Positions 1 through 64,000 of a DNA stretch of 64,000 nucleotides are shown piece by piece. Source of the DNA: Negativicutes bacterium (GTDB lineage Bacteria > Bacillota > Negativicutes > UBA1444); NCBI GenBank assembly GCA_963665275.2, contig CAXXIN010000019.1, positions 1-64,000 of the forward strand. Direction: 5' to 3'. Both the position numbers and the translations under genes were made by a program. The notes beneath the pieces are model-generated. The model had not been told where the DNA came from. It worked only from the letters and a program-made list of their open reading frames with translations, and searched no databases. How positions within the stretch are numbered: the first letter of the stretch is position 1; every line of letters begins with the position of its first letter.

Positions 1-118
1 TATGAATGCACCTCCCCTTCAAACATAATCAGAATACTCTGTATTTTGATTATAGCACGAAAGAATCTTATTGTGAATGCGTTCCATGAATGTGAATCTA
101 TCCCATAGACTGCGCCGT

Positions 119-802
119 TTACGCTTTCCTGCCGGGCTTTTGGTTTTCTTCAATACGGTTGATTTTCTCATCCAAACGGTTCAAGTGCTGTTGCAGGCAG
201 CGCAACATTTCTTCGACCGGGTCCGGCAGGTTATTGTGAGCCAGATCGTCCGGATTCATTGTATCATCACAGGGGTTCATTTTTTGACCAAATCGATACA
301 CTACGCGCCCCGGAATGCCAACCACTGTTGAGTGAGGCGGCACTTCCGAAAGAACCACCGAGCCGGCGCCAATTTTGGAATCGTTGCCCACCGAAAAAGA
401 TCCCAGTATTTTCGCCCCGGAAGCGACAACGACATTATCACCAATCGTCGGGTGGCGTTTGCCTTTTTCCTTGCCAGTTCCGCCTAATGTCACCCCCTGA
501 TAAAGGGTTACATTCCGGCCGATCTCAGCAGTTTCGCCAATAACAGTTCCCATGCCGTGATCAATGAAAAATCCTGGCCCGATCGTTGCCCCGGGGTGAA
601 TTTCGATCCCTGTGAAAAATCGTGCAAGATGAGACACTAATCGAGCCAGCAGCCTGAAATTGTGCTGAAAAAGATAATGTGAAATGCGATGAGCCCAGAT
701 TGCATGCAACCCAGGATAACACAGAACGACTTCCAGTGTAGTCCTTGCCGCCGGGTCGCGGTCGAAAACCGCCCGTATATCCGCTCGCATCTGTTTAAAC
801 AT
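119..802 (-). CDS. cysE: Serine O-acetyltransferase
   Basis: [33 protein letters not shown] hexapeptide-repeat motifs; start moved to ATG 802 behind a GGAGGGG RBS. Confidence 0.95.
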
Positions 803-821
803 ATCAACCCCTCCAATCAGC

Positions 822-1871
822 TCATTCCGCCGGATTTCGTTTTCTCCGGAAGCCCTGATCCTTTGAAATGCTTCGTCCGATCCCCTCGATTTTGGCGGTG
901 ACACAGCCTCTGCAATCAGCTGGAGCATCATTGAGGCAGATTTTCCCTGGATACAGCATATACATCTTGCGATAATCAGTATCCGTCACGTTAGGCATTA
1001 CCACGTTGGCCCCTCGCTTGAGCGCGAGCATCCGTCCCTCCGGCTGCAGCGTTTCCATCGCCGTAGTCGCGGGGATGTTGGCGTCCGGCAATAGCAGACG
1101 CGTCAGCGCCATCATCCGGCAGGCAAGATCGAACGTTCCTCCAGCAGCCTCGGCCAGCGGAGTATCCGGGTTGGGAATGAAAGGACCGATTCCCACCATA
1201 TCCACATCCAGTTCCTGAAAAAACAGGATATCCCGAGCCAAGGATTCTACGCTCTGTCCGGGCAATCCTACCAACGACCCCGTGCCCACTTCGAATCCCA
1301 GTTCCTTTAAATCACGCAGACAACGTACCCGATTGTCCCAGCTCATCCCCGGATCCATTTTCTCATACAGCTCTTTGTCAGTCGTCTCGATTCGCAACAG
1401 ATAACGGTCGGCGCCGGCAGCACGAAGCGCAGCGTATTCCTCCCGCGTTTTTTCGCCGATACTGAGAGTCAATGCAACTCCCAATTTTTTCAGCTCAGCC
1501 AAAACCGGACCCAAGCGTTCGGGTGCAAAAAATTCATCTTCTCCCGACTGCAACACCAACGTTTTATACCCCAACTCGACCGCCCGACGGCCAAAATCAA
1601 TTATCATTTTCGCTTCCAGGCGATAGCGGGGCACCTGATGGTTGTCCCGGCGCAAACCGCAATACAGGCAATTTTGCTTGCAGATGTTGGAGAATTCGAT
1701 CAGGCCGCGCAGCTCCACCTGGGGCCCCACATATTTGCCCCTCACCCTGTCGGCAGCGGCATAGAGCGGTGCAGCCGCATCAGGTTCAGTGAGCAACACC
1801 ACCAGTTCCTCTGCTGATAGCCGATGCACACGTTCTGCCTTGCTGAGCAATTCTTCAATTCGAGCGTTCAC
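822..1871 (-). CDS. hydE: [FeFe]-hydrogenase maturase HydE (radical SAM)
   Basis: [50 protein letters not shown], YxLYPGK; GTG start after GAGGAGG. Confidence 0.88.
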
Positions 1872-2102
1872 AGATAGTTCCTCCTCGTGCAAAACCAATT
1901 CTCATTAATTTACTCGGATTTACTTTGATTGTATGTCCTGCCACAGGGTTTTGTCAATGGATACGCCCACAAGAGAGGGCAACATCTCAGACAGATATTT
2001 CTCACTTCAGCTCTCAATTTTATCCACTCAGGCGCAAGAAGAGTGCAAATCCTCTCCGAATTGATAGAATAAAAAGTGAAATTAAAATTAAGGAGGGCTC
2101 CC

Positions 2103-3599
2103 ATGAGTAACGTCGCCAATCCGGCTGCTGCAGCAGCCAACGAATCCTTCGGGAAAAAGTACGGTCTTATTATTGGATTACTAGTCATGCTGGGCATCAT
2201 GCTTCTGCCGACCCCTCAGGGTTTGCCGGTCGCCGGACAACGGATGCTCGCGATCCTGGTTTTTTCCGTTATTGTCTGGATGACTGACACGATTTCCTAT
2301 CCTGTCAGTGCTGCGGTCATCCTGGCCTTGATGGCCTTCACCTTGGGCGTTTCGCCTGATCCGGCCAAGCCAGCCACGCTGATGGGTACCGCTCGTGGCC
2401 TGACGATCGCGCTCGGAGGGTTCAGCAATAACGCCCTGGCACTGGTCGGCGGCGCGCTGTTCATCGCAGCCGCCATGATGAAAACCGGCCTTGACAAGCG
2501 CATCGCGCTGGTGGTATTATCCAAAATTGGCGCGAAAACCAACCGGGTATTAGCCGGTGTCATTTTCGTCGGATTCCTGCTCAGCTTCTTCGTCCCCAGC
2601 ACAACGGCACGGGTTTCCTGCCTGGTTCCGATCGTCATGGGCATCATAGTCGCTTTCGGCGTAGAACGAAAAAGCAAATTTGCTGCAGTGATGATGATCG
2701 CCACAGCTCAGGCTGACAGCATCTGGAATGTCGGGATCAAAACAGCGGCGGCCCAGAATATGATCGCCGTCGGCTTCATCGAGAAGCAGCTCGGAGTCAA
2801 TATCACCTGGATGAACTGGTTCATCGCGGCATTGCCGTTTGCGGTCCTCATGTCCGTCGCCCTGTATTTCGTATTGATGAAAATCATGCCGCCAGAAATG
2901 GATGAGATCCCCGGCGGCGATGCCGTTGTCGCCAAAGCCTTGACTGACCTCGGCCCCATGAAAACCGATGAAAAGAAAATGCTCTTTATTTCCTTTGTTC
3001 TGCTCTTTTTCTGGGCGACAGAAAAAGTCCTGCATCCGTTCGACACCTCCTCGACCACTATAGCCGCTATCGCAGTCATGCTGTTGCCTGGTATCGGCGT
3101 GATGTCCTGGAAAGAAGCGCAACCCAATATTCCTTGGGGCACACTGATCCTATTCGGCGTCGGCATTAGCCTCGGCTCCGCAATCTTATCCACTAAGGCA
3201 GCTGCCTGGGTAGCCAAAGTGATTGTATCGACCTTTGGTCTGCAAACGTTGCCGGCGTTAGTCATTCTCGCTATACTCGCAGCGTTCCTCATCGTTATCC
3301 ATCTGGGATTTGCCAGTGCCACAGCCCTGGCCTCAGCGATGATCCCCATTATCATCTCCATCCTGCAGAGTGTTCAAACGCCTGGAATCAATGTCGTCGG
3401 GATGACGATGATTCTGCAGTATGTAGTCAGCTTCGGTTTCATCCTGCCGGTCAATGCGCCGCAAAACATGGTGGCATACGGCACAGAAACTTTTGAAGTG
3501 CGCGACTTCATCAAGACCGGGATTCCGCTGACCATCATCGCCTATCTGCTCATCTTATTGATGGGCGCAACCTACTGGAAATGGATCGGAATCATGTAA
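2103..3599 (+). CDS. DASS-family (SLC13/CitT-like) di/tricarboxylate or anion transporter
   Basis: Many TM helices; PSTTAR, TAAAQN, IPWGTLILFGVGISL, LPVNAPQN motifs; AAGGAGG RBS. Confidence 0.88.
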   Translation: MSNVANPAAAAANESFGKKYGLIIGLLVMLGIMLLPTPQGLPVAGQRMLAILVFSVIVWMTDTISYPVSAAVILALMAFTLGVSPDPAKPATLMGTARGLTIALGGFSNNALALVGGALFIAAAMMKTGLDKRIALVVLSKIGAKTNRVLAGVIFVGFLLSFFVPSTTARVSCLVPIVMGIIVAFGVERKSKFAAVMMIATAQADSIWNVGIKTAAAQNMIAVGFIEKQLGVNITWMNWFIAALPFAVLMSVALYFVLMKIMPPEMDEIPGGDAVVAKALTDLGPMKTDEKKMLFISFVLLFFWATEKVLHPFDTSSTTIAAIAVMLLPGIGVMSWKEAQPNIPWGTLILFGVGISLGSAILSTKAAAWVAKVIVSTFGLQTLPALVILAILAAFLIVIHLGFASATALASAMIPIIISILQSVQTPGINVVGMTMILQYVVSFGFILPVNAPQNMVAYGTETFEVRDFIKTGIPLTIIAYLLILLMGATYWKWIGIM

Positions 3600-3635
3600 T
3601 AATCCAAAATAATAGAACTATCCTATATTCAAAGA

Positions 3636-3686
3636 AGGGGCTGTTTCAAACTAGGGTTTTCAACCTGTTTGAAACAGCCTTTTTTT
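3636..3686 (+). terminator. Intrinsic terminator (13-bp stem plus U-tract) after the DASS gene
   Basis: ggctgtttcaaac...gtttgaaacagcc followed by ttttttt. Confidence 0.75.
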
Positions 3687-3745
3687 GTGTGTTGAAGAAT
3701 GGCGATTTCACTGCCTCCCATCAGTACCCAGCATAAAATGAATTC

Positions 3746-5070
3746 TTACCGGGTTATAAACAAAATGACGCCGGAAAAAGAACCAGCCAGCACAAGAAGA
3801 GGTACGGACAGATGATAGCGTTGGAGAAGAATAAACGAAACAACGACCGAAACAAAAGCAAAAATATCGATTGTCATATTCGGAAAGAGAACATGCTGGG
3901 CAAACATAAAGGCAAGGGTCCCGATTACGCCGACAACGGCTGCCGTAATTCCTTTTAGGGCTGCCTGCAGATGGGGGTTTGGGTCGATGGCGTCAATATA
4001 GGGGGCGCCCAAAAACCAGAAAGAAGGACGGCAAAAAAGTTAGATAGGTGCAATACAGGGATGCAATGAATCCCACTTGCAGGGGATCAAGGCCTCCGGC
4101 ATTTTTCCATGCGCCAACAAAGGCCACATATTGAAGAACCATGATCAGCGGTCCGGGCGTAGACTCCGCGAGGCCGAGACACTGAATCATTTCGGTGGTT
4201 GTCAGCCACTGATACTGATTGACAGCCGCTTCGGCAACGTAGGTAAGAACTGCATAGGCTCCGCCGAAAGTAACATACGGGACTTGCGAAAAAAACAAGG
4301 CTTCCTGCCGCAAAATGACTGGCGCTCCCTGCCAAAGCCAAAGCGAACTGATAGGTATTGCCCAGAGAATAAAGAAGATACCAACCAAACCAAACAGTCT
4401 GGGGAAAAAGGCTGGCATCCCTGCGTCATTGATCCCACATGAGCTGGAATTCGCGGCGTGCGAAGTTGTGGGCTTTTGCGGCGGATGAAAAACCGTCGGC
4501 CAGCGATATTGGGCCAGAAAACCGCCAAAAGCGGCAAGAAGTATTACCAAGGGAAATGGAACATGAATAACCTGCAAAGCAATAAAAGCGCCGACAGCGA
4601 AAGTAACCAGCGCTGCATGATTGAGCGTTCGTTTCGATATTTTCAACACCGCTTCAATTACGATGGCCACCACGACTGGCTGAATGCCATAAAGGAACCC
4701 AGCAACCGCCGGCATATGCGACCAGGCGACCGACATCCAGCTAAAGAATAGGAGAACGAAAATCGAAGGAATAATAAAGAATGAACCTGCCACGACTCCG
4801 CCCAGAACGCCATGAAGTCGCCAGCCAACATAGGTTGTGATTTGCTGCGCCTCCGGGCCAGGCAGAAGCATGCAGTAACCAAGCGCCTTCTGGAACAATG
4901 CATCGTCAATCCAGTTTTTTCGTTCAACAACTTCTTTATACAGTATCGCTATTTGCCCGGCAGGCCCTCCAAAGTTGATAAAGCCTAACTTTATCCAGAA
5001 GATAAAGTTAGGCTTCGCGAAAGGAAATGCAATTTGGATTGGGCTGGTCAGACGAATTTTCGGGTTCCAT
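3746..5070 (-). pseudogene. chrA: Chromate efflux transporter ChrA, disrupted twice (4-nt insertion with stop near 5007-5010; frameshift near 4011)
   Basis: Pieces join as SFREA|FIFWIKLGFINFGGPAGQIA...LLPGPEAQQ...FGGAYAVL...ESTPGPLIMV...LPSFFLVF|LGAPYI...GITAAVVGVI. Confidence 0.85.
4981..5015. repeat. Perfect 15-bp inverted repeat with 5-nt loop inside the chrA 5' region
   Basis: aagcctaactttatc-cagaa-gataaagttaggctt. Confidence 0.95.
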
Positions 5071-5235
5071 TTTATTCCACCTCAAAAGGTATGTGTGACA
5101 GCAAATCCTGTGGATAATCTTATACAATGCAGACCTCTTTTCCTGCTTCAGGCCTCAGTAGCCGGGATCATTCTGATGGAAGGTCAGACCGCTGCTTATC
5201 CTCAGAGTTCATTCTCAAGTGTGAGACTCACTGTC

Positions 5236-5376
5236 GCTTCGCCTTCCGCGCATATGTTTATCGTCAACCCGTTCGCGGGAACCGGCACTTGGTTGCTCAA
5301 CATGTTTAGCACACATCCGCCGACCGATGCCCGCGTACAAAAACTGCAGGCGCTGGCCGGAACTATGAGGCGTTAA
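5236..5376 (+). pseudogene. htpX: C-terminal remnant of HtpX zinc protease
   Basis: AHMFIVNPF...MFSTHPPTDARVQKL is the HtpX C-terminal signature; HExxH and TM parts absent. Confidence 0.7.
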
Positions 5377-5751
5377 GCGATCTGTTAAGGTTGCGGTCTT
5401 CTGATTAAGGTAGAAGGCCGCATTTTTTGTTGGAAAGGTTTTGGTTATGACTTCACTCACGCTTGGTGAGAGCGAATGAGGGGGGAACCTTTGCGCAAAA
5501 CTCCAATTTCGCTAATCGGTATCGACTATCTATCCTACCGCAGTAAGTTTGGGGGAACATAAAATCGAGTATCTAATTTTTAACAAACCTGCAAACGCCA
5601 ATATATCAAGTGTATTGGTTCACGCTTTAGTTCCCTCTTGTGTTAAAACTTAACCAAAATCAATGAAAGTAAGAAAAAGTAAATAAGCTGACTTTCTTTT
5701 TAAATCAAAGCCTTTGAAAGTTGTAAAAAAATAGAAAAAGTCAACTTTAGC

Positions 5752-5798
5752 GAATGGCATTCAAGAGGTCGCCGGTTCGATCCCGACTACCTCCACCA
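5752..5798 (+). mobile_element. 3' half of tRNA-Ala(GGC), probable attR-type integration scar
   Basis: gaaTGGCAttcaagaggtcgccggTTCGAtcccgactacctccaCCA gives anticodon arm, T arm and Ala-type acceptor 3' strand; no 5' acceptor strand or D arm upstream. Confidence 0.75.
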
Positions 5799-5799
5799 C

Positions 5800-5839
5800 A
5801 AAAAGAAAGGGTTCGCAGAAATGCGAACCCTTTCTTTTT
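5800..5839. terminator. Bidirectional intrinsic terminator
   Basis: aaaaagaaagggttcgca-gaaa-tgcgaaccctttcttttt. Confidence 0.85.
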
Positions 5840-5883
5840 CTCGGTTGTCCCCTACCAGAGAGGATTCTTGATCATAAAGGGTC

Positions 5884-6471
5884 TTATCGACAAACGATAA
5901 GACCCTTTTCCGTCATTAGATATTGCATCTTAATATCGTGTTCTTCTTCAGGAAGCTTATTTTCCAGCTGACATTCCCATGCCATTCCAATCAATACACT
6001 GTCGATGGCTTCCGGCAAGAAACGGTCATAGTACCCTGCACCGAGTCCCAGACGGTTTCCACTCCTATCAAAAGCTACAGCAGGGGTCACTACCATTTGG
6101 ATTGACGAAGGCAAAACGAGCCTGGACGTTTCCGGGTTCGGCATTTTCAGTCCATACTTCCCGACGATCAGATCATCCAAACTCGTGATTTCGGCTGCAG
6201 TCATTTCCCCGTACTTTTCTCCCAAGAGCGGCACACAGACTTGTTTTCCACGTCTTAGAGCATCTCCTATCATTCGTTCTGTCTGCACTTCCTCTGACAT
6301 TGCCAGATAAAACATGACCGTTTCACACCGATGATATATTGGCCATGAACAGAAACAATCCGCAATCTGATTGCTCCACGACGTCACCTGCACTGCCGAG
6401 AGGTTCCGTCTTATTTTTCTCATGTCGCAACGGATGCGCTGTTTTTCTTCTTTTAAGGATTCTTGGATCAC
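5884..6471 (-). CDS. fthC: 5-formyltetrahydrofolate cyclo-ligase
   Basis: K..IR N-terminus, GKYGLKMP, TPAVAFDRSGNRLGLGAGYYDRFL, EEHDIKM; start uncertain (GTG 6471 or ATG 6525). Confidence 0.9.
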   Translation of the reverse strand: MIQESLKEEKQRIRCDMRKIRRNLSAVQVTSWSNQIADCFCSWPIYHRCETVMFYLAMSEEVQTERMIGDALRRGKQVCVPLLGEKYGEMTAAEITSLDDLIVGKYGLKMPNPETSRLVLPSSIQMVVTPAVAFDRSGNRLGLGAGYYDRFLPEAIDSVLIGMAWECQLENKLPEEEHDIKMQYLMTEKGLIVCR

Positions 6472-6529
6472 GATTAACCGTCCCCATTCCTCAGTTGAAT
6501 TTGCATAATTCTTTTCATATAGCATCTTA

Positions 6530-6934
6530 TTATGCTATAAAATCAGCTTCGCTGACCTCAATGCATGAAGTTTGACTTTCCCATAGTGCTACATTTTCAA
6601 GTTTGAGGTTATATTCTTGGCATGCTTCCTGTAAAATTTCATAGAAATAACCTGCAAGATTTTCTGAAGTGGCTGTAAAACTTAATACTTCATTTAACAC
6701 CTTATGATCTACTTTATCAAGTACAACTTCTTTCACAATTTTACTGAACTCCAAAAAATCCAAGACCATACCACCGCTGGATCCTCCAGAGATTGTTCCA
6801 CCATCTGTCCTTGAAATCTCAACTTCCAACTTATAAGTGTGCCCATGCATATTGGCGCATTTGCCTAAGTGATCCGGCAAGAAATGGGCTGCATCAAAAG
6901 TAAATATTTTCTTTGCTTTATATTTCAGCTTCAT
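6530..6934 (-). CDS. queD: 6-carboxytetrahydropterin synthase (PTPS-I/QueD type)
   Basis: FDAAH, CANMHGHTY (CxxxHGH), GMVLDF, DHKVLN, TSENLA, LWES. Confidence 0.88.
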   Translation of the reverse strand: MKLKYKAKKIFTFDAAHFLPDHLGKCANMHGHTYKLEVEISRTDGGTISGGSSGGMVLDFLEFSKIVKEVVLDKVDHKVLNEVLSFTATSENLAGYFYEILQEACQEYNLKLENVALWESQTSCIEVSEADFIA

Positions 6935-6975
6935 CTGTTGATGCCCCCCCTTCTTCTAAATCATTGCAACGTGCT

Positions 6976-7752
6976 CTAGTTGCTCTCATAATGTCGTGCA
7001 TAAGCACTATGATTATGTATTGATTCGAAGTTTTCACATTCAATATCAAACCAATCAATCTTTTCCTGCCCTCGTAGTGCAAGCACCGAGTCTCTAATTA
7101 CGTCTTCAACAAATTTCGGATTATCATAAGCGGACTCTGTTACGAACTTTTCATCCTCGCGTTTTAACAATGAGTAAACTGGCGAGCTGGCTTGTCCCTC
7201 AATCAGCCTAATCACGTCTTCAATCCATAAGAAATTGCCGGGTCGAAATTTTACCTTAACCTTAATATTACTACGCTGATTATGGGCTCCGTATAAAGAA
7301 ATCTCTTTGCTGCAAGGACAAAGAGAAGTTGTTGGTATAGATACGCTTAAGACAAATTGAAAGTCTTCTCCCAATTCACATGAAAAAAGGCAGTTGTAAT
7401 CCAATAGACCAGATAATCCACTTACCGGAGCTGCTTTTTCTAAAAAATATTTAAATCCGAGATCAATATGCGTTCTTTGAGCTCCTGTTCTATTTTGTAT
7501 GTCTTTGAGTATTGCCTGCAATTCTTTGATGGAAATCGGTTGCCGGCTCCATTGATTTAACACTTCAATGAATCGGCTCATATGCGTTCCTTTAAATTGA
7601 TGAGGTAAGTCCACCGTTAATTTGATTTCTGCGAGTACCGATTGAAATTTTCCATTCTTCATTCTGATTATATATGGCAAATAAACATCTTTAACCCCGA
7701 CTCGCTGCAAAGCGATACCACGTTCATCACGAAATGTTTGTACGTCTTTCAC
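6976..7752 (-). CDS. folE2: GTP cyclohydrolase IB
   Basis: MKDVQ, KGTHMSRF, TSLCPCSKEIS, GAHNQRS, LLKREDEK, NPKFVED, ESIHNHSA. Confidence 0.95.
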   Translation of the reverse strand: MKDVQTFRDERGIALQRVGVKDVYLPYIIRMKNGKFQSVLAEIKLTVDLPHQFKGTHMSRFIEVLNQWSRQPISIKELQAILKDIQNRTGAQRTHIDLGFKYFLEKAAPVSGLSGLLDYNCLFSCELGEDFQFVLSVSIPTTSLCPCSKEISLYGAHNQRSNIKVKVKFRPGNFLWIEDVIRLIEGQASSPVYSLLKREDEKFVTESAYDNPKFVEDVIRDSVLALRGQEKIDWFDIECENFESIHNHSAYARHYESN

Positions 7753-7837
7753 TTCGCCTCTCCCACCATTGCTTAATATCCAAAGAACTCCTTGCTTCGT
7801 TTGTTTCTCCTGCTTTCACTCCGAATATTTTCCTATC

Positions 7838-8704
7838 CTATGCAGCACTGTTGTCATTAACACGCTGCTTGGGCATAGTGAATCCCGGCCCCATCACCTC
7901 GACTGCGTCCTGAACAATCATTAATGCACGTGGATCGCTCGCCTCTATTAACATTTTGATTCGGGCAATCTGTGTGAGGTTCACCACAACGAATATGACG
8001 CTTTTATCTTGCAATGTAAAAGCTCCTTTCCCTTGCAAGAACGTCACTCCGCGACCGATCTCATTAATAATTATTCCGGCAATTTGCTCAGCCTGATCAG
8101 AAATAATGATCACTGTCTTCTTGCGATTATACCCCTCTACAACCTTGTCCGTAACAATAGCGCAGACATACATTGAAAGCAGTGTAAGCATCGCTAGTTT
8201 TGCACCGAATAATAATCCAGCAACAAGCATTATGAGGCAGTTCGCACAAAACCCCACTGCCCCAACGTTCAACGCGTAATATTTTTTTGCGATGGCGGCT
8301 ACAATATCTAAACCGCCGGTGTTGCCGTTGACCCGAAATATTATGCCGGATCCCAATCCACTGAATACTCCGCCATATAATGCCGCCAACATGGGATCAT
8401 CAACTATATTTAAGTCCGCTAAAAATCTGGTTGCATCCACTGAAAATGAAAACACCAGCATTCCATATAGCGTTGAAAAAATATGGTTAGGGCCAATGTA
8501 TCTGTAAGCAGCATAAAACAAAGGTACATTAAGCACTATGACTTGCAAACCCACTGGATAATCGTTCAAAAAATGAAGAATGATTGCTATGCCACTAACC
8601 CCACCACTTAGCAAATGGTGGGGAATGATAAATAAATTTATTGATATCGCACCAATCAACCCGCCTATTCCGACCCAGAAGAGTTGTGTTTTTGTATTTT
8701 CCAT
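7838..8704 (-). CDS. YitT/UPF0750-family membrane protein
   Basis: SGGVSGIA, NVPLF, GNTGGLDI, RGVTFLQGKGAFT, DPRA. Confidence 0.88.
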   Translation of the reverse strand: MENTKTQLFWVGIGGLIGAISINLFIIPHHLLSGGVSGIAIILHFLNDYPVGLQVIVLNVPLFYAAYRYIGPNHIFSTLYGMLVFSFSVDATRFLADLNIVDDPMLAALYGGVFSGLGSGIIFRVNGNTGGLDIVAAIAKKYYALNVGAVGFCANCLIMLVAGLLFGAKLAMLTLLSMYVCAIVTDKVVEGYNRKKTVIIISDQAEQIAGIIINEIGRGVTFLQGKGAFTLQDKSVIFVVVNLTQIARIKMLIEASDPRALMIVQDAVEVMGPGFTMPKQRVNDNSAA

Positions 8705-8803
8705 CGTTCCTCCTAGAAAAGTTCAGTAGCACATAAACCTGTCACTTTGTCCCACATTGTAAAATAACAAGCCGTCAATGATGTTTAAAAAGGTACTTCG
8801 TTC

Positions 8804-10150
8804 TCACGATTTTTGCATCAGTGCATATTCTTTTGATTTAACAGCTTCGCTTGGGACAAATTTCTTATTATTCAGTGCAAATGTAATGAACAGCCCTAGC
8901 AGCAAAAGTGCAGAAGCGGACTGAAAAGTGTACTGAGCAGCCTGTTTGTCAAAATTATCTTTCAAAAAAGCTACGATCTGAGGGCCGACAATGCCGGCGC
9001 ACCCCCACGCCGTCAAGATGGTTCCGTAAACGACCGGCATGAGTTTCGAACCGAATGTGTCAAGAATAAATGACGGCATCGCTCCAAACCCGCCACCATA
9101 ACAGAACAGGATATAACAGACGAGTACGCCGAATAGGATCGGATCATTGACGAACAACAATCCGATAAAAACAACTAGCTGACTGCCAAGGATCAAACGA
9201 AAAGTCTGGACACGGCCGATCTTGTCGGAAAGCCATCCCCAGGAAAAGCGACCTGCACCGTTAAAGATGGAACTAACGGCAATCAGTGTTGCACCGGCAT
9301 CTGCCAGTCCTGCAATAACTTGGGGGTCTCCCAGCATAGCCGGGTCCATTATTTTCTTTAGCAGGTCCTGCAGCAGAGGAGACTGGAACCCGATGAATAT
9401 GATGCCGGCAACGATGTTGAAGAAGAACACGGTCCACATCATCAAGAATTTACTGGATAAGATACACTGTCTGGCGGTAATTTCAGCCTGGGAAATCTGC
9501 GCTCCAGTTGACGGTGCTGGGGGAACATAACCATACGGCACAAAACCTGCGGGCGGGTTAACCATAACATACCCGGCAGGCAGAGTAATGAGCAGCATGA
9601 TCACACCGACATAGGAAAACACCATCACCAGATTGCCGTCGGTCATAGACATGAATACCGGAGCCAGAACCTTGGCCATCAGAAGTGCGCCGAATCCGAA
9701 ACCCATGACAACCATACCGGTGATGAAGCCCTTTTTGTCAGGAAACCACTTGGCGGCGGTTGCTACCGGGGTTACATAACCAAGACCCAGACCTATGCCG
9801 CCGATAACTCCGTAACCGATATACAATAGCGGTAAGTTTTGGAGATGGAGCGCATAGGCAGCGATCAAGTAGCCAAGGCCAAATAATAACCCACCGGTCA
9901 TGGCCAATTTTTGCGACCCGAACCGAGGGAGGTTGACGCCGCCCCAGGCGGCAGCCAACCCCAAAAAGAAAATCGCCAGACTAAATACCCAAGCAACCTG
10001 GGTGTTGGACCAGCTTCCGGCAGCCATTACAGGTTGTTGAAAAAAACTCCAGGCGTAAACAGTACCCAGTGCAATCTGCAGCACCGTTCCCATGATGGCT
10101 ACCAGCCACCGATTCGGAATGATTTGTTGTTTCGTAGTCATTATTTCCAT
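8804..10150 (-). CDS. OFA-family MFS transporter (oxalate:formate antiporter-like)
   Basis: GTVYAWS, KWFPDKKG, GFGFG, FNGAGR..WG..SDKIGR, CYGGGFG.MP. Confidence 0.88.
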   Translation of the reverse strand: MEIMTTKQQIIPNRWLVAIMGTVLQIALGTVYAWSFFQQPVMAAGSWSNTQVAWVFSLAIFFLGLAAAWGGVNLPRFGSQKLAMTGGLLFGLGYLIAAYALHLQNLPLLYIGYGVIGGIGLGLGYVTPVATAAKWFPDKKGFITGMVVMGFGFGALLMAKVLAPVFMSMTDGNLVMVFSYVGVIMLLITLPAGYVMVNPPAGFVPYGYVPPAPSTGAQISQAEITARQCILSSKFLMMWTVFFFNIVAGIIFIGFQSPLLQDLLKKIMDPAMLGDPQVIAGLADAGATLIAVSSIFNGAGRFSWGWLSDKIGRVQTFRLILGSQLVVFIGLLFVNDPILFGVLVCYILFCYGGGFGAMPSFILDTFGSKLMPVVYGTILTAWGCAGIVGPQIVAFLKDNFDKQAAQYTFQSASALLLLGLFITFALNNKKFVPSEAVKSKEYALMQKS

Positions 10151-10165
10151 CCCTTGCTCATCCGC

Positions 10166-11833
10166 CTAGAAGAGACCGACGATCTTTCCTCTATTGTCGA
10201 TATCCATGACTTCAGCTGCCGGGCGTTTGGGCAGACCGGGCATGGTCATGATTTCGCCACAGATTGCGATCAAGAATCCTGCCCCGGCAGATACCCGCAC
10301 TTCCCGCACCGTAATCTTAAAGCCGCTGGGACGTCCGAGTTTTGTCGCGTCATCTGTGAGGGAGTATTGTGTCTTGGCCATGCAGATCGGGGTCTTGTCG
10401 AAGCCGAGAGTTGTCAGTTCAGCGATTGTTTTCGCTGCAGAAGCAGTATAGTCGACACCCGCCGCTCCATAAATTTCTTTGGCAATGGTCTCAATTTTTT
10501 CTTTAATGGGCTGTTTCACATCGTATAAGAAACGGAACTGCTTAGGTTTATCCATGGCTGCCAGCACTTTTTTCGCCACAGCTTCGCCACCGGCGCCGCC
10601 TTTGGCCCAAACTTCCGACAAGGCCACTTCGGCGCCCAGCGCCTGGCACTTTTCTTCCACGAACACCAGTTCGTCTTTGGTGTCGGTGGGGAAAGCGTTG
10701 ATGGCAACTACGGCCGGCAGGCCGAATTTACTGATATTTTCGATATGCTTGGTCAAATTATCCATCCCTTTTTCGAGCGCCACCATGTTTTGTTTGCCGA
10801 GATCGGCCTTTGGTACGCCCCCATGAGACTTAAGTGCTCTCACAGTGGTTACGATGACAACGACGTCCGGCTGGAACCCCGCGAAACGACATTTGATATC
10901 GCAGAATTTTTCCGCTCCCAGGTCAGCGCCGAATCCCGCTTCGGTAACAAGAATATCCGCCATTTTGAGGGCGAACTTTGAAGCCATGACGCTGTTGCAC
11001 CCATGAGCTATATTGGCAAAGGGACCACCATGAATAAACGCGGGAGTGTTTTCCAACGTTTGAACCAGATTGGGTTTGATAGCATCTTTGAAAAGGAGAG
11101 TCAGGGCTCCAGCCACTTTGAGATCGGCGACAGTGATTGGTTTATTATCGTATGAGTAAGCAACGATAATTTTATTTATCCGTTCTTTCATGTCGTCCAA
11201 GTCGGATGCCAAACAAAGAATTGCCATCATTTCTGAAGCCACTGCAATATCAAAGCCGCCTTCGCGGGGAATGCCGTTCGCTTTACCGCCCAGACCGAGA
11301 ACGATCTGCCGCAGTGCCCTTTCGTTCAGGTCCATGACCCTCCGCCAGGTGATACGCCGAGGATCAATGTTCAGTTCATTGCCGTGGTGGATGTGGTTGT
11401 CAATGATCGCCGCGAGCAGATTGTTGGCGGTAGAGACAGCATGGATATCTCCAGTAAAATGCAGATTAATATCTTCCATCGGCACGACTTGCGCATAACC
11501 ACCGCCAGCTGCGCCGCCCTTGACGCCGAAACAGGGACCGAGGGAAGGTTCCCGAAGCGCGATAACCACTTTCTTGCCGAGCTGGCGCAGGGCATCGCCA
11601 ATACCAACAGTATTAGTGGTTTTTCCTTCACCGGCCGGAGTCGGATTGATGGCCGTAACCAGCACCACTTTTCCGTTAGGTCGGTTTTTGATTCGTTCCC
11701 AGACATCCAGTGAAACTTTAGCCTTATATTTTCCGTAAAGCTCAAGATCATCTTCAGAGAGACCGAGCTCGATGGCCACCTGTTTGATTGGCTTCATTTG
11801 GGCGGCTTGAGCGATTTCGACATCAGTTTTCAT
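10166..11833 (-). CDS. fhs: Formate--tetrahydrofolate ligase
   Basis: [63 protein letters not shown]. Confidence 0.97.
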
Positions 11834-11844
11834 TTCGACCCCCC

Positions 11845-12714
11845 CTACTTTATCTTGTGTTGTATTTTTGTTGCGATTACCGTATTGAAGAGCAGCATAG
11901 CAATGGTCAGCGGTCCGACTCCGCCAGGAACAGGAGTGATCGCTCCGGCAATCTCTTTGACTTTTTCAAAATCGACGTCTCCGACAAGTTTTTCACCGAG
12001 CCTGTTGATACCTACGTCGATTACCGTTGCACCCGGCTTCACCATATCCGAGGTAACGAAATTGGGTTTGCCGATGGCCGCGACCAGAATATCGGCCTGG
12101 CGTGCAACTTCCGGTAAGTTTGCAGTGCGGGAATGGCAGACTGTGACGGTCGCATTGCGTGTCAGCAGCAAATTGGCCATAGGCTTGCCGACGATATTGC
12201 TCCTGCCAATGATAACCGCTTTTTTCCCTTCAATCGGTATGCCGCTGATCTCAAGCATCTTGATTACGCCGTGTGGAGTACAGGGAACCAGTCCTTCCCT
12301 GCCGATCGACAAATTACCAACATTCAACGGATGAAATCCATCGACATCCTTGTCGGCGCGTATATGGTCAAGGACATTTTCGGTATTAATATGTTTGGGT
12401 AGCGGAAGTTGAACCAGGATACCATTAATTTCAGGGTCTTGGTTCAATGCAGTTAGTTGTTCCAACAGTTCGGCTTCGCTGCTATCCGCAGACATTCGGA
12501 TAACCAACGAATGGATCCCACAATCCTCACATGCTTTGTGTTTGCGCCCGACATACACTTTGGAGGCTGGATCTTCTCCTACAATGATTACTGCTAGGTC
12601 AGGAGTCAAGTTGTATTCAGCCTTAAGAAAGGCTACATCCTTTTGGGTTTCCTCCCCAATTTTCCTGCTTATCAACTTTCCATCAAGAATTATTGAACTC
12701 AAGTTTGTTGTCAC
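11845..12714 (-). CDS. folD: Methylene-THF dehydrogenase/cyclohydrolase
   Basis: [44 protein letters not shown]. Confidence 0.96.
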
Positions 12715-12729
12715 CTCAAAAACAATTAA

Positions 12730-13989
12730 TTATTTGTCATCAAATGCGCCAGAAGGATATAACGGGAAGCGGGAAATCAACGCCTCTGCCTTTGCCTTGC
12801 AATCATCGATGTTTGCTTGATCTTCAGGTGCATTGGCAACTTGATTCATGATTCCTGCGATCTCAACAACTTCAGCCTCTTTTAACCCCCGTTGGGAGAT
12901 GGAAGTCAGGCCGATGCGAACGCCACTGGTGACAAAGGGGCTTGCTGGATCAAATGGAATCATATTTTTATTGACAGTGATCCCCACTTTCTCAAGTGCT
13001 ATCTGAAACATTTTACCGGTTATCCCTTTAAGACGAAGATCTACCAATACAATATGGTTGTCCGTACCGCCGCTGACAATGCGAAACCCGTGTGAAGTCA
13101 ATTCTTGCGCCAATTTTTTCGCATTAATGACGACTTGCTCCATAATCGCACGAAACTCAGGGGTGCCAACGTATTGCAATGAAAACGCTTTTGCTGCAAT
13201 AGTATTGAGATGGATAGAGCCTAAAGATCCCGGGAAAACACCTTTATCAAGTTTTTTGGCATGTTCCGCTTTGCATAGGATAAGACCGCTTCTCGGTCCG
13301 CAAAAAGTCTTGGTTGTCGAAGAAGAAACAAAGTCAGCATAGGGAACCGGGCTTGGAATTACACCTGCGGCTACCAACCCTGCAACATGCGCCATATCAA
13401 CCATCAGGTACGCGCCAGTTTTTTTAGCAATGTCGCTCATCCGCTTATAGTCAATTAAGCGCGGATATGAACTTCCACCTGCAATGATTAATTTGGGCTT
13501 GAATTCATCAGCGAGTTTTTCCAGCGCATCATAATCAATCTGCTCCGTTTGGGGATCAACACCGTAGAACTGGTAGTTATATACTTTTGAGAGAAAGTTC
13601 ACAGGACTGCCGTGAGTCAAGTGCCCACCTTGGTCAAGCCGCATGCTCAAAACGTTGTCTCCAGGGATCAGTATCGCCGCATATACGCCGTAATTGGCAG
13701 TTGAACCGGAATAAACTTGCATGTTTGCATGTTCAGCACCAAAAATCTTCTTTGCCCGCTCGATAGCCAAGGTTTCAATACGATCCGCTATTTGCGACCC
13801 TGCTTGAAAGCGAGCTCCTGGATAACCTTCGGTGGTCTTGTTGGTGAAAACACATCCACTTAATTCCATAACTTCGAGAGGCGCCGTACTTTCTGAAGCA
13901 ATCATTTCGATATTGTGTTCCTGACGATTCAGTTCAGCAGCAACAATTTCGTATACTTCAGGATCGGAAACATGTGTATTTTTCAGCAT
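12730..13989 (-). CDS. Divergent serine hydroxymethyltransferase-family enzyme, probably alpha-methylserine (D-alanine 2-) hydroxymethyltransferase
   Basis: SHMT fold motifs (GGHLTHG, DMAHVAGL, SGGTDNH, NKN) with non-canonical NKTTEGYPGARF, SSSTTKT and GSIHLN. Confidence 0.8.
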   Translation of the reverse strand: MLKNTHVSDPEVYEIVAAELNRQEHNIEMIASESTAPLEVMELSGCVFTNKTTEGYPGARFQAGSQIADRIETLAIERAKKIFGAEHANMQVYSGSTANYGVYAAILIPGDNVLSMRLDQGGHLTHGSPVNFLSKVYNYQFYGVDPQTEQIDYDALEKLADEFKPKLIIAGGSSYPRLIDYKRMSDIAKKTGAYLMVDMAHVAGLVAAGVIPSPVPYADFVSSSTTKTFCGPRSGLILCKAEHAKKLDKGVFPGSLGSIHLNTIAAKAFSLQYVGTPEFRAIMEQVVINAKKLAQELTSHGFRIVSGGTDNHIVLVDLRLKGITGKMFQIALEKVGITVNKNMIPFDPASPFVTSGVRIGLTSISQRGLKEAEVVEIAGIMNQVANAPEDQANIDDCKAKAEALISRFPLYPSGAFDDK

Positions 13990-14081
13990 AATAACACTCC
14001 TAACGAAATTTAATTTGATTTTAGGCCCTATTTGCTTCCACATCTCCCATAACAAACCCAGTAGTTCTTACTGCGAGATTA

Positions 14082-15233
14082 TTATTTAACCGCTCTTTCG
14101 CTAGGTCCATCACTGGATTGCTCAATCAATTGGCCCCACGGCGCGTAGGGCAATTTCAAGGCTTCCGCAACAGCCTTAAAAGTTACCTGCCCATTTACAA
14201 CATTAAGCCCTGTAGCAAGACCTTCGTTATCCTGAACCGCCTTTTTCCAACCCTTATTGGCAATTTGCAACGCATATTCTAAAGTAACGTTGGTCAATGC
14301 AAAGGTGGATGTACGCGCAACTGCGCCAGGCATATTAGCTACAGAATAGTGGACAACTCCATGTTTGAGAAAAACGGGATCGCTGTGAGTCGTAATGCGG
14401 TCAATGGTTTCTATCGATCCGCCTTGGTCAATCGCAACATCAACAATTACCGAGCCTGGACTCATGGTCTTTACCATTGTTTCGGAAACAAGTTTGGGGG
14501 CTCTGGCGCCCGGCACCAGTACTGCACCTATTAAAAGATCTGCCTTTGCAACCCATTTGGCAATATTGAAGCTATTGGACATTACAGTGGTTACTCGGCC
14601 CCCAAAAATATCGTCCAGATAAGCCAACCTTTCTGCTGACTTATCCAGAACTGTAACTCTAGCTCCCATACCGATCGCCATTTTGGCAGCGTTGGTTCCT
14701 ACGACGCCGCCACCCACAATAACCACTTGCGCAGATTCAACGCCAGGAACACCGCCAACCAATATTCCTTTTCCACCATAGTATTTTTGGAGATATTGCG
14801 CCCCGACCTGTATGGACATTCGCCCAGCAACTTCACTCATGGGCACGAGCAAGGGCAGAGCACGTCTTTCTTCAATAGTTTCGTAGGCAATACCGGTTAT
14901 TTTCTTAGCAAGTAGCGCTTTTGTCAATTCAGGCTCCGGTGCGAGATGCAAGTAAGTGAATATGATTTGGCCTTCCCTAAACAACTCGTATTCAGCTGCC
15001 AACGGCTCCTTAACCTTGATAATCATGTCAGCTGCAGCATATACCTCTTTGGCTGTTTCTACGAGCTTAGCGCCGGCATCTGTATACTCATCATCAGTAA
15101 TCCCGCTACCCATTCCGGCATTTTTCTCTAGGTAAACGGGATGACCCGCTTTTTGCATTGCTTGAACCCCGGCTGGAGTTATGCCTACACGGTTTTCATT
15201 GTTTTTTATTTCCTTAGGACATCCAATAATCAT
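14082..15233 (-). CDS. ald: Alanine dehydrogenase
   Basis: [53 protein letters not shown]. Confidence 0.96.
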
Positions 15234-15272
15234 GAAATATTCCTCCTTAGATTTGTTCTTGCCAAATCAATA

Positions 15273-15290
15273 TTGCAAGTCCCATGCCAA
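15273..15290 (-). promoter_or_regulatory. sigma54 -24/-12 promoter for the ald-glyA-like-folD-fhs operon
   Basis: TTGGCATGGGACTTGCAA on the minus strand. Confidence 0.8.
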
Positions 15291-15441
15291 TCACTTATTT
15301 TCACAAAATACTTCTTTCAGCGTTTTCATGGAAAGCCAATATTGTCAACACATTTGCCATTTTTTTCACGTTCATTATTCATTACATAAACACGGATAGC
15401 TCTCCAATCATTTCGTAATTGAGTCAATCGTTAATGAATTT

Positions 15442-15457
15442 TTATCAATATTGATAA
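15442..15457. promoter_or_regulatory. Candidate enhancer (UAS) palindrome
   Basis: TTATCAATATTGATAA about 150 bp upstream of the -24 element. Confidence 0.55.
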
Positions 15458-15524
15458 TAGTATTCGTGTTTTCAATAACAATATATGTCATTGCTCAATA
15501 AGCAACAGAAATTCCCCTTAATTA

Positions 15525-15567
15525 TGTAATAAACGATGTCCTGAATTTCAGGACATCGTTTATTACA
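15525..15567. repeat. Perfect 21-bp inverted repeat (terminator-like)
   Basis: tgtaataaacgatgtcctgaa-t-ttcaggacatcgtttattaca. Confidence 0.85.
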
Positions 15568-15691
15568 AGTGCATATGTTCAATATCATTCTGTCCACTCT
15601 ATCTATTTGTCAAAAAAATTATCAATAACAATAATGCGAATTGCTTTGGCGCCCGTGCCTACACGTCTATATTAAATTTTTCCTGAATTAT

Positions 15692-16204
15692 TCACTTGCT
15701 AAGCCCCATAAAGCTCAAAACAGCACGAGTCATAAACATAACTACAATCGCATCTACCACTGGAACGCACAAAAGAAGGGAATGCCATTTTTTATTCACG
15801 TTCGACACAATTACAATTCGAACAAAATGACCAATAAGTGTTCCCATCGTTATGCATGCTGGAAAGAGAATCGTGGCTTGAACATCGGTAATAACGCCTT
15901 TTGAATACAGCGATGCCGCAGTAGCACATCCTGCCGCTTTTGCAAAGAATGCTGCAACCAAAGCAACGACTGCTTCTCCCGGCAAACCAAACACTGCCAT
16001 CACCGGACCTACCATTTTACCTATTATAGTCATCAATCCGGTAATTTCTAAAAACGCCACCAGAACATAAGCCAAAACCATTGCCGGAGCAACCAATTCC
16101 ACTCCTACATAAAATCCTTTTTTTGCGCCTGACACAAATTCCTCTACTAGACTGGGTTTAATATTTTGGAAATCCAGCGTGCTATTTCCAGTCTGTTCAG
16201 CCAT
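15692..16204 (-). CDS. YjiG-like gate-domain membrane protein
   Basis: EFVSGAKKG, P.MVLAYVL, PVMAVFGLPGEA; overlaps upstream partner. Confidence 0.8.
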   Translation of the reverse strand: MAEQTGNSTLDFQNIKPSLVEEFVSGAKKGFYVGVELVAPAMVLAYVLVAFLEITGLMTIIGKMVGPVMAVFGLPGEAVVALVAAFFAKAAGCATAASLYSKGVITDVQATILFPACITMGTLIGHFVRIVIVSNVNKKWHSLLLCVPVVDAIVVMFMTRAVLSFMGLSK

Positions 16205-16856
16205 TTGCGGCACCCCCTTCCATAGTCTTTTTGGCCACAACCCACTTAATATATGCACGAACCAAGTTTGCCCCAATGATTTTGACAATAAAAATCAACA
16301 GTATTATAATCCCTACTGGTAATACAGTAATTGGAAGTAAGGGTCCTCCTGTACCAAAGGTATTTGCGATCGGAGCCGATCCGGCATATTGGTAGGCGAC
16401 AAATATTGCTCGTTCCTCTTCAGTCATCATTTTGTCCTCAACCAACCCTTTTGTCATGACTGCACCTACATCAGAGCTCGTAAAACTGCTGACAAACGCC
16501 AGCCCGCTTGCGCCTGGAATCCCCATAACAGGGCGTAAAATGGGACGAAATATTATTTCTGCGGCACGTAAAGCTCCCAAAGATTCTGCAACTTGGATGG
16601 CCCCCAATGCGAACATAATCGTCGGAATAAGTGTCAATGCAAACATGAACCCCTCACGTGCACCGGCGCCGCCTTTTCCGGTAAAAATTATTCCTTTGGC
16701 GACTTCGCCGAAGTTTCCTGTTAGGACCATAAAATCCAGCGCTCGCCAAGGAGCCTCCGCCTTCCCAAACACGCCTGATAGTGATATGACGAGAATGGTC
16801 AACGACAACCATCCTTTCCACGTCACTTTATACTCTTCCTTGGTTTTTTCCGACAT
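16197..16856 (-). CDS. YjiH-like nucleoside-recognition (gate) membrane protein
   Basis: LDF..L.G.FG, GKGGAGAREGFMFALTLIP, RPVMGIPG, SSDVGA. Confidence 0.8.
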   Translation of the reverse strand: MSEKTKEEYKVTWKGWLSLTILVISLSGVFGKAEAPWRALDFMVLTGNFGEVAKGIIFTGKGGAGAREGFMFALTLIPTIMFALGAIQVAESLGALRAAEIIFRPILRPVMGIPGASGLAFVSSFTSSDVGAVMTKGLVEDKMMTEEERAIFVAYQYAGSAPIANTFGTGGPLLPITVLPVGIIILLIFIVKIIGANLVRAYIKWVVAKKTMEGGAANG

Positions 16857-16922
16857 CTCTATCCCTCCATGCTTCTCTGTATATATCAACCATAATATTG
16901 ACCATCGACAGTTCCAAATCAA

Positions 16923-18074
16923 CTACAAAGCATTAATCGACAAAGCCAACAGCTTTGCCCTTTCCACTAGGCTATCGATCAGAATATATTCTCTGTCGGA
17001 GTGGTTGAATTCCCCCATTGCGCCCATGGAACACAAGGTTGGCGCACCCGCGCGGACTGTCCAGCCGGAATCCGAAGAGCCTCCTCCGACCTTGGATTTA
17101 ACGTCAATTCCCAAAAAAGCTCCTTGTTGTTTCACGATTTCATAGAGCCATAAATTTCCATTTGTAACTTCCATTACCGTCATATTTTCCCGAAGATTGA
17201 CAACCTCCGCGCTTGTTCCTGGCACATGGATATGACTTGCTATTTGTTTTAAATTCTCAATCCCCTTGTCTCTGTCGAGAGCTGTCAAATATCGCATATC
17301 TATTGTGATTGAAGCGCTATCCGGTACCGCATTTGCTACGGTACCCCCAATAATAACTCCCGGATTAAAAGTTAATCCCTTCTCAAAATCAGTTAATTTA
17401 TTTATCTCGATAACCTTATGAGATAACGCAACAATAGCATTGGCTCCCTTTGTCAGGTCAGCGCCGGCATGTGCGGACACACCTTTTACAACTATTTTGG
17501 GATGCATGTTTCCTTTTCGTCCTACCAAAACTGCCTGGCCGGCACTCGCAGTCTCCATATTAAAAACCGCAGCCTTCCCTTTCGCTTCTTGTTCAAATAA
17601 ATCTGCAGCATTGGTCTTCGGATGATTTGTTTCTTCATCGCCACAGAAAAAAACGGTAATATTTTTGTCGTCCCATCCAGAAACATATAATGCCTCCAGT
17701 GCGAATAATGCTACTGTAATTCCGCCTTTCATATCCAGCACGCCCGGACCAAACGCTTTTCCATCTTTGATGGTGAAAGGCCTGGCCGCAACGGTGCCTT
17801 TAGAGAAAAGAGTATCCATATGACCGATAATCATGACTTCCTTGTCGGTGCTACCTCTTTTTTTGGCACGAAGGTGGGTACAGATGCCAGGGCAGTCCAA
17901 ATATTCGACTTCAAAACCCATCTCCGAGAGCTTGTCTCCGATGATTCCGGCAACTTGGGCGATCCCCTCTGGATTATCAGATCCTGAATCGATATTGACC
18001 AGCTTTTCCAAAAATCTTTTCATTTCTTCATTTTGGGTGTCAATCGCTTTTATTACCTTATCCACAGTTATCAT
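16923..18074 (-). CDS. M20A metallopeptidase (carboxypeptidase G2-like)
   Basis: LVNIDSGS, GHMDT, GPGVLDMKGG, DEE, AHAG, GGGSSD, HS.REY. Confidence 0.9.
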   Translation of the reverse strand: MITVDKVIKAIDTQNEEMKRFLEKLVNIDSGSDNPEGIAQVAGIIGDKLSEMGFEVEYLDCPGICTHLRAKKRGSTDKEVMIIGHMDTLFSKGTVAARPFTIKDGKAFGPGVLDMKGGITVALFALEALYVSGWDDKNITVFFCGDEETNHPKTNAADLFEQEAKGKAAVFNMETASAGQAVLVGRKGNMHPKIVVKGVSAHAGADLTKGANAIVALSHKVIEINKLTDFEKGLTFNPGVIIGGTVANAVPDSASITIDMRYLTALDRDKGIENLKQIASHIHVPGTSAEVVNLRENMTVMEVTNGNLWLYEIVKQQGAFLGIDVKSKVGGGSSDSGWTVRAGAPTLCSMGAMGEFNHSDREYILIDSLVERAKLLALSINAL

Positions 18075-18203
18075 CTACCCCTCTACTAATGTAGCCTTCA
18101 CCGGCTCTTAGAGATTTCTTCCTGCGAAACTTGCCATCCCCCCTCCATTTAAACTCTTCGTGCTTTCCTTCGCATATAACTCAGGGGCCTTATTATTAGA
18201 CAA

Positions 18204-18220
18204 TGCAATAATTGTGCCAA
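18204..18220 (-). promoter_or_regulatory. sigma54 -24/-12 promoter for the M20A-yjiH-yjiG operon
   Basis: TTGGCACAATTATTGCA, a perfect consensus match. Confidence 0.85.
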
Positions 18221-18393
18221 TTTATCGACATTTAATATTTCAATGGAACAAGGGGTTGATTACATACGAACATGCGCACAAAACACGCCATTCAGCGCTT
18301 TCGAAAAATTAGTTGTATTTGGTTCTGCAAGCATTCCTTGACGCTTCATCCTTGAATATTCCACCCAACCAGAGCTATAATGCAAGCCATATT

Positions 18394-18447
18394 ATTATTT
18401 CTAAGACGTTAATTATTATTTCTAATAATTAACGTCTTAGAAATAAT
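18394..18447. repeat. Perfect 25-bp inverted repeat downstream of alr
   Basis: attatttctaagacgttaattatta-tttc-taataattaacgtcttagaaataat. Confidence 0.9.
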
Positions 18448-18463
18448 CAAAAATCGCATTCAC

Positions 18464-19657
18464 TCATTTTAATTGTTTCTTCCAACCATTGAGACGATCT
18501 TCAATTCGAATATCACCTTTATATTTGAACACGCGAGGAACGCGAGCGCTTATACCGGTTAATATTTCATACGATATTGTTCCTGTCTGATTCGCCAGGT
18601 CATCCGCCGAGATAGTTTCTCCGCCTTGTCGCCCAATTAGGATTGCCTCATCCCTCACCTCAGCAGCCTCCACCTCAGTAACATCAACCATCAACTGGTC
18701 CATGCAAATCCTTCCAACGATAGGCGCCTTGCGTCCTCGTATAATTACACTGCCGCAATTTGATAATAATCTAGGGTATCCATCTGCATATCCTACAGGT
18801 AATGTCGCTATGACCGACTCCCGCTTGGTAACATATGTACAGCCATAACCGATGAATGATCCGGCAGCGATTCTTTTAATATGTGCGATGTGTGTAATCC
18901 AAGATAAGGCGGGACGCAAATCAATTTCGTGTCGTACCTCCTGAGAAGGATAATATCCGTATAAACTAATTCCTTGCCGAACCATATCAATATGTGCCTT
19001 TGGTAAATCAATAATGGCAGCACTATTTGATATATGCTTCACAATGTTGTTAAATCCAGCCGTCTGCATTTCTGCGACTCCTCTCGCAAATACTTCATAT
19101 TGAGCCATTGCATAAGTTTTATCTTCTGCATCGGCTTTTGCAAAGTGGCTGAACACGCCTTCCACTTTGACATACTCCCGGTTATCAGCCAACACCTTAA
19201 TTAATGCTGTTAAATCAATACCTGGCCTCGCACCAAGTCGATTCATCCCGGTTTCGATCTTTACGTGAACAAGAGCCGTTTTTTTTAAGTCTTTCGCGGC
19301 GCGCGATAGGGCATTTACGATTTCAATCGATGACACTCCTTGAGTTAAATCATACTTGATTACGTCATAAGCTCGATCAGAAAAAGTTGCCCCTAAAATA
19401 AGAATTGGTTTTTGTATGCCATGCTCTCGCAAAAATATTCCTTCTTCCAGAATGGCTACACTAAGATAATCGACGCCATTTTCGCAACAAGCCTTACTCA
19501 CCTCCAACGCACCATGCCCATAGGCGTCAGCTTTAACCACTGCCATGATTTTGGTTTCCTCTGCAGTTAACCTTGTAAGTTCGCAAAGATTGTGGATGAT
19601 ATTATCCACTTCAACAATGACAAAGGTGGGTCTTATTCCCTTCAATGACATTTCCAT
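18464..19657 (-). CDS. alr: Alanine racemase
   Basis: AVVKADAYGHG (PLP Lys), HVKIETGMNRLG, IGYG (catalytic Tyr), GYADG, GRICMDQ. Confidence 0.95.
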   Translation of the reverse strand: MEMSLKGIRPTFVIVEVDNIIHNLCELTRLTAEETKIMAVVKADAYGHGALEVSKACCENGVDYLSVAILEEGIFLREHGIQKPILILGATFSDRAYDVIKYDLTQGVSSIEIVNALSRAAKDLKKTALVHVKIETGMNRLGARPGIDLTALIKVLADNREYVKVEGVFSHFAKADAEDKTYAMAQYEVFARGVAEMQTAGFNNIVKHISNSAAIIDLPKAHIDMVRQGISLYGYYPSQEVRHEIDLRPALSWITHIAHIKRIAAGSFIGYGCTYVTKRESVIATLPVGYADGYPRLLSNCGSVIIRGRKAPIVGRICMDQLMVDVTEVEAAEVRDEAILIGRQGGETISADDLANQTGTISYEILTGISARVPRVFKYKGDIRIEDRLNGWKKQLK

Positions 19658-19834
19658 ATTAATTCCATTCCTTTCTAGACAATTAGTCTCTATTCAAACT
19701 TTTAATTTAATAAGCAATTATCATACCAACCTTATATACAACATCTGTTTTCACTTAACTATCCTACGATATTTTTGCAATATGTCTAAAAAAAACAGCC
19801 TACCACTAAAGGTAAGCTATTTCAAAAACCATCG

Positions 19835-21679
19835 TTAAAATTTCTTGTGTCTTGTTTTTTCCCGCCCATCGTCAATATCGATAATAGGTCCTGTAATTTT
19901 TATATCTTGTGCTGCAGTATCAAGCTCCATCAATTTACGATACAACGAAGGAAGGCTAATCCCTAATTCCTTTGCTGCCGCTTCCTTGCCTCTGGCATTC
20001 CAACCATAGCGATTCAACGCATCTGAAATCTGGTTATATTCATACTGCCGCACTTTATCCTTGAGAGTGATTTTCAACGGTAACTGTTCACGAATTCGCT
20101 TAGGCAGACTAGTTTCTCGGATATAATTGCTACTCTCGATATTTACCGCGTATTCGACAGCATTCTCAAGCTCCCGCACATTACCCGGCCAGGAATAGTT
20201 GCCAAGTATCTCAAGGGCGGCAGCAGTAAAGTCGACGACTTCTTTCTTCAACTTAAGTTTATATTTCAGCAAGAAATATTTGCTGAGCATAATAATATCC
20301 TTACGCCTCTCGCGCAAGGGAGGTATGACAATTGGGATAACATTAAGCCGATAGTATAAATCCAGGCGAAACTCTTTCAGGCGGACTTTTTCCTCCAGTT
20401 CTTGGTTCGTCGCCGCGATTATTCTGATATCCAAAGGAATTGTTCGTTCTCCGCCAACTCGATCGAAGTTTCGTTCCTGCAAAACTCTCAGCAACTTAAC
20501 CTGAAGGTGAAGCGGCATATCGCCAATTTCATCCAGAAATAGCGTGCCACCATCAGCCAATTCAAACTTTCCTTGCTTTCCGCCCTTTTTGGCGCCTGTG
20601 AAAGCGCCCTGTTCATAGCCGAAAAGCTCACTTTCCAGAAGCATTTCAGGAATGGCAGCACAGTTGATAGCAATAAATGCATTTTTCCCCCGAGAACTAG
20701 CGGAATGAATGGCGCGCGCCAAAATTTCCTTGCCTGTCCCACTTTCTCCTTGAATTAAAATTGTGGAATCGCTTTGCGATATTTTCATGGCTTCCTGCTT
20801 GATCTGGATAATTTCATCACTTTCACCAATAAAGGACTCAAATGATGTGTCGCCATTCATGCCGACGATCTCATTAACAACCGTTCGAATATCGCGGATA
20901 TCCGTAAGACTGAGCACGCCGCCGGCAATTACCATTTCACTGTAAATCGGTTTTATGGAGATTAAGCAATGAACAGGCGCCTTCCCTGCAAAAATGTGTT
21001 CTTGATGTTTAATGCTATTTCCCGCCTGAATAAATTCAACAATATTTTTCCCAGTCACAATCTGATCAATAAAACAACTTAACAATTTATCGTTCGAGAC
21101 CTTTAGCAACTGTGAGGCCACCTTGTTCGCATGAGTAATTTTCCCGGTATTATCAAAAGTGATAATACCGTCATTGATAGAATCCAGAGTCGTTTCTATC
21201 AAACTGTTAATTTGCTTGACCCACTCGGTATGTTCTTTTTCCCGAATCTTACTTACTAACATTTGTGCCATCTCGTGAATGAACTCCAAGAGTGGGTCAA
21301 TTTTTCCTATCAGACGATAGCGCTGTTCTTCGTCAAAAGCCACCATACTGATGACGCCAATTACTGTACCATCCATCTCGATGGCACATAAAACTTCGGC
21401 GGTTTCCGGGCACTGCCCTTCCAACCGGCAACCCTGGCAATAAATAAAATGACCCGGACTTTTGCAAACTACCGTTTTTTCTGTCATTACAGCATCGATA
21501 AAAGGTTTATGAGGCTCGTAGATTTCTTCCGAATCCTTAACCTTAGCTTCGACATACCCCTTACTGGAAGCTATCAACGCAGAGTCAGCATCCATGATAG
21601 CCACTTCAACCCCTAATGCTGCGGAGATAGCCGCAACCGTATGACGAGCAGAATCTTGAATGTTGCGAAGCTTGGACAT
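19835..21679 (-). CDS. sigma54-dependent enhancer-binding protein (GAF-like, PAS, AAA+, HTH)
   Basis: GESGTGKE, NCAAIPE, GAFTGA, LFLDEIGDM, WPGNVRELEN, C-terminal HTH; N-terminal CxxC-x5-C. Confidence 0.93.
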   Translation of the reverse strand: MSKLRNIQDSARHTVAAISAALGVEVAIMDADSALIASSKGYVEAKVKDSEEIYEPHKPFIDAVMTEKTVVCKSPGHFIYCQGCRLEGQCPETAEVLCAIEMDGTVIGVISMVAFDEEQRYRLIGKIDPLLEFIHEMAQMLVSKIREKEHTEWVKQINSLIETTLDSINDGIITFDNTGKITHANKVASQLLKVSNDKLLSCFIDQIVTGKNIVEFIQAGNSIKHQEHIFAGKAPVHCLISIKPIYSEMVIAGGVLSLTDIRDIRTVVNEIVGMNGDTSFESFIGESDEIIQIKQEAMKISQSDSTILIQGESGTGKEILARAIHSASSRGKNAFIAINCAAIPEMLLESELFGYEQGAFTGAKKGGKQGKFELADGGTLFLDEIGDMPLHLQVKLLRVLQERNFDRVGGERTIPLDIRIIAATNQELEEKVRLKEFRLDLYYRLNVIPIVIPPLRERRKDIIMLSKYFLLKYKLKLKKEVVDFTAAALEILGNYSWPGNVRELENAVEYAVNIESSNYIRETSLPKRIREQLPLKITLKDKVRQYEYNQISDALNRYGWNARGKEAAAKELGISLPSLYRKLMELDTAAQDIKITGPIIDIDDGREKTRHKKF

Positions 21680-21830
21680 GGACCTACCCCCTTCATACGT
21701 TTTTATTCTAATCTTTGCTGGGGCTAAACACAACTTGTGCAACACAAAAATTCAGCGCGCCAAGAATTGCTGCATGCAAGATTAGTCGATATGTTTCGAC
21801 CAGAAAACCATATAAATAATGAGGTGTAGG

Positions 21831-21879
21831 AAAATACAGAAAGCGCTTACCCCCTTGATAAGTGCTTTCTGTATTTTTT
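21831..21879. terminator. Intrinsic terminator after the MetX-like gene
   Basis: aaaatacagaaagcgctta...taagtgctttctgtattttt. Confidence 0.75.
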
Positions 21880-21909
21880 ATACCATCTGCCGCAATATGC
21901 TCAACAAAC

Positions 21910-22902
21910 CTACCTTAAAAAGGCATCACGCAATAGTGGGGCATATAATGAATCGTCCAATAGAAACGCATCGTGCCCATACACTGAATGAACCATGAAA
22001 GTCTCAGGTGTTTGTCCAATTGTGAACCGGATAATGGTTTCCTGTATGATGGCAGGTGAAAACAGTTTGTCCTCCGAACAACCGACAATCATGACTGACG
22101 GCTGGGTTGAAAAAGGCGAAGGTCGGCAATCAAAATCCATCATAGCGTGAAGAAATCCCAGATAACTGTATGGATTAAAACGCATGGAAAAAGCATCCGC
22201 TTCTTGCGAAAGCCACTGGGTCAACCGCCATGAGGGGTCGCCCACCGCAAGCTGTTGGAAGTATTCTTCATCCAGATAAGCCAGCGTCGCCAGTTGCCTC
22301 GCCAATCGCAACCCACGAAACTCTTCCTGCCTGATCATATCCGCCTGGACAGACATTAACCCATATCCGGTGTGCGATACTCGAGCACCGGCATTGAGGC
22401 ATATAGCCGCGCCTACCTTATCAGGATAAGACGCTGCCCAATGAAGGGCCGCCATGCCACCAAGGGATCCGCCGATCACGGCCCGCCATACTTCGATTTC
22501 CAGTTCCTTCTGCAGTTCATGCTGGCAAAACACAATATCGGCTATCGTCGGAAAAGGAAATGATGATCCGAGCTGCTGCCCGGTCTGTTTGTTCACCGTT
22601 GTAGGACCGGAACTACCGAAACAACTGCCTAGGTTATTGGCGCAAACCACGAAGTATTGCAAAGTATCCAGCGCCAAACCCGGCCCAACCGCCCAATCCC
22701 ACCATCCGGGTTCATCGTCTTCAGTGTGTCGGGCCACATGGGAATTGGCCGAGAACCCATGAATAACCAAAATAGCGTTGTCCCTGGCTTCATTCAGTTG
22801 TCCGTAAGTTTCATATACTAATGTGACCTCGTCGATAATCCCCTCATAACGGGCCGGTATTGTATCGGTCGAAAAGGTGCGGAGATTGTGATGGCCCAGC
22901 AT
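21910..22902 (-). CDS. MetX-family alpha/beta-hydrolase O-acyltransferase (divergent)
   Basis: YETYGQLN..RDNAILV, GWW...VGPG, NNLGSC.GSSGP, GGSLGG nucleophile, GHDAFLL. Confidence 0.85.
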   Translation of the reverse strand: MLGHHNLRTFSTDTIPARYEGIIDEVTLVYETYGQLNEARDNAILVIHGFSANSHVARHTEDDEPGWWDWAVGPGLALDTLQYFVVCANNLGSCFGSSGPTTVNKQTGQQLGSSFPFPTIADIVFCQHELQKELEIEVWRAVIGGSLGGMAALHWAASYPDKVGAAICLNAGARVSHTGYGLMSVQADMIRQEEFRGLRLARQLATLAYLDEEYFQQLAVGDPSWRLTQWLSQEADAFSMRFNPYSYLGFLHAMMDFDCRPSPFSTQPSVMIVGCSEDKLFSPAIIQETIIRFTIGQTPETFMVHSVYGHDAFLLDDSLYAPLLRDAFLR

Positions 22903-24083
22903 CAGCTGTGTTGTTCGAGATAATCGAAAGCTAGTTGGGCCAAAGCAGCCGCACCATACCTCAAACAGTCCTCATCCGCATCGAAACGGGGATTGTGCCA
23001 CTGATTAACGATACCTCTTTCCGCATTGCCTACGCCAAGAAACAAGAACACACCTGGAACTTTTTCCTGGAAGCAGGCAAAATCCTCGCCACCCATACTG
23101 GGCGCTGTATTAACCAATCCTTTCGGGCCAAATACCTTTTCAAGAGGAATGCGGCACCATTCAGCCAGCTCCGGCGGATTGACAACCGCCGGCAAGTCTT
23201 TGCGATAAACGAATTCGGCCTCAGTTCTCATGGCAGTGGCTATATTATTGATTACAGAGCGCATTTTTTCGGGCATCTGGACTTGCAGGTCCGGATTGAA
23301 GGTGCGGACAGTCCCGGTAAGCTCGACTATTTCCGGAATTACGTTGTTTGCGTGGCCACCGTGGATCGTTCCAAAAGATATGACTGCCGGTTCCAACGGA
23401 TTGACCTGACGGCTGACAATAGTCTGTAGTCCTTGTATTATCGCTGCGGTCGCAGTGATCGGATCACAGGTGAGATGGGGAATGCCACCATGCCCACCAA
23501 CGCCTTTGACGGTCAGGAACGTGGTATCTACTGCAGCCATCAGTCCGCCAGCTTTCAGAAACACCTGACCGCTGGAGATATTGGGACTGTTATGCAACCC
23601 AAATATCATGGAAACCTTTGGATTTTCGAGCACCCCCTTCTCGATCATGAACTTGGCTCCGGCATTGATTTCCTCGGCGGGTTGAAAAATAAACTTCACC
23701 GTTCCGGCCAAACTGTCCCGACGCTCGGCAAGAAGCATCGCAGCTCCCAGTAGGCCAGCTGTATGGATGTCATGACCACAAGCATGCATAATTCCTTGAT
23801 TTTGAGAACGATAATTGCAATCGTTTTCTTCCTGGACTGGCAATGCATCAATGTCAGAGCGCAACGCCACCACCGGTCCTGGTATGGCGCCTTTAAGCAA
23901 GCCGACGACGCCGGTTTCCCCGCCCCAGTCTACTATTTCTATCCCTAGACTGCTGAGAGTTTGCTTGATCAATTCCGTAGTCCGGAATTCTTTGAAACTG
24001 AGTTCAGGATCCTTGTGCAACTTATGACGAATATCAATAATGTCCTGTTGAAGTTCTGTCGCCCGTTCTATCATTGCTTTCAT
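22902..24083 (-). CDS. M20D amidohydrolase (aminoacylase/YxeP-like)
   Basis: PELSFKE, RSDIDALP, MHACGHD, FQPAEE, GGEDF, HNPRF. Confidence 0.92.
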   Translation of the reverse strand: MKAMIERATELQQDIIDIRHKLHKDPELSFKEFRTTELIKQTLSSLGIEIVDWGGETGVVGLLKGAIPGPVVALRSDIDALPVQEENDCNYRSQNQGIMHACGHDIHTAGLLGAAMLLAERRDSLAGTVKFIFQPAEEINAGAKFMIEKGVLENPKVSMIFGLHNSPNISSGQVFLKAGGLMAAVDTTFLTVKGVGGHGGIPHLTCDPITATAAIIQGLQTIVSRQVNPLEPAVISFGTIHGGHANNVIPEIVELTGTVRTFNPDLQVQMPEKMRSVINNIATAMRTEAEFVYRKDLPAVVNPPELAEWCRIPLEKVFGPKGLVNTAPSMGGEDFACFQEKVPGVFLFLGVGNAERGIVNQWHNPRFDADEDCLRYGAAALAQLAFDYLEQHS

Positions 24084-24265
24084 ACTGCACCTCTGCTTAC
24101 GTTATTTATTTGTATACCCAATGACAGTCCTCAGTTGGGAACTTATAACCGGCAGCAATGGCCGTTTTTCTCGCATTACGATTTATCTTCGTTATCACAT
24201 TTGTGCAACGCTCTTAATGTTAGGACAGGGCCTCATGTACCTAACCCACGTTGTCCTGTCCCCTG

Positions 24266-24712
24266 CTAAATTATTCCTTGCGCACGCAATACTGTTTCGG
24301 CAATAATAACGGCGAACACGAAAGTCCCCGTATACACCGCTAACGCGACTACCACGATTCGCCATGACATTTGTTTAATCATTGGCAAATCTTTACCCAC
24401 TGCCAACCCGGCATAGGCTAAAATGGGGGTTGCAATTGCCATGAATTCCATTTTGTTAGTATAGTCCAAAACAATCTTATTAACGGGTGAAATAGGCGAT
24501 GTAGAAAGCAATGAGATAAGTGAAATCCAGAACACCATAGGGAGTTTTATCGGAAAAAATTCAGATAGAGCCATACCAAGGAGCGTAATACTCACTAACA
24601 TTAGATAACCGATTAGCGCCACATCCCAAGGCAATTTGTAACCGATTGTGTTACCAATAACCGCAATGATGCCTGCTACGATGAATATGACTACAGACTC
24701 TTTCCATTTCAT
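24266..24712 (-). CDS. Small membrane protein, partner of the DUF3100 protein
   Basis: TM helices; ATPILAYAGLAVGKDL, YTGTF; ATGA overlap with upstream gene. Confidence 0.75.
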   Translation of the reverse strand: MKWKESVVIFIVAGIIAVIGNTIGYKLPWDVALIGYLMLVSITLLGMALSEFFPIKLPMVFWISLISLLSTSPISPVNKIVLDYTNKMEFMAIATPILAYAGLAVGKDLPMIKQMSWRIVVVALAVYTGTFVFAVIIAETVLRAQGII

Positions 24713-25518
24713 TTAGGTATGACCTCCCCATCCTCTCTCCGGCCAAGTACAGGCTGCAATTTGCTGTACAAATAGTTGGCAACCGGAAGAGAAACAAATA
24801 GACAAAAGTATATTCCAATAACTGTCGTTAATAGGTTGCTGGCTCCGGCATAAGCAAGAATCTGTTCTTTATACTCTGGAAAAACAGCTATGATAGCTCC
24901 TGATGCAGCCGCCATCATACTTCCCGAACCGACGCCGGCGCCCATTGCCAGTGAGATAGGATGAAAAATCTTCATGGCGCCCAAATATCCGGCCAACAAA
25001 CCTAGCCATACAGCACCGAAAACAGTGCCACAAATATACATTGTCATTACGCCTCGTCCTTCGGGCGAATCCATTCCATACTTTTCAGCAATAATCGCTA
25101 TGTTAGGCTCCCTATCAATGGAAAAGGTTGCTCCAACTGCTTCCCTCTTCATTCCAAGCAGCAAGGCGATCGGAAGGCCCAGCAGTACTGTACCTCCAAA
25201 ATGACCCAGTTCCTGCAGTGACAAAGCCAAGCCAGATTGAGCCAGCTTGGGTACGGCCGGTCCGATAATAACGCCAAGTTTTGTTACAAGTATCAGTGCG
25301 AGCAAACTTAGTACCCGAGTAGCAGCATTCATTTCTGAAAGATTGAGAATTTTCAGCCGAGGAGCGCTGACAAATCCGCCGATAATCATCGCATAAAGCA
25401 TAGGTAAAAACAACAGAACGCCGGGACCCAACGGTACCTTGACCATTCCAATAAACTCACAAATAGCGACAATGATTAGGGCAAAAACATGAATCTTCCA
25501 GTTCTTCATCAATTCCAT
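24709..25518 (-). CDS. DUF3100-family membrane protein (putative transporter)
   Basis: QELGH, MKREAVGATFSIDREPN, SPEGRGV, LAMGAGVGSGSMM. Confidence 0.85.
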   Translation of the reverse strand: MELMKNWKIHVFALIIVAICEFIGMVKVPLGPGVLLFLPMLYAMIIGGFVSAPRLKILNLSEMNAATRVLSLLALILVTKLGVIIGPAVPKLAQSGLALSLQELGHFGGTVLLGLPIALLLGMKREAVGATFSIDREPNIAIIAEKYGMDSPEGRGVMTMYICGTVFGAVWLGLLAGYLGAMKIFHPISLAMGAGVGSGSMMAAASGAIIAVFPEYKEQILAYAGASNLLTTVIGIYFCLFVSLPVANYLYSKLQPVLGRREDGEVIPK

Positions 25519-25629
25519 TTTGCGGCCTCCCTTACATTTTTTCTCAACTAAACAATATTTTTATACACCTCCTTCAAATTAATTATTTATATCTCACAGA
25601 TACCGGTTTCGTAGATTATGAATATATTT

Positions 25630-25645
25630 TGCATTTTTCGTGCCA
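25630..25645 (-). promoter_or_regulatory. sigma54 -24/-12 promoter for the DUF3100-M20D-MetX-like operon
   Basis: TGGCACGAAAAATGCA on the minus strand. Confidence 0.75.
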
Positions 25646-25908
25646 CACTATTAGAATTGCATATAATTACCTTGAAAACTCAAGGTCTGCTCTCCGCAAG
25701 TTGCGCTATATTAATGCATTCTTGCAATCACAATACACTTTAATATTTTTAGATTATTTTTAATATCACGAAAATTTCATAATTGTCTCGTTTTTTTATA
25801 CCGATAATTCTCAATATTAATATGCCAATTATCACAAATAAGAATGCGTCGCCCCTTGGCAACGCCAGCCTAATTTTGCATGTTAATGCGATGGTGATTT
25901 AAAGTACG

Positions 25909-25948
25909 AGGGGCTGCCTCAATTTGTTATTGAGACAGCCCCTTTTTT
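25909..25948. terminator. Hairpin at the lytT 3' end
   Basis: aggggctgcctcaat-ttgtt-attgagacagcccct. Confidence 0.7.
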
Positions 25949-26690
25949 ACTTGAGACCCATGATCTCCTTGATAAGGCGAATTTTATTGCGACTGACCGG
26001 CACTTGCTGGGCTTTGCAGTCATCCATTTTCAAATGATAGGTGCCATGAAACCAAGGAATGACCTCCAACACTTTATCCACGTTGATGATGAACTGCCGA
26101 TGAACCTGAACGAACTTTTCCCGCACCGATGCCCGTTCGATCAAGATCGTCGCGATATCCTGAAAATTGAAGGGGACCAAATATTCAGCGGTCCGGGTCC
26201 GGATGTACACGTCTTTGTCCTTCACCACCACCAGTGCGATCTCTTCCAACGCGATCGGCATGATTTTACCAGCGGACTGCACGCAGATTTTGTTGACTTC
26301 GACTTTTGCCACCGGTGCGGCAGTGAGCATCAGGTGGAGGATTTTATCCATCACTCCGGCGATCTTTTCCTCCGTTACCGGTTTGGTCACATACCCGACC
26401 GTAGGGGTATCGAACGCCTCCAGAGCATATTCCGGGTGTGCCGTGACAATCACGATTAAGGGGGGGGTTTTCAGGGTTTTAAGCCTGCGGGCCATTTCCA
26501 GACCCGAAAAGCCGGGCATTTGAATATCCAGGAACACCAGGCGGGGCTTCTGCTCCGCAATATACGCGATCGCGTCAAACGCATTGTTAAACTTTCCCAC
26601 AATGTCAACGTCAGCATACGGTCCCAGCAGATATTCGATTTCATCACAAATCGGCGCTTCATCATCTACGATGACCGTTGGAATGTTCAC
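25947..26690 (-). CDS. lytT: LytTR-family response regulator
   Basis: VDDE, FLDIQMP, VTAH, KP receiver motifs; QVHRQFIIN, VPVSR LytTR domain. Confidence 0.9.
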   Translation of the reverse strand: MNIPTVIVDDEAPICDEIEYLLGPYADVDIVGKFNNAFDAIAYIAEQKPRLVFLDIQMPGFSGLEMARRLKTLKTPPLIVIVTAHPEYALEAFDTPTVGYVTKPVTEEKIAGVMDKILHLMLTAAPVAKVEVNKICVQSAGKIMPIALEEIALVVVKDKDVYIRTRTAEYLVPFNFQDIATILIERASVREKFVQVHRQFIINVDKVLEVIPWFHGTYHLKMDDCKAQQVPVSRNKIRLIKEIMGLK

Positions 26691-28369
26691 GCGCTCACCT
26701 TGCTTTCATAAGGAATTTGGACGACTGCCTGTGTGCCGCCGCCCAGTTGGCTGAGAAGCGACAGTCCATATTTTTCGCCGTATAAGCTCCTCAAGCGCTG
26801 AGATACATTTTTCAGACCGATCCGTTCCGATTCAGTCATCAGGCCGTTCAGTTTTTCCGCCGGAATGCCAACGCCATTGTCCTTGATGCGCAGCGTGATT
26901 CCTCGGTCCGTCATTTGACCGCTGATCGACAGCCGACAGTCGCTGACTTTGGGAAACAATCCGTGCTCCAGCGCATTTTCGACCAGAGGCTGAAGCGTCA
27001 AAGGCGGTATCTGAGCATCGTCCAACGCCGGATCGATGTCGATGTCCACACTCAGACGCGATCCGAAACGCACTTTGGCTATTTCCAGATAGGCAATGAT
27101 CCCATCCATTTCGTTTTTAAGCGAAATAAATTCCGTACGGTTGTCAAAGCACCGCTGCATTAATGTTGCCAAATGGGCCAGCAACACTCGGGCGGTTTCC
27201 GGGTTGGTACGACAAAAGGACATGATCGTGTTCAGAGTATTATAGAGAAAATGCGGATTGATCTGCGCCTGCAAGGCCTTGAATTCAGCCTTTTCACGCA
27301 TTTTTTTCTGATTGTCGCCCTCCGCCAGCTGGATCTGAACGGACAGTAGATGGGCCAGCCCATCCGCCAATCGAATATCGACCTCGGTCACACTGTTGAC
27401 TTCTGTGCGCGAAAGTTTGATCGTGCCTGCCACCTCATCGCCATGAAAAAAAAGCGGCGCGACCACTCCCGACTTCAAAGGACATTCCGCAACCGGACAT
27501 CCCCGTTCTTCCGGCGTATAGAGAACGACCAGGCGCTTCTCCTGAATCGCTTTGCGGGTGGATTGCGTCATCAGCGGCTCGCCGACCCGATGGTGGTCAT
27601 CACCGGCGCCAACGAATGCCAGAACATTTTTCGCATCAGTAATGGACACCGAGTCCACTTTGGTCAGTTCGTAAATGATCTGCGCGGTTTTGGCGGCGGA
27701 ATCTTCGTTCAGACCCTGCCGCAGATAAGGCAGCGTCTGGGTGGCGATCTCCAGTGAGAGTTGCGCCGCATCGGCTCCATGGGCTTCACGCGCCGTCTGA
27801 ATATCTTTGATAATAATGATGAAAATGACGGTTCCCAAAACGCTGACTAACGTTGTAGGAATGGCGATGGCTTTTTCCAGGGAAAGCGCTGCTTCAAAAG
27901 GTTTGGCAAAAGCAATGACCAGCATTTTCTGTACAAATTCACCGGCAAGTGCGAGCAGCGCGCCTACTTTCCAGTCCAGACGGAAAATGCCAAGTTTTTG
28001 TCGGGCGAATCCTGCGAGCAGACCGCCGATCACCGCTGATATTCCACACACTTCGGCCGTGAACCCGCCCAGCAGATACCTGTGCAGGCCGCTGATAACG
28101 CCGACCGTTCCCCCGACAAGCGGACCGCCCATGATGCCGGCGATGAGGGTTCCGACCAGCCGGGTGTTGGCCAGTGCATCTTCGACAGGGATTCCATGAT
28201 AGGTGCCGATAATCGAAAGGGTCGAAAAAATCACGACCAGCGTTAAAAAATTCCGCAGCTTCAACGGATTGTATACACACTGCGTGATGAATTTATTCCG
28301 TCCGAACAGATAGGCGGAGCTGGCGATGAGCGCCGCGTCCCCCAACAGATCAAGCAACATGGGATTCAA
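26687..28369 (-). CDS. lytS: LytS/YehU-family sensor histidine kinase
   Basis: 5TM-5TMR_LYT (ANTR, GLHRY), TLPYLRQGL, GAF, LQAQINPHFLYN, LQPLVENA. Confidence 0.92.
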   Translation of the reverse strand: MNPMLLDLLGDAALIASSAYLFGRNKFITQCVYNPLKLRNFLTLVVIFSTLSIIGTYHGIPVEDALANTRLVGTLIAGIMGGPLVGGTVGVISGLHRYLLGGFTAEVCGISAVIGGLLAGFARQKLGIFRLDWKVGALLALAGEFVQKMLVIAFAKPFEAALSLEKAIAIPTTLVSVLGTVIFIIIIKDIQTAREAHGADAAQLSLEIATQTLPYLRQGLNEDSAAKTAQIIYELTKVDSVSITDAKNVLAFVGAGDDHHRVGEPLMTQSTRKAIQEKRLVVLYTPEERGCPVAECPLKSGVVAPLFFHGDEVAGTIKLSRTEVNSVTEVDIRLADGLAHLLSVQIQLAEGDNQKKMREKAEFKALQAQINPHFLYNTLNTIMSFCRTNPETARVLLAHLATLMQRCFDNRTEFISLKNEMDGIIAYLEIAKVRFGSRLSVDIDIDPALDDAQIPPLTLQPLVENALEHGLFPKVSDCRLSISGQMTDRGITLRIKDNGVGIPAEKLNGLMTESERIGLKNVSQRLRSLYGEKYGLSLLSQLGGGTQAVVQIPYESKVSA

Positions 28370-28411
28370 CTCTCCCTCATATTCTTGTTTCAGCCAGCCT
28401 TCAGATAGCGT

Positions 28412-29777
28412 CTATAGGATGCGTCCCCGTTTGAGTGAAAAATAAATACCAATGGTGGACAGGAGCGTAAAAACGACCAACGCACTCTGGGTGCTGTCCA
28501 GAATTTTGTCAACCGACTGGGAGGCCAAGGCTTCTTTGCCGCCATGCATCGCCATGATCAGCGCCACTATGGACATGCTGAGCGCCTGTCCGGACATTCG
28601 CATGGTTGCCAGAGAAGAGGCCGCAACGCCATATTTATCTTTTCCGACCGCGCCCATGATCGCATTGTTGTTGGGTGAAGAAAAAAAGGCGAACCCCAAA
28701 CCCATGAGCGCCAGTTCTCCCATGATCACAGGCAGCGTAGTCTGTTGGTCAACGAATATAAACATTAGCAGCCCCAACGTAGTGAGCGCCATGCCCCCTG
28801 ATGCGACGATCCGAGGTTCGACTTTATCGGAAAGCCGCCCGGCAAAGGGTGAAAACAGCGCCATGAGGAGCGGTTGAGAAAGCATCACTCCACCAGCGGC
28901 GCGGGCATCCAGCCCCATTACGACCTGCAGGTGAAGCGATGCCAAAAAGCCGATGGCAAAGGTTGCACTGTAATTGATCATCGCTGCCAGATTGGAAAAC
29001 GCAAAGGTCGGATTCTCCGTGAACAGCCTGATCTCGAGCAAGGGGTGGTCACGCCGGAGCTCATAGCGGACAAATCCGGTCAACAGCAAAAATCCGGTCC
29101 CCAGCAGCAATCGGGGAAACAGGCCGTCGACCAAAAAGGCAAAACCATACAGAGAACTTACCATGCCGAACATGTAAAGAAAGCAACCCACAGTATCGAA
29201 TCGTTCTCCGGCTGCGGCAGAGGGTTCTTTGCGCAGAAAACGATACGCCATGGCAAAGACCAGAAACCCAAGTATGGCGCTCAGCCAGAAGATAAACCGC
29301 CAGCCCAGATGAAAGCTGATCAGGCCGCCTACTACCGGACCGGCCGATAGCCCGACATAGGTCGCTGCCGTAGCGAAACCGAGCGCTTTGCCCCCGACTT
29401 TCAGGAGGATAAACTGCGGCAAGGAGGGCAATTCCGGTGCTGAAAATGAAAGAAGCCCCGATTCCCTGAATCACCCGCATAAAAATAAGCCCGGCTATGG
29501 AGTCGACAGTGCCGCATAACAGGGTTGCAGCCGAAAATACGAAAATCCCGGTTTTATAGACGCGACTACGGCCGTTGATGTCCGCGAATCGGCCGGCTGG
29601 CAGCAGACAGGTGGCAGTGGCGAGGATATAGCTGGTAGCGACCCAACTAAGGACTGTCGCACTGGAAGAAAATTCACCGCCGATCGTAGGAATGGCAATG
29701 TTGAGGGCACTCCCCATAAAAGGTGTAACAAAGGATGTCGCTGTGACGATCAGTAATACAATTTTTTCATAAGCCAA
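28412..29777 (-). pseudogene. DHA2-type MFS transporter split by a one-base frameshift (pseudogene or sequencing error)
   Basis: N-part ...YPPESRG and C-part KALGFATAATYVG join if one base is removed from the C5 run at 29391-29395. Confidence 0.8.
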
Positions 29778-29808
29778 AATATAATGATTCCCCTCACAGC
29801 AAATAACA

Positions 29809-31023
29809 TTAAAACATTTCTATGTCGACGATTTCCCCGGCGCCTACTATAGCGCAGTCGGCCTCAAGCCGCAGCATTCCATCAGCTTGCGACAACGCCG
29901 AAATCAGGCTGGCGCCCCGGGGAAGTACTGTTGCCTCAGCGCAAGGACTCCCCTGTTTCATTGTCACCCTGAGGTACTCCTCCACTCCCGGCTTGGAATG
30001 AATATCCTGTGAAATCCTTGCCCGAACAATCCGCTTCTCCGGCGGATGTGCACCTTGAAATTCATACAGTAGCTCATGCAGAAACAGCTGGGCTGTGAGC
30101 ATACACGATACGGGATACCCCGGCAGTCCGATTACAGGCTTGCCGCCCACCACGGCCAGCAGCACGGGACGACCGGGACGAATGGCCACCCCCTGACAAC
30201 AGACCTGCCCCAGGATGCCCAGCACGGGTCCGGTAAAGTCTTCCGTGCCGTTCGAAGTCCCCGCATTCGTCACCACCAGATCGCTCACTTCCAGGGAACT
30301 GAGGATTGCTTCCCTGAGAGCCTCCGGAACATCATGGACGATGGGGTGACGCAGCACAACAGCTCCCCAACCGGAAATCAAAGCAGACAGCATCGGAGAA
30401 TTGATATCCCGGATAAAACCGGGCTTCAATTTTTCAGCCGAGTCGACGATTTCGTCGCCTGTCGGTATTACCGTAACCCGTGGCTTCGCCTTCACCAGTA
30501 TCCTGTCCCCGCCAGCTGCCAGAGCCGACGCTATATCGGCAGGACTGATAACACGACCGGCCGGCAGCACCAGCGCGCCAACGGCAATGTCTTCGCCGAC
30601 TTGGCGAACATGCTGCCCTGGCAATATAGCGGAACAAATTTCAATTTCACCGTCCTGCCAGCCAACATGTTCCTTCATGATCACGCTGTCTGCTCCAGGC
30701 GGCAAGGCATCGCCCGTATTAACTGTAACAGCGGTTCCTTCCGTTACGGCTTCATTCCCGGATTCGAGTCGGAGGAGAATCGGCGAATCGGTCGTTGCGG
30801 CCCGGGTATCGGCAGAACAAATCGCAAAGCCGTCCATCGCCGAACCGGCATAATGCGGCACCGACCGGACGGCTATGACGCTCTCAGCCGTCACTCGCCC
30901 CATCGCCTCTGTCACAGCCACTTCTTCCGGCGCGCAGGTTCCAAACCATCCGGCCTGAATCAGTGCCGCGCGCCATTTTGCGGCAGCTTCCTGGCGTGTA
31001 GGATCGCTCTGCGTCCCTATCAC
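29809..31023 (-). CDS. moeA: Molybdopterin molybdenumtransferase MoeA (second copy)
   Basis: SAMDGFA, TGD.LP.GADSVIMKE, TGDEI, IRPGRP, GLPGYPVS; GTGA overlap with upstream moeA. Confidence 0.9.
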   Translation of the reverse strand: MIGTQSDPTRQEAAAKWRAALIQAGWFGTCAPEEVAVTEAMGRVTAESVIAVRSVPHYAGSAMDGFAICSADTRAATTDSPILLRLESGNEAVTEGTAVTVNTGDALPPGADSVIMKEHVGWQDGEIEICSAILPGQHVRQVGEDIAVGALVLPAGRVISPADIASALAAGGDRILVKAKPRVTVIPTGDEIVDSAEKLKPGFIRDINSPMLSALISGWGAVVLRHPIVHDVPEALREAILSSLEVSDLVVTNAGTSNGTEDFTGPVLGILGQVCCQGVAIRPGRPVLLAVVGGKPVIGLPGYPVSCMLTAQLFLHELLYEFQGAHPPEKRIVRARISQDIHSKPGVEEYLRVTMKQGSPCAEATVLPRGASLISALSQADGMLRLEADCAIVGAGEIVDIEMF

Positions 31024-32291
31024 CTTAGCACCCCCTGCCACATCCCGTTCACCCGATCCATCACGACCTGTACCGCCACGGAATCCCCGATCTGCATGGG
31101 CGCCTGCCCCGCCTTGACATAGATCAGTCCCTGCGCCCGCGACATAGTGGTGATCAGTCCTGATTTTGCCGGCAAGGGCCAGGCTACCACTTTATCCGGA
31201 CGCTGTTCCAGGCGAACGCGGATTATTTCGTCCCGTTCTAAATCAGTGCGCAACGGGGCGCCCAACTCTGTCTCAATGACAAATCGCGTCGAAGCGGTTT
31301 TGATTCCTTGCCTGGCATACAACGCCGGTTCCACGATTTCCTGAAACACTGTCGCCGCCGCCACCGTATGTCCCGGCAGTCCGAACAGGACCGTATCTCC
31401 TGCCACAGCCATCAAGGTCGGTTTGCCGGGCTTCAGGGCAATTCCATGAAATAATATTTTTACATCCGGCAGCGCCTGCACGGCGGTCGTGGTAAAATCC
31501 CTTTCACCCACAGAGCTGCCGCCGGAAACCAAAACCACATCCGATTCGGCCACTGCAGCTATCAATACCGTCAACAATCCGTCCTGGGAATCCGGCACTC
31601 TTTTGCTCAGACGAACTTCGCATCCGGCGTTTTCAGCCAGCGCACACAACGTGAACGAGTTGACGTCGCGGATCTGTCCCGGCAGAGGAATAGTGTCAGG
31701 CGAAACGATTTCATCCCCGGTCGACACCACCGTCACAACTGGCTTTTTAACGACCGTGACCCGATCGAAACCGCACGCGGCCAAAATGCCGATATCCGGA
31801 ACGCCGATTCGATTGCCCGCCCGGAGCACCACTGTTCCAGCCGGTGCATCGTCCCCGCGCAGAATCGTGTTCTCTCCGACCGACACGGATCGCATTACCT
31901 GCAGTTGCCCCTCGCCGCTGAAGCGGGTCCATTCCTGCATCACCACTGCGTCAGCACCCTCCGGCAGCATCCCGCCGGTTGGAATCCGCACTGCCTGGCC
32001 GGTCGTGATTTGGACCATCGCAGATCTGCCCATCCGGACTTCACCGACAATGGCGAAATTCACCGGTTCCGTTGGAGATGCAGACTGCACTTCCGAACTG
32101 CGAAGCGCGTAACCGTCGACAGTCGAACGATCAAAAGCAGGACTGTCTTCACTACTGATGACATCGACTGCGGCCACCCGGCCCAGCGCCTCCCGTAAAG
32201 ACACTACCTCCGTCTTGCGGCCGAGTGTGTTCATAAATCGAATCGCCTGAGCACGGGCTGCTTCCGGCGCTATTAATTCCCAAGGTTTCAT
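31020..32291 (-). CDS. moeA: Molybdopterin molybdenumtransferase MoeA
   Basis: FDRSTVDGYA, TGGMLPEGADAVVMQE, STGDE, SGGSSVGERD, KPGKP, GLPGH. Confidence 0.92.
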   Translation of the reverse strand: MKPWELIAPEAARAQAIRFMNTLGRKTEVVSLREALGRVAAVDVISSEDSPAFDRSTVDGYALRSSEVQSASPTEPVNFAIVGEVRMGRSAMVQITTGQAVRIPTGGMLPEGADAVVMQEWTRFSGEGQLQVMRSVSVGENTILRGDDAPAGTVVLRAGNRIGVPDIGILAACGFDRVTVVKKPVVTVVSTGDEIVSPDTIPLPGQIRDVNSFTLCALAENAGCEVRLSKRVPDSQDGLLTVLIAAVAESDVVLVSGGSSVGERDFTTTAVQALPDVKILFHGIALKPGKPTLMAVAGDTVLFGLPGHTVAAATVFQEIVEPALYARQGIKTASTRFVIETELGAPLRTDLERDEIIRVRLEQRPDKVVAWPLPAKSGLITTMSRAQGLIYVKAGQAPMQIGDSVAVQVVMDRVNGMWQGVLR

Positions 32292-32324
32292 ACCAGATTC
32301 CTCCAATATAGTTCACATCAGCCT

Positions 32325-33327
32325 TTATGGCCCAAAGATGCTTTGACGTCCTTTCAGCAGACACTCGAAACAGGTCAGCTGTTGTCCAGCCGGTTTGAAG
32401 GGCTGTCCGCATTCGTTGCAATGAGGAAACTGGGCAGTCCGTAGTAGTTGCCCCACCGCTTTCCCTTCCGGCGTCAGGGCGATGGCGTTTACCGGGCAAT
32501 GGGCTATGCACAGGCCGCAACCAGTGCATAACAAAGGGGCGTGCCACAATTCCACGCCAGTCTCGTTCTCAATGCCTGATATCGCCTGTGTCGGACAAAT
32601 TTTGGCGCACAAAGCGCAGGCAATGCAACCGGGTGCAATCTCCAGCGTAGGGAATACTTCCTGTTTTTCAGCCAACAATGCGCCGCCGCGATCTTGCAGC
32701 CCCTCCGAGCGCCACCGGGCCTTCGGCAGAGGGGCGGTATCTGCTTCAGGCCACATCACGTTGCGGGCCGTTTCCACACCGGTTGAGAAAAGCGAGGTAA
32801 AAAAAGACCGCCGGTTCATGGCCGCAGTTTCCTTCACTGAAGCAGGAGGTTTTTCTCCTAACAACACGCGTCCGCTGCCCAGGCGAGCCAGGAATCGGTT
32901 CGCACGGTCCATTTCCCGGTTCAGGTTCTCCGCTACAGGGGTCCGACACTCCTGGCAATGGGAGGAATAGATGAATATGTCACGCCCTTGCGCCGTCTTC
33001 GGCCATGCCAGAGCCACCAAATCGCGCGCATTCAGGAATCCGAGGCAGGGACCAGGGGCCCGTTCCATAACGTCGGCAGGAAAGGTGCAATGGGTCTTCC
33101 GTTCGTTCGGTCGCCTCTTTCCAGGCCGATACAGGAAGGCCTTCGACGCCGATGGCATCCACGGGACAAACCGACAGGCAGAGCCCACAGCCATTGCACC
33201 GCTCAGGCAAAGTCTGACCGGTTTCATCCCAGCAGCCCTGGGGACAGATATTCCGGCAGTTGTGACATTCCGTCCTTTTATAGTTATAATTAAGGCAACG
33301 GTCTTCATCAATAATAAAGTAACCCAT
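32325..33327 (-). pseudogene. Multi-[4Fe-4S] ferredoxin-domain protein split by a one-base frameshift
   Basis: Four CxxCxxCxxxCP-type motifs across two frames, joined at GTGPWS|CLGFL (run at 33048-33050); internal NRRSFF; start uncertain. Confidence 0.75.
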
Positions 33328-33448
33328 TCGGAATGTTTCGATACTCCCGGGAAGATGTCCTGCCAAAAAAACAAGATAACTTTTTGTTCATACAAGGATT
33401 CCTAAAAATTTTGGCGAATAATAAAATGAATACTGAAAGGATTTGTTT

Positions 33449-34354
33449 ATGCTGAAAGCTTGGTTTGTCGCGATGCGGCCCTGGTCCTTCACTGCCTCCT
33501 TCGTCCCTGTGGCAGTGGGAACAGCGCTCGCTTGGGCTCAGGGTTTTTTCAACCCATGGTTGTTTTTGTTTACTGCGCTCGGAGGAATGTCCATCCAGGC
33601 CGGGACCAACTTCATCAATACCTATGGAGACTATCGTTCTGGCGTCGATACGGTCGCTTCCGCAATAACCTGTCCCCAGCTTGTCAACGGTTCTATGAAA
33701 CCGGCCGACATGAAGAGGGCAGGCCTATTTGCGTTCGGCTTCGCGGGGACCATCGGGCTCGGATTATCTTGGCACAGCGGCTGGGAAGTCCTGGTGGTAG
33801 GCCTCGTGGGAATTTTGGGCGGCTACGCCTATACTGCAGGCCCTTTTCCGTACAAATACCGCGGCCTCGGAACAATTCTCGTTTTTTTCCTCATGGGCCC
33901 GATGATGGCCTGGCCCGCCTGGTTCATCCAGACCGGCAGCTACAGCTGGACTCCCCTGCTCGCCGCCATCCCCGTCGGGTGTCTGGTTTCGGCCATTCTG
34001 AACGGCAATGATGTCCGCGATATCGAACATGACCGTGCCGCCGGCATCATTACCCTCGCCACCCAACTCGGCTTTAACAACAGTCTGCAACTGCAGCGGC
34101 GTCTGTTTTGGATTGCCTTCTGCTCCTTATTAGCCCTGGTCGCACTGAAAGTACTCCCCGTTCCAGCTCTGCTGCCATTCATCCTCCTGCCGATTTTTCG
34201 CCAGAACCTGCTTCTCATCAAAAAAGCGGAAGCAGGAATCACTGCACCCTTGCTCCAATTGGAAGCAACGGCGGCAGGATTTCATTTTCAGTTTGGAATT
34301 TTATTGGCCGCGGGATTGATCTTTCATCCCTGGTTGGCCGGGAAAGGGTTATAG
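33449..34354 (+). CDS. menA: 1,4-dihydroxy-2-naphthoate polyprenyltransferase (UbiA family)
   Basis: RPWSF.AS, N..NTYGDY..GVD, YTAGPFPYKY.GLG, NDVRDIEHD..AG..TLA. Confidence 0.9.
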   Translation: MLKAWFVAMRPWSFTASFVPVAVGTALAWAQGFFNPWLFLFTALGGMSIQAGTNFINTYGDYRSGVDTVASAITCPQLVNGSMKPADMKRAGLFAFGFAGTIGLGLSWHSGWEVLVVGLVGILGGYAYTAGPFPYKYRGLGTILVFFLMGPMMAWPAWFIQTGSYSWTPLLAAIPVGCLVSAILNGNDVRDIEHDRAAGIITLATQLGFNNSLQLQRRLFWIAFCSLLALVALKVLPVPALLPFILLPIFRQNLLLIKKAEAGITAPLLQLEATAAGFHFQFGILLAAGLIFHPWLAGKGL

Positions 34355-34357
34355 ACG

Positions 34358-34963
34358 ATGCAGGCGCTCGGGTTCACACTGCTGTTGGCAGTTTTTTTCT
34401 GGTTTGTGACATTTTCGCTGCAATGGTTCAATTTTTGGCTGTCCATGTGTATTGCCGTCTCAATTCTTACGGCACTGGCTTTACAGCTTGGCGGCAACCC
34501 TTTTTCCCGCAGGGATTGGAACGCGCGGGCCGTTTTTTCGGGTGTCGCTGCTGCGGCCGCTCTGTATGCTATTTTTTGGCTTGGCAACAGCCTGTCTCAA
34601 GTTCTGTTTCACTTCGCCAAACCGCAGATCGCTTCGATCTATGGCATCCGGACCCAGGGTGAAGCCGTCGTGATGGCGCTTATCCTGCTGTTCATCACCA
34701 GTCCCGGGGAAGAGATCTTCTGGCGCGGTTTCGTCCAACGACGCCTGGTTCAACACTTCGGCGCACGGCGAGGCTGGTTATTCGCTTCGGCGGTATATGC
34801 AGCAGTGCATATTGCCTCAGGAAATTTCATGCTCACGATGGCTGCGCTCATAGCCGGGCTATTCTGGGGATGGCTTTACCAACGGGAACAAAACCTGGTT
34901 CCCTGTATCGTGTCCCACGCCCTTTGGACCGTAACCATTTTTATTTGGCTTCCCATTTCGTGA
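34358..34963 (+). CDS. CPBP (Abi/CAAX) intramembrane metalloprotease
   Basis: EEIFWRG, Y...H, SHALW motifs. Confidence 0.88.
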   Translation: MQALGFTLLLAVFFWFVTFSLQWFNFWLSMCIAVSILTALALQLGGNPFSRRDWNARAVFSGVAAAAALYAIFWLGNSLSQVLFHFAKPQIASIYGIRTQGEAVVMALILLFITSPGEEIFWRGFVQRRLVQHFGARRGWLFASAVYAAVHIASGNFMLTMAALIAGLFWGWLYQREQNLVPCIVSHALWTVTIFIWLPIS

Positions 34964-34994
34964 GAGTCAGTTGAGTATCAAAGGAGACGAACGC

Positions 34995-35789
34995 ATGAAT
35001 CTTTCACCCATTTATGCCCCGGTCCAGTCACTGCTGGAAGCGGCCGAGGCGGAAATTACCCGTTTGGTCCACGATTTTGGCGAACCGGAAGTTCGCGAGG
35101 TGCTCGGCCAGTTCCTGTCTCATCCAGGAAAAAGGATTCGGCCGGCGCTGCTCTTTCTCTCCGCCGGTGCAGGCAACCCCGATACACAAACTCCGCCGCC
35201 GTTTCTGGTCAAAGCCGCAACCGCTTTTGAACTGGTTCACAGTGCCAGCCTGGTCCACGATGATATAATCGACGTCTCCGACTCGCGCCGGGGCGTGCCG
35301 ACAGTCAACGGACGTTTCGGCAACACCGTCGCGGTACTGGCAGGCGACATCCTTTACGCACAAGCCTTCCTGATGCTTTCCGGCAATGTGCCGATCTTCC
35401 GGATCATCCTGGATGTGACCAAACACATGTGTATGGGAGAAATTCACCAGATGCGGGCCAAAGAAATGACCGAAGATCTTTATTTCAAAGTCATCGAAAG
35501 CAAAACGGCGCATCTGATGTCAGCCAGCTGCGAAGTAGGCGCGACCCTATCCGGAGCTTCGCCTGAAACGGTGGAAGCGTTGCGCGAATTCGGCCGCCGC
35601 TTCGGCTTTTTGTACCAGCTCGTGGATGACTGGCAGGACGGTGACGCCCCTGTGACAAACTTCCACTTCGCAGGACAAATCGAGCGCCAACGGGTTTTGG
35701 CCCGGGAAAGCCTCAATAACGTCCCCGAATCGTCCTACCGCACCGCACTGCTGGGGTTTGTCGATGAACTGGCTGCCGTAGCCCTCTAA
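34995..35789 (+). CDS. Polyprenyl diphosphate synthase (HepT/IspB-like, short)
   Basis: GKRIRP, ELVHSASLVHDDIID..RRG, AVLAGD, KTA.L, YQLVDDWQD. Confidence 0.88.
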   Translation: MNLSPIYAPVQSLLEAAEAEITRLVHDFGEPEVREVLGQFLSHPGKRIRPALLFLSAGAGNPDTQTPPPFLVKAATAFELVHSASLVHDDIIDVSDSRRGVPTVNGRFGNTVAVLAGDILYAQAFLMLSGNVPIFRIILDVTKHMCMGEIHQMRAKEMTEDLYFKVIESKTAHLMSASCEVGATLSGASPETVEALREFGRRFGFLYQLVDDWQDGDAPVTNFHFAGQIERQRVLARESLNNVPESSYRTALLGFVDELAAVAL

Positions 35790-35807
35790 ATTTAGGGATA
35801 TATATAC

Positions 35808-35854
35808 GAAAGCCTCCTGCGTAGAATTTGAATTTCTACATCAGGAGGCTTTTT

Positions 35855-35855
<1 letters not shown>
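35808..35855. terminator. Terminator between convergent polyprenyl synthase and glpK
   Basis: gaaagcctcctg...caggaggctttttt. Confidence 0.75.
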
Positions 35856-38146
<2,291 letters not shown>

Positions 38147-38155
38147 AACCATACC

Positions 38156-38620
38156 TTACATCCGACCCACAACGGAAGACATGTGACCGCACCATTCAGC
38201 GGTTTCGCGGAATACGTCCCTGAGCAGATAATAGTACAGGCTTTCGGCGAACGCAGCCGTCGCCTGCTCGGACAGAAGCGCCCCCATGTCCTCGGACAGG
38301 GGCGTTTCCAACTTTGAGCCCAAAACCCAACTTACAGGCCCAACAGCATATTCTTTCCAGCTGTAAACAGTCCGCCAATTATCTGCAAAGGCGAACGTGG
38401 TTTCCAGCTGTTTCTTTACCATAAATACTTTGGAGCCCAGCGGGTCCAACAATACCCCAAGGTTCTTTGCATCAGCGCGTGCACTAGAAGAGCAAAACCT
38501 ATCAACCCAGACAACATCAATGTTGTCGGCAGTCGCCGCCGCACAGTCAAACCCTGCATACTGCCATATTTTCTGTTCCGCCGCGGACATGCCCGGCGCC
38601 AATAGCACGAACCGCTTCAT
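38156..38620 (-). CDS. Hypothetical protein (154 aa)
   Basis: Fills the gap, has a G-rich RBS and a sigmaH-like promoter; no recognisable motif. Confidence 0.65.
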   Translation of the reverse strand: MKRFVLLAPGMSAAEQKIWQYAGFDCAAATADNIDVVWVDRFCSSSARADAKNLGVLLDPLGSKVFMVKKQLETTFAFADNWRTVYSWKEYAVGPVSWVLGSKLETPLSEDMGALLSEQATAAFAESLYYYLLRDVFRETAEWCGHMSSVVGRM

Positions 38621-38848
38621 CGACCACCCTGCTCCCCCTTACTTTACGCGTCTATCCTGTAATGTAAATAATTTCGACAATATTCAGCCATTCCCTGCTC
38701 CTGTGCAGTTGCCGGGAGAACAATTACGGTACAATGCTTGCACTTGGGAGTACCCCTCAAATTATAGTTGGCGCCGAGAGAACAAAAGCAATTATACTAA
38801 TGATGTCAATCCAACAGAAAGTTGCCCAAGGAGGAACGAGATTCACCC

Positions 38849-39496
38849 ATGATACGAATTCACAACAACTCCGATACGGTCTTTATCGTGGTGCATGAAA
38901 TCTATGGAATCAATGCACACATTACGGGGGTCTGTGACAGGCTGGCAAAAACCAAAGCCGACGTGCTGTGCCCGAATCTGCTCGGCAACAGACATGAGCC
39001 CTTTCATTACACTGAAGAGCTGGATGCCTATCAATATTTTATGCAAAATGTCGGGTTTGCTTCAGCGCAAGAGCAAATCGAAACGCTGGTTCGAGGCGTA
39101 CGGGATCAGTATCGTTATTGCTTTGTCATAGGCTACAGTATTGGCGCGACTATCGCTTGGCTTTGCAGCCGCCAGGCAGACTTATGCAGCGGAGTCATAG
39201 GAATATATGGTTCACGCATACGGGATTATACGACTCAGGAAGCGCAATGCCCGGTATTGCTTTGCTTTCCCCGCGTGGAAGAGAGTTTCGATGTGGCGGA
39301 GTTAGTCGAAGCTCTCGCAGGCAAAATCAACGTGAATCTGATCAAAGCTGATGCACTACATGGCTTTGCCGATCCTTTGTCTGAGAAATACTGTGCGGCG
39401 GAAAACGAAACGCTGTGGAGGAAAATATTCACATTCATCGAAGCACAGAAGGAGAACGCACCCATGAAACTAATCCAAGCAATTGAAAGTCGCTAG
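38849..39496 (+). CDS. Dienelactone hydrolase-family protein
   Basis: HEIYGIN, GYSIGAT, YGSRIRDY, HGFAD. Confidence 0.85.
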   Translation: MIRIHNNSDTVFIVVHEIYGINAHITGVCDRLAKTKADVLCPNLLGNRHEPFHYTEELDAYQYFMQNVGFASAQEQIETLVRGVRDQYRYCFVIGYSIGATIAWLCSRQADLCSGVIGIYGSRIRDYTTQEAQCPVLLCFPRVEESFDVAELVEALAGKINVNLIKADALHGFADPLSEKYCAAENETLWRKIFTFIEAQKENAPMKLIQAIESR

Positions 39497-39727
39497 AACA
39501 AACGTCAGCCGATGGATGGCGCAGTATCAGTCTTTTGGATCAGAGGTGCTACAAGACACTTGCAGAAAGCAGCCCTATTCGCGACGCTGAAAGAAGCGGC
39601 CGTACTGGATTATTTATCGGGTTACAATTTGAAAATGGAGCTTTGCGAAAAATACGAGTGTAGAAATCAAATGACATACGGAAAACGGTATGATAAAATT
39701 CTTTTGTATATGGAAATTGTGGGGTAA

Positions 39728-41311
39728 TTGTCAACAATTATGGAACAAAAGTTGCTAACCATCATACTCTTGTATGGTACTGTTGTGGGAACACTCAATG
39801 TATTCAGCAGCTCCTGTTTGAATATGGGGCCAATTATTGTAGGCATATGCGCTATCAGCGCTTTATTTTATTGTGCTCTATTTTTTGTGGCGAAGAATAA
39901 GCAAAAACATAAACTTGTGGTGGTACTTTCTCTTTCTTTCACCTACTTGGTTCTTGTTCCAACCATCTGGATATTCAACGGAGGGACATGGGGATTCAAC
40001 GGGGCATACATCATATTAGTTTCCTCTTGCTCGGCCATATTATGCAGAGGAAAGAGTCGCATCGCAGCGATCGGCAGCCTATTAATCATCTCAAGTTTCT
40101 TAATTTATCTTGAATATATACACCCAGAGATGATAGTCGCTTACGAAACAAAGTTTGCGAGATATCAAGATATTTACACCACTATACTTATGGTTATTAT
40201 CGCTAATGCGATGCTATTTGGCCTTATTCTGCGTGAGTACGATCAAGAACACTCTGATTTGGAAAAATCTCGCATTGAACTCCTACACTTGAGCTACTAT
40301 GATACCCTCACAGGGATATACAACAGAACTTTTTTTATCAAAGAACTCAAAGAGGAGAAATATCTTCATGGTGGAGGTATAGCACTCTTTGTCGTCGATA
40401 CTGATGGGCTAAAATTCATTAATGATACATTTGGTCATGCGCAAGGGGACAAATTGCTTGTGCAAACGGCCCAATGTCTAAAAGATATTTTTACTGACAA
40501 AGGCATTATTTGTAGAACTGGTGGAGATGAATTTGCTGTGCTGCTCCAGGACCTTACGCTTGACGATGCCGAAAACTATCATAAAAGCCTGCAAGAAAGA
40601 GTTCAAAATGAAAGTCAAGAAAAATTGATAAATGCAAGCCCCTTGCAAATGTCGGTTGGTTATGCCTATTCAGACGAAATCGGGGTCAATCTTGAAGAGC
40701 TTCTTCTAAAGGCGGACAATAAGATGTATCGCCAAAAATTGAGTAAGCATATTGGCGGCAAAGGAGCCATCATTCATACGATTCAGCAAGTAATGTCAGC
40801 TCGTGATATCGATACAGGAAAGCATGTTGGCAGAGTAAAACAGTTAATTGAAGATTTTGCTGGAATAGTTGGAGTTCCCGAGTCGGAGATTGCTGAATTA
40901 CAATTGCTAGCCGAGTTTCATGACATTGGCAAGGTTGGTATTCCAGACCAAATATTAAATAAACCGGGCCCCTTGTCCACAGAAGAACGCGAAATAATGG
41001 AACGGCATGCTGAGATTGGCTACAACATTGCAAAGACATCGCGAGAATTGTTTCCTGTTGCTCAATGGATACTGGAACATCATGAGCGGTGGGATGGAAA
41101 GGGATATCCCTTGGGCACTGCCCGAGATGCGATTCCTCTTGCAAGTCGCATATTGGCAATTGTTGATGCATTTGACGCAATGCTAAGTAATCGCCCGTAT
41201 CGGGCGGCTATGAGTAAAGATAGTGCATTAAGTGAGTTAGAAAAACATGCTGGAAGCCAGTTTGACCCTGTATTAACCAAACAATTTGTTGCATATGTGC
41301 GATTAGTATAA
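39728..41311 (+). CDS. Membrane-anchored GGDEF plus HD-GYP c-di-GMP enzyme
   Basis: N-terminal TM helices; DTLTG, INDTFGH, RTGGDEF; HDIGK, HHERWDGKGYP. Confidence 0.92.
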   Translation: MSTIMEQKLLTIILLYGTVVGTLNVFSSSCLNMGPIIVGICAISALFYCALFFVAKNKQKHKLVVVLSLSFTYLVLVPTIWIFNGGTWGFNGAYIILVSSCSAILCRGKSRIAAIGSLLIISSFLIYLEYIHPEMIVAYETKFARYQDIYTTILMVIIANAMLFGLILREYDQEHSDLEKSRIELLHLSYYDTLTGIYNRTFFIKELKEEKYLHGGGIALFVVDTDGLKFINDTFGHAQGDKLLVQTAQCLKDIFTDKGIICRTGGDEFAVLLQDLTLDDAENYHKSLQERVQNESQEKLINASPLQMSVGYAYSDEIGVNLEELLLKADNKMYRQKLSKHIGGKGAIIHTIQQVMSARDIDTGKHVGRVKQLIEDFAGIVGVPESEIAELQLLAEFHDIGKVGIPDQILNKPGPLSTEEREIMERHAEIGYNIAKTSRELFPVAQWILEHHERWDGKGYPLGTARDAIPLASRILAIVDAFDAMLSNRPYRAAMSKDSALSELEKHAGSQFDPVLTKQFVAYVRLV

Positions 41312-41450
41312 AAGGTGGTATAACCGGAAACAAAAACTATGCACCAAGCTAACAAAATCAAGCAGTTCATTGATTTAGCACTTCAATTACGGTACAATTA
41401 CAAGGTGATTTATTTCAACAGGCAATAAAAGTTAGAACGGAGGATTCACC

Positions 41451-42071
41451 ATGATTCTAAAAAACAGATGGGCCACAGTGCTCATGCTCTGCACCTCGAT
41501 GCTGTTCATGACCGGTTGCTCTGGCAGCGCCGGCACCCCCACTCCCGCCGATAAGCCGGCCCCTAAAGCAGAAAATGACAAACCGACCACACCGGCAGCT
41601 CCGGCGGCAAAAAACCGTGTGGCCCGTGTTGAAACAAGCAAGGGAACCTTTAGAATCGAATTGTTTGAAGACAAGGCGCCGATTACGACGAAAAACTTCA
41701 TCGATCTGGCAACCAAGGGTTTCTATGACGGAGTCATTTTCCACCGGGTGATCGATGGGTTCATGATTCAGGGCGGCGATCCCACCGGAACGGGTCGTGG
41801 CGGCCCCGGCTACAAGATTCCTGACGAATTCCACCCCGACCTGAAACATGATGTCCCCGGCATCCTGTCGATGGCCAATGCGGGACCCAATACCGGCGGT
41901 TCCCAATTCTTCATCACCCTCGGCCCCACCCCGCATCTGAACAATCGTCATGCGGTATTCGGCAAGGTCATTGAAGGACTTGATGTCGTCAAAGCCATCG
42001 GCAAAGCGGCTACCGGCCCTGGCGACCGCCCCCTCGACGATATCGTAATGAAAAAAGTCACCATCGAATAA
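41451..42071 (+). CDS. Cyclophilin-type peptidyl-prolyl isomerase, lipoprotein
   Basis: Lipobox MTGC; [32 protein letters not shown]. Confidence 0.93.
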
Positions 42072-42113
42072 ATCACCATTGCAAGATAAACCTTATCCGC
42101 TCTGATAAAGGTG

Positions 42114-42145
42114 AAAAGGGAGTCCCTCGCGAGGGGCTCCCTTTT
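42114..42145. terminator. Bidirectional terminator
   Basis: aaaagggagtccc...gggctccctttt. Confidence 0.7.
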
Positions 42146-42186
42146 GTATGTCTTTTTCTTTTCTCGTTGACGCAAATCCGCCCCGG

Positions 42187-43284
42187 TTAGTGCCGGGTCT
42201 TGGCCAAGGCCAAGGCGACTCCCGTTTCGGCATCAAACAGATGAATGTTGCCGCGGACCGGCCTAACATGAATCATTTCCCCGGCACTCGGCACCGTCTC
42301 CGGCGTAGCCATGCGGATGACGATCACCTCGCCGTCTGGGGTTTTGCCATGGATCAACGCCTCGGAGCCGATATTTTCGACCACGTCGACCAGACAGGGA
42401 ATCGCTGCGCCATCTTCAACCAAGTCGAGGTTTTCCGGACGGATACCAAGAACGATACGATCACGGACCGGCGCATCTTCGCTGAATTCCGGCAGCGGCA
42501 ATGTGACGCCCTGTCCTTCGAACCTGAATCCGTCGGCTCCACGCAGGGTTTTTCCCCGCAGAAATTGCATCGGCGGCGAGCCGATGAAGGCCGCCACGAA
42601 CATGTTGGCAGGCTCCCGGTAAATGATGCCCGGTTCGCCTACCTGTTGGACATAGCCATCTTTCATTACCACGATCCGTGTTCCCATGGTCATGGCTTCC
42701 ACCTGGTCATGGGTAACATAAACCACCGTGGTTTTCAAGCGCTGGTGAAGTTTGATGAGTTCCGCCCGGGTCTGCACCCGCAGTTTGGCATCCAGATTGG
42801 ACAACGGCTCGTCCATGAGAAATACCTGCGGGTCACGGACGATCGCCCGCCCCAAAGCCACCCGCTGCTGCTGCCCCCCCGACAACTGACGGGGAAAGCG
42901 GTCCAGCAGCGCTTCGAGTCCCAAGATGGCCGCGGTTTTCTGGATGCGCGCATCCACCTCGGCTTTATCCATTCCGCGAAGCTTGAGGCTATAGGACATA
43001 TTGGAATAGACCTTCATGTGGGGGTACAGCGCATAGTTTTGAAAAACCATCGCGATGTCGCGATACTTTGGTTCCAGGTGTGTCACATCTTTGTCACCGA
43101 TGCGGATTTCCCCGGACGTTGGTTCTTCCAGGCCCGCGATCATGCGCAATGTAGTTGTCTTTCCACAACCGGAAGGACCCACCAGGACCAGAAACTCCCC
43201 ATCGACAATTTCCAGATCCATCGGCGCCACAGCTATCTGCGCGCCGAACAATTTACTGATTTTGCGTAGAGTTACCCCCGCCAT
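42187..43284 (-). CDS. ugpC: sn-glycerol-3-phosphate ABC transporter ATPase
   Basis: GPSGCGKTT, FQNYALYPH, LSGGQQQR, DEPLSNLDA; operon context. Confidence 0.9.
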   Translation of the reverse strand: MAGVTLRKISKLFGAQIAVAPMDLEIVDGEFLVLVGPSGCGKTTTLRMIAGLEEPTSGEIRIGDKDVTHLEPKYRDIAMVFQNYALYPHMKVYSNMSYSLKLRGMDKAEVDARIQKTAAILGLEALLDRFPRQLSGGQQQRVALGRAIVRDPQVFLMDEPLSNLDAKLRVQTRAELIKLHQRLKTTVVYVTHDQVEAMTMGTRIVVMKDGYVQQVGEPGIIYREPANMFVAAFIGSPPMQFLRGKTLRGADGFRFEGQGVTLPLPEFSEDAPVRDRIVLGIRPENLDLVEDGAAIPCLVDVVENIGSEALIHGKTPDGEVIVIRMATPETVPSAGEMIHVRPVRGNIHLFDAETGVALALAKTRH

Positions 43285-43299
43285 GTCGTCATCCCCTTG

Positions 43300-44646
43300 C
43301 TATTTTGCAGTCTGATTGTAACGGGTGATTGCCGCATCGACAATCCCTGCCGCTTTGGTCAATGCTTCTTTCGGTGAAGCCTGGTTGTTGAGTACCTGCT
43401 CGATTGCTGCTTCGATCTCCTGGCGAGACTGAGTGAACACGCCAAGCAATGCGCCTTGAGTCGCCTTGGTGATCGGTGTGCTATGGAGTTGGTCGACCGC
43501 AACTTTGAATTGCGGATATTTTGCATGATGCGCCTTGACGTCCGGATCATCATAGGCTTTCATCGTAACCGGGAAGTAACCGGTGTTGATGTGCCAATAG
43601 GCCTGTTGTTTCGCATCGGACATGAATTTGATGAAGGTCCATGCTGCTTTTTCTTCGGCATCCGGATGACCTGACAGCATCCACAGGGAACCGCCGCCGA
43701 TGATCACGCCGCCCTTGGCGCCTTCCGGCCGGGGCATAAAGGCCGTGCCGACATCGAATTTGCCGCCGACACCGGTTACAACGTCGCCAAGAACGCCGGT
43801 GGAATCGATCGTCATGGCCGTTTGTCCGCCGATAAAGGCTTTCTGTGTGTTAGCCGTCAAGCGGCCGATATTGCCGGCAGTACCTTCCTTGACCATTCCC
43901 TGCCACCAAGTGAGGATTTTTTCGCCCTCGGGGGAGTTGAATGACGTCGCAGTGGCTGCGGCAGCCCGGCCATTTTCGTTGTTGGCATAGAAAGCATTCT
44001 GTACCGCCATCAGCTGCTCAAAGAACCAGCCATAGATCGCGATAGTGATGCCGGGACGCGTCACTTTGCCTGATGCGTCTTTAACGGTCAGCTTGCGTGC
44101 AGCCGCTGCCACTTCGTCAAAGGTTTTGGGTGGATTTGCCGGGTCAAGTCCCGCTTCTTTAAACATGGTTTTGTTATAGTACAGGATCGGAGTCGAAGTA
44201 TTGAAAGGCATGGAGTAAAGTTTGTTGTCAACCGTATAGTAAGCCAACAAATTCGGCTCATAGGCTTTCAGGTCGATTTTGTCGGCGTCGATCCATTTTT
44301 GCACAGGAACGACGGCCTTGCTGTCGATCATGAAACGGCTGCCAATATCATAAACCTGCATGACATGAGGCGCCGATTTGGAAACGATGGATTGTTTCAA
44401 CTTGTTGATGGCATCGTCGTACGAACCCTGAAAAATAGCTTCAACAAAAATATCTTTCTGGGATGCATTGAATCGGTCCACGAGAACTTTGGTTGATTCG
44501 GACACTTTGCCCCCTACCGAATACCAGAACACGACTTTGATGGGCTTCTTTTCCTCCGTCTTAGGTTTTTCGGCGCCACCGCAACCCACTGCGCCGACCA
44601 CGAACAGGACCATGACCACCAGACACACGAGTTTTTTCCAGTTCAT
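43300..44646 (-). CDS. ugpB: G3P/glycerophosphodiester ABC substrate-binding lipoprotein
   Basis: Lipobox AVGC; SMPFNTSTPILYYNK, IGGGSLW, WHINTGYFP. Confidence 0.88.
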   Translation of the reverse strand: MNWKKLVCLVVMVLFVVGAVGCGGAEKPKTEEKKPIKVVFWYSVGGKVSESTKVLVDRFNASQKDIFVEAIFQGSYDDAINKLKQSIVSKSAPHVMQVYDIGSRFMIDSKAVVPVQKWIDADKIDLKAYEPNLLAYYTVDNKLYSMPFNTSTPILYYNKTMFKEAGLDPANPPKTFDEVAAAARKLTVKDASGKVTRPGITIAIYGWFFEQLMAVQNAFYANNENGRAAAATATSFNSPEGEKILTWWQGMVKEGTAGNIGRLTANTQKAFIGGQTAMTIDSTGVLGDVVTGVGGKFDVGTAFMPRPEGAKGGVIIGGGSLWMLSGHPDAEEKAAWTFIKFMSDAKQQAYWHINTGYFPVTMKAYDDPDVKAHHAKYPQFKVAVDQLHSTPITKATQGALLGVFTQSRQEIEAAIEQVLNNQASPKEALTKAAGIVDAAITRYNQTAK

Positions 44647-44675
44647 CCTTCATTCCCCCTATATTTAATTTCGAT

Positions 44676-45494
44676 CTATCCTTTCATAGCACCGGCTGTC
44701 ATGCCGCGGACCAGCTGTTTCTGGCCGATGATCAGCAGCAGCGCCGCCGGCAGGGATACCAATATCACCCCGGCCATGATGCTGTTCCAGGCTGCCGCCT
44801 GATCCCACTGCAACATCGCCAGACCGATCTGCACCGTCCGCATCGTGTCCTTGTTGGTCACGAGCAACGGCCAGAGGTACTGATTGTAAGTCATGAGGAA
44901 GGAGTATACCGCCAGTGTGCCGAGCGCGGGGCGCGACAGCGGCAGTACCATCGTCAGGAAAAAGCGGAAGTGGCCGCAGCCGTCGATCCGGGCGGCATCA
45001 TATAATTCTTTGGGTATGGTCATAAAAGCCTGCCGCAACAAAAAAGTCCCGAACGCCGAAGCAAGGAACGGCACAGCTAATCCCTGATACGTATCGAGCC
45101 AGTTCAGTTCGCGAATCGTGAAATAGTTGGGGATGATCGTAACTTCCCAGGGGATCATCATCGTCGACAGGAAAATATAAAAGATTGCGTTTCGTCCCTT
45201 AAAGGTAAGAAAACTAAACGCGTATGCCGCCAGGCTGGCAGTGATGAGCTGCCCGACCGTGACAATGGCGGACACAACAAAGCTATTGAAGATAAATCGG
45301 AAAATCGGTGCTGTCTCCATCGCCTTGATATAACTTAGCCAATTCATTTGCGCCGGAATGAAAACAGGCGGGTAGGAGACGCTCTCAGATGCGCTCTGAA
45401 AGCTGACCAACAAAGCGTACAGCACCGGAAAGAGCAGTAACAGGGATGCGAATGCCAAAATCAGATATTGACCTGCCTTAACCAATTTTCTCAT
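44676..45494 (-). CDS. ugpE: ABC permease
   Basis: EAA-type loop LYDAARIDG; YLWPLL. Confidence 0.85.
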   Translation of the reverse strand: MRKLVKAGQYLILAFASLLLLFPVLYALLVSFQSASESVSYPPVFIPAQMNWLSYIKAMETAPIFRFIFNSFVVSAIVTVGQLITASLAAYAFSFLTFKGRNAIFYIFLSTMMIPWEVTIIPNYFTIRELNWLDTYQGLAVPFLASAFGTFLLRQAFMTIPKELYDAARIDGCGHFRFFLTMVLPLSRPALGTLAVYSFLMTYNQYLWPLLVTNKDTMRTVQIGLAMLQWDQAAAWNSIMAGVILVSLPAALLLIIGQKQLVRGMTAGAMKG

Positions 45495-46363
45495 TTATAG
45501 AACACCTTCTTTTCCAGAATCACGAATTCCAGCAACGTCAAAACGAGAATGATCAGGAAAAGAACGAGAGCCTGCGCGCTGGCATAGCTGAAATGGAAAT
45601 TGAAAAAGGCTTCGCGATAAATCGAATAGACTATGACGCTGGTCGCCCCAGCGGGACCACCCTGCGTCAGGATGTTAATTTCGCCGAAGGTCTGCAACGC
45701 ATTGATCACCGATACGATGAACACAAAAAACAGCGTCGGCGACATCATCGGCAGTGTAATATCCTTGAACTGACGGAATGCTCCGGCGCCGTCGATACGG
45801 GCGCTTTCATATAGCGGTTCGGGGATGGCCTGCAGCCCGGACAACAGAACAATCGTATTGAAGCCCAGTGAGCGCCAGACTGAAACGACACAGACCGAAA
45901 TCAGAGCCCATTTGGGGTCGGACAGCCAGTTCACCTGCGACAGCCCCAGCTTTGAAAGGAAAAAAGTCAGGATCCCGGCGCTCGGATTGAAGATCAACAT
46001 CCAGATCATCGAAGCGCTGGCCACGGCGATCACGAGCGGAGACGCAAAGATCGTGCGGAAAAGCCCGATGCCTTTCAGACGCCAGTTCGCGATATAAGCC
46101 AGCGCCATGCCGAGAACGATACCGGGCACGACGGTGTAGATGGTAAATAACAAAGTAATCCAGAGATTCTGACCGAAATTGCCGGTCGTAAAAATCTCCA
46201 CATACTGGCTGAAACCAACATAATATTTTTCAACGCCGATAATGTTCGTTTCATGCATGCTGAGCCGGATTGACTTCAACAATGGATAAAACACAAACAG
46301 CGTAAAAATCACCAGTGATGGCCCCAAATACAGTGCTGCCCGTCCAAGATTCCGCCAAACCAC
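45491..46363 (-). CDS. ugpA: ABC permease
   Basis: LYESARIDGA, ITLPMMSPT, TQGGP. Confidence 0.85.
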   Translation of the reverse strand: MVWRNLGRAALYLGPSLVIFTLFVFYPLLKSIRLSMHETNIIGVEKYYVGFSQYVEIFTTGNFGQNLWITLLFTIYTVVPGIVLGMALAYIANWRLKGIGLFRTIFASPLVIAVASASMIWMLIFNPSAGILTFFLSKLGLSQVNWLSDPKWALISVCVVSVWRSLGFNTIVLLSGLQAIPEPLYESARIDGAGAFRQFKDITLPMMSPTLFFVFIVSVINALQTFGEINILTQGGPAGATSVIVYSIYREAFFNFHFSYASAQALVLFLIILVLTLLEFVILEKKVFYK

Positions 46364-46383
46364 TTAAGTCACCCCCGAGTCAA

Positions 46384-46441
46384 ATTATAGCCCGCCTGAA
46401 TAGAACTTAGTTGATTGATACAGTTAATTTCTGGTTAATTT
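46384..46441 (-). promoter_or_regulatory. ugp promoter: TATAAT -10 plus an 11-bp-spaced direct repeat (Pho-box-like)
   Basis: attata at 46384-46389; gttaattt at 46423 and 46434. Confidence 0.4.
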
Positions 46442-46483
46442 TACAAAACCCTCTTTTGCAGTCCCGGGCTTCTTGCACCTTTC

Positions 46484-47686
46484 TCAGGCTTTTCCTGCCT
46501 CATAGGAGCGTCGCAGCAACGTCATCGGGTGAAGCGCGGGGACGCCGGTGTTCTGTGAAAGCTGCATGCGGCATCCGCTGCAGTCGGAAACGATGGCGTC
46601 CGGCGCGTACTCTCTGATTCGTTGGAACGCAGGTTCGCCGATGGCCATGGCGATTTCATGCTTGTCCACTTGGAACCCATAAGTTCCTGACTGACCGCAG
46701 CAGCCTGCGTCCACATCTTCAATCTGAAACCCCGGAATCTGCGAAAGCAGTTCCAGACTGGGGCGGCCGATTCCCTGCGCCCGCAGATGGCAGGGGGTAT
46801 GATACATATATCGCCCGGGTACCGGCCCGAATTTCATGTTCAGCCTGCCTTGGTCCTTCAGTTCCAGCAGGAATTCTGAAGAATCGTAGTTGAGTTCAGC
46901 CAGTTTGTCCATGTAGTCCAGATCCATCAATTCCTGGATTTCCATCTTCAGCATCAGTCCGCAGCTGGTGCAGCAAGTGATGATCGGCAGTCCCTGATCA
47001 ATGAACGGCCTGAATACTTCAATATTTTTCCGGGCCTTGTCCACCGCTTCGTCCAAATATCCCTGAATCACCTGCGGGGATCCACAGCAATCAAAGCCAT
47101 CCGGCACAATAACCTCAAAGCTATTTTGCTGCATAACGGCTACGAAATCCATCCCTATGCCTGGTTCATAGTAATTAATGTAACAACCGGGAAAAAATAC
47201 GACCTTATCTGAGAAACTCTGCTGCTTCAAAGCATGGAATTGCCGGAGAAAAGTTTTGGGGGCGTAGGCTGGCAAGCTCATCTTATCCGTTACACCGATC
47301 ATTTTCAGGATCATTTTCGTCACTGGATTGGCCATGCCAAAATTGGACAGCGCCGCTATTGGACTCGCCAGCTTGGAGATGATGTCGGAATGGGCCAGGA
47401 TCCACTCAAGCAAGCTGTGCTGTTTGGTTTTGTATAGTTTGGACTTGGCCAGCATATTCAAAGTAGAGATCGGTACGCCGGATGGACAGGATATATCGCA
47501 GTTTTTGCAGTTCGAGCAGTATTCCAACGAAAACTCCGTGTTCTCATCCACGCCCCTGAATCGCTCCAGCGCCGGGCCCATCATTTTAGGTCCGGCATAC
47601 TTGCGTGTGACGGCAGAAACGGGACAGTACGCGACACAGGAAGTACAGGCTATGCAACTGTCAGGATCATTGTGTTTTTTTTTCAT
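46484..47686 (-). CDS. glpC: Anaerobic G3P dehydrogenase subunit C
   Basis: Two CxxCxxCxxxCP motifs and two CCG domains. Confidence 0.92.
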   Translation of the reverse strand: MKKKHNDPDSCIACTSCVAYCPVSAVTRKYAGPKMMGPALERFRGVDENTEFSLEYCSNCKNCDISCPSGVPISTLNMLAKSKLYKTKQHSLLEWILAHSDIISKLASPIAALSNFGMANPVTKMILKMIGVTDKMSLPAYAPKTFLRQFHALKQQSFSDKVVFFPGCYINYYEPGIGMDFVAVMQQNSFEVIVPDGFDCCGSPQVIQGYLDEAVDKARKNIEVFRPFIDQGLPIITCCTSCGLMLKMEIQELMDLDYMDKLAELNYDSSEFLLELKDQGRLNMKFGPVPGRYMYHTPCHLRAQGIGRPSLELLSQIPGFQIEDVDAGCCGQSGTYGFQVDKHEIAMAIGEPAFQRIREYAPDAIVSDCSGCRMQLSQNTGVPALHPMTLLRRSYEAGKA

Positions 47687-47698
47687 TATATTTTCCTC

Positions 47699-48943
47699 CT
47701 ATGCCTCGAGACCAGCCCGATAGGCAGTGGCCAGAGCGACACCATTGCCCGATTTTTCAGAGCAATAATCATAGCCAGCCAAGGTCTTGCCGGCGACAAA
47801 CACATTTTCCAACAGAACATTTCCCGCATCATCCACAGGTCGCAGTTTGTCATCGACCTTCACGCCGAATTTGGCGAACGGCTGCCCCGAGGTGAAAAAC
47901 AGGTGTTCCTGGCTCCATTGGTCCGTTTGGGCCGGAACCTGGACAGGCAGATTGAATATATTTTCCCTCACTTGACCTGGAGCAGCCTGCAGGCCGCCGC
48001 CGAATAATCCGCCTGTTGCCAGAATGAAGGACTGGGCCCGATAGATGCGCTCACGGTCCAGGTTGCCTGTCACGATCTCGCAGCAGCGTCCATTCGTGAT
48101 TGTCGCCCGCAGCACATTAGACTGCTCGATCACGCGCACCTTCAGTTGGGTCATGCACTTGACCAACAGCCTGCGCAGCCTGTAGCCGGTCACAGCCGGA
48201 GGCAGGCCGACGGTTTCCAGGACATGGCACTGCGTGGCTTGCTCAATTTTATGGAACAACTCATAATCCGGACGGGTACCCAATACGGGCGGTACTAAAA
48301 TTACACTATGCGGCCTGACGGAGCGGGAAAGTTGATCAAAGCAGGAGACCTGTCCTTTTTCCGTGTCCAGCCAGCGGGCGACGTCCAGCGCCGTCAAATC
48401 TCTGCCGTCCTCGATGCCCGTTTTCAGTGTCACGATTGAATATTTTTTCCGATAGCCGGGGCACTGGGCCAGCCCATCGGCGATAATTTTGCCTGAGTAA
48501 TCCTTCAGGCCGTCAACCGCAACCACAGCGACCTCATCTGCAGCCTTCAAGTGAGCCGCATTCATAGTCAGGGGAACGAGACAACTGGGCTTCACGCGTC
48601 CGAGTGCGGTAGGAATCCATTGATTTTCCTGCAGATTTCCCAGATAGGGATAGCCGGCTTCCTCACAAAGCGATAGGAATGCCTGAGCCGCCTGAGCCAC
48701 GGTTTCCCTGCCAAGCAGCGTATAGGGATGGGCTGATTCCAGGTGCGTCATCGCTTCCCAGGGACTGCGCACAGGGACGCCGGAGGCATCATACCCCAGC
48801 ATGTCGATGGTGCCGCCGCCGATGGCGATAGCGCCGACCCCTTTGGTCACGAGCAGAACCTGCCTGCCCCGCCTGGCTGCGGTAATCGCGGCGAAAATTC
48901 CCGCCAGTCCGCCGCCTATAACAATAACGTCATTCTCTTTCAT
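47699..48943 (-). CDS. glpB: Anaerobic G3P dehydrogenase subunit B
   Basis: GGGLAG, PTALG, LPPAVTG.RL, LATGG.FGGGL, SGNGVA. Confidence 0.92.
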   Translation of the reverse strand: MKENDVIVIGGGLAGIFAAITAARRGRQVLLVTKGVGAIAIGGGTIDMLGYDASGVPVRSPWEAMTHLESAHPYTLLGRETVAQAAQAFLSLCEEAGYPYLGNLQENQWIPTALGRVKPSCLVPLTMNAAHLKAADEVAVVAVDGLKDYSGKIIADGLAQCPGYRKKYSIVTLKTGIEDGRDLTALDVARWLDTEKGQVSCFDQLSRSVRPHSVILVPPVLGTRPDYELFHKIEQATQCHVLETVGLPPAVTGYRLRRLLVKCMTQLKVRVIEQSNVLRATITNGRCCEIVTGNLDRERIYRAQSFILATGGLFGGGLQAAPGQVRENIFNLPVQVPAQTDQWSQEHLFFTSGQPFAKFGVKVDDKLRPVDDAGNVLLENVFVAGKTLAGYDYCSEKSGNGVALATAYRAGLEA

Positions 48944-50543
48944 CTGGCACCGCCCCGTCTATATTCAGTCCCGCTTCGTAGATTCCGCGGGTCAACTCGA
49001 CCTCACGCATCTGATGTCCCCAAATAATCGGCCGGATCCCATTCCAACGGGATTCCAGAAACTCACGCAGCAATTCGGCTGGCGCTGTCCCCTTGGCCAG
49101 ATCATTGTCCACCATCATCCCCACGCCGCGCAGCCCGCAATATGTTCCCTGGCAGGTTCCCATCCCCATTCGGGTACGGCGGCGGATATCGCTCATGGAA
49201 AAAGTGGATGCATCAGCAGCCACGGTTTCGACTTCCGCCAGCGTGACCAGTTCACACTCGCAAACCAGTTCTCTTTTCTGCGGATTCGCTTGAACCCGTT
49301 CCACAGCCTCGGCGAAATCAGGCCCCAGCCGCGAAGCGGCAAGCTCGATCCCAAAAGACGGAAAAAACTGTTTGGCGCTCTTCATCAACTCAGGCGACAC
49401 ATCTTCAACCAAGGCTTCTTCTGCCGTTCGACAACTGGCGCCAACCGCCAATTGGCGGCAGACGAGATCAGAGATTTTTTCCGCCATCAGCCGGTAGGTC
49501 GTAAGCTTACCGCCGACAATACTGACAAACCCCCGTAACCCTTCTCCTGAATGGTCGAGGGTCACAAAATTGCGCGAGATTTCCCGGCCATCCGCCGTAG
49601 GATCGGCGCAATACAGGGGCCTGGTGCCGGTGTAGGCGCGCAGGAGACGGAACTGCGGCAGCTCTTCGAACAGGGCTTTCCCAGCCCCGATCAGCTCCAG
49701 AACTTCTTGCGTCGCCGGCGTAAAATCATCAGGTTTCAGTGCGGGCGAAGAAGTCGTTCCCAGCAGTGTAACTGAACCATGGGGCACAAAAATATCACCG
49801 TTGGCTGGTGGCCGGAGACGATTGACAACCCGATCGGTAAACCGGTGATTGAAAGCAATCAGCGTACCCTTGTCCGGGATGACGTTGATGGAAATTCCTG
49901 CAAGCTCGGCCACCTTGCCCACCCAGGAACCGGCCGCGTTAATGACAACGCTGCAGTGTATCAGGTCAAGCTCCCCCGTAATAGTGTTGCGGATTCGCAC
50001 GCCTTCCACCTGGTTGTTTTTCTGCTCGATCCCTGTCACTTCGGTATACGTCAACACCCGGCCGCCATATTTTTTGGCGGACAACACATTTTGCCTGCAC
50101 AGACGAAACCCGTCCACTGCGGCATCCGGGACGCGGTAGACCGATTCCGCCCTCTTTGTCAGATGGGGTTCCAGGCGATGCGCTTCTGCCAGATCCAGCT
50201 TCACAATCGGAATACCGGCTGTTTGGCAGCCCGCTACCCATTTGGGCTCGTAGGCAAGATCATCTTCCGGCAGACGCACGAAATATCCTTCGGTTTCTTC
50301 AACACAGTGCCGTCCGATCCTGCGTAGGATCGTATTTTCTTCGGCGCACTCTCTCGCTGACTCGGGATCTTTCACCGCATAGCGTCCACCACTGTGCAGC
50401 AGCCCGTGAAATCGCGAACTTGCCCCATAAGCCAAGTCGCGCTGTTCAAGCAAAATCGCCGCAACGCCCCGCATCGACAGGTCCCGCAGGATCCCGACAC
50501 CGGTCGCTCCGCCGCCGACGATGACCACTGTTGTTTTTTCCAT
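48930..50543 (-). CDS. glpA: Anaerobic G3P dehydrogenase subunit A
   Basis: GGGATG, HGLLHSGGRY, GGKLTTYRLMAE, CECE...RRRTRMGMGTCQGTYC. Confidence 0.94.
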   Translation of the reverse strand: MEKTTVVIVGGGATGVGILRDLSMRGVAAILLEQRDLAYGASSRFHGLLHSGGRYAVKDPESARECAEENTILRRIGRHCVEETEGYFVRLPEDDLAYEPKWVAGCQTAGIPIVKLDLAEAHRLEPHLTKRAESVYRVPDAAVDGFRLCRQNVLSAKKYGGRVLTYTEVTGIEQKNNQVEGVRIRNTITGELDLIHCSVVINAAGSWVGKVAELAGISINVIPDKGTLIAFNHRFTDRVVNRLRPPANGDIFVPHGSVTLLGTTSSPALKPDDFTPATQEVLELIGAGKALFEELPQFRLLRAYTGTRPLYCADPTADGREISRNFVTLDHSGEGLRGFVSIVGGKLTTYRLMAEKISDLVCRQLAVGASCRTAEEALVEDVSPELMKSAKQFFPSFGIELAASRLGPDFAEAVERVQANPQKRELVCECELVTLAEVETVAADASTFSMSDIRRRTRMGMGTCQGTYCGLRGVGMMVDNDLAKGTAPAELLREFLESRWNGIRPIIWGHQMREVELTRGIYEAGLNIDGAVPDERE

Positions 50544-50580
50544 CCGACTTTTCCTCCACTTCTTTGTCACGGCAAAAGGC

Positions 50581-50650
50581 AAAAATAAAAGTCCCGACCC
50601 GCTTTGTGCTTAGCACAAAATACGTGTCAGGACTATCTCTCATTCTCTAA
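50581..50650 (-). promoter_or_regulatory. GlpP-type attenuator in the glpA leader
   Basis: AGAGAATGAGAGAT then AGTCCTGAC...GTCGGGACT stem and U-tract, between glpP and glpA. Confidence 0.7.
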
Positions 50651-50700
50651 GACTCCGACGCCTTTATTTTACGCCGCCGGATGCGACCCGTCAAGCTTAA

Positions 50701-51267
50701 TCAAAGATTCCACAGCTGACGCTGGCTGGTGCTCACTGCGCAGGCTCCGTTAGCTACGGCCTGTTCCAGATCTTGCTGCGATCGCACCAGACCGCCGGCG
50801 AGAATCGGCACATCCGTGGCCGCTTTCAGCTCGGCCAATACACTGGCCGGAGTAGATGCCGGCAACGCTTCGATCGCATCCGGCCGGAAGCCCTTCAGCA
50901 TATGAATGCCCGTCCGAAGCGATTCGGAGTCCAACAGGAACATCCTCTGGATCACCCGCATCCCTTCCTGCTGTGCAATCTTGCCGAGCTGGGGTTTCGT
51001 AGTGAGCAAGCCTCGCAGACCCAGCTTGGCCAAAAATACGATACCGGCCCGGTCACGGCCGACACCATCAAGCAGATCCAGATGGACCAGTAGCAGTTTG
51101 CCGGCAGCTTCGGCCCGGCGGAGAAGATCCGGCAGTGAATTGATATCGCCGAACAGGATAATCAGACTGGGCGCCTGGGGCAAGCGCAGCGCGCAGACGA
51201 AGTCGGCCTCTGTGCGGCAGGCCGGGATAGCATGTCCAGAGCAAAGCCAAGGCATTTTTTTCATCAT
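50701..51267 (-). CDS. glpP: Glycerol-3-phosphate-responsive antiterminator
   Basis: VHLDLLDG, IQRMFLLDS, PDAIEALP, AGGLV, AVSTS. Confidence 0.93.
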   Translation of the reverse strand: MMKKMPWLCSGHAIPACRTEADFVCALRLPQAPSLIILFGDINSLPDLLRRAEAAGKLLLVHLDLLDGVGRDRAGIVFLAKLGLRGLLTTKPQLGKIAQQEGMRVIQRMFLLDSESLRTGIHMLKGFRPDAIEALPASTPASVLAELKAATDVPILAGGLVRSQQDLEQAVANGACAVSTSQRQLWNL

Positions 51268-51288
51268 CGGTTCAAATCCATTCTATCC

Positions 51289-52671
51289 TTATTTCTTGCG
51301 GCGACAAGATGGCATGATCTCAAGCTCTTCCCGATACTTGGCCACAGTTCGCCGTGATACGGCGACACCTTGCTTGATCAGTAGTTCCGTCAGCGCCTGG
51401 TCGCTCAGCGGATGGATCGGATCTTCCGCCGCTACCAGTTCGCGGATCTCGCGTTTTACGCGGGTTGCAGACATCGTACTGCCATCCACCGCCGACACAC
51501 CGGCGGAAAAAAAAGATCGAAGGCTGAACAACCCATGCGCAGTCGCAACATATTTATTGGCGGTAGCCCGACTGACAGTCGATTCATGAACACCCACCCG
51601 GTCGGCCACTTGTTTCATGGTCATCGGCAACAGATGCCGGGAACCGATATCAAAAAAATCAGGCTGCACTTCAATGATCGTCTGCATCACTTTTTGCAGG
51701 GTCTGTCTGCGTTGCTCGATGCTGCGGATCAGCCAAAGGGCGCTGCCGATCCGACCCTCGATAAATTTGCGGGCATCGCCGTCCGTATCACGGGCCATCC
51801 GCTTGTAATATGGATTTACCCGCAGAGCAGGCACCTGGGTGTCGTTGATCAGAATGATATATTCATCATCAATTTTACGGACAGTAATGTCCGGGATGAC
51901 ATAACTACAGGGACTTGCCGCAGATATTGCGGACCCTGGCTTGGGGTTGAGGGTACGAATCAGCTGCATCGCCTTGCGCACTTCATCCGCCGTCACGCCT
52001 AGTTTGCCGGCAATCCATGCATATCGGCCAGAAGCGGCTGCCTCCAAATATTCGCCTACAAGCCGCTCAACAAGCGGATCGGTGATGCCGCGCTGACGAA
52101 GCTGAATCTGCAGACATTCCTGCAAATTCCGGGCCCCCACGCCAGCCGGGTCAAATCCCTGTATCAGCGTCAAAAGGCTTTCCACCTTCATTGCCGGCAA
52201 TTTGAGCGAAGCAGCGGCATCTTCCACCGAACAGGTAAAATAACCGTTATCATCGATACAACCAATCAGATAGCACCCCGCGAATCGCTCCTGACGGTTC
52301 AGGCTCATCAAATCCAGCTGGAGTTCAAGGTGTTCACGCAGTGACATTCCACAGGCAGCTACATCATGGTTTTCGGATTCGCCGGAATCAGTTCGGGTAT
52401 AAAGCCCGCGGCTGCCACCCTCGCTGAAATAATCGGCCCAGTCGAAATAATCCGGTGCCGGTACGGGAATCGGCTCCGGAGCTTCCGGCAAAGAGACATC
52501 CTTTTCCGGCGGATCTATTTGGTCCAGCACTGGATTATCCAGCAGTTCCTGTTGCACCAGTTCCGCCAGATCCAGTGCCGACAACTGAAGAATCGTGATG
52601 GCCTGACAGAGTTGCGGAGTCATGACCAACTTCTGTGACAAATCGAGGCTCAGTCCCATGTCCAGGTGCAT
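51289..52671 (-). CDS. rpoN: RNA polymerase sigma-54 factor
   Basis: MTPQL.QAI.ILQL, PAGVGARNL.ECL, HESTVSRA, RpoN box SRRTVAKYRE. Confidence 0.96.
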   Translation of the reverse strand: MHLDMGLSLDLSQKLVMTPQLCQAITILQLSALDLAELVQQELLDNPVLDQIDPPEKDVSLPEAPEPIPVPAPDYFDWADYFSEGGSRGLYTRTDSGESENHDVAACGMSLREHLELQLDLMSLNRQERFAGCYLIGCIDDNGYFTCSVEDAAASLKLPAMKVESLLTLIQGFDPAGVGARNLQECLQIQLRQRGITDPLVERLVGEYLEAAASGRYAWIAGKLGVTADEVRKAMQLIRTLNPKPGSAISAASPCSYVIPDITVRKIDDEYIILINDTQVPALRVNPYYKRMARDTDGDARKFIEGRIGSALWLIRSIEQRRQTLQKVMQTIIEVQPDFFDIGSRHLLPMTMKQVADRVGVHESTVSRATANKYVATAHGLFSLRSFFSAGVSAVDGSTMSATRVKREIRELVAAEDPIHPLSDQALTELLIKQGVAVSRRTVAKYREELEIMPSCRRKK

Positions 52672-52794
52672 CTCAATCCTCCTTTCCGGAAGCGGTTGCA
52701 TCACAGCAATCGCTCATTTCACCGTTCAATCTGACACACTAATCTAAAATATTATCACTTGTAGTAAATTCGCCATAAAACTCAAATACCCTCT

Positions 52795-54156
52795 TCAGTT
52801 TGACCCCTGACCCTGTCGTTGCAAGCCAATCTGTACCGCAATTGCACATTCCAGACGTTTTTTCTGCAATTCGCACCCCAGTTGGTAAGGAATCCCGATC
52901 GTCCCGTTATAAGCGTGCGCATTCGCATGACAGCCGCCGCTGCAATAGAAGCGTGCCCAGCATTCACGACATTCGGCTTTGGTCAGCACATGGGCCTGGC
53001 GGAACTCGTCACACAGCTCCCGGCGGTCGATGCCGGTAAAGACGCTACCAACCTTGAAGTCATCGCGTCCGACAAACTGATGGCAAGGATACAGATCTCC
53101 TGTCGGAGTTACTGCGAAATATTCGTGCCCGGCGCCACAACCGCTGAGACGTTTCACCAGGCAGGGGCCGTTATGCAAATCCACATTAAAATGGAAGAAT
53201 TCGAAGCCGTTTCCTTCAGCTTTTCGCCTGAGATATTCCGCCGCCAAAAGCTCATACTGCCGGTATAGTTCGGGTAAGTGCGCCTCCGTCAGCCCATACG
53301 GTGCATCCTTGCCAACTACCGGCTCCACCGACAATCGCCGAAAGCCCTCATCGGCCAGATCCAGCACATCCGCCGCAAAGTCCAGATTATACGCCGTATA
53401 GGTTCCCCGCGCATAATAGTTTTCCCCCCGCCGAGAGTCCACCGCATTGTGCATGTTCGCGACCACCAGATCGTAGCTTCCCGCTCCATCGGCAAAAGGC
53501 CGCATTTTGTCATGCACTTCACGGCGCCCGTCAATACTGAGAATCAGCTGGATATTCTCCTGATTCAGAAAATCGAGAATCTCCTGGTTCAGCAAAACCG
53601 TATTGGTCGTCAGCGTCAGATTGAAATGTTTCCCAGTTTCGGTCTCCCGCCGGCGAATATGCGCCACGGCTGCCCGTACTGTCTCCATATTCAGCAGCGG
53701 TTCCCCGCCAAAGAAATCTATTTCGGCATTTTTACGGTTTCCGCCATTCTCCAGTAGAAAGTCGACTGCCCGGCAGGCGACTTCCGGCGTCATCAGGCCC
53801 CGGTCATGCCCGAACGATCCAGTCCCGGCAAAGCAGTAGCCGCATCGGAGGTTACAGTCATGCGCGATATGCAGGCAAAGCGACTTCACGATCGGTTTCG
53901 CTGCAAATACCGGCGGGATTTGTGCCGCTGGGCTGAACAGCCCACCCGCATCCATCAACTCATGTAACTCCGCCAAAATTTCCCGCACGGTTTCCTCACC
54001 GAACTTCGGCGCGAAAGCGTCCACCACGGCCGCATCATTCGTCCCGTCGAAAACATCCATGATCCGGTAAGAGGTCTCATCCAGCACATGAACTGCACCG
54101 CTGTTGACATCCAGCAAAATGTATTCCCCATTGACTTGAAACTTGTGAATATTCAT
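52795..54156 (-). CDS. scfB: SCIFF/ranthipeptide radical SAM maturase (SPASM)
   Basis: LDVNSG.VH, CNLRCGYC, DFFGGEPL, GCGAG.EY, YPCHQF, C..CWARFYCSGGC. Confidence 0.93.
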   Translation of the reverse strand: MNIHKFQVNGEYILLDVNSGAVHVLDETSYRIMDVFDGTNDAAVVDAFAPKFGEETVREILAELHELMDAGGLFSPAAQIPPVFAAKPIVKSLCLHIAHDCNLRCGYCFAGTGSFGHDRGLMTPEVACRAVDFLLENGGNRKNAEIDFFGGEPLLNMETVRAAVAHIRRRETETGKHFNLTLTTNTVLLNQEILDFLNQENIQLILSIDGRREVHDKMRPFADGAGSYDLVVANMHNAVDSRRGENYYARGTYTAYNLDFAADVLDLADEGFRRLSVEPVVGKDAPYGLTEAHLPELYRQYELLAAEYLRRKAEGNGFEFFHFNVDLHNGPCLVKRLSGCGAGHEYFAVTPTGDLYPCHQFVGRDDFKVGSVFTGIDRRELCDEFRQAHVLTKAECRECWARFYCSGGCHANAHAYNGTIGIPYQLGCELQKKRLECAIAVQIGLQRQGQGSN

Positions 54157-54240
54157 TAAAAACCCACCCATCATAAAGCAAGCCCCCGGCGGCTTGTCGC
54201 CAGGGGCTTCTCAAATTGGTCTGCTAATCAGATTGTTGAG

Positions 54241-54381
54241 CTATTTCTGGCAGCCCTGGTTGCTTACTGTGCAGGATGTCTTACAGGCCGACTGGCAAGA
54301 AGTCTGGCATTCGCCGCAACCGCCGGTTGTGGCTGTTTTAGCGAGTGGTGCATCATTTACGGTCTGGATATGCTTTCCCAT
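54241..54381 (-). CDS. scfA: Six-cysteine ranthipeptide precursor SCIFF (46 aa, absent from the ORF track)
   Basis: MGKHIQTVNDAPLAKTATTGGCGECQTSCQSACKTSCTVSNQGCQK; AGGAGGG RBS. Confidence 0.95.
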   Translation of the reverse strand: MGKHIQTVNDAPLAKTATTGGCGECQTSCQSACKTSCTVSNQGCQK

Positions 54382-54463
54382 GTGAATCTTCCCTCCTGGT
54401 TCATTGTTTTACTATATTGTTTAGCTACATTCTATCGCTTTTTGAGATGTCAGGCAATAGCCT

Positions 54464-55534
54464 TCACTGCGCCGGAACAAGCATCAGCCGAACCGGCAGG
54501 TTGGAAGCGCCGGGCGGCGACAAGGTCACCCACAGAGATTCCCCTGCAGTAAATTCGGCAATCATCTCAAAATCCGCCAGCGTGTCGATCCCAAAGGCAT
54601 AGGTTCGGGACGGAGTCCCAACCAGTTTGTGTTCAGTTTTTGTTTTTACGGCAACCCAGCCGGTATAAGCTCCTCCACGGGGATTCAGATAACAGCGGAT
54701 CTTGCCTTTCCCGGTCGTGGGTATCATCAGACGATAAACAACGCCATAGTTTCCCTGATTCTGAACAGCCTTCCCGTTGGTAACATCCAGGCCAGCCAAA
54801 AACGGATCAATATCCCCATCGCCGATCGTAATCGCCACAGCCGCGTCAGTTCCCGGATCGTAGGGGCGCTTACCGATCAACACCCTGTCACCATGGGTAA
54901 AGCTGCCCCGGAGGTGCGGCTTCCATTGAGCGAGCGGCACTATATCATAAAGAGGAACTACGGCCGCCGGATCTCCTAGTTCGGGAATCGCAGCCACTAC
55001 CAGCCGAACTTCCTGATCCACGCGAAAATCAATCATGCCTGTCAAAATCATCTGGGGTGACAGGGCCAGGCTAGCTTTCCCGGCCGGCAGCATCACGCTT
55101 TTTCCTGCTGCCAGATCGAACTTATTCGGTCGGTCAGCCTTTAGGTATTCGCTTTGGATATCCCGGCCAGCTTTCATATAATCAGGTCCGGGTCCACTCA
55201 CGCCATAACGGAGCACATCCACCTTGGCAGGTACACTCCCGGAGTTGAACAACATGGCAACAATGCGTTTTTTCTCAGTCATGGCATTGACATGATGAAA
55301 AAACAGGCGCACATCCCCCTTTACTTTATCCTGATATAAGATCCCTTCCTGGGCAACATCCTCAGGACTATCCGACAGTATCAACCGAACACCTGACTCA
55401 GAGGCAGCAACCGGCCATTCCGGCAAAATATCGGCCATATCCGACAAGCGCGGTGGCGCCGCCATAACGGCAGTCATCAGGCACATATTGATCAGGCATG
55501 CAAACAGAGTTAACTTCCAGTATCTCATATTCAT
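54464..55534 (-). CDS. Secreted hypothetical protein
   Basis: Signal peptide; SDSPE..GILY.D, RLFFHH.N, GNYGVVY, NPRGG, PPGASNLP; translationally coupled to the deacetylase. Confidence 0.75.
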   Translation of the reverse strand: MNMRYWKLTLFACLINMCLMTAVMAAPPRLSDMADILPEWPVAASESGVRLILSDSPEDVAQEGILYQDKVKGDVRLFFHHVNAMTEKKRIVAMLFNSGSVPAKVDVLRYGVSGPGPDYMKAGRDIQSEYLKADRPNKFDLAAGKSVMLPAGKASLALSPQMILTGMIDFRVDQEVRLVVAAIPELGDPAAVVPLYDIVPLAQWKPHLRGSFTHGDRVLIGKRPYDPGTDAAVAITIGDGDIDPFLAGLDVTNGKAVQNQGNYGVVYRLMIPTTGKGKIRCYLNPRGGAYTGWVAVKTKTEHKLVGTPSRTYAFGIDTLADFEMIAEFTAGESLWVTLSPPGASNLPVRLMLVPAQ

Positions 55535-56292
55535 ACTCCCAGTCGATCCGCCAACTGCAGCCACCACAACCGGGCCCGCAGGTCCCAGAGACCAAAACGG
55601 GATCGTGGTACACTCAGTCGACGGATCATATAAAGATTCTCCCCCGGATGATTGACCCCAACTACCGACGAACAGGCCGCCGAATAACCGGTCCGACCCA
55701 GCAGATTTACCACCGCTGGAGCAGTTTCACCAAAAGGGTTGGCGAAGATGGGCGCCGAAGCCGGCAGATTGTTTTCCAGCATAAGCCGCGAAGAAAGCAA
55801 TTCTCGCTCCAGTTCCTTCAGATTGATCTCGTTCAGGGTGTAATGGTTGACGGTATGCGATCCGAGCTCCATGCCGCCCTCGCTCATTTTACGGGCCTGT
55901 TCCCAGGTCATGTAGCCCATTTGTCCGATTTTGCCTGTCACGACAAAAAACGTACCCCGCATCTGCTGTCGCACCAAGATGGGAAAGGCGGCTGAATAGT
56001 TGTCTTCATACCCGTCGTCGAAGGTAATGACGACCGGGCGGGACGGCAGCTGCGTCGCACCGGACAACCCGGCCGCCAGCTCCATCACGCTCACCGTCGT
56101 ATATCCCTGGTCCCGCAAAAAGACCAGTTGTTTTTCGAAGTCAGCCGCACTCGTATTAAACCATTCCGGCCCATCGCCGATATGATGGTAAGTCAGGACC
56201 GGCACTCCAGACCCCGGCGATACGAGCCAAGCCATAACCCCCACTGCCAACAGCAGCACTGCCAGAAGTGTAAGTAACCCGCGCCGCCTCAT
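55531..56292 (-). CDS. Polysaccharide deacetylase (CE4, IcaB/YadE-like)
   Basis: PVLTYHH, ITFDDGY, GSHT..H; N-terminal anchor. Confidence 0.9.
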   Translation of the reverse strand: MRRRGLLTLLAVLLLAVGVMAWLVSPGSGVPVLTYHHIGDGPEWFNTSAADFEKQLVFLRDQGYTTVSVMELAAGLSGATQLPSRPVVITFDDGYEDNYSAAFPILVRQQMRGTFFVVTGKIGQMGYMTWEQARKMSEGGMELGSHTVNHYTLNEINLKELERELLSSRLMLENNLPASAPIFANPFGETAPAVVNLLGRTGYSAACSSVVGVNHPGENLYMIRRLSVPRSRFGLWDLRARLWWLQLADRLGV

Positions 56293-57230
56293 GATGGATC
56301 AGCGTCCCTTAATTCTTCAGCGATTTGCTCCAGCGCCCTTAGCCGGTGACTCATTCCTGAACGGCTGATTTTGCCGTCAAAGGCTTCCACCAATTCCTGC
56401 AGGGTCGCTTCCGGATTCGCCAACCGCAGCTCCGCGACATCCCTCAACGGTCGCGGCAAGGAGTCAAGCCCCCGGTGGCTGCTAATCCGGCGAATCCCCT
56501 CGATCTGACGCACAGCGGCATTCACGGTTTTTGCCAGATTGGCTGTTTCGCAGTTCACCAGACGGTTTACCTGATTGCGCATGCCTTTTACGATCCGGAC
56601 ATTTTCGAACTCGAGCAGCGCCTCGTGCGCGCCCACAATGCTCAAAAACGACGTAATGGCGTCCCCTTCCTTCATGTACACGACGAAATCCTGTTTGCGC
56701 GTCGACATCCCGGCCGCAAGACCAAAGGACTTCAGCGAAGCCGCCAAAGTTCCGGCGAAGCCCTCATTAGGAGTCACCAGTTCGAGATGATACTCCACCT
56801 CGGGCCGGTTAATGGAACCGCCGCCGAGAAAAGCGCCCCGCAGCCATGCTTTGCGGCAACAGGCCTTCCGCGGCAGGCTGACAGGAAATTCAAGCAGTGC
56901 GCCTTCGCCCAGAATCCCCATGTGTTCGAGAAATTGCCCAACTATCGGAGATGGCGGCGCCTTCAGTTCATAGGAATTGTTTTTTTTCAGGCGTAGGGCT
57001 CGTGTCACCTTTACCTCAATGTCGACAATGCCTGCTTTTTTTAAAGACCGTAGCACCTTACGCGCTACCGCGGCATTTTCCGTAACGAATTTTATCCCAA
57101 GCCGCCCCTTGCCGCCGAACGAAACAACCCCACCCATCCAAAGCAACGCTGAGAGCTCCGACTGTTCGCAGCAGGCGGACTCTTCTTCCATCCGCACCAG
57201 TTCATTTTTCACCTCACCGGCAAATGACAA
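56289..57230 (-). CDS. whiA: DNA-binding protein WhiA
   Basis: SF..EVKNEL, LRGAFL.GGS, YHLE, NRLVNCETANL. Confidence 0.94.
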   Translation of the reverse strand: MSFAGEVKNELVRMEEESACCEQSELSALLWMGGVVSFGGKGRLGIKFVTENAAVARKVLRSLKKAGIVDIEVKVTRALRLKKNNSYELKAPPSPIVGQFLEHMGILGEGALLEFPVSLPRKACCRKAWLRGAFLGGGSINRPEVEYHLELVTPNEGFAGTLAASLKSFGLAAGMSTRKQDFVVYMKEGDAITSFLSIVGAHEALLEFENVRIVKGMRNQVNRLVNCETANLAKTVNAAVRQIEGIRRISSHRGLDSLPRPLRDVAELRLANPEATLQELVEAFDGKISRSGMSHRLRALEQIAEELRDADPS

Positions 57231-57259
57231 CAGAAATCCTCCCTTATGACCCAGATTAT

Positions 57260-58612
57260 CTAAACGTCTGTATCCATCGCGGGGTCAACACGTTTCTCTC
57301 CGTTTTCCGGCTGATATTTTTTATTCCGGCGTCGATCCAGCGTTGCGAGCACAATTTTCGCCAGCCGCTCAGGATCGTGCCTTACCCAGTTGGTTTCACT
57401 GATCATCTGCGCTGGAATGACTCTGACCCCCAGGAGTTCAAGCTCCGGAATATCAGCCTCGACCGGACAGGCGCCCCCTCTCGCGTAATTATCCAGCAGA
57501 CAGGAATCGATATTCTCAACATTAACCAGCACACAGTCAACGATTCCCGGTCCGGCATGCTCGAATAGAGCCCGCACATGATCAGAAGCCGTGTAGCTGT
57601 CCGTTTCGCCTGGCTGAGTCATCACATTACAGACATACATCCGCTCCGCCTTTGTTTCCCGAAGCGCTCCGGTTATCTCGCGCACGAGCAAATTCGGAAT
57701 TATACTGGTATACAGACTTCCCGGCCCCAGCACAACAATATCGGCGCTCAAAATCGCATCGATCGCACTCTTGACAGCTGGAACGTCCGCCGGTTCCATT
57801 TTGATGCGGCGAATGCATTTAAATGCGCCGGAAATTTCGGATTCTCCATTCACTACCGTTCCATCCGTCATTTCCGCAGACAGTTTCACCGGGATCGCTG
57901 AAGCAGGAAGAACCTGACCGCGGACAGCCAATACCCGGCTGGACTCCTGCAGAGCTTTTTCCACATCCCCGCCCACCACCTGCATCATCGCGGCTATGAA
58001 GAGATTGCCGAAGCTGTGTCCCGCCAGATCACCCTCTCCGAGAAAGCGATATTGAAACAATTTTTCCATCAGGGGTTCCGTATCGGCCAAAGCCACCAGA
58101 CAACTTCGCAGATCTCCCGGCGGCACAATCCCCAATTCGTTACGGAGACGACCGGAGGAGCCGCCGTCATCCGCCACTGTGACAATGGCGGTCAAATTGC
58201 TGGTGTAACGCTTCAACCCACGCAAGAGAGTCGATAAGCCGGTCCCGCCGCCGATGACGACAACAGAAGGTCCTTTGTCCAGCCGGCGTTTTTGATAAAT
58301 GATATCCACCAGGCGATTCGCACCCTCAGGCGCCACCGCGTCGATGATCGATCGAATAATGCGACGCATGGCGTAAAACATCGTCCCCAGGCCGAGGCAC
58401 AGCACAACGGCTCCGACCAGCGTCGGCATCCAGCCGTAATAATTACCGGTCATCCGGTAGATGAACCAAAACAGACCGCCTTCCACCAATCCGATGAAGC
58501 GGTAATTCAACAGCAGCGCCAAGCTGAACCCGGCAGCCACGACGCCACCGGCGAACAGAAAGAACCAGCGCTTGATGCGCATTCCTGGATACAGAAGTTT
58601 CAGCAAGGCCAT
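57260..58612 (-). CDS. yvcK: YvcK/GlmR (UPF0052) with N-terminal TM extension
   Basis: GGGTGLS, VTVADDGGSSGRLR, PPGD, GHSFGNL, GPGSLYTS, RHD. Confidence 0.93.
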   Translation of the reverse strand: MALLKLLYPGMRIKRWFFLFAGGVVAAGFSLALLLNYRFIGLVEGGLFWFIYRMTGNYYGWMPTLVGAVVLCLGLGTMFYAMRRIIRSIIDAVAPEGANRLVDIIYQKRRLDKGPSVVVIGGGTGLSTLLRGLKRYTSNLTAIVTVADDGGSSGRLRNELGIVPPGDLRSCLVALADTEPLMEKLFQYRFLGEGDLAGHSFGNLFIAAMMQVVGGDVEKALQESSRVLAVRGQVLPASAIPVKLSAEMTDGTVVNGESEISGAFKCIRRIKMEPADVPAVKSAIDAILSADIVVLGPGSLYTSIIPNLLVREITGALRETKAERMYVCNVMTQPGETDSYTASDHVRALFEHAGPGIVDCVLVNVENIDSCLLDNYARGGACPVEADIPELELLGVRVIPAQMISETNWVRHDPERLAKIVLATLDRRRNKKYQPENGEKRVDPAMDTDV

Positions 58613-58615
58613 GAT

Positions 58616-59494
58616 CTATTCCTCAACAACATTCTGTTTGATATCCCGGTGTTCGAGAGAAACCTGATAGCCTTGCGCGTGCAGGGAATCGCGAATCTTC
58701 GAGGCCACGAAAACCGACCGGTGAAGGCCGCCGGTACATCCCACAGCAATCACCAGCTGACTTTTCCCTTCTTTCACATAGTGCGGAATCAAAAAATCGA
58801 TGAAGGATTGCAACCGACTCAAAAACTGGTGGGTAACCGGCCATTTATCGATATACTCCCGCACCAGGGGATTTTCTCCTGTCTTACGGCGTAACGGCTC
58901 CACATAAAACGGGTTGGGCAGGAACCTGACATCATACACCATGTCGGCATCGAGCGGGATCCCGTATTTGAAACCGAATGACACGACATTGATATGGAGA
59001 CGGAAAACTTCGCTGCCACTTTCGTACAGTTCGGTAATCCGGGCCTTCAGGTCCTTCGTTGTCATATTGGACGTATCGATGATATGGGTAGCCCGGCCCC
59101 GGACATACTCGAGCCGGTCGCGTTCCTGCCGGATTCCCTCGCTGATTCGCCCCTCAGGGGCCAAAGGATGACGTCGCCGGGTCTCCTTGTAACGATGAAT
59201 AAGAGTCTCGTCGGATGCCTCCAAAAACAGCACTTCCGACATCAGGTTCTGCTGATCCATTTCTCCCAGCACCTGCATCAATTGGTCGAAAAACTCACCG
59301 CCCCGGATGTCCACCACCAGAGCGATTCTTTTCACTTTGCCAGCGGACTGCTCGCAAAGCTCGGCGAATTTCGGGATTAACGCCGGCGGCAGGTTATCGA
59401 CGCAAAAGTAGCCAAGGTCTTCCATAAACCGCATGACCTGGGTTTTGCCGGCGCCAGACATGCCTGTAATAATCACGAGTCGGGGATTTTCCAT
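58616..59494 (-). CDS. rapZ: RNase adapter RapZ/YvcJ
   Basis: GMSGAGKT, VDNLPP, TRRRHPL, SFGFKYG, DVRFLPNP, GCTGG.HRSV. Confidence 0.95.
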   Translation of the reverse strand: MENPRLVIITGMSGAGKTQVMRFMEDLGYFCVDNLPPALIPKFAELCEQSAGKVKRIALVVDIRGGEFFDQLMQVLGEMDQQNLMSEVLFLEASDETLIHRYKETRRRHPLAPEGRISEGIRQERDRLEYVRGRATHIIDTSNMTTKDLKARITELYESGSEVFRLHINVVSFGFKYGIPLDADMVYDVRFLPNPFYVEPLRRKTGENPLVREYIDKWPVTHQFLSRLQSFIDFLIPHYVKEGKSQLVIAVGCTGGLHRSVFVASKIRDSLHAQGYQVSLEHRDIKQNVVEE

Positions 59495-59511
59495 TCAACA
59501 GATCCCTCCTA

Positions 59512-60243
59512 TCACACCGCTACCGGAGAATGGTTGGTACGGCGGTTCAAATGGTTGAGTACGCGTTCAATCGAAGTATTGAGCACCTGTTCTTCCGGAA
59601 TGCCGTTTTTCGCCAGAAGTTCCGCCGCTACAGAAAACTCACCGACTGTTTCACAAAAATGGCTGTCGGATCCGACGATCAGTTTCGTGCCAAGCTCTCT
59701 GGCCAACCCTACGATTTTGTCGCAATATGGCAGGCTGCCTTTGCGGGAAACCGTGAGGGAACTGTTGTTCACCTCGAGCGCAATCCCGCAGCGCGTGGCT
59801 TCTTGAACCACTGCTTCTTCGTCGATGAGATATTCGGGATTGCCCGGATGAACGATCACATCCACAAACGGGTTCTGCATCGCCGAGCACAGCATGGCCG
59901 TGTTTTCGATTATTGTTCCATACGGCGCACAAACAGTATGTAACCCCACAGCCACGATATCGAGCTTGGCCAGACGGATTTCGTCCAAGTCCAGCTTGCC
60001 GAGCCGATCCATCACGTTGGCTTCGATCCCCTTCAGCACACGGACTCCGAACAGGGTATCCGGCATCGCCGTCTGATTGGAAAAATGATATGCATGAGCT
60101 CCGCCCGGCATTCCTGGTCCATGATCCGTCAGGGCGATCATCGCCAGTCCCTTGTCAGCCGCCACTCGCGCAATTTCCTTGACCGTGCTGTAGGCGTGGC
60201 CGCTGGCTACCGTATGAACATGCAAATCTGCAACAAACTGCAT
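59512..60243 (-). CDS. PHP-family phosphatase (YcdX-like)
   Basis: DLHVHT.ASGHAYS, TDHGP, HPGNP, EVNNSS, GSDSH. Confidence 0.9.
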   Translation of the reverse strand: MQFVADLHVHTVASGHAYSTVKEIARVAADKGLAMIALTDHGPGMPGGAHAYHFSNQTAMPDTLFGVRVLKGIEANVMDRLGKLDLDEIRLAKLDIVAVGLHTVCAPYGTIIENTAMLCSAMQNPFVDVIVHPGNPEYLIDEEAVVQEATRCGIALEVNNSSLTVSRKGSLPYCDKIVGLARELGTKLIVGSDSHFCETVGEFSVAAELLAKNGIPEEQVLNTSIERVLNHLNRRTNHSPVAV

Positions 60244-60382
60244 AGTATCACCTCGTTTTTTATTATACAGTATTTGCGCCCAAACTGCCTTACCCTCCCC
60301 GCAGTATTTTAGCGGCAGGAACCTGTCCGGGTCTTGTTGAATGTTTTAGAATGACCAGTTGAGGGAAAAGGGAGAGTGCTCG

Positions 60383-61048
60383 ATGATTCCCCTACGTGAC
60401 AACATCCACCCCAATACCATCCCCTTCGTCACTGTCGCTTTGATCGCCGCCAATATCGGCGCGTTCGTGACAGAGCTCAAGTGGACGCCGGGCGAACTAA
60501 AGACCTGGGTTTCCGCCCTGGGCATGATCCCCGCACGCCTCGCGGAAGCCGCGAATTCCGGTTCCCTGGATCCCGCCGCCTATCTTCCTCTTGTCACCAG
60601 CCTTTTTCTGCATGGCGGTTGGTTGCACATCATCGGCAACATGTGGTTCCTGTGGCTGTTTGGCTCCAGCGTGGAGTATTGCCTAGGTCACGCCAATTTT
60701 TTGACGTTCTATTTCGTCTGTGGAATCATCTCGAATCTGGCCCAGGCCGCTTTTGACCCTGCATCCACCGTTCCCGTCATCGGCGCCAGCGGCGCGATTT
60801 CCGGCATTTTGGGCGCTTATGCGGTTTGTTTTCCCCATGCCAAGATCAAAACGTTGCTGTTTCTGGTGTTCATTTTCACCATCGTGGAAATTCCGGCCCT
60901 GGCCTTCTTGACCATCTGGTTCGTCTATCAGCTGCAAAGCGGCACTGCCGCTCTATCCATGGGTGGATCGGGAATCGCCTGGTGGGCTCATGTCGGCGGT
61001 TTTGTGGCCGGCGCTCTGCTCAATCGTTTTTGGATAAAAAGGCACTGA
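60383..61048 (+). CDS. Rhomboid intramembrane serine protease
   Basis: FLHGG..H..GNM, GASGA, AHVGG. Confidence 0.93.
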   Translation: MIPLRDNIHPNTIPFVTVALIAANIGAFVTELKWTPGELKTWVSALGMIPARLAEAANSGSLDPAAYLPLVTSLFLHGGWLHIIGNMWFLWLFGSSVEYCLGHANFLTFYFVCGIISNLAQAAFDPASTVPVIGASGAISGILGAYAVCFPHAKIKTLLFLVFIFTIVEIPALAFLTIWFVYQLQSGTAALSMGGSGIAWWAHVGGFVAGALLNRFWIKRH

Positions 61049-61169
61049 CTTTGATGTGAAGTTACAATTCAGTTAAATAGGATATCAAAATTGACTTGTC
61101 GAATTCTTCATTTGTGTAAGTTAAGCTATCATTTTATGGATCCATTATTATTTGGACAAGGAGTATCGC

Positions 61170-61877
61170 TTGAACAAGAATTTTTCTTTCCCGCGAATCT
61201 ACACACTCACCTTTTCGTGCTTGATCGCCCTGTCAATGCAGCTGGGGACGATATGCGCCGAGGGGAGTTGGCAAACACATCCTACGACTAGCTGCAAAGT
61301 CTGGAATGCTGATCCAGGCACGGATATGACCTTCACTTGGACAGGGAACTGCAAGAGCGGTTACATCGAGGGGCCCGGAACGCTGCAATGGTTTGAAAAA
61401 GGCGTGCCTGGCGACAAATATGTTGGCCAATATTTGCGGGGAAAGGCGCATGGCCGAGGCGTCTTCACCTGGTCCTCTCCCGCTGCCCGCTACGAAGGCG
61501 ACTTTCTTGATGGCCAGCGCGCAGGCAAAGGCATCCAGTTTTTCGCCAATGGAGATCGCTACGAAGGAGATTGGCGTAGCGACCTGCCCAATGGCAAAGG
61601 TCTCTATATCTGGATCAACGAAGACCGTTACCATGGAGATTTCGTTGACGGAAAACCGCAGGGCAAAGGCGTTGAAATCTGGACTGATGGAACCCGTTAC
61701 GAAGGCGACTTCGCCAACGGCCTGCCAAATGGCAAAGGCATCAAAACCTGGATCAAAGGCGCCCGCTACGAAGGGGACTTTCTCAATGGGAAGATGCACG
61801 GATACGGCGTCATTACACTCAGGAACGGCCGGGAGTTTCGAGGCAGATGGGAGAATGACAACTACCTGGGACCGTAG
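61170..61877 (+). CDS. Secreted MORN-repeat protein
   Basis: About six YEGDF..G..(N/H)GKG repeats of roughly 23 aa; TTG start after AAGGAG. Confidence 0.88.
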   Translation: MNKNFSFPRIYTLTFSCLIALSMQLGTICAEGSWQTHPTTSCKVWNADPGTDMTFTWTGNCKSGYIEGPGTLQWFEKGVPGDKYVGQYLRGKAHGRGVFTWSSPAARYEGDFLDGQRAGKGIQFFANGDRYEGDWRSDLPNGKGLYIWINEDRYHGDFVDGKPQGKGVEIWTDGTRYEGDFANGLPNGKGIKTWIKGARYEGDFLNGKMHGYGVITLRNGREFRGRWENDNYLGP

Positions 61878-61915
61878 TCCTGGTCACAAAAACCTGAAAC
61901 AGACAGGGGGGCACC

Positions 61916-62578
61916 ATCATCCGAATCATCACTTGGATACTGGCTTTGTTGATTATTTGCACTTCCACCGCATTCGCCAAACCGGAGATCGTTCTGAACA
62001 TCCCCGAATACACCCTTCGGCTGATTGATGGCCAAAGAGTACTGAAGCAATATGAGGTTGCTGTCGGAACCTCTATTGAGCAGACACCCGTGGGGAAATT
62101 CGCGGTCTTCTTTAAAGAAATCAACCCCACTTGGTATCCCGCATCGGGTTTTGTGGACAAGACTCCTGTGCCACCGGGTCCGGATAACCCCCTGGGAAGC
62201 CGTTGGATTGAATTCGCACCCGCCTTTGGAATCCATGGAACTCATAAAGTTTGGACCGTAGACTACCCGGTTTCTGGAGGCTGCGTGCGGATGTACAATC
62301 CTGACGTAGAAGAACTGTATGAACTTGTAGATATCGGCACGCCGGTTACGGTCACCTATGAGACGATAACATTGCTTGAGAAAAATGATGGACTCTATGT
62401 GAGAATTTTCTCTGATATCTACGACAAAAATACAACGACACGCGAAAAATATCTGGAGCTCATTGCACCCTTTAAAAATCGTTACAAATTCATCAATGAA
62501 CCGGTATGGCCCGTTAAAGTCGAGTTTGCTCAAATCGTTGAACTGAAAATCGGCGTACTTTCAGCGCGCAAAAAATAA
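61916..62578 (+). CDS. L,D-transpeptidase (YkuD family); start uncertain
   Basis: VAVG...TP.G, NPTW, PGPDNPLGSRWI, GIHGT, SGGCVRM. Confidence 0.88.
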   Translation: MIRIITWILALLIICTSTAFAKPEIVLNIPEYTLRLIDGQRVLKQYEVAVGTSIEQTPVGKFAVFFKEINPTWYPASGFVDKTPVPPGPDNPLGSRWIEFAPAFGIHGTHKVWTVDYPVSGGCVRMYNPDVEELYELVDIGTPVTVTYETITLLEKNDGLYVRIFSDIYDKNTTTREKYLELIAPFKNRYKFINEPVWPVKVEFAQIVELKIGVLSARKK

Positions 62579-62653
62579 GTGAGCCCTGGCTGAGGCAAGG
62601 ATATGCATCCCTCCCTCAAAACCGGGCTCACTTGCAGTACAATGGAACGATGA

Positions 62654-63241
62654 TTAAGACCCAATGATCACTTTGGCGCCTGGTTGAATGATGGAATATA
62701 ATTCTTCCAGATCAGAATCCAACATGGCAATGCAACCTTCTGTCCAGTCGATTTTTTCTTTGGTCAGGTCACCTCGACCGCCATGGATCCCGATCCAGCC
62801 GCCCAGTCTCGTATTCTGGGGCGGCAACGCTCCTCTCCGGTTAGCGTCGAGGATTGCATGATACTGTTCAACGCTGATGAGTTTTTGATTGACAGCACGT
62901 TCGGCATGACTTACATCCGGATAGCTGAGGCCCAACCAAGAGCGTCCCAGATAAGGATGATTGCCCAATTTTTCTTTGTCAGTAATGTAAAAAGTTCCTT
63001 CGGGAGTACGATTGTCGCCTTGTTGTATCTTGTCACCATCTGGATTGACACCAAAAACACAGGTATACTTTTTTACGGCGCGCCCCTCCTGGAAAAGAGT
63101 CAGCGTATGCGCCGACTTACTGATCACTAGCACCAATGGGTCCTTATCAACATCGGGAGAAGTCTGAGCAGCAAGAATCGCCGGCTGTCCGCACAGCAAC
63201 AGACCGGCTAGAAGCACCATTCCTATAAAACGTCTTTGCAT
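62654..63241 (-). CDS. YkuD-fold L,D-transpeptidase/carboxypeptidase (YafK-like)
   Basis: Signal peptide; K..QGDNRTPEG, LSYP, IGIHGG, WTEGCIA. Confidence 0.88.
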   Translation of the reverse strand: MQRRFIGMVLLAGLLLCGQPAILAAQTSPDVDKDPLVLVISKSAHTLTLFQEGRAVKKYTCVFGVNPDGDKIQQGDNRTPEGTFYITDKEKLGNHPYLGRSWLGLSYPDVSHAERAVNQKLISVEQYHAILDANRRGALPPQNTRLGGWIGIHGGRGDLTKEKIDWTEGCIAMLDSDLEELYSIIQPGAKVIIGS

Positions 63242-63378
63242 ATATTCACCTCAACGTCTTATTTTAACACATCACATAATTTAATGTTTCTCTATTGACA
63301 GTAAATATCCTGCTGTCAGGACGATTCATTCGATGATTGGCGGATTTTTCTGATACGGGAACTATTTAATACGGGAAC

Positions 63379-63427
63379 AAAAAGAATAGAATGGCTGCCG
63401 AAAACCGGCAGCCATTCTATTCTTTTT
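63379..63427. terminator. Intrinsic terminator downstream of nuoN
   Basis: aaaaagaatagaatggctgccg-aaaac-cggcagccattctattcttttt. Confidence 0.85.
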
Positions 63428-63528
63428 GTCTAATTATAAGACGAACATTTTGAAATCAAGCAAATCATATTCCACTTGTTATACTGTAAAATATAAATAT
63501 TTTTAATATTGTAATTCAATCGATTCAA

Positions 63529-64000
63529 CTAGCGCAGTAAAGACTTTACCGCTGCATCAGCCAATTGAGATAGCGGCCCTGGATAGACCCCCATCACCAG
63601 CGTCGCCGCCATGGCAAACAGCACTGTGAACTTCAGCGGAACTGCAATCTCAAACGAGCGTTCATCAGAGGGCTTACCGAGGAACATCGCTTTCACCACG
63701 TTGAGGTAGTAGTACACAGATACCATGGAAAGCACGAAGCCCATAACGGCAATGCTGAGATATCCGGCATCAATGACTGCCGAAAAGAGGAAGAATTTGC
63801 CCACGAATCCGGCCAAAGGAGGAATCCCTGCCATCGAAAGGAGCGATACAGTCATCGCCGCTGCCAGCATCGGGGCCTGGCGTGACAGTCCTGAAAAATC
63901 CGCAATGTTCTCGCCGCTCGTATGTTTGCTCACGGCGGCCACGACGCCGAAAGCGCCGACATTGGCGAACACATAAATCATCAGATAGAACAGCATGCCC
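63529..64000 (-). CDS. nuoN: NADH-quinone oxidoreductase subunit N (3' part, runs off the window)
   Basis: FYL..Y...N.GAF, LSMAGIPPLAGFVGKF, SVYYYL. Confidence 0.9.
   Translation of the reverse strand, partial: GMLFYLMIYVFANVGAFGVVAAVSKHTSGENIADFSGLSRQAPMLAAAMTVSLLSMAGIPPLAGFVGKFFLFSAVIDAGYLSIAVMGFVLSMVSVYYYLNVVKAMFLGKPSDERSFEIAVPLKFTVLFAMAATLVMGVYPGPLSQLADAAVKSLLR

Follow-up and report, generated by a model that had tools for sequence, protein, structure and literature searches.

A putative sigma54-controlled catabolic island around a PbzB/mSHMT-type serine hydroxymethyltransferase paralog in a Negativicutes bacterium

The analyzed stretch of 64,000 nucleotides (the window) carries a gene island which we consider, with somewhat better than even confidence, to be a horizontally acquired, sigma54-controlled catabolic island around a PbzB/mSHMT-type paralog of serine hydroxymethyltransferase (SHMT; EC 2.1.2.7-like). 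Its most likely function is the breakdown of 2-methylserine and its relatives to pyruvate, ammonia, and formate with the formation of ATP; in silico evidence supports an anaerobic counterpart, conserving ATP, of a pathway reported for aerobes in 2024. The paralog would be a housekeeping enzyme in a specialised version, which many gut anaerobes carry as well. The presence of 2-methylserine among measured human faecal metabolites, as given in PMC7712156, makes this substrate plausible.

The core idea of the first-pass annotation—a GlyA-like alpha-substituted-serine hydroxymethyltransferase, the products of which pass to Alr/Ald and FolD/Fhs—is supported in silico by three independent lines: the occurrence of the paralog clade beside canonical SHMT, shared active-site substitutions, and D-amino-acid catabolic neighbours. 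Corrections concern the generality of alr/ald linkage, the oxalate/formate family (OFA) transporter, and the novelty of the pathway, which has an aerobic analogue.

Gene content and regulation of the island

ORF calls together with Pfam and NCBIfam searches gave 18 genes, all on the minus strand, spanning 5884-25518 (Table 1). Every gene named previously was found on this strand; the co-orientation was confirmed, while the count of about 17 was corrected to 18. The island is indeed an AT-richer block: mean GC was ~0.45 across the twenty 1-kb bins of 6001-26000, except for ~0.50-0.52 at 9-12 kb and 22-24 kb, versus 0.51 (five bins, 1-5000) and 0.55 (six bins, 26001-32000) in the flanks.

Table 1. 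Genes and promoter-like sites of the island.
Feature	Position	Strand	Evidence or context
Sigma54 -24/-12 promoter-like site P1 (TGGCACgaaaaATGCA)	25630-25645	-	Ahead of DUF3100 operon
DUF3100 membrane protein, putative transporter subunit	24709-25518	-	Pfam PF11299, 316.7 bits
148-aa protein, DUF3100 partner	24266-24712	-	Same pairing on C18 and in L009
M20a amidohydrolase	22902-24083	-	TIGR01891 N-acyl-amino-acid amidohydrolase/carboxypeptidase subfamily
MetX-fold alpha/beta hydrolase	21910-22902	-	Pfam Abhydrolase_1
Sigma54 enhancer-binding protein (EBP)	19835-21745	-	Weak GAF-like region, PAS, AAA+, HTH_8
Alanine racemase (alr)	18464-19657	-	NCBIfam alr, 383.8 bits (cut-off 168)
Sigma54 -24/-12 site P2	18204-18219	-	Perfect TGGCAC-N5-TTGCA, ahead of M20b
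M20b, CPG2/glutamate-carboxypeptidase-type M20 hydrolase	16923-18074	-	Pfam, NCBIfam
Two Gate-domain membrane proteins, YjiH/YjiG-like transporter pair	15692-16922	-	Pfam Gate; NCBIfam PRK10519, 153.7 bits
Sigma54 -24/-12 site P3 (TGGCATgggacTTGCA)	15274-15289	-	40 nt ahead of ald
Alanine dehydrogenase (ald)	14082-15233	-	NCBIfam alaDH, 548.3 bits
SHMT paralog, PbzB/mSHMT type, putative key enzyme	12730-13989	-	Pfam, NCBIfam SHMT models
FolD	11845-12714	-	Pfam, NCBIfam
Formate-tetrahydrofolate ligase (Fhs)	10166-11833	-	Pfam, 915.9 bits; NCBIfam, 932.1 bits
MFS monocarboxylate carrier, SfMCT-like	8804-10150	-	NCBIfam
YitT/DUF2179 membrane protein	7838-8704	-	Pfam
FolE2	6976-7752	-	Pfam, NCBIfam; folate cofactor supply/repair group
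QueD/PTPS	6530-6934	-	Pfam, NCBIfam; folate cofactor supply/repair group
5-formyl-THF cyclo-ligase (5-FCL)	5884-6525	-	Pfam, NCBIfam; folate cofactor supply/repair group

The earlier reading of one sigma54 activator with three -24/-12 promoters holds by placement and not by count. All three sites lie on the coding strand in the gaps preceding operon-leading genes, and the case for them rests on this placement, since the number of matches was not significant alone (four with at most one mismatch vs. 1.72 expected; at least four in 7 of 100 shuffles). The single EBP would drive all three promoters; a shared upstream activator motif was sought across them and not found. The rpoN gene is present within the window. 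In relatives, an equivalent site precedes M20b (L020), sigma54 sites directly precede the SHMT paralog (L020 and L091), and EBP copies adjoin the same module (80% identical in L020, 67% in L091).

The two transporter-plus-M20 modules would import a conjugate and release an alpha-substituted serine, here most likely 2-methyl-L-serine. The 148-aa protein had zero family matches in Pfam or NCBIfam; a second DUF3100 copy with its small partner is encoded on C18 of the same genome, and such a pair adjoins the SHMT paralog in Anaerotignum L009. M20a-like genes adjoin the paralog in L002, C. difficile, L009, and L101 and lie 3.5 kb off in L018. The order M20b-GateA-GateB (Gate ORFs 16922-16197 and 16288-15692 in the island) is repeated in L020 and L091. 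The MetX-fold hydrolase scored under the NCBIfam MetX threshold (257.3 bits, cut-off 331), as did the island alr on the VanT-G serine racemase model (363.8 bits, cut-off 460).

The transporter previously called OFA scored highest as an SfMCT-type monocarboxylate carrier, passing the NCBIfam SfMCT L-lactate transporter model (335.5 bits, cut-off 320) and staying under the OFA cut-off (180.6 bits vs. 374.85). It thus scores as a lactate and not a formate carrier, which counts against our reading of the island. We propose that it is a formate or monocarboxylate exporter; an FNT formate channel sits in the corresponding gene cluster of Anaerotignum L009. FolE2, PTPS, and 5-FCL may supply the folate pool and clear 5-formyl-THF.

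The alr, ald, folD, and fhs genes all have second copies in the genome: the other alr at C19:111975-113090, the other ald on C4 with its own EBP and -24/-12 site, and the other folD on C13, adjoining the other fhs (62% identical to the island fhs). This duplication supports the view that the island copies are dedicated to the island route.

The SHMT paralog and its active site

Judging from its sequence, the SHMT-like gene is a distinct paralog and not an ordinary glyA. Its longest ORF encodes 441 aa from a TTG at 14055; the start is probably the ATG at 13989, giving 419 aa. Members of its clade are 66-89% identical, while ordinary SHMTs reach at most 54%, and the clade was monophyletic in the ML tree with a support of 100 and a stem length of 0.72. 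Clade records come from Negativicutes, Clostridia, Actinomycetota, Synergistota, and delta-proteobacteria; carriers include the anaerobes C. difficile, Sporomusa, Anaerotignum, Blautia, and E. limosum. One E. limosum member bears the UniRef name '2-methylserine hydroxymethyltransferase', a database name and not an assay result; our literature search found no activity, substrate, or expression data for clade members.

Canonical SHMTs retained Y51, Y61, and H225 (B. stearothermophilus numbering; Y55, Y65, and H228 in E. coli) in 61/61 alignment rows, and those displayed read GGPL(M/E)H. These tyrosines and the histidine were replaced in all 20 clade rows, which read T51, F/Y60, Q61, T/S225, and GS[IM][HQ]L; among the best 120 database relatives, NKT.EG..R[FY]Q and TTK occurred in every one. 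The genetically validated mSHMT of the TRIS plasmid p1_Teo1 has T51, F60, H61, T225, and GS[AL]H, a signature matched by three of three related proteobacterial proteins. According to PMC10098953, the motif is YAEG--RYY in GlyA-type enzymes and TAEG--RYH in PbzB, AsmD, FmoH, and XvbB; Y55 and Y65 are called crucial to GlyA-type turnover, and PbzB activity was abolished by T68Y/H78Y. Hence, the positions changed in the clade are those changed in the TRIS-plasmid mSHMT and in the published PbzB-type motif. Counting against our reading, the clade has Gln at position 65, where every characterised enzyme of the PbzB type has His. Of the residues that bind THF and the carboxylate, E53, N341, and R357 were retained in the window protein, and F351 in it and most clade rows.

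The signature and gene context suggest that the paralog moves the hydroxymethyl group to tetrahydrofolate, leaving a D-amino acid, here D-alanine. Alr and Ald are assigned by family models, and flux through them would run from D-Ala via L-Ala to pyruvate, NH4+, and NADH. FolD and Fhs would convert methylene-THF to formate with one ATP per C1 unit, and the acid would leave via the MFS carrier.

The island paralog was the only SHMT found in the 92.6%-complete assembly; therefore, it could carry ordinary serine/glycine duty here. The island would then ferment Ser/Ala-containing peptides or N-acyl amino acids, with serine yielding glycine and a C1 unit (to formate and ATP), alanine yielding pyruvate, and glycine passing to pathways elsewhere. 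The M20 hydrolases and transporters suit peptide use, the paralog passes both SHMT models and keeps the catalytic Lys, E53, H122, D197, and R357, and PbzB is described as yielding trace serine from glycine (PMC10098953). We nevertheless regard this explanation as unlikely, given the replacement of the crucial tyrosines and of H228. Moreover, glycine cleavage and glycine reductase genes were absent among annotated neighbours, where D-specific enzymes occur instead. A canonical SHMT co-exists with the paralog in 5/5 other carrier genomes checked (552-596 bits on the SHMT model vs. 443-468 for the paralog) and was present in 11/11 congeners, only one of which additionally has the paralog. Of about 40 ORFs in two 17.5-kb congener stretches around canonical glyA, five, both glyA included, had matches in the assembly, none of them together; this scatter points to an assembly gap.

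Neighbourhoods in relatives and candidate substrates

In a survey of 17 non-redundant related genome loci and 17 metagenome loci, D-serine ammonia-lyase was the commonest catabolic partner. It adjoins the paralog in 4/17 genome loci (L004, L011, L012, and L016; NCBIfam 620-675 bits) and 5/17 metagenome loci (L091, L093, L097, L098, and L099). RidA occurs in L004, L011, and L099, and a DsdX-like GntP in L004 and L091. Thus, linkage to D-amino-acid enzymes was found, while the conserved linkage to alr, ald, folD, and fhs expected earlier proved rare: alr and ald were each present in 1/17 related genome loci (alr in the island and L019; ald in the island, L013, and L160), and fhs/folD outside the island only in L009. 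The latter Anaerotignum cluster comprises M20a, DUF3100, the small partner, an AGCS symporter, the paralog, fhs, fchA, folD, folC, an FNT channel, and 5-FCL, the last together with FolC lying at its end; L013 carries FTCD and FchA. Five of the 17 genome loci (L003, L010, L014, L015, and L086) had no informative neighbour, and no D-amino-acid enzyme was found beside the C. difficile copy. The prevalence of DsdA-type partners points to 2-hydroxymethylserine, and not alpha-methylserine, as the substrate in most relatives, consistent with a route from 2-hydroxymethylserine via D-serine to pyruvate.

The same partners could belong to a regulon for salvage of D-amino acids or cell-wall peptides, in which the M20s free D-Ala/D-Ser for Alr/Ald (DsdA in relatives) and the paralog takes either D-Ser/D-Ala or some different beta-hydroxy amino acid as its substrate. 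The neighbourhood on C15 fits this scheme: behind a 73% identical M20b paralog lie DsdA, an aminotransferase of class IV, two Amidohydro_3 proteins, and an MR/MLE enzyme. Direct uptake of D-Ala, D-Ser, or Gly could also proceed through the AGCS and GntP/DsdX-like carriers encoded next to the SHMT paralog. However, uptake of 2-hydroxymethylserine in the TRIS system depended on DsdX (PMC10848231); carriers of this type are therefore no less expected if alpha-substituted serines are degraded. Salvage is also improbable because D-Ser/D-Ala catabolism requires no SHMT-type enzyme, the signature fits enzymes interconverting D-Ala or D-Ser with their alpha-hydroxymethylated forms, and fhs, folD, and formate channels favour C1 release.

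Every core step is reversible, and biosynthesis is the role of the characterised PbzB-type enzymes (PMC10098953, PMC13351049); formation of 2-methylserine or 2-hydroxymethylserine from formate and pyruvate/alanine, as with FmoH, AsmD, and PbzB, would be the opposite direction. We consider it very unlikely: FmoH ran chiefly towards D-alanine in vitro, as reviewed in PMC13351049, and NRPS or other assembly genes were absent from all neighbourhoods scanned. Hydrolases, importers, Ald, DsdA, and RidA accompany the paralog, and the regulators are of a catabolic kind (sigma54 EBP; HK with AraC-type RR).

Comparison with known systems

Degradation of alpha-substituted serines in the island would use the same set of folate enzymes as the canonical GlyA-FolD-Fhs route of anaerobes, where formyl-THF gives substrate-level ATP. 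Unlike that route, the window SHMT lacks the GlyA-type YAEG--RYY and THK motifs, and a separate fhs-folD pair is encoded on C13. The reaction proposed for the paralog is that of the alpha-methylserine hydroxymethyltransferases (EC 2.1.2.7) of Paracoccus, Aminobacter, and Ensifer, reportedly described by Nozaki et al. in 2008, the hosts of which are aerobic proteobacteria. Plasmid-borne relatives in Paracoccus aminophilus and Ensifer adhaerens have the same signature and are not necessarily the assayed enzymes.

PbzB, FmoH, AsmD, and XvbB share with the window enzyme, by published motif, Thr for GlyA Tyr55 and a non-Tyr residue for Tyr65, as well as retained THF and PLP ligands (PMC10098953); the motif is TAEG--RYH in them versus T.EG--RFQ in the window protein. 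Alpha-substituted serines are their described substrates, paired with D-Ala or Ser, as we propose here, but they are located in NRPS clusters and provide building blocks (PMC10098953, PMC13351049).

The earlier suggestion of an undescribed pathway is qualified by an aerobic analogue known since 2024, the TRIS cluster II (mSHMT-DsdA-FolD-PurU-DsdX), which, expressed in E. coli, degrades 2-hydroxymethylserine (PMC10848231). The gene order is glyA2-dsdA-folD-purU-dsdX in Pseudomonas hunanensis p1_Teo1 and glyA-folD-purU-DadA-DsdA in Shinella p2_Teo12. Both resemble the island in an SHMT paralog with T51/F60/non-Tyr61/T225/GSxH, in THF-recycling and D-amino-acid catabolic neighbours, and in the predicted fates of the C1 unit (formate) and the D-amino acid (pyruvate). 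The TRIS mSHMT shares only 49% identity with the protein of the window, with His versus Gln at residue 61, and nests among proteobacterial SHMTs in the ML tree, where a joint clade with the window clade was not rejected (p-AU 0.19). In the aerobic version, C1 release proceeds through PurU without ATP, the D-amino acid is handled by DadA/DsdA, and the regulator is of LysR type; in the window, the corresponding functions would be fulfilled by Fhs with ATP, by Alr and Ald, and by a sigma54 EBP, and M20-plus-transporter modules and folate supply genes are added.

Gene content and predicted regulation of the island

The island consisted of 18 consecutive open reading frames, all located on the minus strand. 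In the order of transcription they encoded, according to Pfam and NCBIfam, DUF3100, a 148-aa partner protein, an M20 amidohydrolase (M20a), a MetX-fold hydrolase (abH), a sigma54 enhancer-binding protein (EBP), alanine racemase (Alr), a CPG2-like M20 hydrolase (M20b), two Gate-domain membrane proteins (GateA and GateB), alanine dehydrogenase (Ald), the SHMT-like protein, FolD, Fhs, an MFS carrier, YitT, FolE2, QueD/PTPS, and 5-formyl-THF cyclo-ligase (5-FCL). These assignments agreed with the gene families named in the first-pass annotation; its "OFA" transporter label was dropped, as the NCBIfam model satisfied by the MFS carrier is SfMCT (L-lactate) and not the oxalate/formate family. No family was found for the 148-aa partner, nor for the proteins of 362 aa in C. 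difficile and of 370 aa in Anaerotignum. The mean G+C content of the island was about 0.45 versus 0.51–0.55 in the flanks.

The sequence features of a sigma54-dependent regulon were present: an EBP that combines an AAA+ domain for sigma54 interaction with an HTH, promoters of the -24/-12 kind, and an rpoN gene. The three operons would be induced together by this one EBP; in total, the genome had about 31 strong EBP matches. The three -24/-12 sites recognized earlier were recovered on the coding strand, in the gaps preceding DUF3100, M20b, and ald. At no more than one mismatch, 4 matches were counted versus 1.72 expected, and 7 of 100 shuffles reached 4; the number alone is not significant, and the argument rests on site placement. 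Upstream of the three promoters, a simple k-mer search turned up AT-rich chance matches and no shared activator motif, scans for sigma70 promoters and terminators were not usefully above shuffles, and the sensor region of the EBP had weak GAF/PAS matches without a family. The LytS-type kinase/LytTR pair next to the island looks like a separate unit.

Coordinates of the island and of related features (G000, the assembly containing the window; C4 and C15, its other contigs; HK, histidine kinase; RR, response regulator)
Feature	Location	Coordinates	Strand	Remarks
18-gene island	window	5884-25518	-	
SHMT-like gene	window	12730-13989	-	start most likely 13989
LytS-type histidine kinase (5TMR-LYT, GAF, His_kinase) and LytTR response regulator	window	25947-28369	-	directly upstream of the island, GC-richer DNA
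rpoN	window	51292-51765	-	sole Sigma54_DBD match of the genome; ~26 kb from the island
Second alanine dehydrogenase	G000 C4	41100-43894		65% identical; adjacent sigma54 EBP and -24/-12 site TGGCATggtttTTGC
D-amino-acid cluster (L170)	G000 C15	80613-89991		M20b paralog (73% identical), then DsdA (D-serine ammonia-lyase), class IV aminotransferase, two Amidohydro_3, DUF5058, MR/MLE enzyme
Third kind of SHMT paralog	Sporomusa sp. KB1 (L004)	19341-20621		N/F/V at Y51/Y60/Y61, Q before PLP lysine, GGPK; very long branch; ~1.1 kb downstream of a MetX-like hydrolase 43% identical to that of the window
Locus of the paralog	C. difficile (L006)	3231-11269		cupin-HK, AraC-type RR, 362-aa protein, M20a, AbgT-family transporter, paralog; seryl-tRNA synthetase upstream
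Paralog in two frames	Negativicutes UBA1444 (L020, G414:C272)			residues 15-267 and 266-440 in different frames

Separate further copies of alr, ald, folD, and fhs were encoded elsewhere in the genome; therefore, those of the island are dedicated. In the proposed route, the SHMT-like enzyme would split 2-methylserine into D-alanine and methylene-THF, Alr and Ald would convert the former to pyruvate, and FolD and Fhs would convert the latter to formate with ATP formation. The overall reaction, with a stoichiometry taken from established enzyme reactions, would be 2-methyl-L-serine + 2 NAD(P)+ + ADP + Pi -> pyruvate + NH4+ + formate + 2 NAD(P)H + ATP. SHMT-type enzymes form inhibitory 5-formyl-THF, and the presence of 5-FCL fits this. 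The corresponding UBA1444 locus (abH-EBP-M20b-GateAB-paralog) lacks alr and ald, so the D-alanine branch was either added in the window genome or lost in UBA1444.

Active site and phylogenetic position of the SHMT-like protein

The SHMT-like protein matched the Pfam SHMT family with 462.3 bits and retained the PLP-binding lysine as well as the THF and carboxylate ligands. In an ungapped alignment to the SHMT of B. stearothermophilus (1KKJ), E53, H122, D197, H200, K226, N341, F351, and R357 were conserved, and the changes were Y51>T, Y60>F, Y61>Q, H225>T, "ASENF">"ASEST", and "QGGPLMH">"LGSIHLN" (Y51, Y60, Y61, and H225 correspond to Y55, Y64, Y65, and H228 of E. coli). All 61 canonical rows carried Y51, Y61, and H225, with GGPL(M/E)H also in the rows displayed; the clade substitutions were present in all 20 rows of the clade of the window protein. 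Among the best database relatives, NKT.EG..R[FY]Q and TTK were found in 120/120. Thr in place of Tyr55 of GlyA occurred in 20/20 clade rows, in 120/120 of these best relatives, and in 4/4 proteobacterial mSHMT rows (mSHMT being the enzyme of TRIS/2-hydroxymethylserine cluster II), versus Tyr in 61/61 canonical rows. Tyr65 was lost as well, but to Gln (RFQ) in 20/20 clade rows and to His in the 4 proteobacterial rows.

PMC10098953 defines the GlyA type by YAEG--RYY and the PbzB type (PbzB, AsmD, FmoH, XvbB), which acts on alpha-substituted serines, by TAEG--RYH. According to its argument, Thr and His make room in the pocket for the extra alpha-substituent; it also reports the T68Y/H78Y variant as dead. 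As stated in a review (PMC13351049), FmoH turns alpha-methyl-L-serine into D-alanine in vitro. PbzB was compared through its published motif, its structure 7QWZ not being among the 60 PDB chains listed. The window protein had TTEG--RFQ and TTK instead of the GlyA-type motifs YAEG--RYY and THK. By this comparison of residues it has the type-defining Thr and has lost the second Tyr, but carries Gln where all characterised PbzB-type enzymes have His. The activity predicted from these residues is a THF-dependent cleavage of an alpha-substituted serine that leaves a D-amino acid. An ordinary serine/glycine SHMT used catabolically, to which the intact cofactor and carboxylate ligands would also be suited, is unlikely in view of these substitutions and of the annotated neighbours of the paralog, among which no glycine-handling genes were found.

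Relatives in the collection of species-representative genomes fell into a tight set with 68–89% identity and all others with at most 54%. The tight set comprised Sporomusa sp. KB1, Negativicutes UBA1444, C. difficile, Anaerotignum, Blautia, Lachnospiraceae, Eggerthellaceae, Synergistales, Peptoniphilaceae, and one delta-proteobacterial record, with Acetoanaerobium noterae as a further member at 66% identity. In the maximum-likelihood (ML) tree, this paralog set formed a single clade (support 100), whose stem was long (0.72). The clade contained about 986 clusters at 90% identity, with C. difficile, Eubacterium limosum, Blautia, Anaerotignum, and Sporomusa among the carriers. Two members, labelled Desulfobacteraceae (L002) and Patescibacteria (L003), were 88–89% identical to the window protein and lay on short contigs, and therefore may be mis-binned. 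Sporomusa sp. KB1 had a total of four SHMT-family genes in its genome, and three lay less than 25 kb apart.

A canonical SHMT coexisted with the paralog in 5/5 carrier genomes tested (PF00464, 552–596 bits versus 443–468 for the paralog). The window genome belongs to the GTDB genus of UBA1444, because the UBA1444 locus lies on a contig of the congener G414. Within this genus, 11/11 congeners had a canonical SHMT, with about 51% identity to the window protein, and 1/11 had the paralog, namely UBA1444, where it is split over two reading frames by either a frameshift or a sequencing error. The paralog was found in 0/400 other sampled genomes of the phylum (E<=1e-150), being rare in that sample and adding no contexts. 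This distribution shows that the paralog is accessory and horizontally spread.

The paralog was the sole SHMT found in the assembly, which is 92.6% complete, and a plain housekeeping glyA was therefore our first idea. Synteny with congeners by tblastx was uninformative, and a protein-level check was used in its place: of about 40 ORFs in two 17.5-kb stretches around the canonical glyA of two complete congeners (L082, L083), five, both glyA genes included, matched anything in the assembly, and the matches were scattered. The congener glyA neighbourhood is thus absent from the assembly, and the housekeeping copy probably lies in an assembly gap; were this absence real, the paralog would be the only SHMT of the genome. 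With this probable gap, and with the canonical copy in all carriers tested and all congeners, the housekeeping assignment was set aside as the main reading.

Gene neighbourhoods of the paralog clade

We surveyed 17 non-redundant related loci in genomes (four C. difficile records counted as one) and 17 in-clade loci in metagenomes.

Neighbours of the paralog in the 17 genome loci
Neighbour	Loci	Locus identifiers
Histidine kinase and AraC-type response regulator	9/17	L004, L006, L009, L011, L012, L013, L016, L018, L019
AGCS alanine/glycine-type symporter	6/17	L009, L011, L012, L017, L018, L019
D-serine ammonia-lyase (far over equivalog cut-off)	4/17	L004, L011, L012, L016
M20a-like hydrolase	4/17	L002, L006, L009, L018
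RidA	2/17	L004, L011
Sigma54 EBP	2/17	L013, L020
FchA	2/17	L009, L013
DsdX-like GntP	1/17	L004
alr	1/17	L019
ald	1/17	L013
fhs/folD	1/17	L009
FTCD	1/17	L013
No informative neighbour	5/17	L003, L010, L014, L015, L086

Linkage to alr, ald, folD, and fhs, which the first-pass annotation had put forward for checking, was rare among the genome loci (one locus each for alr, ald, and fhs/folD). In metagenomes, DsdA adjoined the paralog in 5/17 loci (L091, L093, L097, L098, L099), ald in one (L160, a near-identical relative of the window), and the C. difficile-type order M20a-AbgT occurred in four (L094-L096, L104), with M20a also in L101. The neighbour survey thus identifies D-specific amino-acid enzymes and C1-to-formate enzymes as the recurring partners; such partners would be needed by an enzyme that yields a D-amino acid and methylene-THF from an alpha-substituted serine. 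The residue at the GS.[HQ]L position, H or Q, did not cleanly follow the partner, DsdA or Alr.

Of the loci surveyed, that of Anaerotignum resembles the window most in function; it contained M20a, DUF3100, a small partner, AGCS, the paralog, a histidine kinase/response regulator pair, fhs, fchA, folD, folC, an FNT formate channel, and 5-FCL. In L091, two paralog copies lay side by side, one in the order histidine kinase/response regulator-paralog-DsdA-GntP and the other with an EBP before it and M20b-GateA-GateB further on; hence the paralog occurs in two modules that differ in their feeders. Sigma54 sites directly preceded the paralog in L020 and L091. No D-amino-acid enzyme was found beside the C. 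difficile copy.

The surroundings of the M20b paralog on contig C15 tie the M20b type to D-amino-acid-containing substrates. A salvage regulon for D-amino acids or peptides, in which the SHMT paralog has another role, would accommodate this and the two M20 hydrolases, yet it is improbable beside the recurrence of C1-to-formate enzymes near the paralog.

Proposed function and comparison with aerobic mSHMT clusters

Taking the active site and the neighbourhoods together, we lean towards the island being a catabolic route for alpha-substituted serines via the SHMT paralog. Enzymes of this kind were known beforehand, as were their signature motif (reported in 2022) and an aerobic catabolic cluster (reported in 2024). 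That the island would be a new anaerobic, ATP-conserving, sigma54-controlled version of the known pathway is well supported by sequence and context. The earlier remark that no such fermentative firmicute locus was known agrees with the searched part of the full-text literature (subscription journals lying outside it), which gave no such pathway in anaerobes or C. difficile and no description of the paralog clade itself. One E. limosum clade member carries the UniRef name "2-methylserine hydroxymethyltransferase", which is a name and not an assay. No papers on DUF3100, or on C. difficile SHMT together with aminobenzoyl-glutamate, were found in this full-text literature.

More tentatively, and as a possibility rather than an expectation, the clade as a whole could serve the fermentation of alpha-substituted serines by strict anaerobes via D-alanine or D-serine, with ATP gained through Fhs; it would possibly be convergent, and possibly a sink or source of 2-methylserine. 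Its members would use 2-methylserine and 2-hydroxymethylserine, either in free form or from conjugates that M20 hydrolases can cleave. 2-Methylserine is among the measured human faecal metabolites listed in PMC7712156, which makes a gut substrate pool plausible; the clade may be a microbial sink, or source, setting the 2-methylserine levels of faecal and plasma metabolomes. A rumen D-serine paper was rejected as evidence for methylserine, as it concerns N-carboxymethylserine.

If confirmed, these readings would credit anaerobes with a new class of fermentable substrates and a new pathway yielding ATP, and would assign a role to the second "glyA" that many anaerobes of gut and sediment, among them C. 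difficile, carry under the plain annotation SHMT. They would also open a genetic approach to the origin and fate of 2-methylserine, which metabolome studies of humans and animals regularly report. One set of active-site changes (Tyr55>Thr, Tyr65>polar, His228>Thr) would then have appeared in SHMT lineages far apart, which would help to predict and engineer enzymes making or cleaving alpha-tertiary amino acids.

Among aerobes, a genuine enzyme for alpha-substituted serines is encoded by glyA2 of plasmid p1_Teo1, which lies in glyA2-dsdA-folD-purU-dsdX; PMC10848231 reports that this cluster, expressed in E. coli, degrades 2-hydroxymethylserine. T51, F60, H61, T225, and GS[AL]H were present in this protein as well as in its relatives from Shinella p2_Teo12, Paracoccus aminophilus, and Ensifer adhaerens; the neighbouring sequence, Ralstonia glyA2, had canonical residues. 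In the ML tree, the proteobacterial mSHMTs nested with a proteobacterial canonical SHMT, apart from the anaerobe clade, and a constrained joint clade of the anaerobe and proteobacterial mSHMT types was not rejected (p-AU 0.19). Convergence and common origin of the mSHMT-type active sites are therefore both possible, and the anaerobe clade may be an independent, convergent invention. Linkage to D-amino-acid catabolism and THF recycling, as in TRIS cluster II, was found in the window in the form of Alr, Ald, FolD, and Fhs; the opposite direction, in which the island would make alpha-substituted serines, is very unlikely beside it. The catabolic reading is the one matched by the aerobic clusters, which share with the anaerobe loci the same logic: D-specific amino-acid enzymes and C1-to-formate enzymes beside an SHMT paralog.

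What the first reader, a model, noticed from the sequence alone, without database searches (positions are those of the whole stretch)
12730..13989. GlyA paralog with the active-site changes of alpha-methylserine hydroxymethyltransferase
Canonical SHMT has NKYAEGYPGKRYYGG, TTTHK(PLP)T and QGGPLMH. This protein has NKTTEGYPGARFQAG, SSSTTKT and LGSIHLN. From my recollection, characterised alphaproteobacterial alpha-methylserine hydroxymethyltransferases have NKTLEGYPG.RFHGG, TTTKT and QGSLHSN. The same three substitutions appear here: Tyr to Thr, His to Thr before the PLP lysine, and GPLMH to SxHxN. Extra changes (ASES for ASEN, VYSG for PHSG, FCGPRS) suggest a distinct subfamily and a possible biocatalyst for alpha,alpha-disubstituted amino acids.
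Basis: partly seen in the sequence, partly recalled or inferred. Interest (0 to 1): 0.8.

Follow-up and report, generated by a model that had tools for sequence, protein, structure and literature searches.

The report
Methylserine-type SHMT variant in alanine operon
This gene encodes a serine hydroxymethyltransferase look-alike whose substrate pocket carries the changes that let related enzymes handle 2-methylserine and D-amino acids, and it sits in an operon that could turn such a compound into pyruvate, formate and ATP.

Summary
On the minus strand, 12730-13989 encodes a 419-aa SHMT-family protein with NKTTEGYPGARFQAG, SSSTTKT and LGSIHLN.

The window protein has Thr52 and Gln62 where E. coli GlyA has Tyr55 and Tyr65. 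Published work ties these two positions to acceptance of D-Ala and D-Ser.

It belongs to a well-supported clade of anaerobe proteins, separate from canonical GlyA. Eight of 10 other carrier genomes also have a canonical SHMT.

Across 90 non-redundant loci of this clade, 23 have D-serine ammonia-lyase, alanine racemase or alanine dehydrogenase within 10 kb. None of 34 canonical loci does.

Here the gene lies in ald-SHMTv-folD-fhs-MFS, next to alr and an M20 peptidase with a transporter. A sigma-54 activator and three sigma-54-type promoter matches lie upstream.

Best reading (about 0.55): THF-dependent cleavage of a 2-alkylserine to D-alanine plus methylene-THF. No assay exists, the natural substrate is unknown, and Gln replaces the family's His.

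The parts
12730..13989 (-). SHMT-family variant (SHMTv, 419 aa): Thr52, Gln62, Thr226-Lys227, Gly257-Ser258
   Evidence: PF00464 scores 462.5 bits. An RBS precedes the ATG at 13989.
14082..15233 (-). Alanine dehydrogenase, first gene of the ald-SHMTv-folD-fhs-MFS unit
   Evidence: TIGR00518 scores 548 bits against a cut-off of 392. A 92-nt gap separates it from SHMTv.
15274..15289 (-). Sigma-54 -24/-12 promoter-like site (TGGCATGGGACTTGCA, 1 mismatch), 41 nt before the ald ATG
11845..12714 (-). FolD (methylene-THF dehydrogenase/cyclohydrolase)
   Evidence: It abuts the SHMTv stop codon.
10166..11833 (-). Formate--tetrahydrofolate ligase (Fhs)
   Evidence: NF010030 scores 932 bits against a cut-off of 652. 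An 11-nt gap follows folD.
8804..10150 (-). MFS monocarboxylate transporter (L-lactate / oxalate-formate type)
   Evidence: NF049980 scores 335.5 bits against a cut-off of 320. A 15-nt gap follows fhs.
15692..16922 (-). Two Gate-domain membrane proteins (16197-16922 and 15692-16288), a putative transporter
   Evidence: Homologues at 73% and 71-72% identity sit next to an M20 gene and a second SHMTv copy in L134.
16923..18074 (-). M20 metallopeptidase/amidohydrolase
18204..18219 (-). Sigma-54 promoter match (TGGCACAATTATTGCA), 130 nt before the M20 start; the only 0-mismatch match in the 64 kb
18464..19657 (-). Alanine racemase
   Evidence: TIGR00492 scores 383.8 bits against a cut-off of 168.
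19713..19728 (-). Weak sigma-54-like site (2 mismatches), 56 nt before the alr start
19835..21745 (-). Sigma-54-dependent activator (PAS, AAA+ and HTH_8 domains), followed by a hairpin plus T-run
22902..25518 (-). M20 amidohydrolase (22902-24083), 148-aa protein (24266-24712) and DUF3100 protein (24709-25518). Possibly associated: the same trio lies beside SHMTv elsewhere.
5884..7752 (-). 5-formyl-THF cyclo-ligase, PTPS and FolE2. These folate genes lie downstream on the same strand and are possibly associated.

Best explanation
SHMTv is a PLP- and tetrahydrofolate-dependent hydroxymethyltransferase whose donor pocket is opened by Thr52 and Gln62, which replace Tyr55 and Tyr65 of GlyA. As a result it accepts a serine with a second substituent on the alpha carbon.

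Proposed pathway in this operon:
1. SHMTv cleaves 2-methylserine, or a close 2-alkylserine, to D-alanine plus 5,10-methylene-THF.
2. Alr converts D-Ala to L-Ala.
3. Ald oxidises L-Ala to pyruvate and ammonium.
4. FolD and Fhs convert the C1 unit to formate with one ATP.
5. The MFS carrier exports a monocarboxylate.
6. The M20 hydrolase and the Gate-domain transporter may supply the substrate from an acylated or peptide form.
7. The sigma-54 activator switches on the three transcription units.

Shown here: the residues, the clade, the gene order, the promoter matches and the context statistics. Inferred: the reaction, its direction, the substrate and the regulation.
For: 1. Residues.
- Window Thr52, Gln62, Thr226-Lys227 and Gly257-Ser258 align with E. 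coli Tyr55, Tyr65, His228-Lys229 and Gly-Gly.
- Five proteobacterial mSHMT-type genes have Thr/His/Thr/GS at these sites. They include the TRIS cluster II gene; that cluster, cloned in E. coli, degrades 2-hydroxymethylserine.
- Papers, read as passages or one section: Tyr55/Tyr65 versus Thr60/His70 set donor specificity, and a Y55T SHMT accepts D-Ala and D-Ser. PbzB Thr68/His78 enlarge the pocket.

2. Clade.
- The window's group (20 rows) plus a sister group (6 rows) form one clade with SH-aLRT 100, apart from 28 canonical rows.
- 8 of 10 other carrier genomes also hold a canonical SHMT.
- In the window's class, hits of 69% identity or more occur in 5 of 301 genomes.

3. Context.
- Of 90 non-redundant clade loci, 23 have DsdA (20), Alr (4) or Ald (3) within 10 kb. 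With at least 3 kb of flank on both sides the figure is 19 of 42. Canonical loci give 0 of 34.
- The common cassette is AgcS-SHMTv-HK-RR-DsdA. It parallels mSHMT-dsdA-folD-purU-dsdX in the TRIS cluster.

4. This operon.
- ald, SHMTv, folD, fhs and the MFS gene are separated by 92 nt or less.
- Sigma-54-type sites on the correct strand lie in each of the three intergenic gaps.
- A second FolD-Fhs pair exists on contig C13, so this pair looks dedicated to the operon.
Against: - No enzyme of this clade has been assayed.
- The Tyr65 position is Gln in all sequences of the window's clade that I tabulated, whereas every characterised relative has His.
- The Alr/Ald arrangement is rare. 5 of the 90 loci have Alr or Ald within 10 kb (4 Alr, 3 Ald, with overlap).
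- In the window's own motif subtype (Thr53-Gln62-SIHLN), 23 of 25 sequences have none of the tested neighbours within 6 kb. Three of them sit beside arginyl-tRNA synthetase, a housekeeping setting.
- Two carrier genomes (G032, G035) show no other SHMT, so the variant may keep Ser/Gly activity. PbzB does act on glycine and L-serine.
- This assembly has no second SHMT hit.
- No natural source of 2-methylserine in such habitats is known to me.
- Sigma-54 pattern matches overall are not above chance: 50 found against 38 expected.
Confidence: 0.55

Rival explanations
1. SHMTv is an ordinary, perhaps catabolic, L-serine/glycine hydroxymethyltransferase. Serine gives glycine plus methylene-THF. FolD and Fhs then yield formate and ATP. 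Alr and Ald belong to a co-regulated but separate alanine branch.
For: - NCBIfam NF000586 scores 520.9 bits against a cut-off of 335, so annotation pipelines name it GlyA.
- The PLP lysine, Glu54, the NKN stretch and the TSGVRIG stretch are kept.
- It is the only SHMT hit in G000, G032 and G035.
- Some loci are housekeeping-like.
- G000 has a glycine-cleavage T protein.
Against: - Both tyrosines of the YAEG--RYY motif, which the authors call crucial, are replaced (section read).
- PbzB, with Thr/His at these positions, has a kcat on L-serine 4200-fold below GlyA.
- 8 of 10 other carriers keep a canonical copy.
- In genus g5, 16 of 17 genomes have no SHMT hit at all, so the one carrier does not show the variant is needed as the housekeeping enzyme.
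- This reading does not explain the link to DsdA, Alr and Ald, which is absent from 34 canonical loci.
- G000 lacks the whole prfA-sua5-glyA-upp-atp region, so its missing canonical glyA is uninformative.
Confidence: 0.2
2. The enzyme acts directly on imported D-serine or D-alanine. Examples are a D-serine-specific retro-aldol reaction giving glycine plus methylene-THF, or a racemase- or transaminase-like half-reaction. It would be part of a D-amino-acid scavenging locus fed by the M20 hydrolase.
For: - AgcS-type carriers, DsdA, Alr and Ald are the partner genes.
- G000 has an M20 paralogue (72% identity) directly beside DsdA on contig C15.
- The Y55T change lets SHMT bind D-Ser and D-Ala.
Against: - With the carboxylate-binding stretch TSGVRIG kept, bound D-Ser would present its alpha-H, not its CH2OH, for cleavage. 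This is my own reasoning from the known stereochemistry.
- DsdA or Alr plus Ald already dispose of the free D-amino acids, so the enzyme would be redundant.
- SHMTv is the constant member of the cassettes, while the D-amino-acid enzyme varies.
Confidence: 0.12
3. It is a THF-independent aldolase or transaldolase acting on beta-hydroxy amino acids, such as a methylserine aldolase or an L-threonine transaldolase.
For: Such enzymes are also SHMT homologues (passage; one search lists a weak fluorothreonine transaldolase hit).
Against: - TIGR04506 scores 95.4 bits against a cut-off of 650.
- FolD and Fhs follow in the same operon, and FolD or Fhs lies within 10 kb in 9 of 90 clade loci.
- The NKN and Glu54 stretches are kept. 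Their role in folate binding is recalled, not tested.
Confidence: 0.05

Closest known systems
Alpha-methylserine hydroxymethyltransferase (EC 2.1.2.7) of Paracoccus, Aminobacter and Ensifer, and the mSHMT of TRIS-degradation cluster II (Pseudomonas hunanensis p1_Teo1)
   Same: - Thr at the Tyr55 position, Phe at Tyr64, Thr before the PLP lysine, and GS for GGP.
- Adjacent FolD and a formyl-THF-consuming enzyme.
- An adjacent enzyme that removes a D-amino acid.
   Different: - Identity to P0001 is 45-50%, no higher than canonical GlyA.
- Gln, not His, at the Tyr65 position.
- It keeps PFVTSGVRIG where the proteobacterial enzymes have PSEW.G.RLG.
- It has ASES, YSG and FCGPRS changes of its own.
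- It uses Fhs (ATP-yielding) rather than PurU, and Alr plus Ald rather than DsdA.
- The ML tree places the proteobacterial group inside proteobacterial GlyA. A single origin is not rejected.
PbzB / FmoH / AsmD-type biosynthetic SHMT homologues (apo PbzB structure 7QWZ)
   Same: A small residue at Tyr55 and a non-Tyr residue at Tyr65. They use mTHF and D-Ala or Ser to make, or in vitro cleave, 2-methylserine and 2-hydroxymethylserine.
   Different: - Those enzymes have TAEG--RYH and sit in NRPS clusters.
- This one has T[TLE]EG--RFQ and a catabolic context.
- 7QWZ is not among the 60 best of 87 PDB matches.
- I could not fetch their sequences for the tree.
Canonical GlyA (EC 2.1.2.1), for example E. 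coli 1DFO and Geobacillus 1KKJ
   Same: The same fold and length. 1KKJ matches residues 7-405 with E = 3.8e-129. The PLP lysine and most of the active-site framework are kept.
   Different: Tyr55, Tyr65 and His228 are replaced, and Gly-Pro of the GGP loop becomes Ser-Ile. It forms a separate clade and has a different gene neighbourhood.
Engineered Streptococcus thermophilus SHMT Y55T
   Same: A single Tyr55->Thr change widens donor use to D-Ser, with D-Ala also accepted (passages in reviews).
   Different: It is a laboratory mutant used in the synthetic direction. The natural protein here carries several further changes.

Membership tests
SHMT family (PF00464, fold-type I PLP enzymes) | Profile match over the whole length, above the curated cut-off | tested here: met
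   462.5 bits against a cut-off of 27, residues 7-380; 1KKJ matches with E = 3.8e-129.
SHMT family (PF00464, fold-type I PLP enzymes) | PLP-binding lysine in the T-x-K-T stretch | tested here: met
   Lys227 aligns with E. coli Lys229.
Canonical GlyA (EC 2.1.2.1) | YAEG--RYY motif (Tyr55, Tyr65) and T-H-K | tested here: not met
   The window has TTEG--RFQ and T-T-K.
Canonical GlyA (EC 2.1.2.1) | Groups with canonical GlyA in a tree | tested here: not met
   it lies in a 26-row clade (SH-aLRT 100) with no canonical row.
Canonical GlyA (EC 2.1.2.1) | Interconverts L-serine and glycine efficiently; complements glyA | not testable with these tools
   Needs an assay.
Alpha-methylserine hydroxymethyltransferase (EC 2.1.2.7) | Thr at the Tyr55 position (Thr60 in mSHMT numbering) | tested here: met
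   Thr52. The feature is named.
Alpha-methylserine hydroxymethyltransferase (EC 2.1.2.7) | His at the Tyr65 position (His70) | tested here: not met
   Gln62 in the window and throughout its clade. The sister clade has His.
Alpha-methylserine hydroxymethyltransferase (EC 2.1.2.7) | Thr before the PLP lysine, and GS in place of GGP. I saw these in all 5 proteobacterial sequences; they are my own criteria, not a published definition. | tested here: met
Alpha-methylserine hydroxymethyltransferase (EC 2.1.2.7) | Common descent with the characterised proteobacterial enzymes | tested here: inconclusive
   The free tree separates them. The AU test of one clade gives p = 0.245.
Alpha-methylserine hydroxymethyltransferase (EC 2.1.2.7) | Neighbouring THF-recycling and D-amino-acid-removing genes | tested here: met
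   FolD, Fhs, Alr and Ald lie in the same locus.
Alpha-methylserine hydroxymethyltransferase (EC 2.1.2.7) | THF-dependent conversion of 2-methylserine to D-alanine | not testable with these tools
   Needs an assay.
PbzB/FmoH-type biosynthetic hydroxymethyltransferases | Located in an NRPS or natural-product gene cluster | tested here: not met
   The ORFs I scanned from 5.9 to 31 kb are catabolic, transport, regulatory or folate genes.
L-threonine / fluorothreonine transaldolase | Match to TIGR04506 above its cut-off | tested here: not met
   95.4 bits against a cut-off of 650.

The most novel reading that the evidence does not exclude
Anaerobic Firmicutes and their neighbours carry a previously unrecognised, energy-conserving pathway for amino acids with a quaternary alpha carbon. 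Carriers include Clostridioides difficile, Eubacterium limosum, Blautia and Synergistaceae.

A Gln62-type SHMT variant strips the hydroxymethyl group from 2-methylserine or 2-hydroxymethylserine, which may first be released from conjugates by M20 hydrolases. The D-alanine or D-serine product goes to pyruvate, and the C1 unit yields ATP through formyl-THF.

The pocket changes would have arisen independently of the proteobacterial mSHMTs. That would be a case of convergent active-site evolution, and it would point to a natural pool of such amino acids in guts and sludge.
Probability: 0.35. Interest if true: 0.75.

Novelty: new variant of a known kind. Interest (0 to 1): 0.62.

Why it matters
Databases call this protein, and thousands like it, plain 'serine hydroxymethyltransferase'. 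If the reading is right, that name is wrong for a whole clade found in gut and sludge anaerobes, including C. difficile.

The clade would then mark a catabolic route for alpha,alpha-disubstituted amino acids. 2-Methylserine is reported in blood metabolite panels (search listing only), and its origin is unknown to me.

The enzymes would also be natural starting points for making quaternary amino acids. Reviews describe that field as having few SHMT-type catalysts.

The Gln-for-His change and the possibly independent origin give a testable case of how the SHMT donor pocket is retuned.

Tried and rejected

- **Conservation of the window's gene order.** I first looked for the window's own neighbours around 82 homologous loci (80 from genome contigs plus L031 and L032). 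Ten of the 82 held any of them, and none held the full alr...fhs order. This forced a neighbour clustering from scratch, which found the DsdA, AgcS and two-component partners.

- **One origin or two.** The AU test of a single clade for all non-canonical groups gave p = 0.245 (after an unfinished run). Neither a single origin nor convergence is shown.

- **A second glyA in the genome.**
  - None was found.
  - 0 of 17 ORFs of the prfA-sua5-DUF436-glyA-upp-atp region of relative G010 has a match above 51% identity in G000, and 13 have no match at all. The absence is therefore uninformative.
  - I laid four runs that hold the window, or share its species label, on that region of the relative. Contigs about 80% identical spanned the upp and glyA genes, but in mixed data I could not assign them to this organism.

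- **Expression.** No RNA holder was listed.

- **Glycine reductase.** The search with PF09338 found nothing, but the control rang nowhere, so the result is uninformative.

- **PbzB.** 7QWZ did not appear among the 60 listed PDB matches, so I could not align it.

- **Characterised sequences.** The Nozaki enzyme sequences, FmoH, AsmD and the methylserine aldolases could not be fetched. Plasmid homologues stood in for the Nozaki enzymes.

- **Papers.** The Nozaki, Hernandez and Wilson-Snell papers were not read; I know them only through citing passages. Supplements are closed: PbzB Figure S11 and the TRIS tables might bear on the motif definition.

- **Structure prediction** was not run, because its output gives no pocket geometry.
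Full report
**The gene.** The reported coordinates hold a complete 419-aa ORF on the minus strand. The longest ORF starts at a TTG at 14055. Homologues begin MLK.T, and a TAGGAG box lies 8 nt before the ATG at 13989. The protein matches Pfam SHMT (462.5 bits) and NCBIfam NF000586 (520.9 bits against a cut-off of 335), so pipelines would name it GlyA. The best solved relative is Geobacillus SHMT 1KKJ, with E = 3.8e-129 over residues 7-405.

**Are the changes those of methylserine hydroxymethyltransferases?** I could not fetch the characterised Nozaki enzymes, so I used stand-ins.
- A paper on TRIS degradation (PMC10848231, passages read) describes a plasmid cluster II in Pseudomonas hunanensis: mSHMT, D-serine dehydratase, FolD, PurU and DsdX. 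Cloned in E. coli, it degrades 2-hydroxymethylserine.
- I fetched that gene and four proteobacterial plasmid homologues at 64-82% identity to it: Paracoccus, Ensifer, Mesorhizobium and Ruegeria.
- In Paracoccus the two key residues are Thr60 and His70. This is the numbering a review uses when it says that Tyr55/Tyr65 of SHMT versus Thr60/His70 of mSHMT govern donor specificity, and that Y55T lets SHMT use D-Ala and D-Ser (PMC6411801, passage; also PMC4761611).
- The PbzB paper (PMC10098953, section 11 read) reports the same pair, Thr68/His78, in enzymes that make 2-hydroxymethylserine. It argues that they enlarge the pocket.
- The window protein has Thr52, Gln62, Thr226-Lys227 and Gly257-Ser258 at the aligned positions. 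Three of the four changes are shared. The fourth is Gln instead of His.

**A distinct clade.**
- A homology search gave 120 listed relatives at 73-100% identity. Named sources include C. difficile, Eubacterium limosum and Sedimentibacter. One UniRef name begins '2-methylserine hydroxymethyltransf...'; the rest say SHMT.
- In 120 distinct SHMT-family sequences, four motif classes appear:
  - canonical;
  - proteobacterial mSHMT-type;
  - a Firmicute 'sister' group with NKTMEGF..R[YF]H and QGS, 56-58% identical to the window protein in that alignment;
  - the window's group with RFQAG, [ST]SSTTKT, [LI]GS and YSG.
- A 59-row ML tree puts the window's 20-row group and the 6-row sister group in one clade (SH-aLRT 100). 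The five proteobacterial mSHMT-type rows fall inside proteobacterial canonical GlyA (SH-aLRT 98).
- An AU test does not reject a single clade for all non-canonical rows (p = 0.245). Convergence is suggested by the tree but not established.

**Is it a paralogue?**
- G000 (92.6% complete) has only this SHMT hit. Each of its 11 same-genus relatives has SHMT hits that score well above the window's 462.5 bits where the gene is whole. The best hits are 503-577 bits in 10 genomes and 369 bits for a fragment in G009.
- In two of those relatives, glyA lies in prfA-sua5-DUF436-glyA-upp-...-atp. None of the 17 ORFs of the G010 region finds more than a 51% match in G000, and 13 find nothing. The region is missing from the assembly, so the absence of a canonical glyA says nothing.
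- Runs that hold the window also hold contigs about 80% identical to the upp-glyA stretch, but I could not assign them to this organism.
- Elsewhere, 3 of 5 and 5 of 5 carrier genomes have both forms. Two (G032, G035) show only the variant.
- In a sample of 301 genomes of the window's class, hits of 69% identity or more occur in 5 genomes, and the next best hit is 55%. In genus g5, 16 of 17 genomes have no hit at all.

**Context across the clade.**
- The window's own neighbours are rarely conserved. De novo clustering of neighbours found a recurrent cassette: AgcS-type carrier, SHMTv, a cupin/PocR histidine kinase, an AraC-type response regulator and D-serine ammonia-lyase. Metagenome loci show the same.
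- Variants of the cassette include:
  - Ald-AgcS-SHMTv-DsdA;
  - Ald-AgcS-SHMTv-HK-Alr-RR;
  - AgcS-DsdA-Alr-SHMTv;
  - M20 amidohydrolase-DUF3100-p148-SHMTv;
  - SHMTv-Fhs-..-FolD.
- Counts for 90 non-redundant loci:

| Neighbour within 10 kb | Loci of 90 |
|---|---|
| DsdA | 20 |
| Alr | 4 |
| Ald | 3 |
| Any of DsdA, Alr, Ald | 23 (19 of 42 with at least 3 kb of flank on both sides) |
| HK / RR | 37 / 38 |
| AgcS | 28 |
| Any M20 | 15 |
| FolD or Fhs | 9 |

- None of these neighbours was found beside 34 canonical loci.
- RidA follows DsdA in 6 loci.
- The closest relative, L134 (86% identical), has two copies. One lies in HK-RR-SHMTv-DsdA-GntP permease. The other lies near homologues of this window's activator (67%), M20 (75%) and Gate proteins (71-73%).
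- Against my reading: in the window's own motif subtype, 23 of 25 sequences have none of these neighbours within 6 kb, and three sit next to arginyl-tRNA synthetase.

**This locus.** All genes are on the minus strand, in this order:
1. sigma-54 activator (19835-21745);
2. alr;
3. M20;
4. two Gate-domain proteins;
5. ald;
6. SHMTv;
7. folD;
8. fhs;
9. MFS monocarboxylate carrier;
10. YitT, FolE2, PTPS and 5-formyl-THF cyclo-ligase.

- Gaps within ald...MFS are 92 nt or less.
- The only perfect match to the sigma-54 pattern in the 64 kb lies 130 nt before the M20 gene. A 1-mismatch site lies 41 nt before ald, and a 2-mismatch site lies 56 nt before alr. All three are on the correct strand and in intergenic gaps. 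Hairpins end the preceding units. The total count of pattern matches is not above chance.
- Upstream lie an alpha/beta hydrolase, the M20b-p148-DUF3100 trio seen beside SHMTv elsewhere, and a LytS/LytTR pair.
- G000 has a second FolD-Fhs pair on contig C13.

**Mechanism.**
- By analogy with mSHMT-DsdA-FolD-PurU, the simplest logic is a four-step route:
  1. A 2-alkylserine plus THF gives D-Ala plus methylene-THF.
  2. Alr and Ald take D-Ala to pyruvate.
  3. FolD and Fhs give formate plus ATP.
  4. The MFS carrier exports an acid.
- DsdA-type cassettes would handle 2-hydroxymethylserine in the same way.
- The reaction, its direction and the substrate are inferences. Rivals are an ordinary Ser/Gly SHMT (0.2), direct action on D-Ser or D-Ala (0.12), and a THF-independent aldolase (0.05).

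**Prior description.** In searches I found no paper describing this Firmicute clade. Those searches cover only the held library.

Noticed in passing
window 5884-8704 (-): Downstream of the MFS gene, on the same strand, lie YitT, FolE2-type GTP cyclohydrolase, PTPS and 5-formyl-THF cyclo-ligase. This is a folate supply and repair set next to a folate-dependent operon.
   Followed up: partly
window 21910-28369 (-): An alpha/beta hydrolase, an M20 amidohydrolase, a 148-aa protein and a DUF3100 protein lie here, followed by a LytS-type kinase and a LytTR regulator. The M20b-p148-DUF3100 trio lies directly beside SHMTv in other genomes.
   Followed up: partly
G000 contigs C15:87519-89991, C1:16234-18557, C13:51318-53804, C4:40000-43821: Four paralogous modules lie elsewhere in the genome. 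An M20 gene (72% identical to the window's) is adjacent to D-serine ammonia-lyase. There is a second M20-GateA-GateB set, a second FolD-Fhs pair, and a GcvT / sigma-54 activator-like / Ald (64%) group.
   Followed up: no
G000 assembly versus L132 and L133: The prfA-sua5-DUF436-glyA-upp-...-ATP synthase region of same-genus relatives has no counterpart in G000. Essential genes are therefore missing from this assembly.
   Followed up: partly
L134 7372-8625 and 16026-17282: One metagenome contig carries two variant copies, 86% and 85% identical to the window protein, in two different cassettes.
   Followed up: partly
L213 7940-9151 and L214 14848-16059 (G159): Two further SHMT-like stretches, only 45-47% identical to the window protein, flank the HK-RR-SHMTv-DsdA cassette within about 12 kb.
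   Followed up: no
class survey, genus g5: 16 of 17 near-complete genomes of one genus gave no SHMT hit with this query at E <= 1e-40. The single hit is of the variant type.
   Followed up: no
window about 18398-18443 and 15531-15561 (-): A long AT-rich inverted repeat lies just after alr, and a hairpin lies after the second Gate gene. They may be terminators or activator-binding sites upstream of the sigma-54 promoters.
   Followed up: no
L039 (C. difficile) 3219-11257: The C. difficile copy follows a cupin kinase, an AraC-type regulator, a 362-aa protein with no Pfam match, an M20 amidohydrolase and an AbgT-family transporter.
   Followed up: partly
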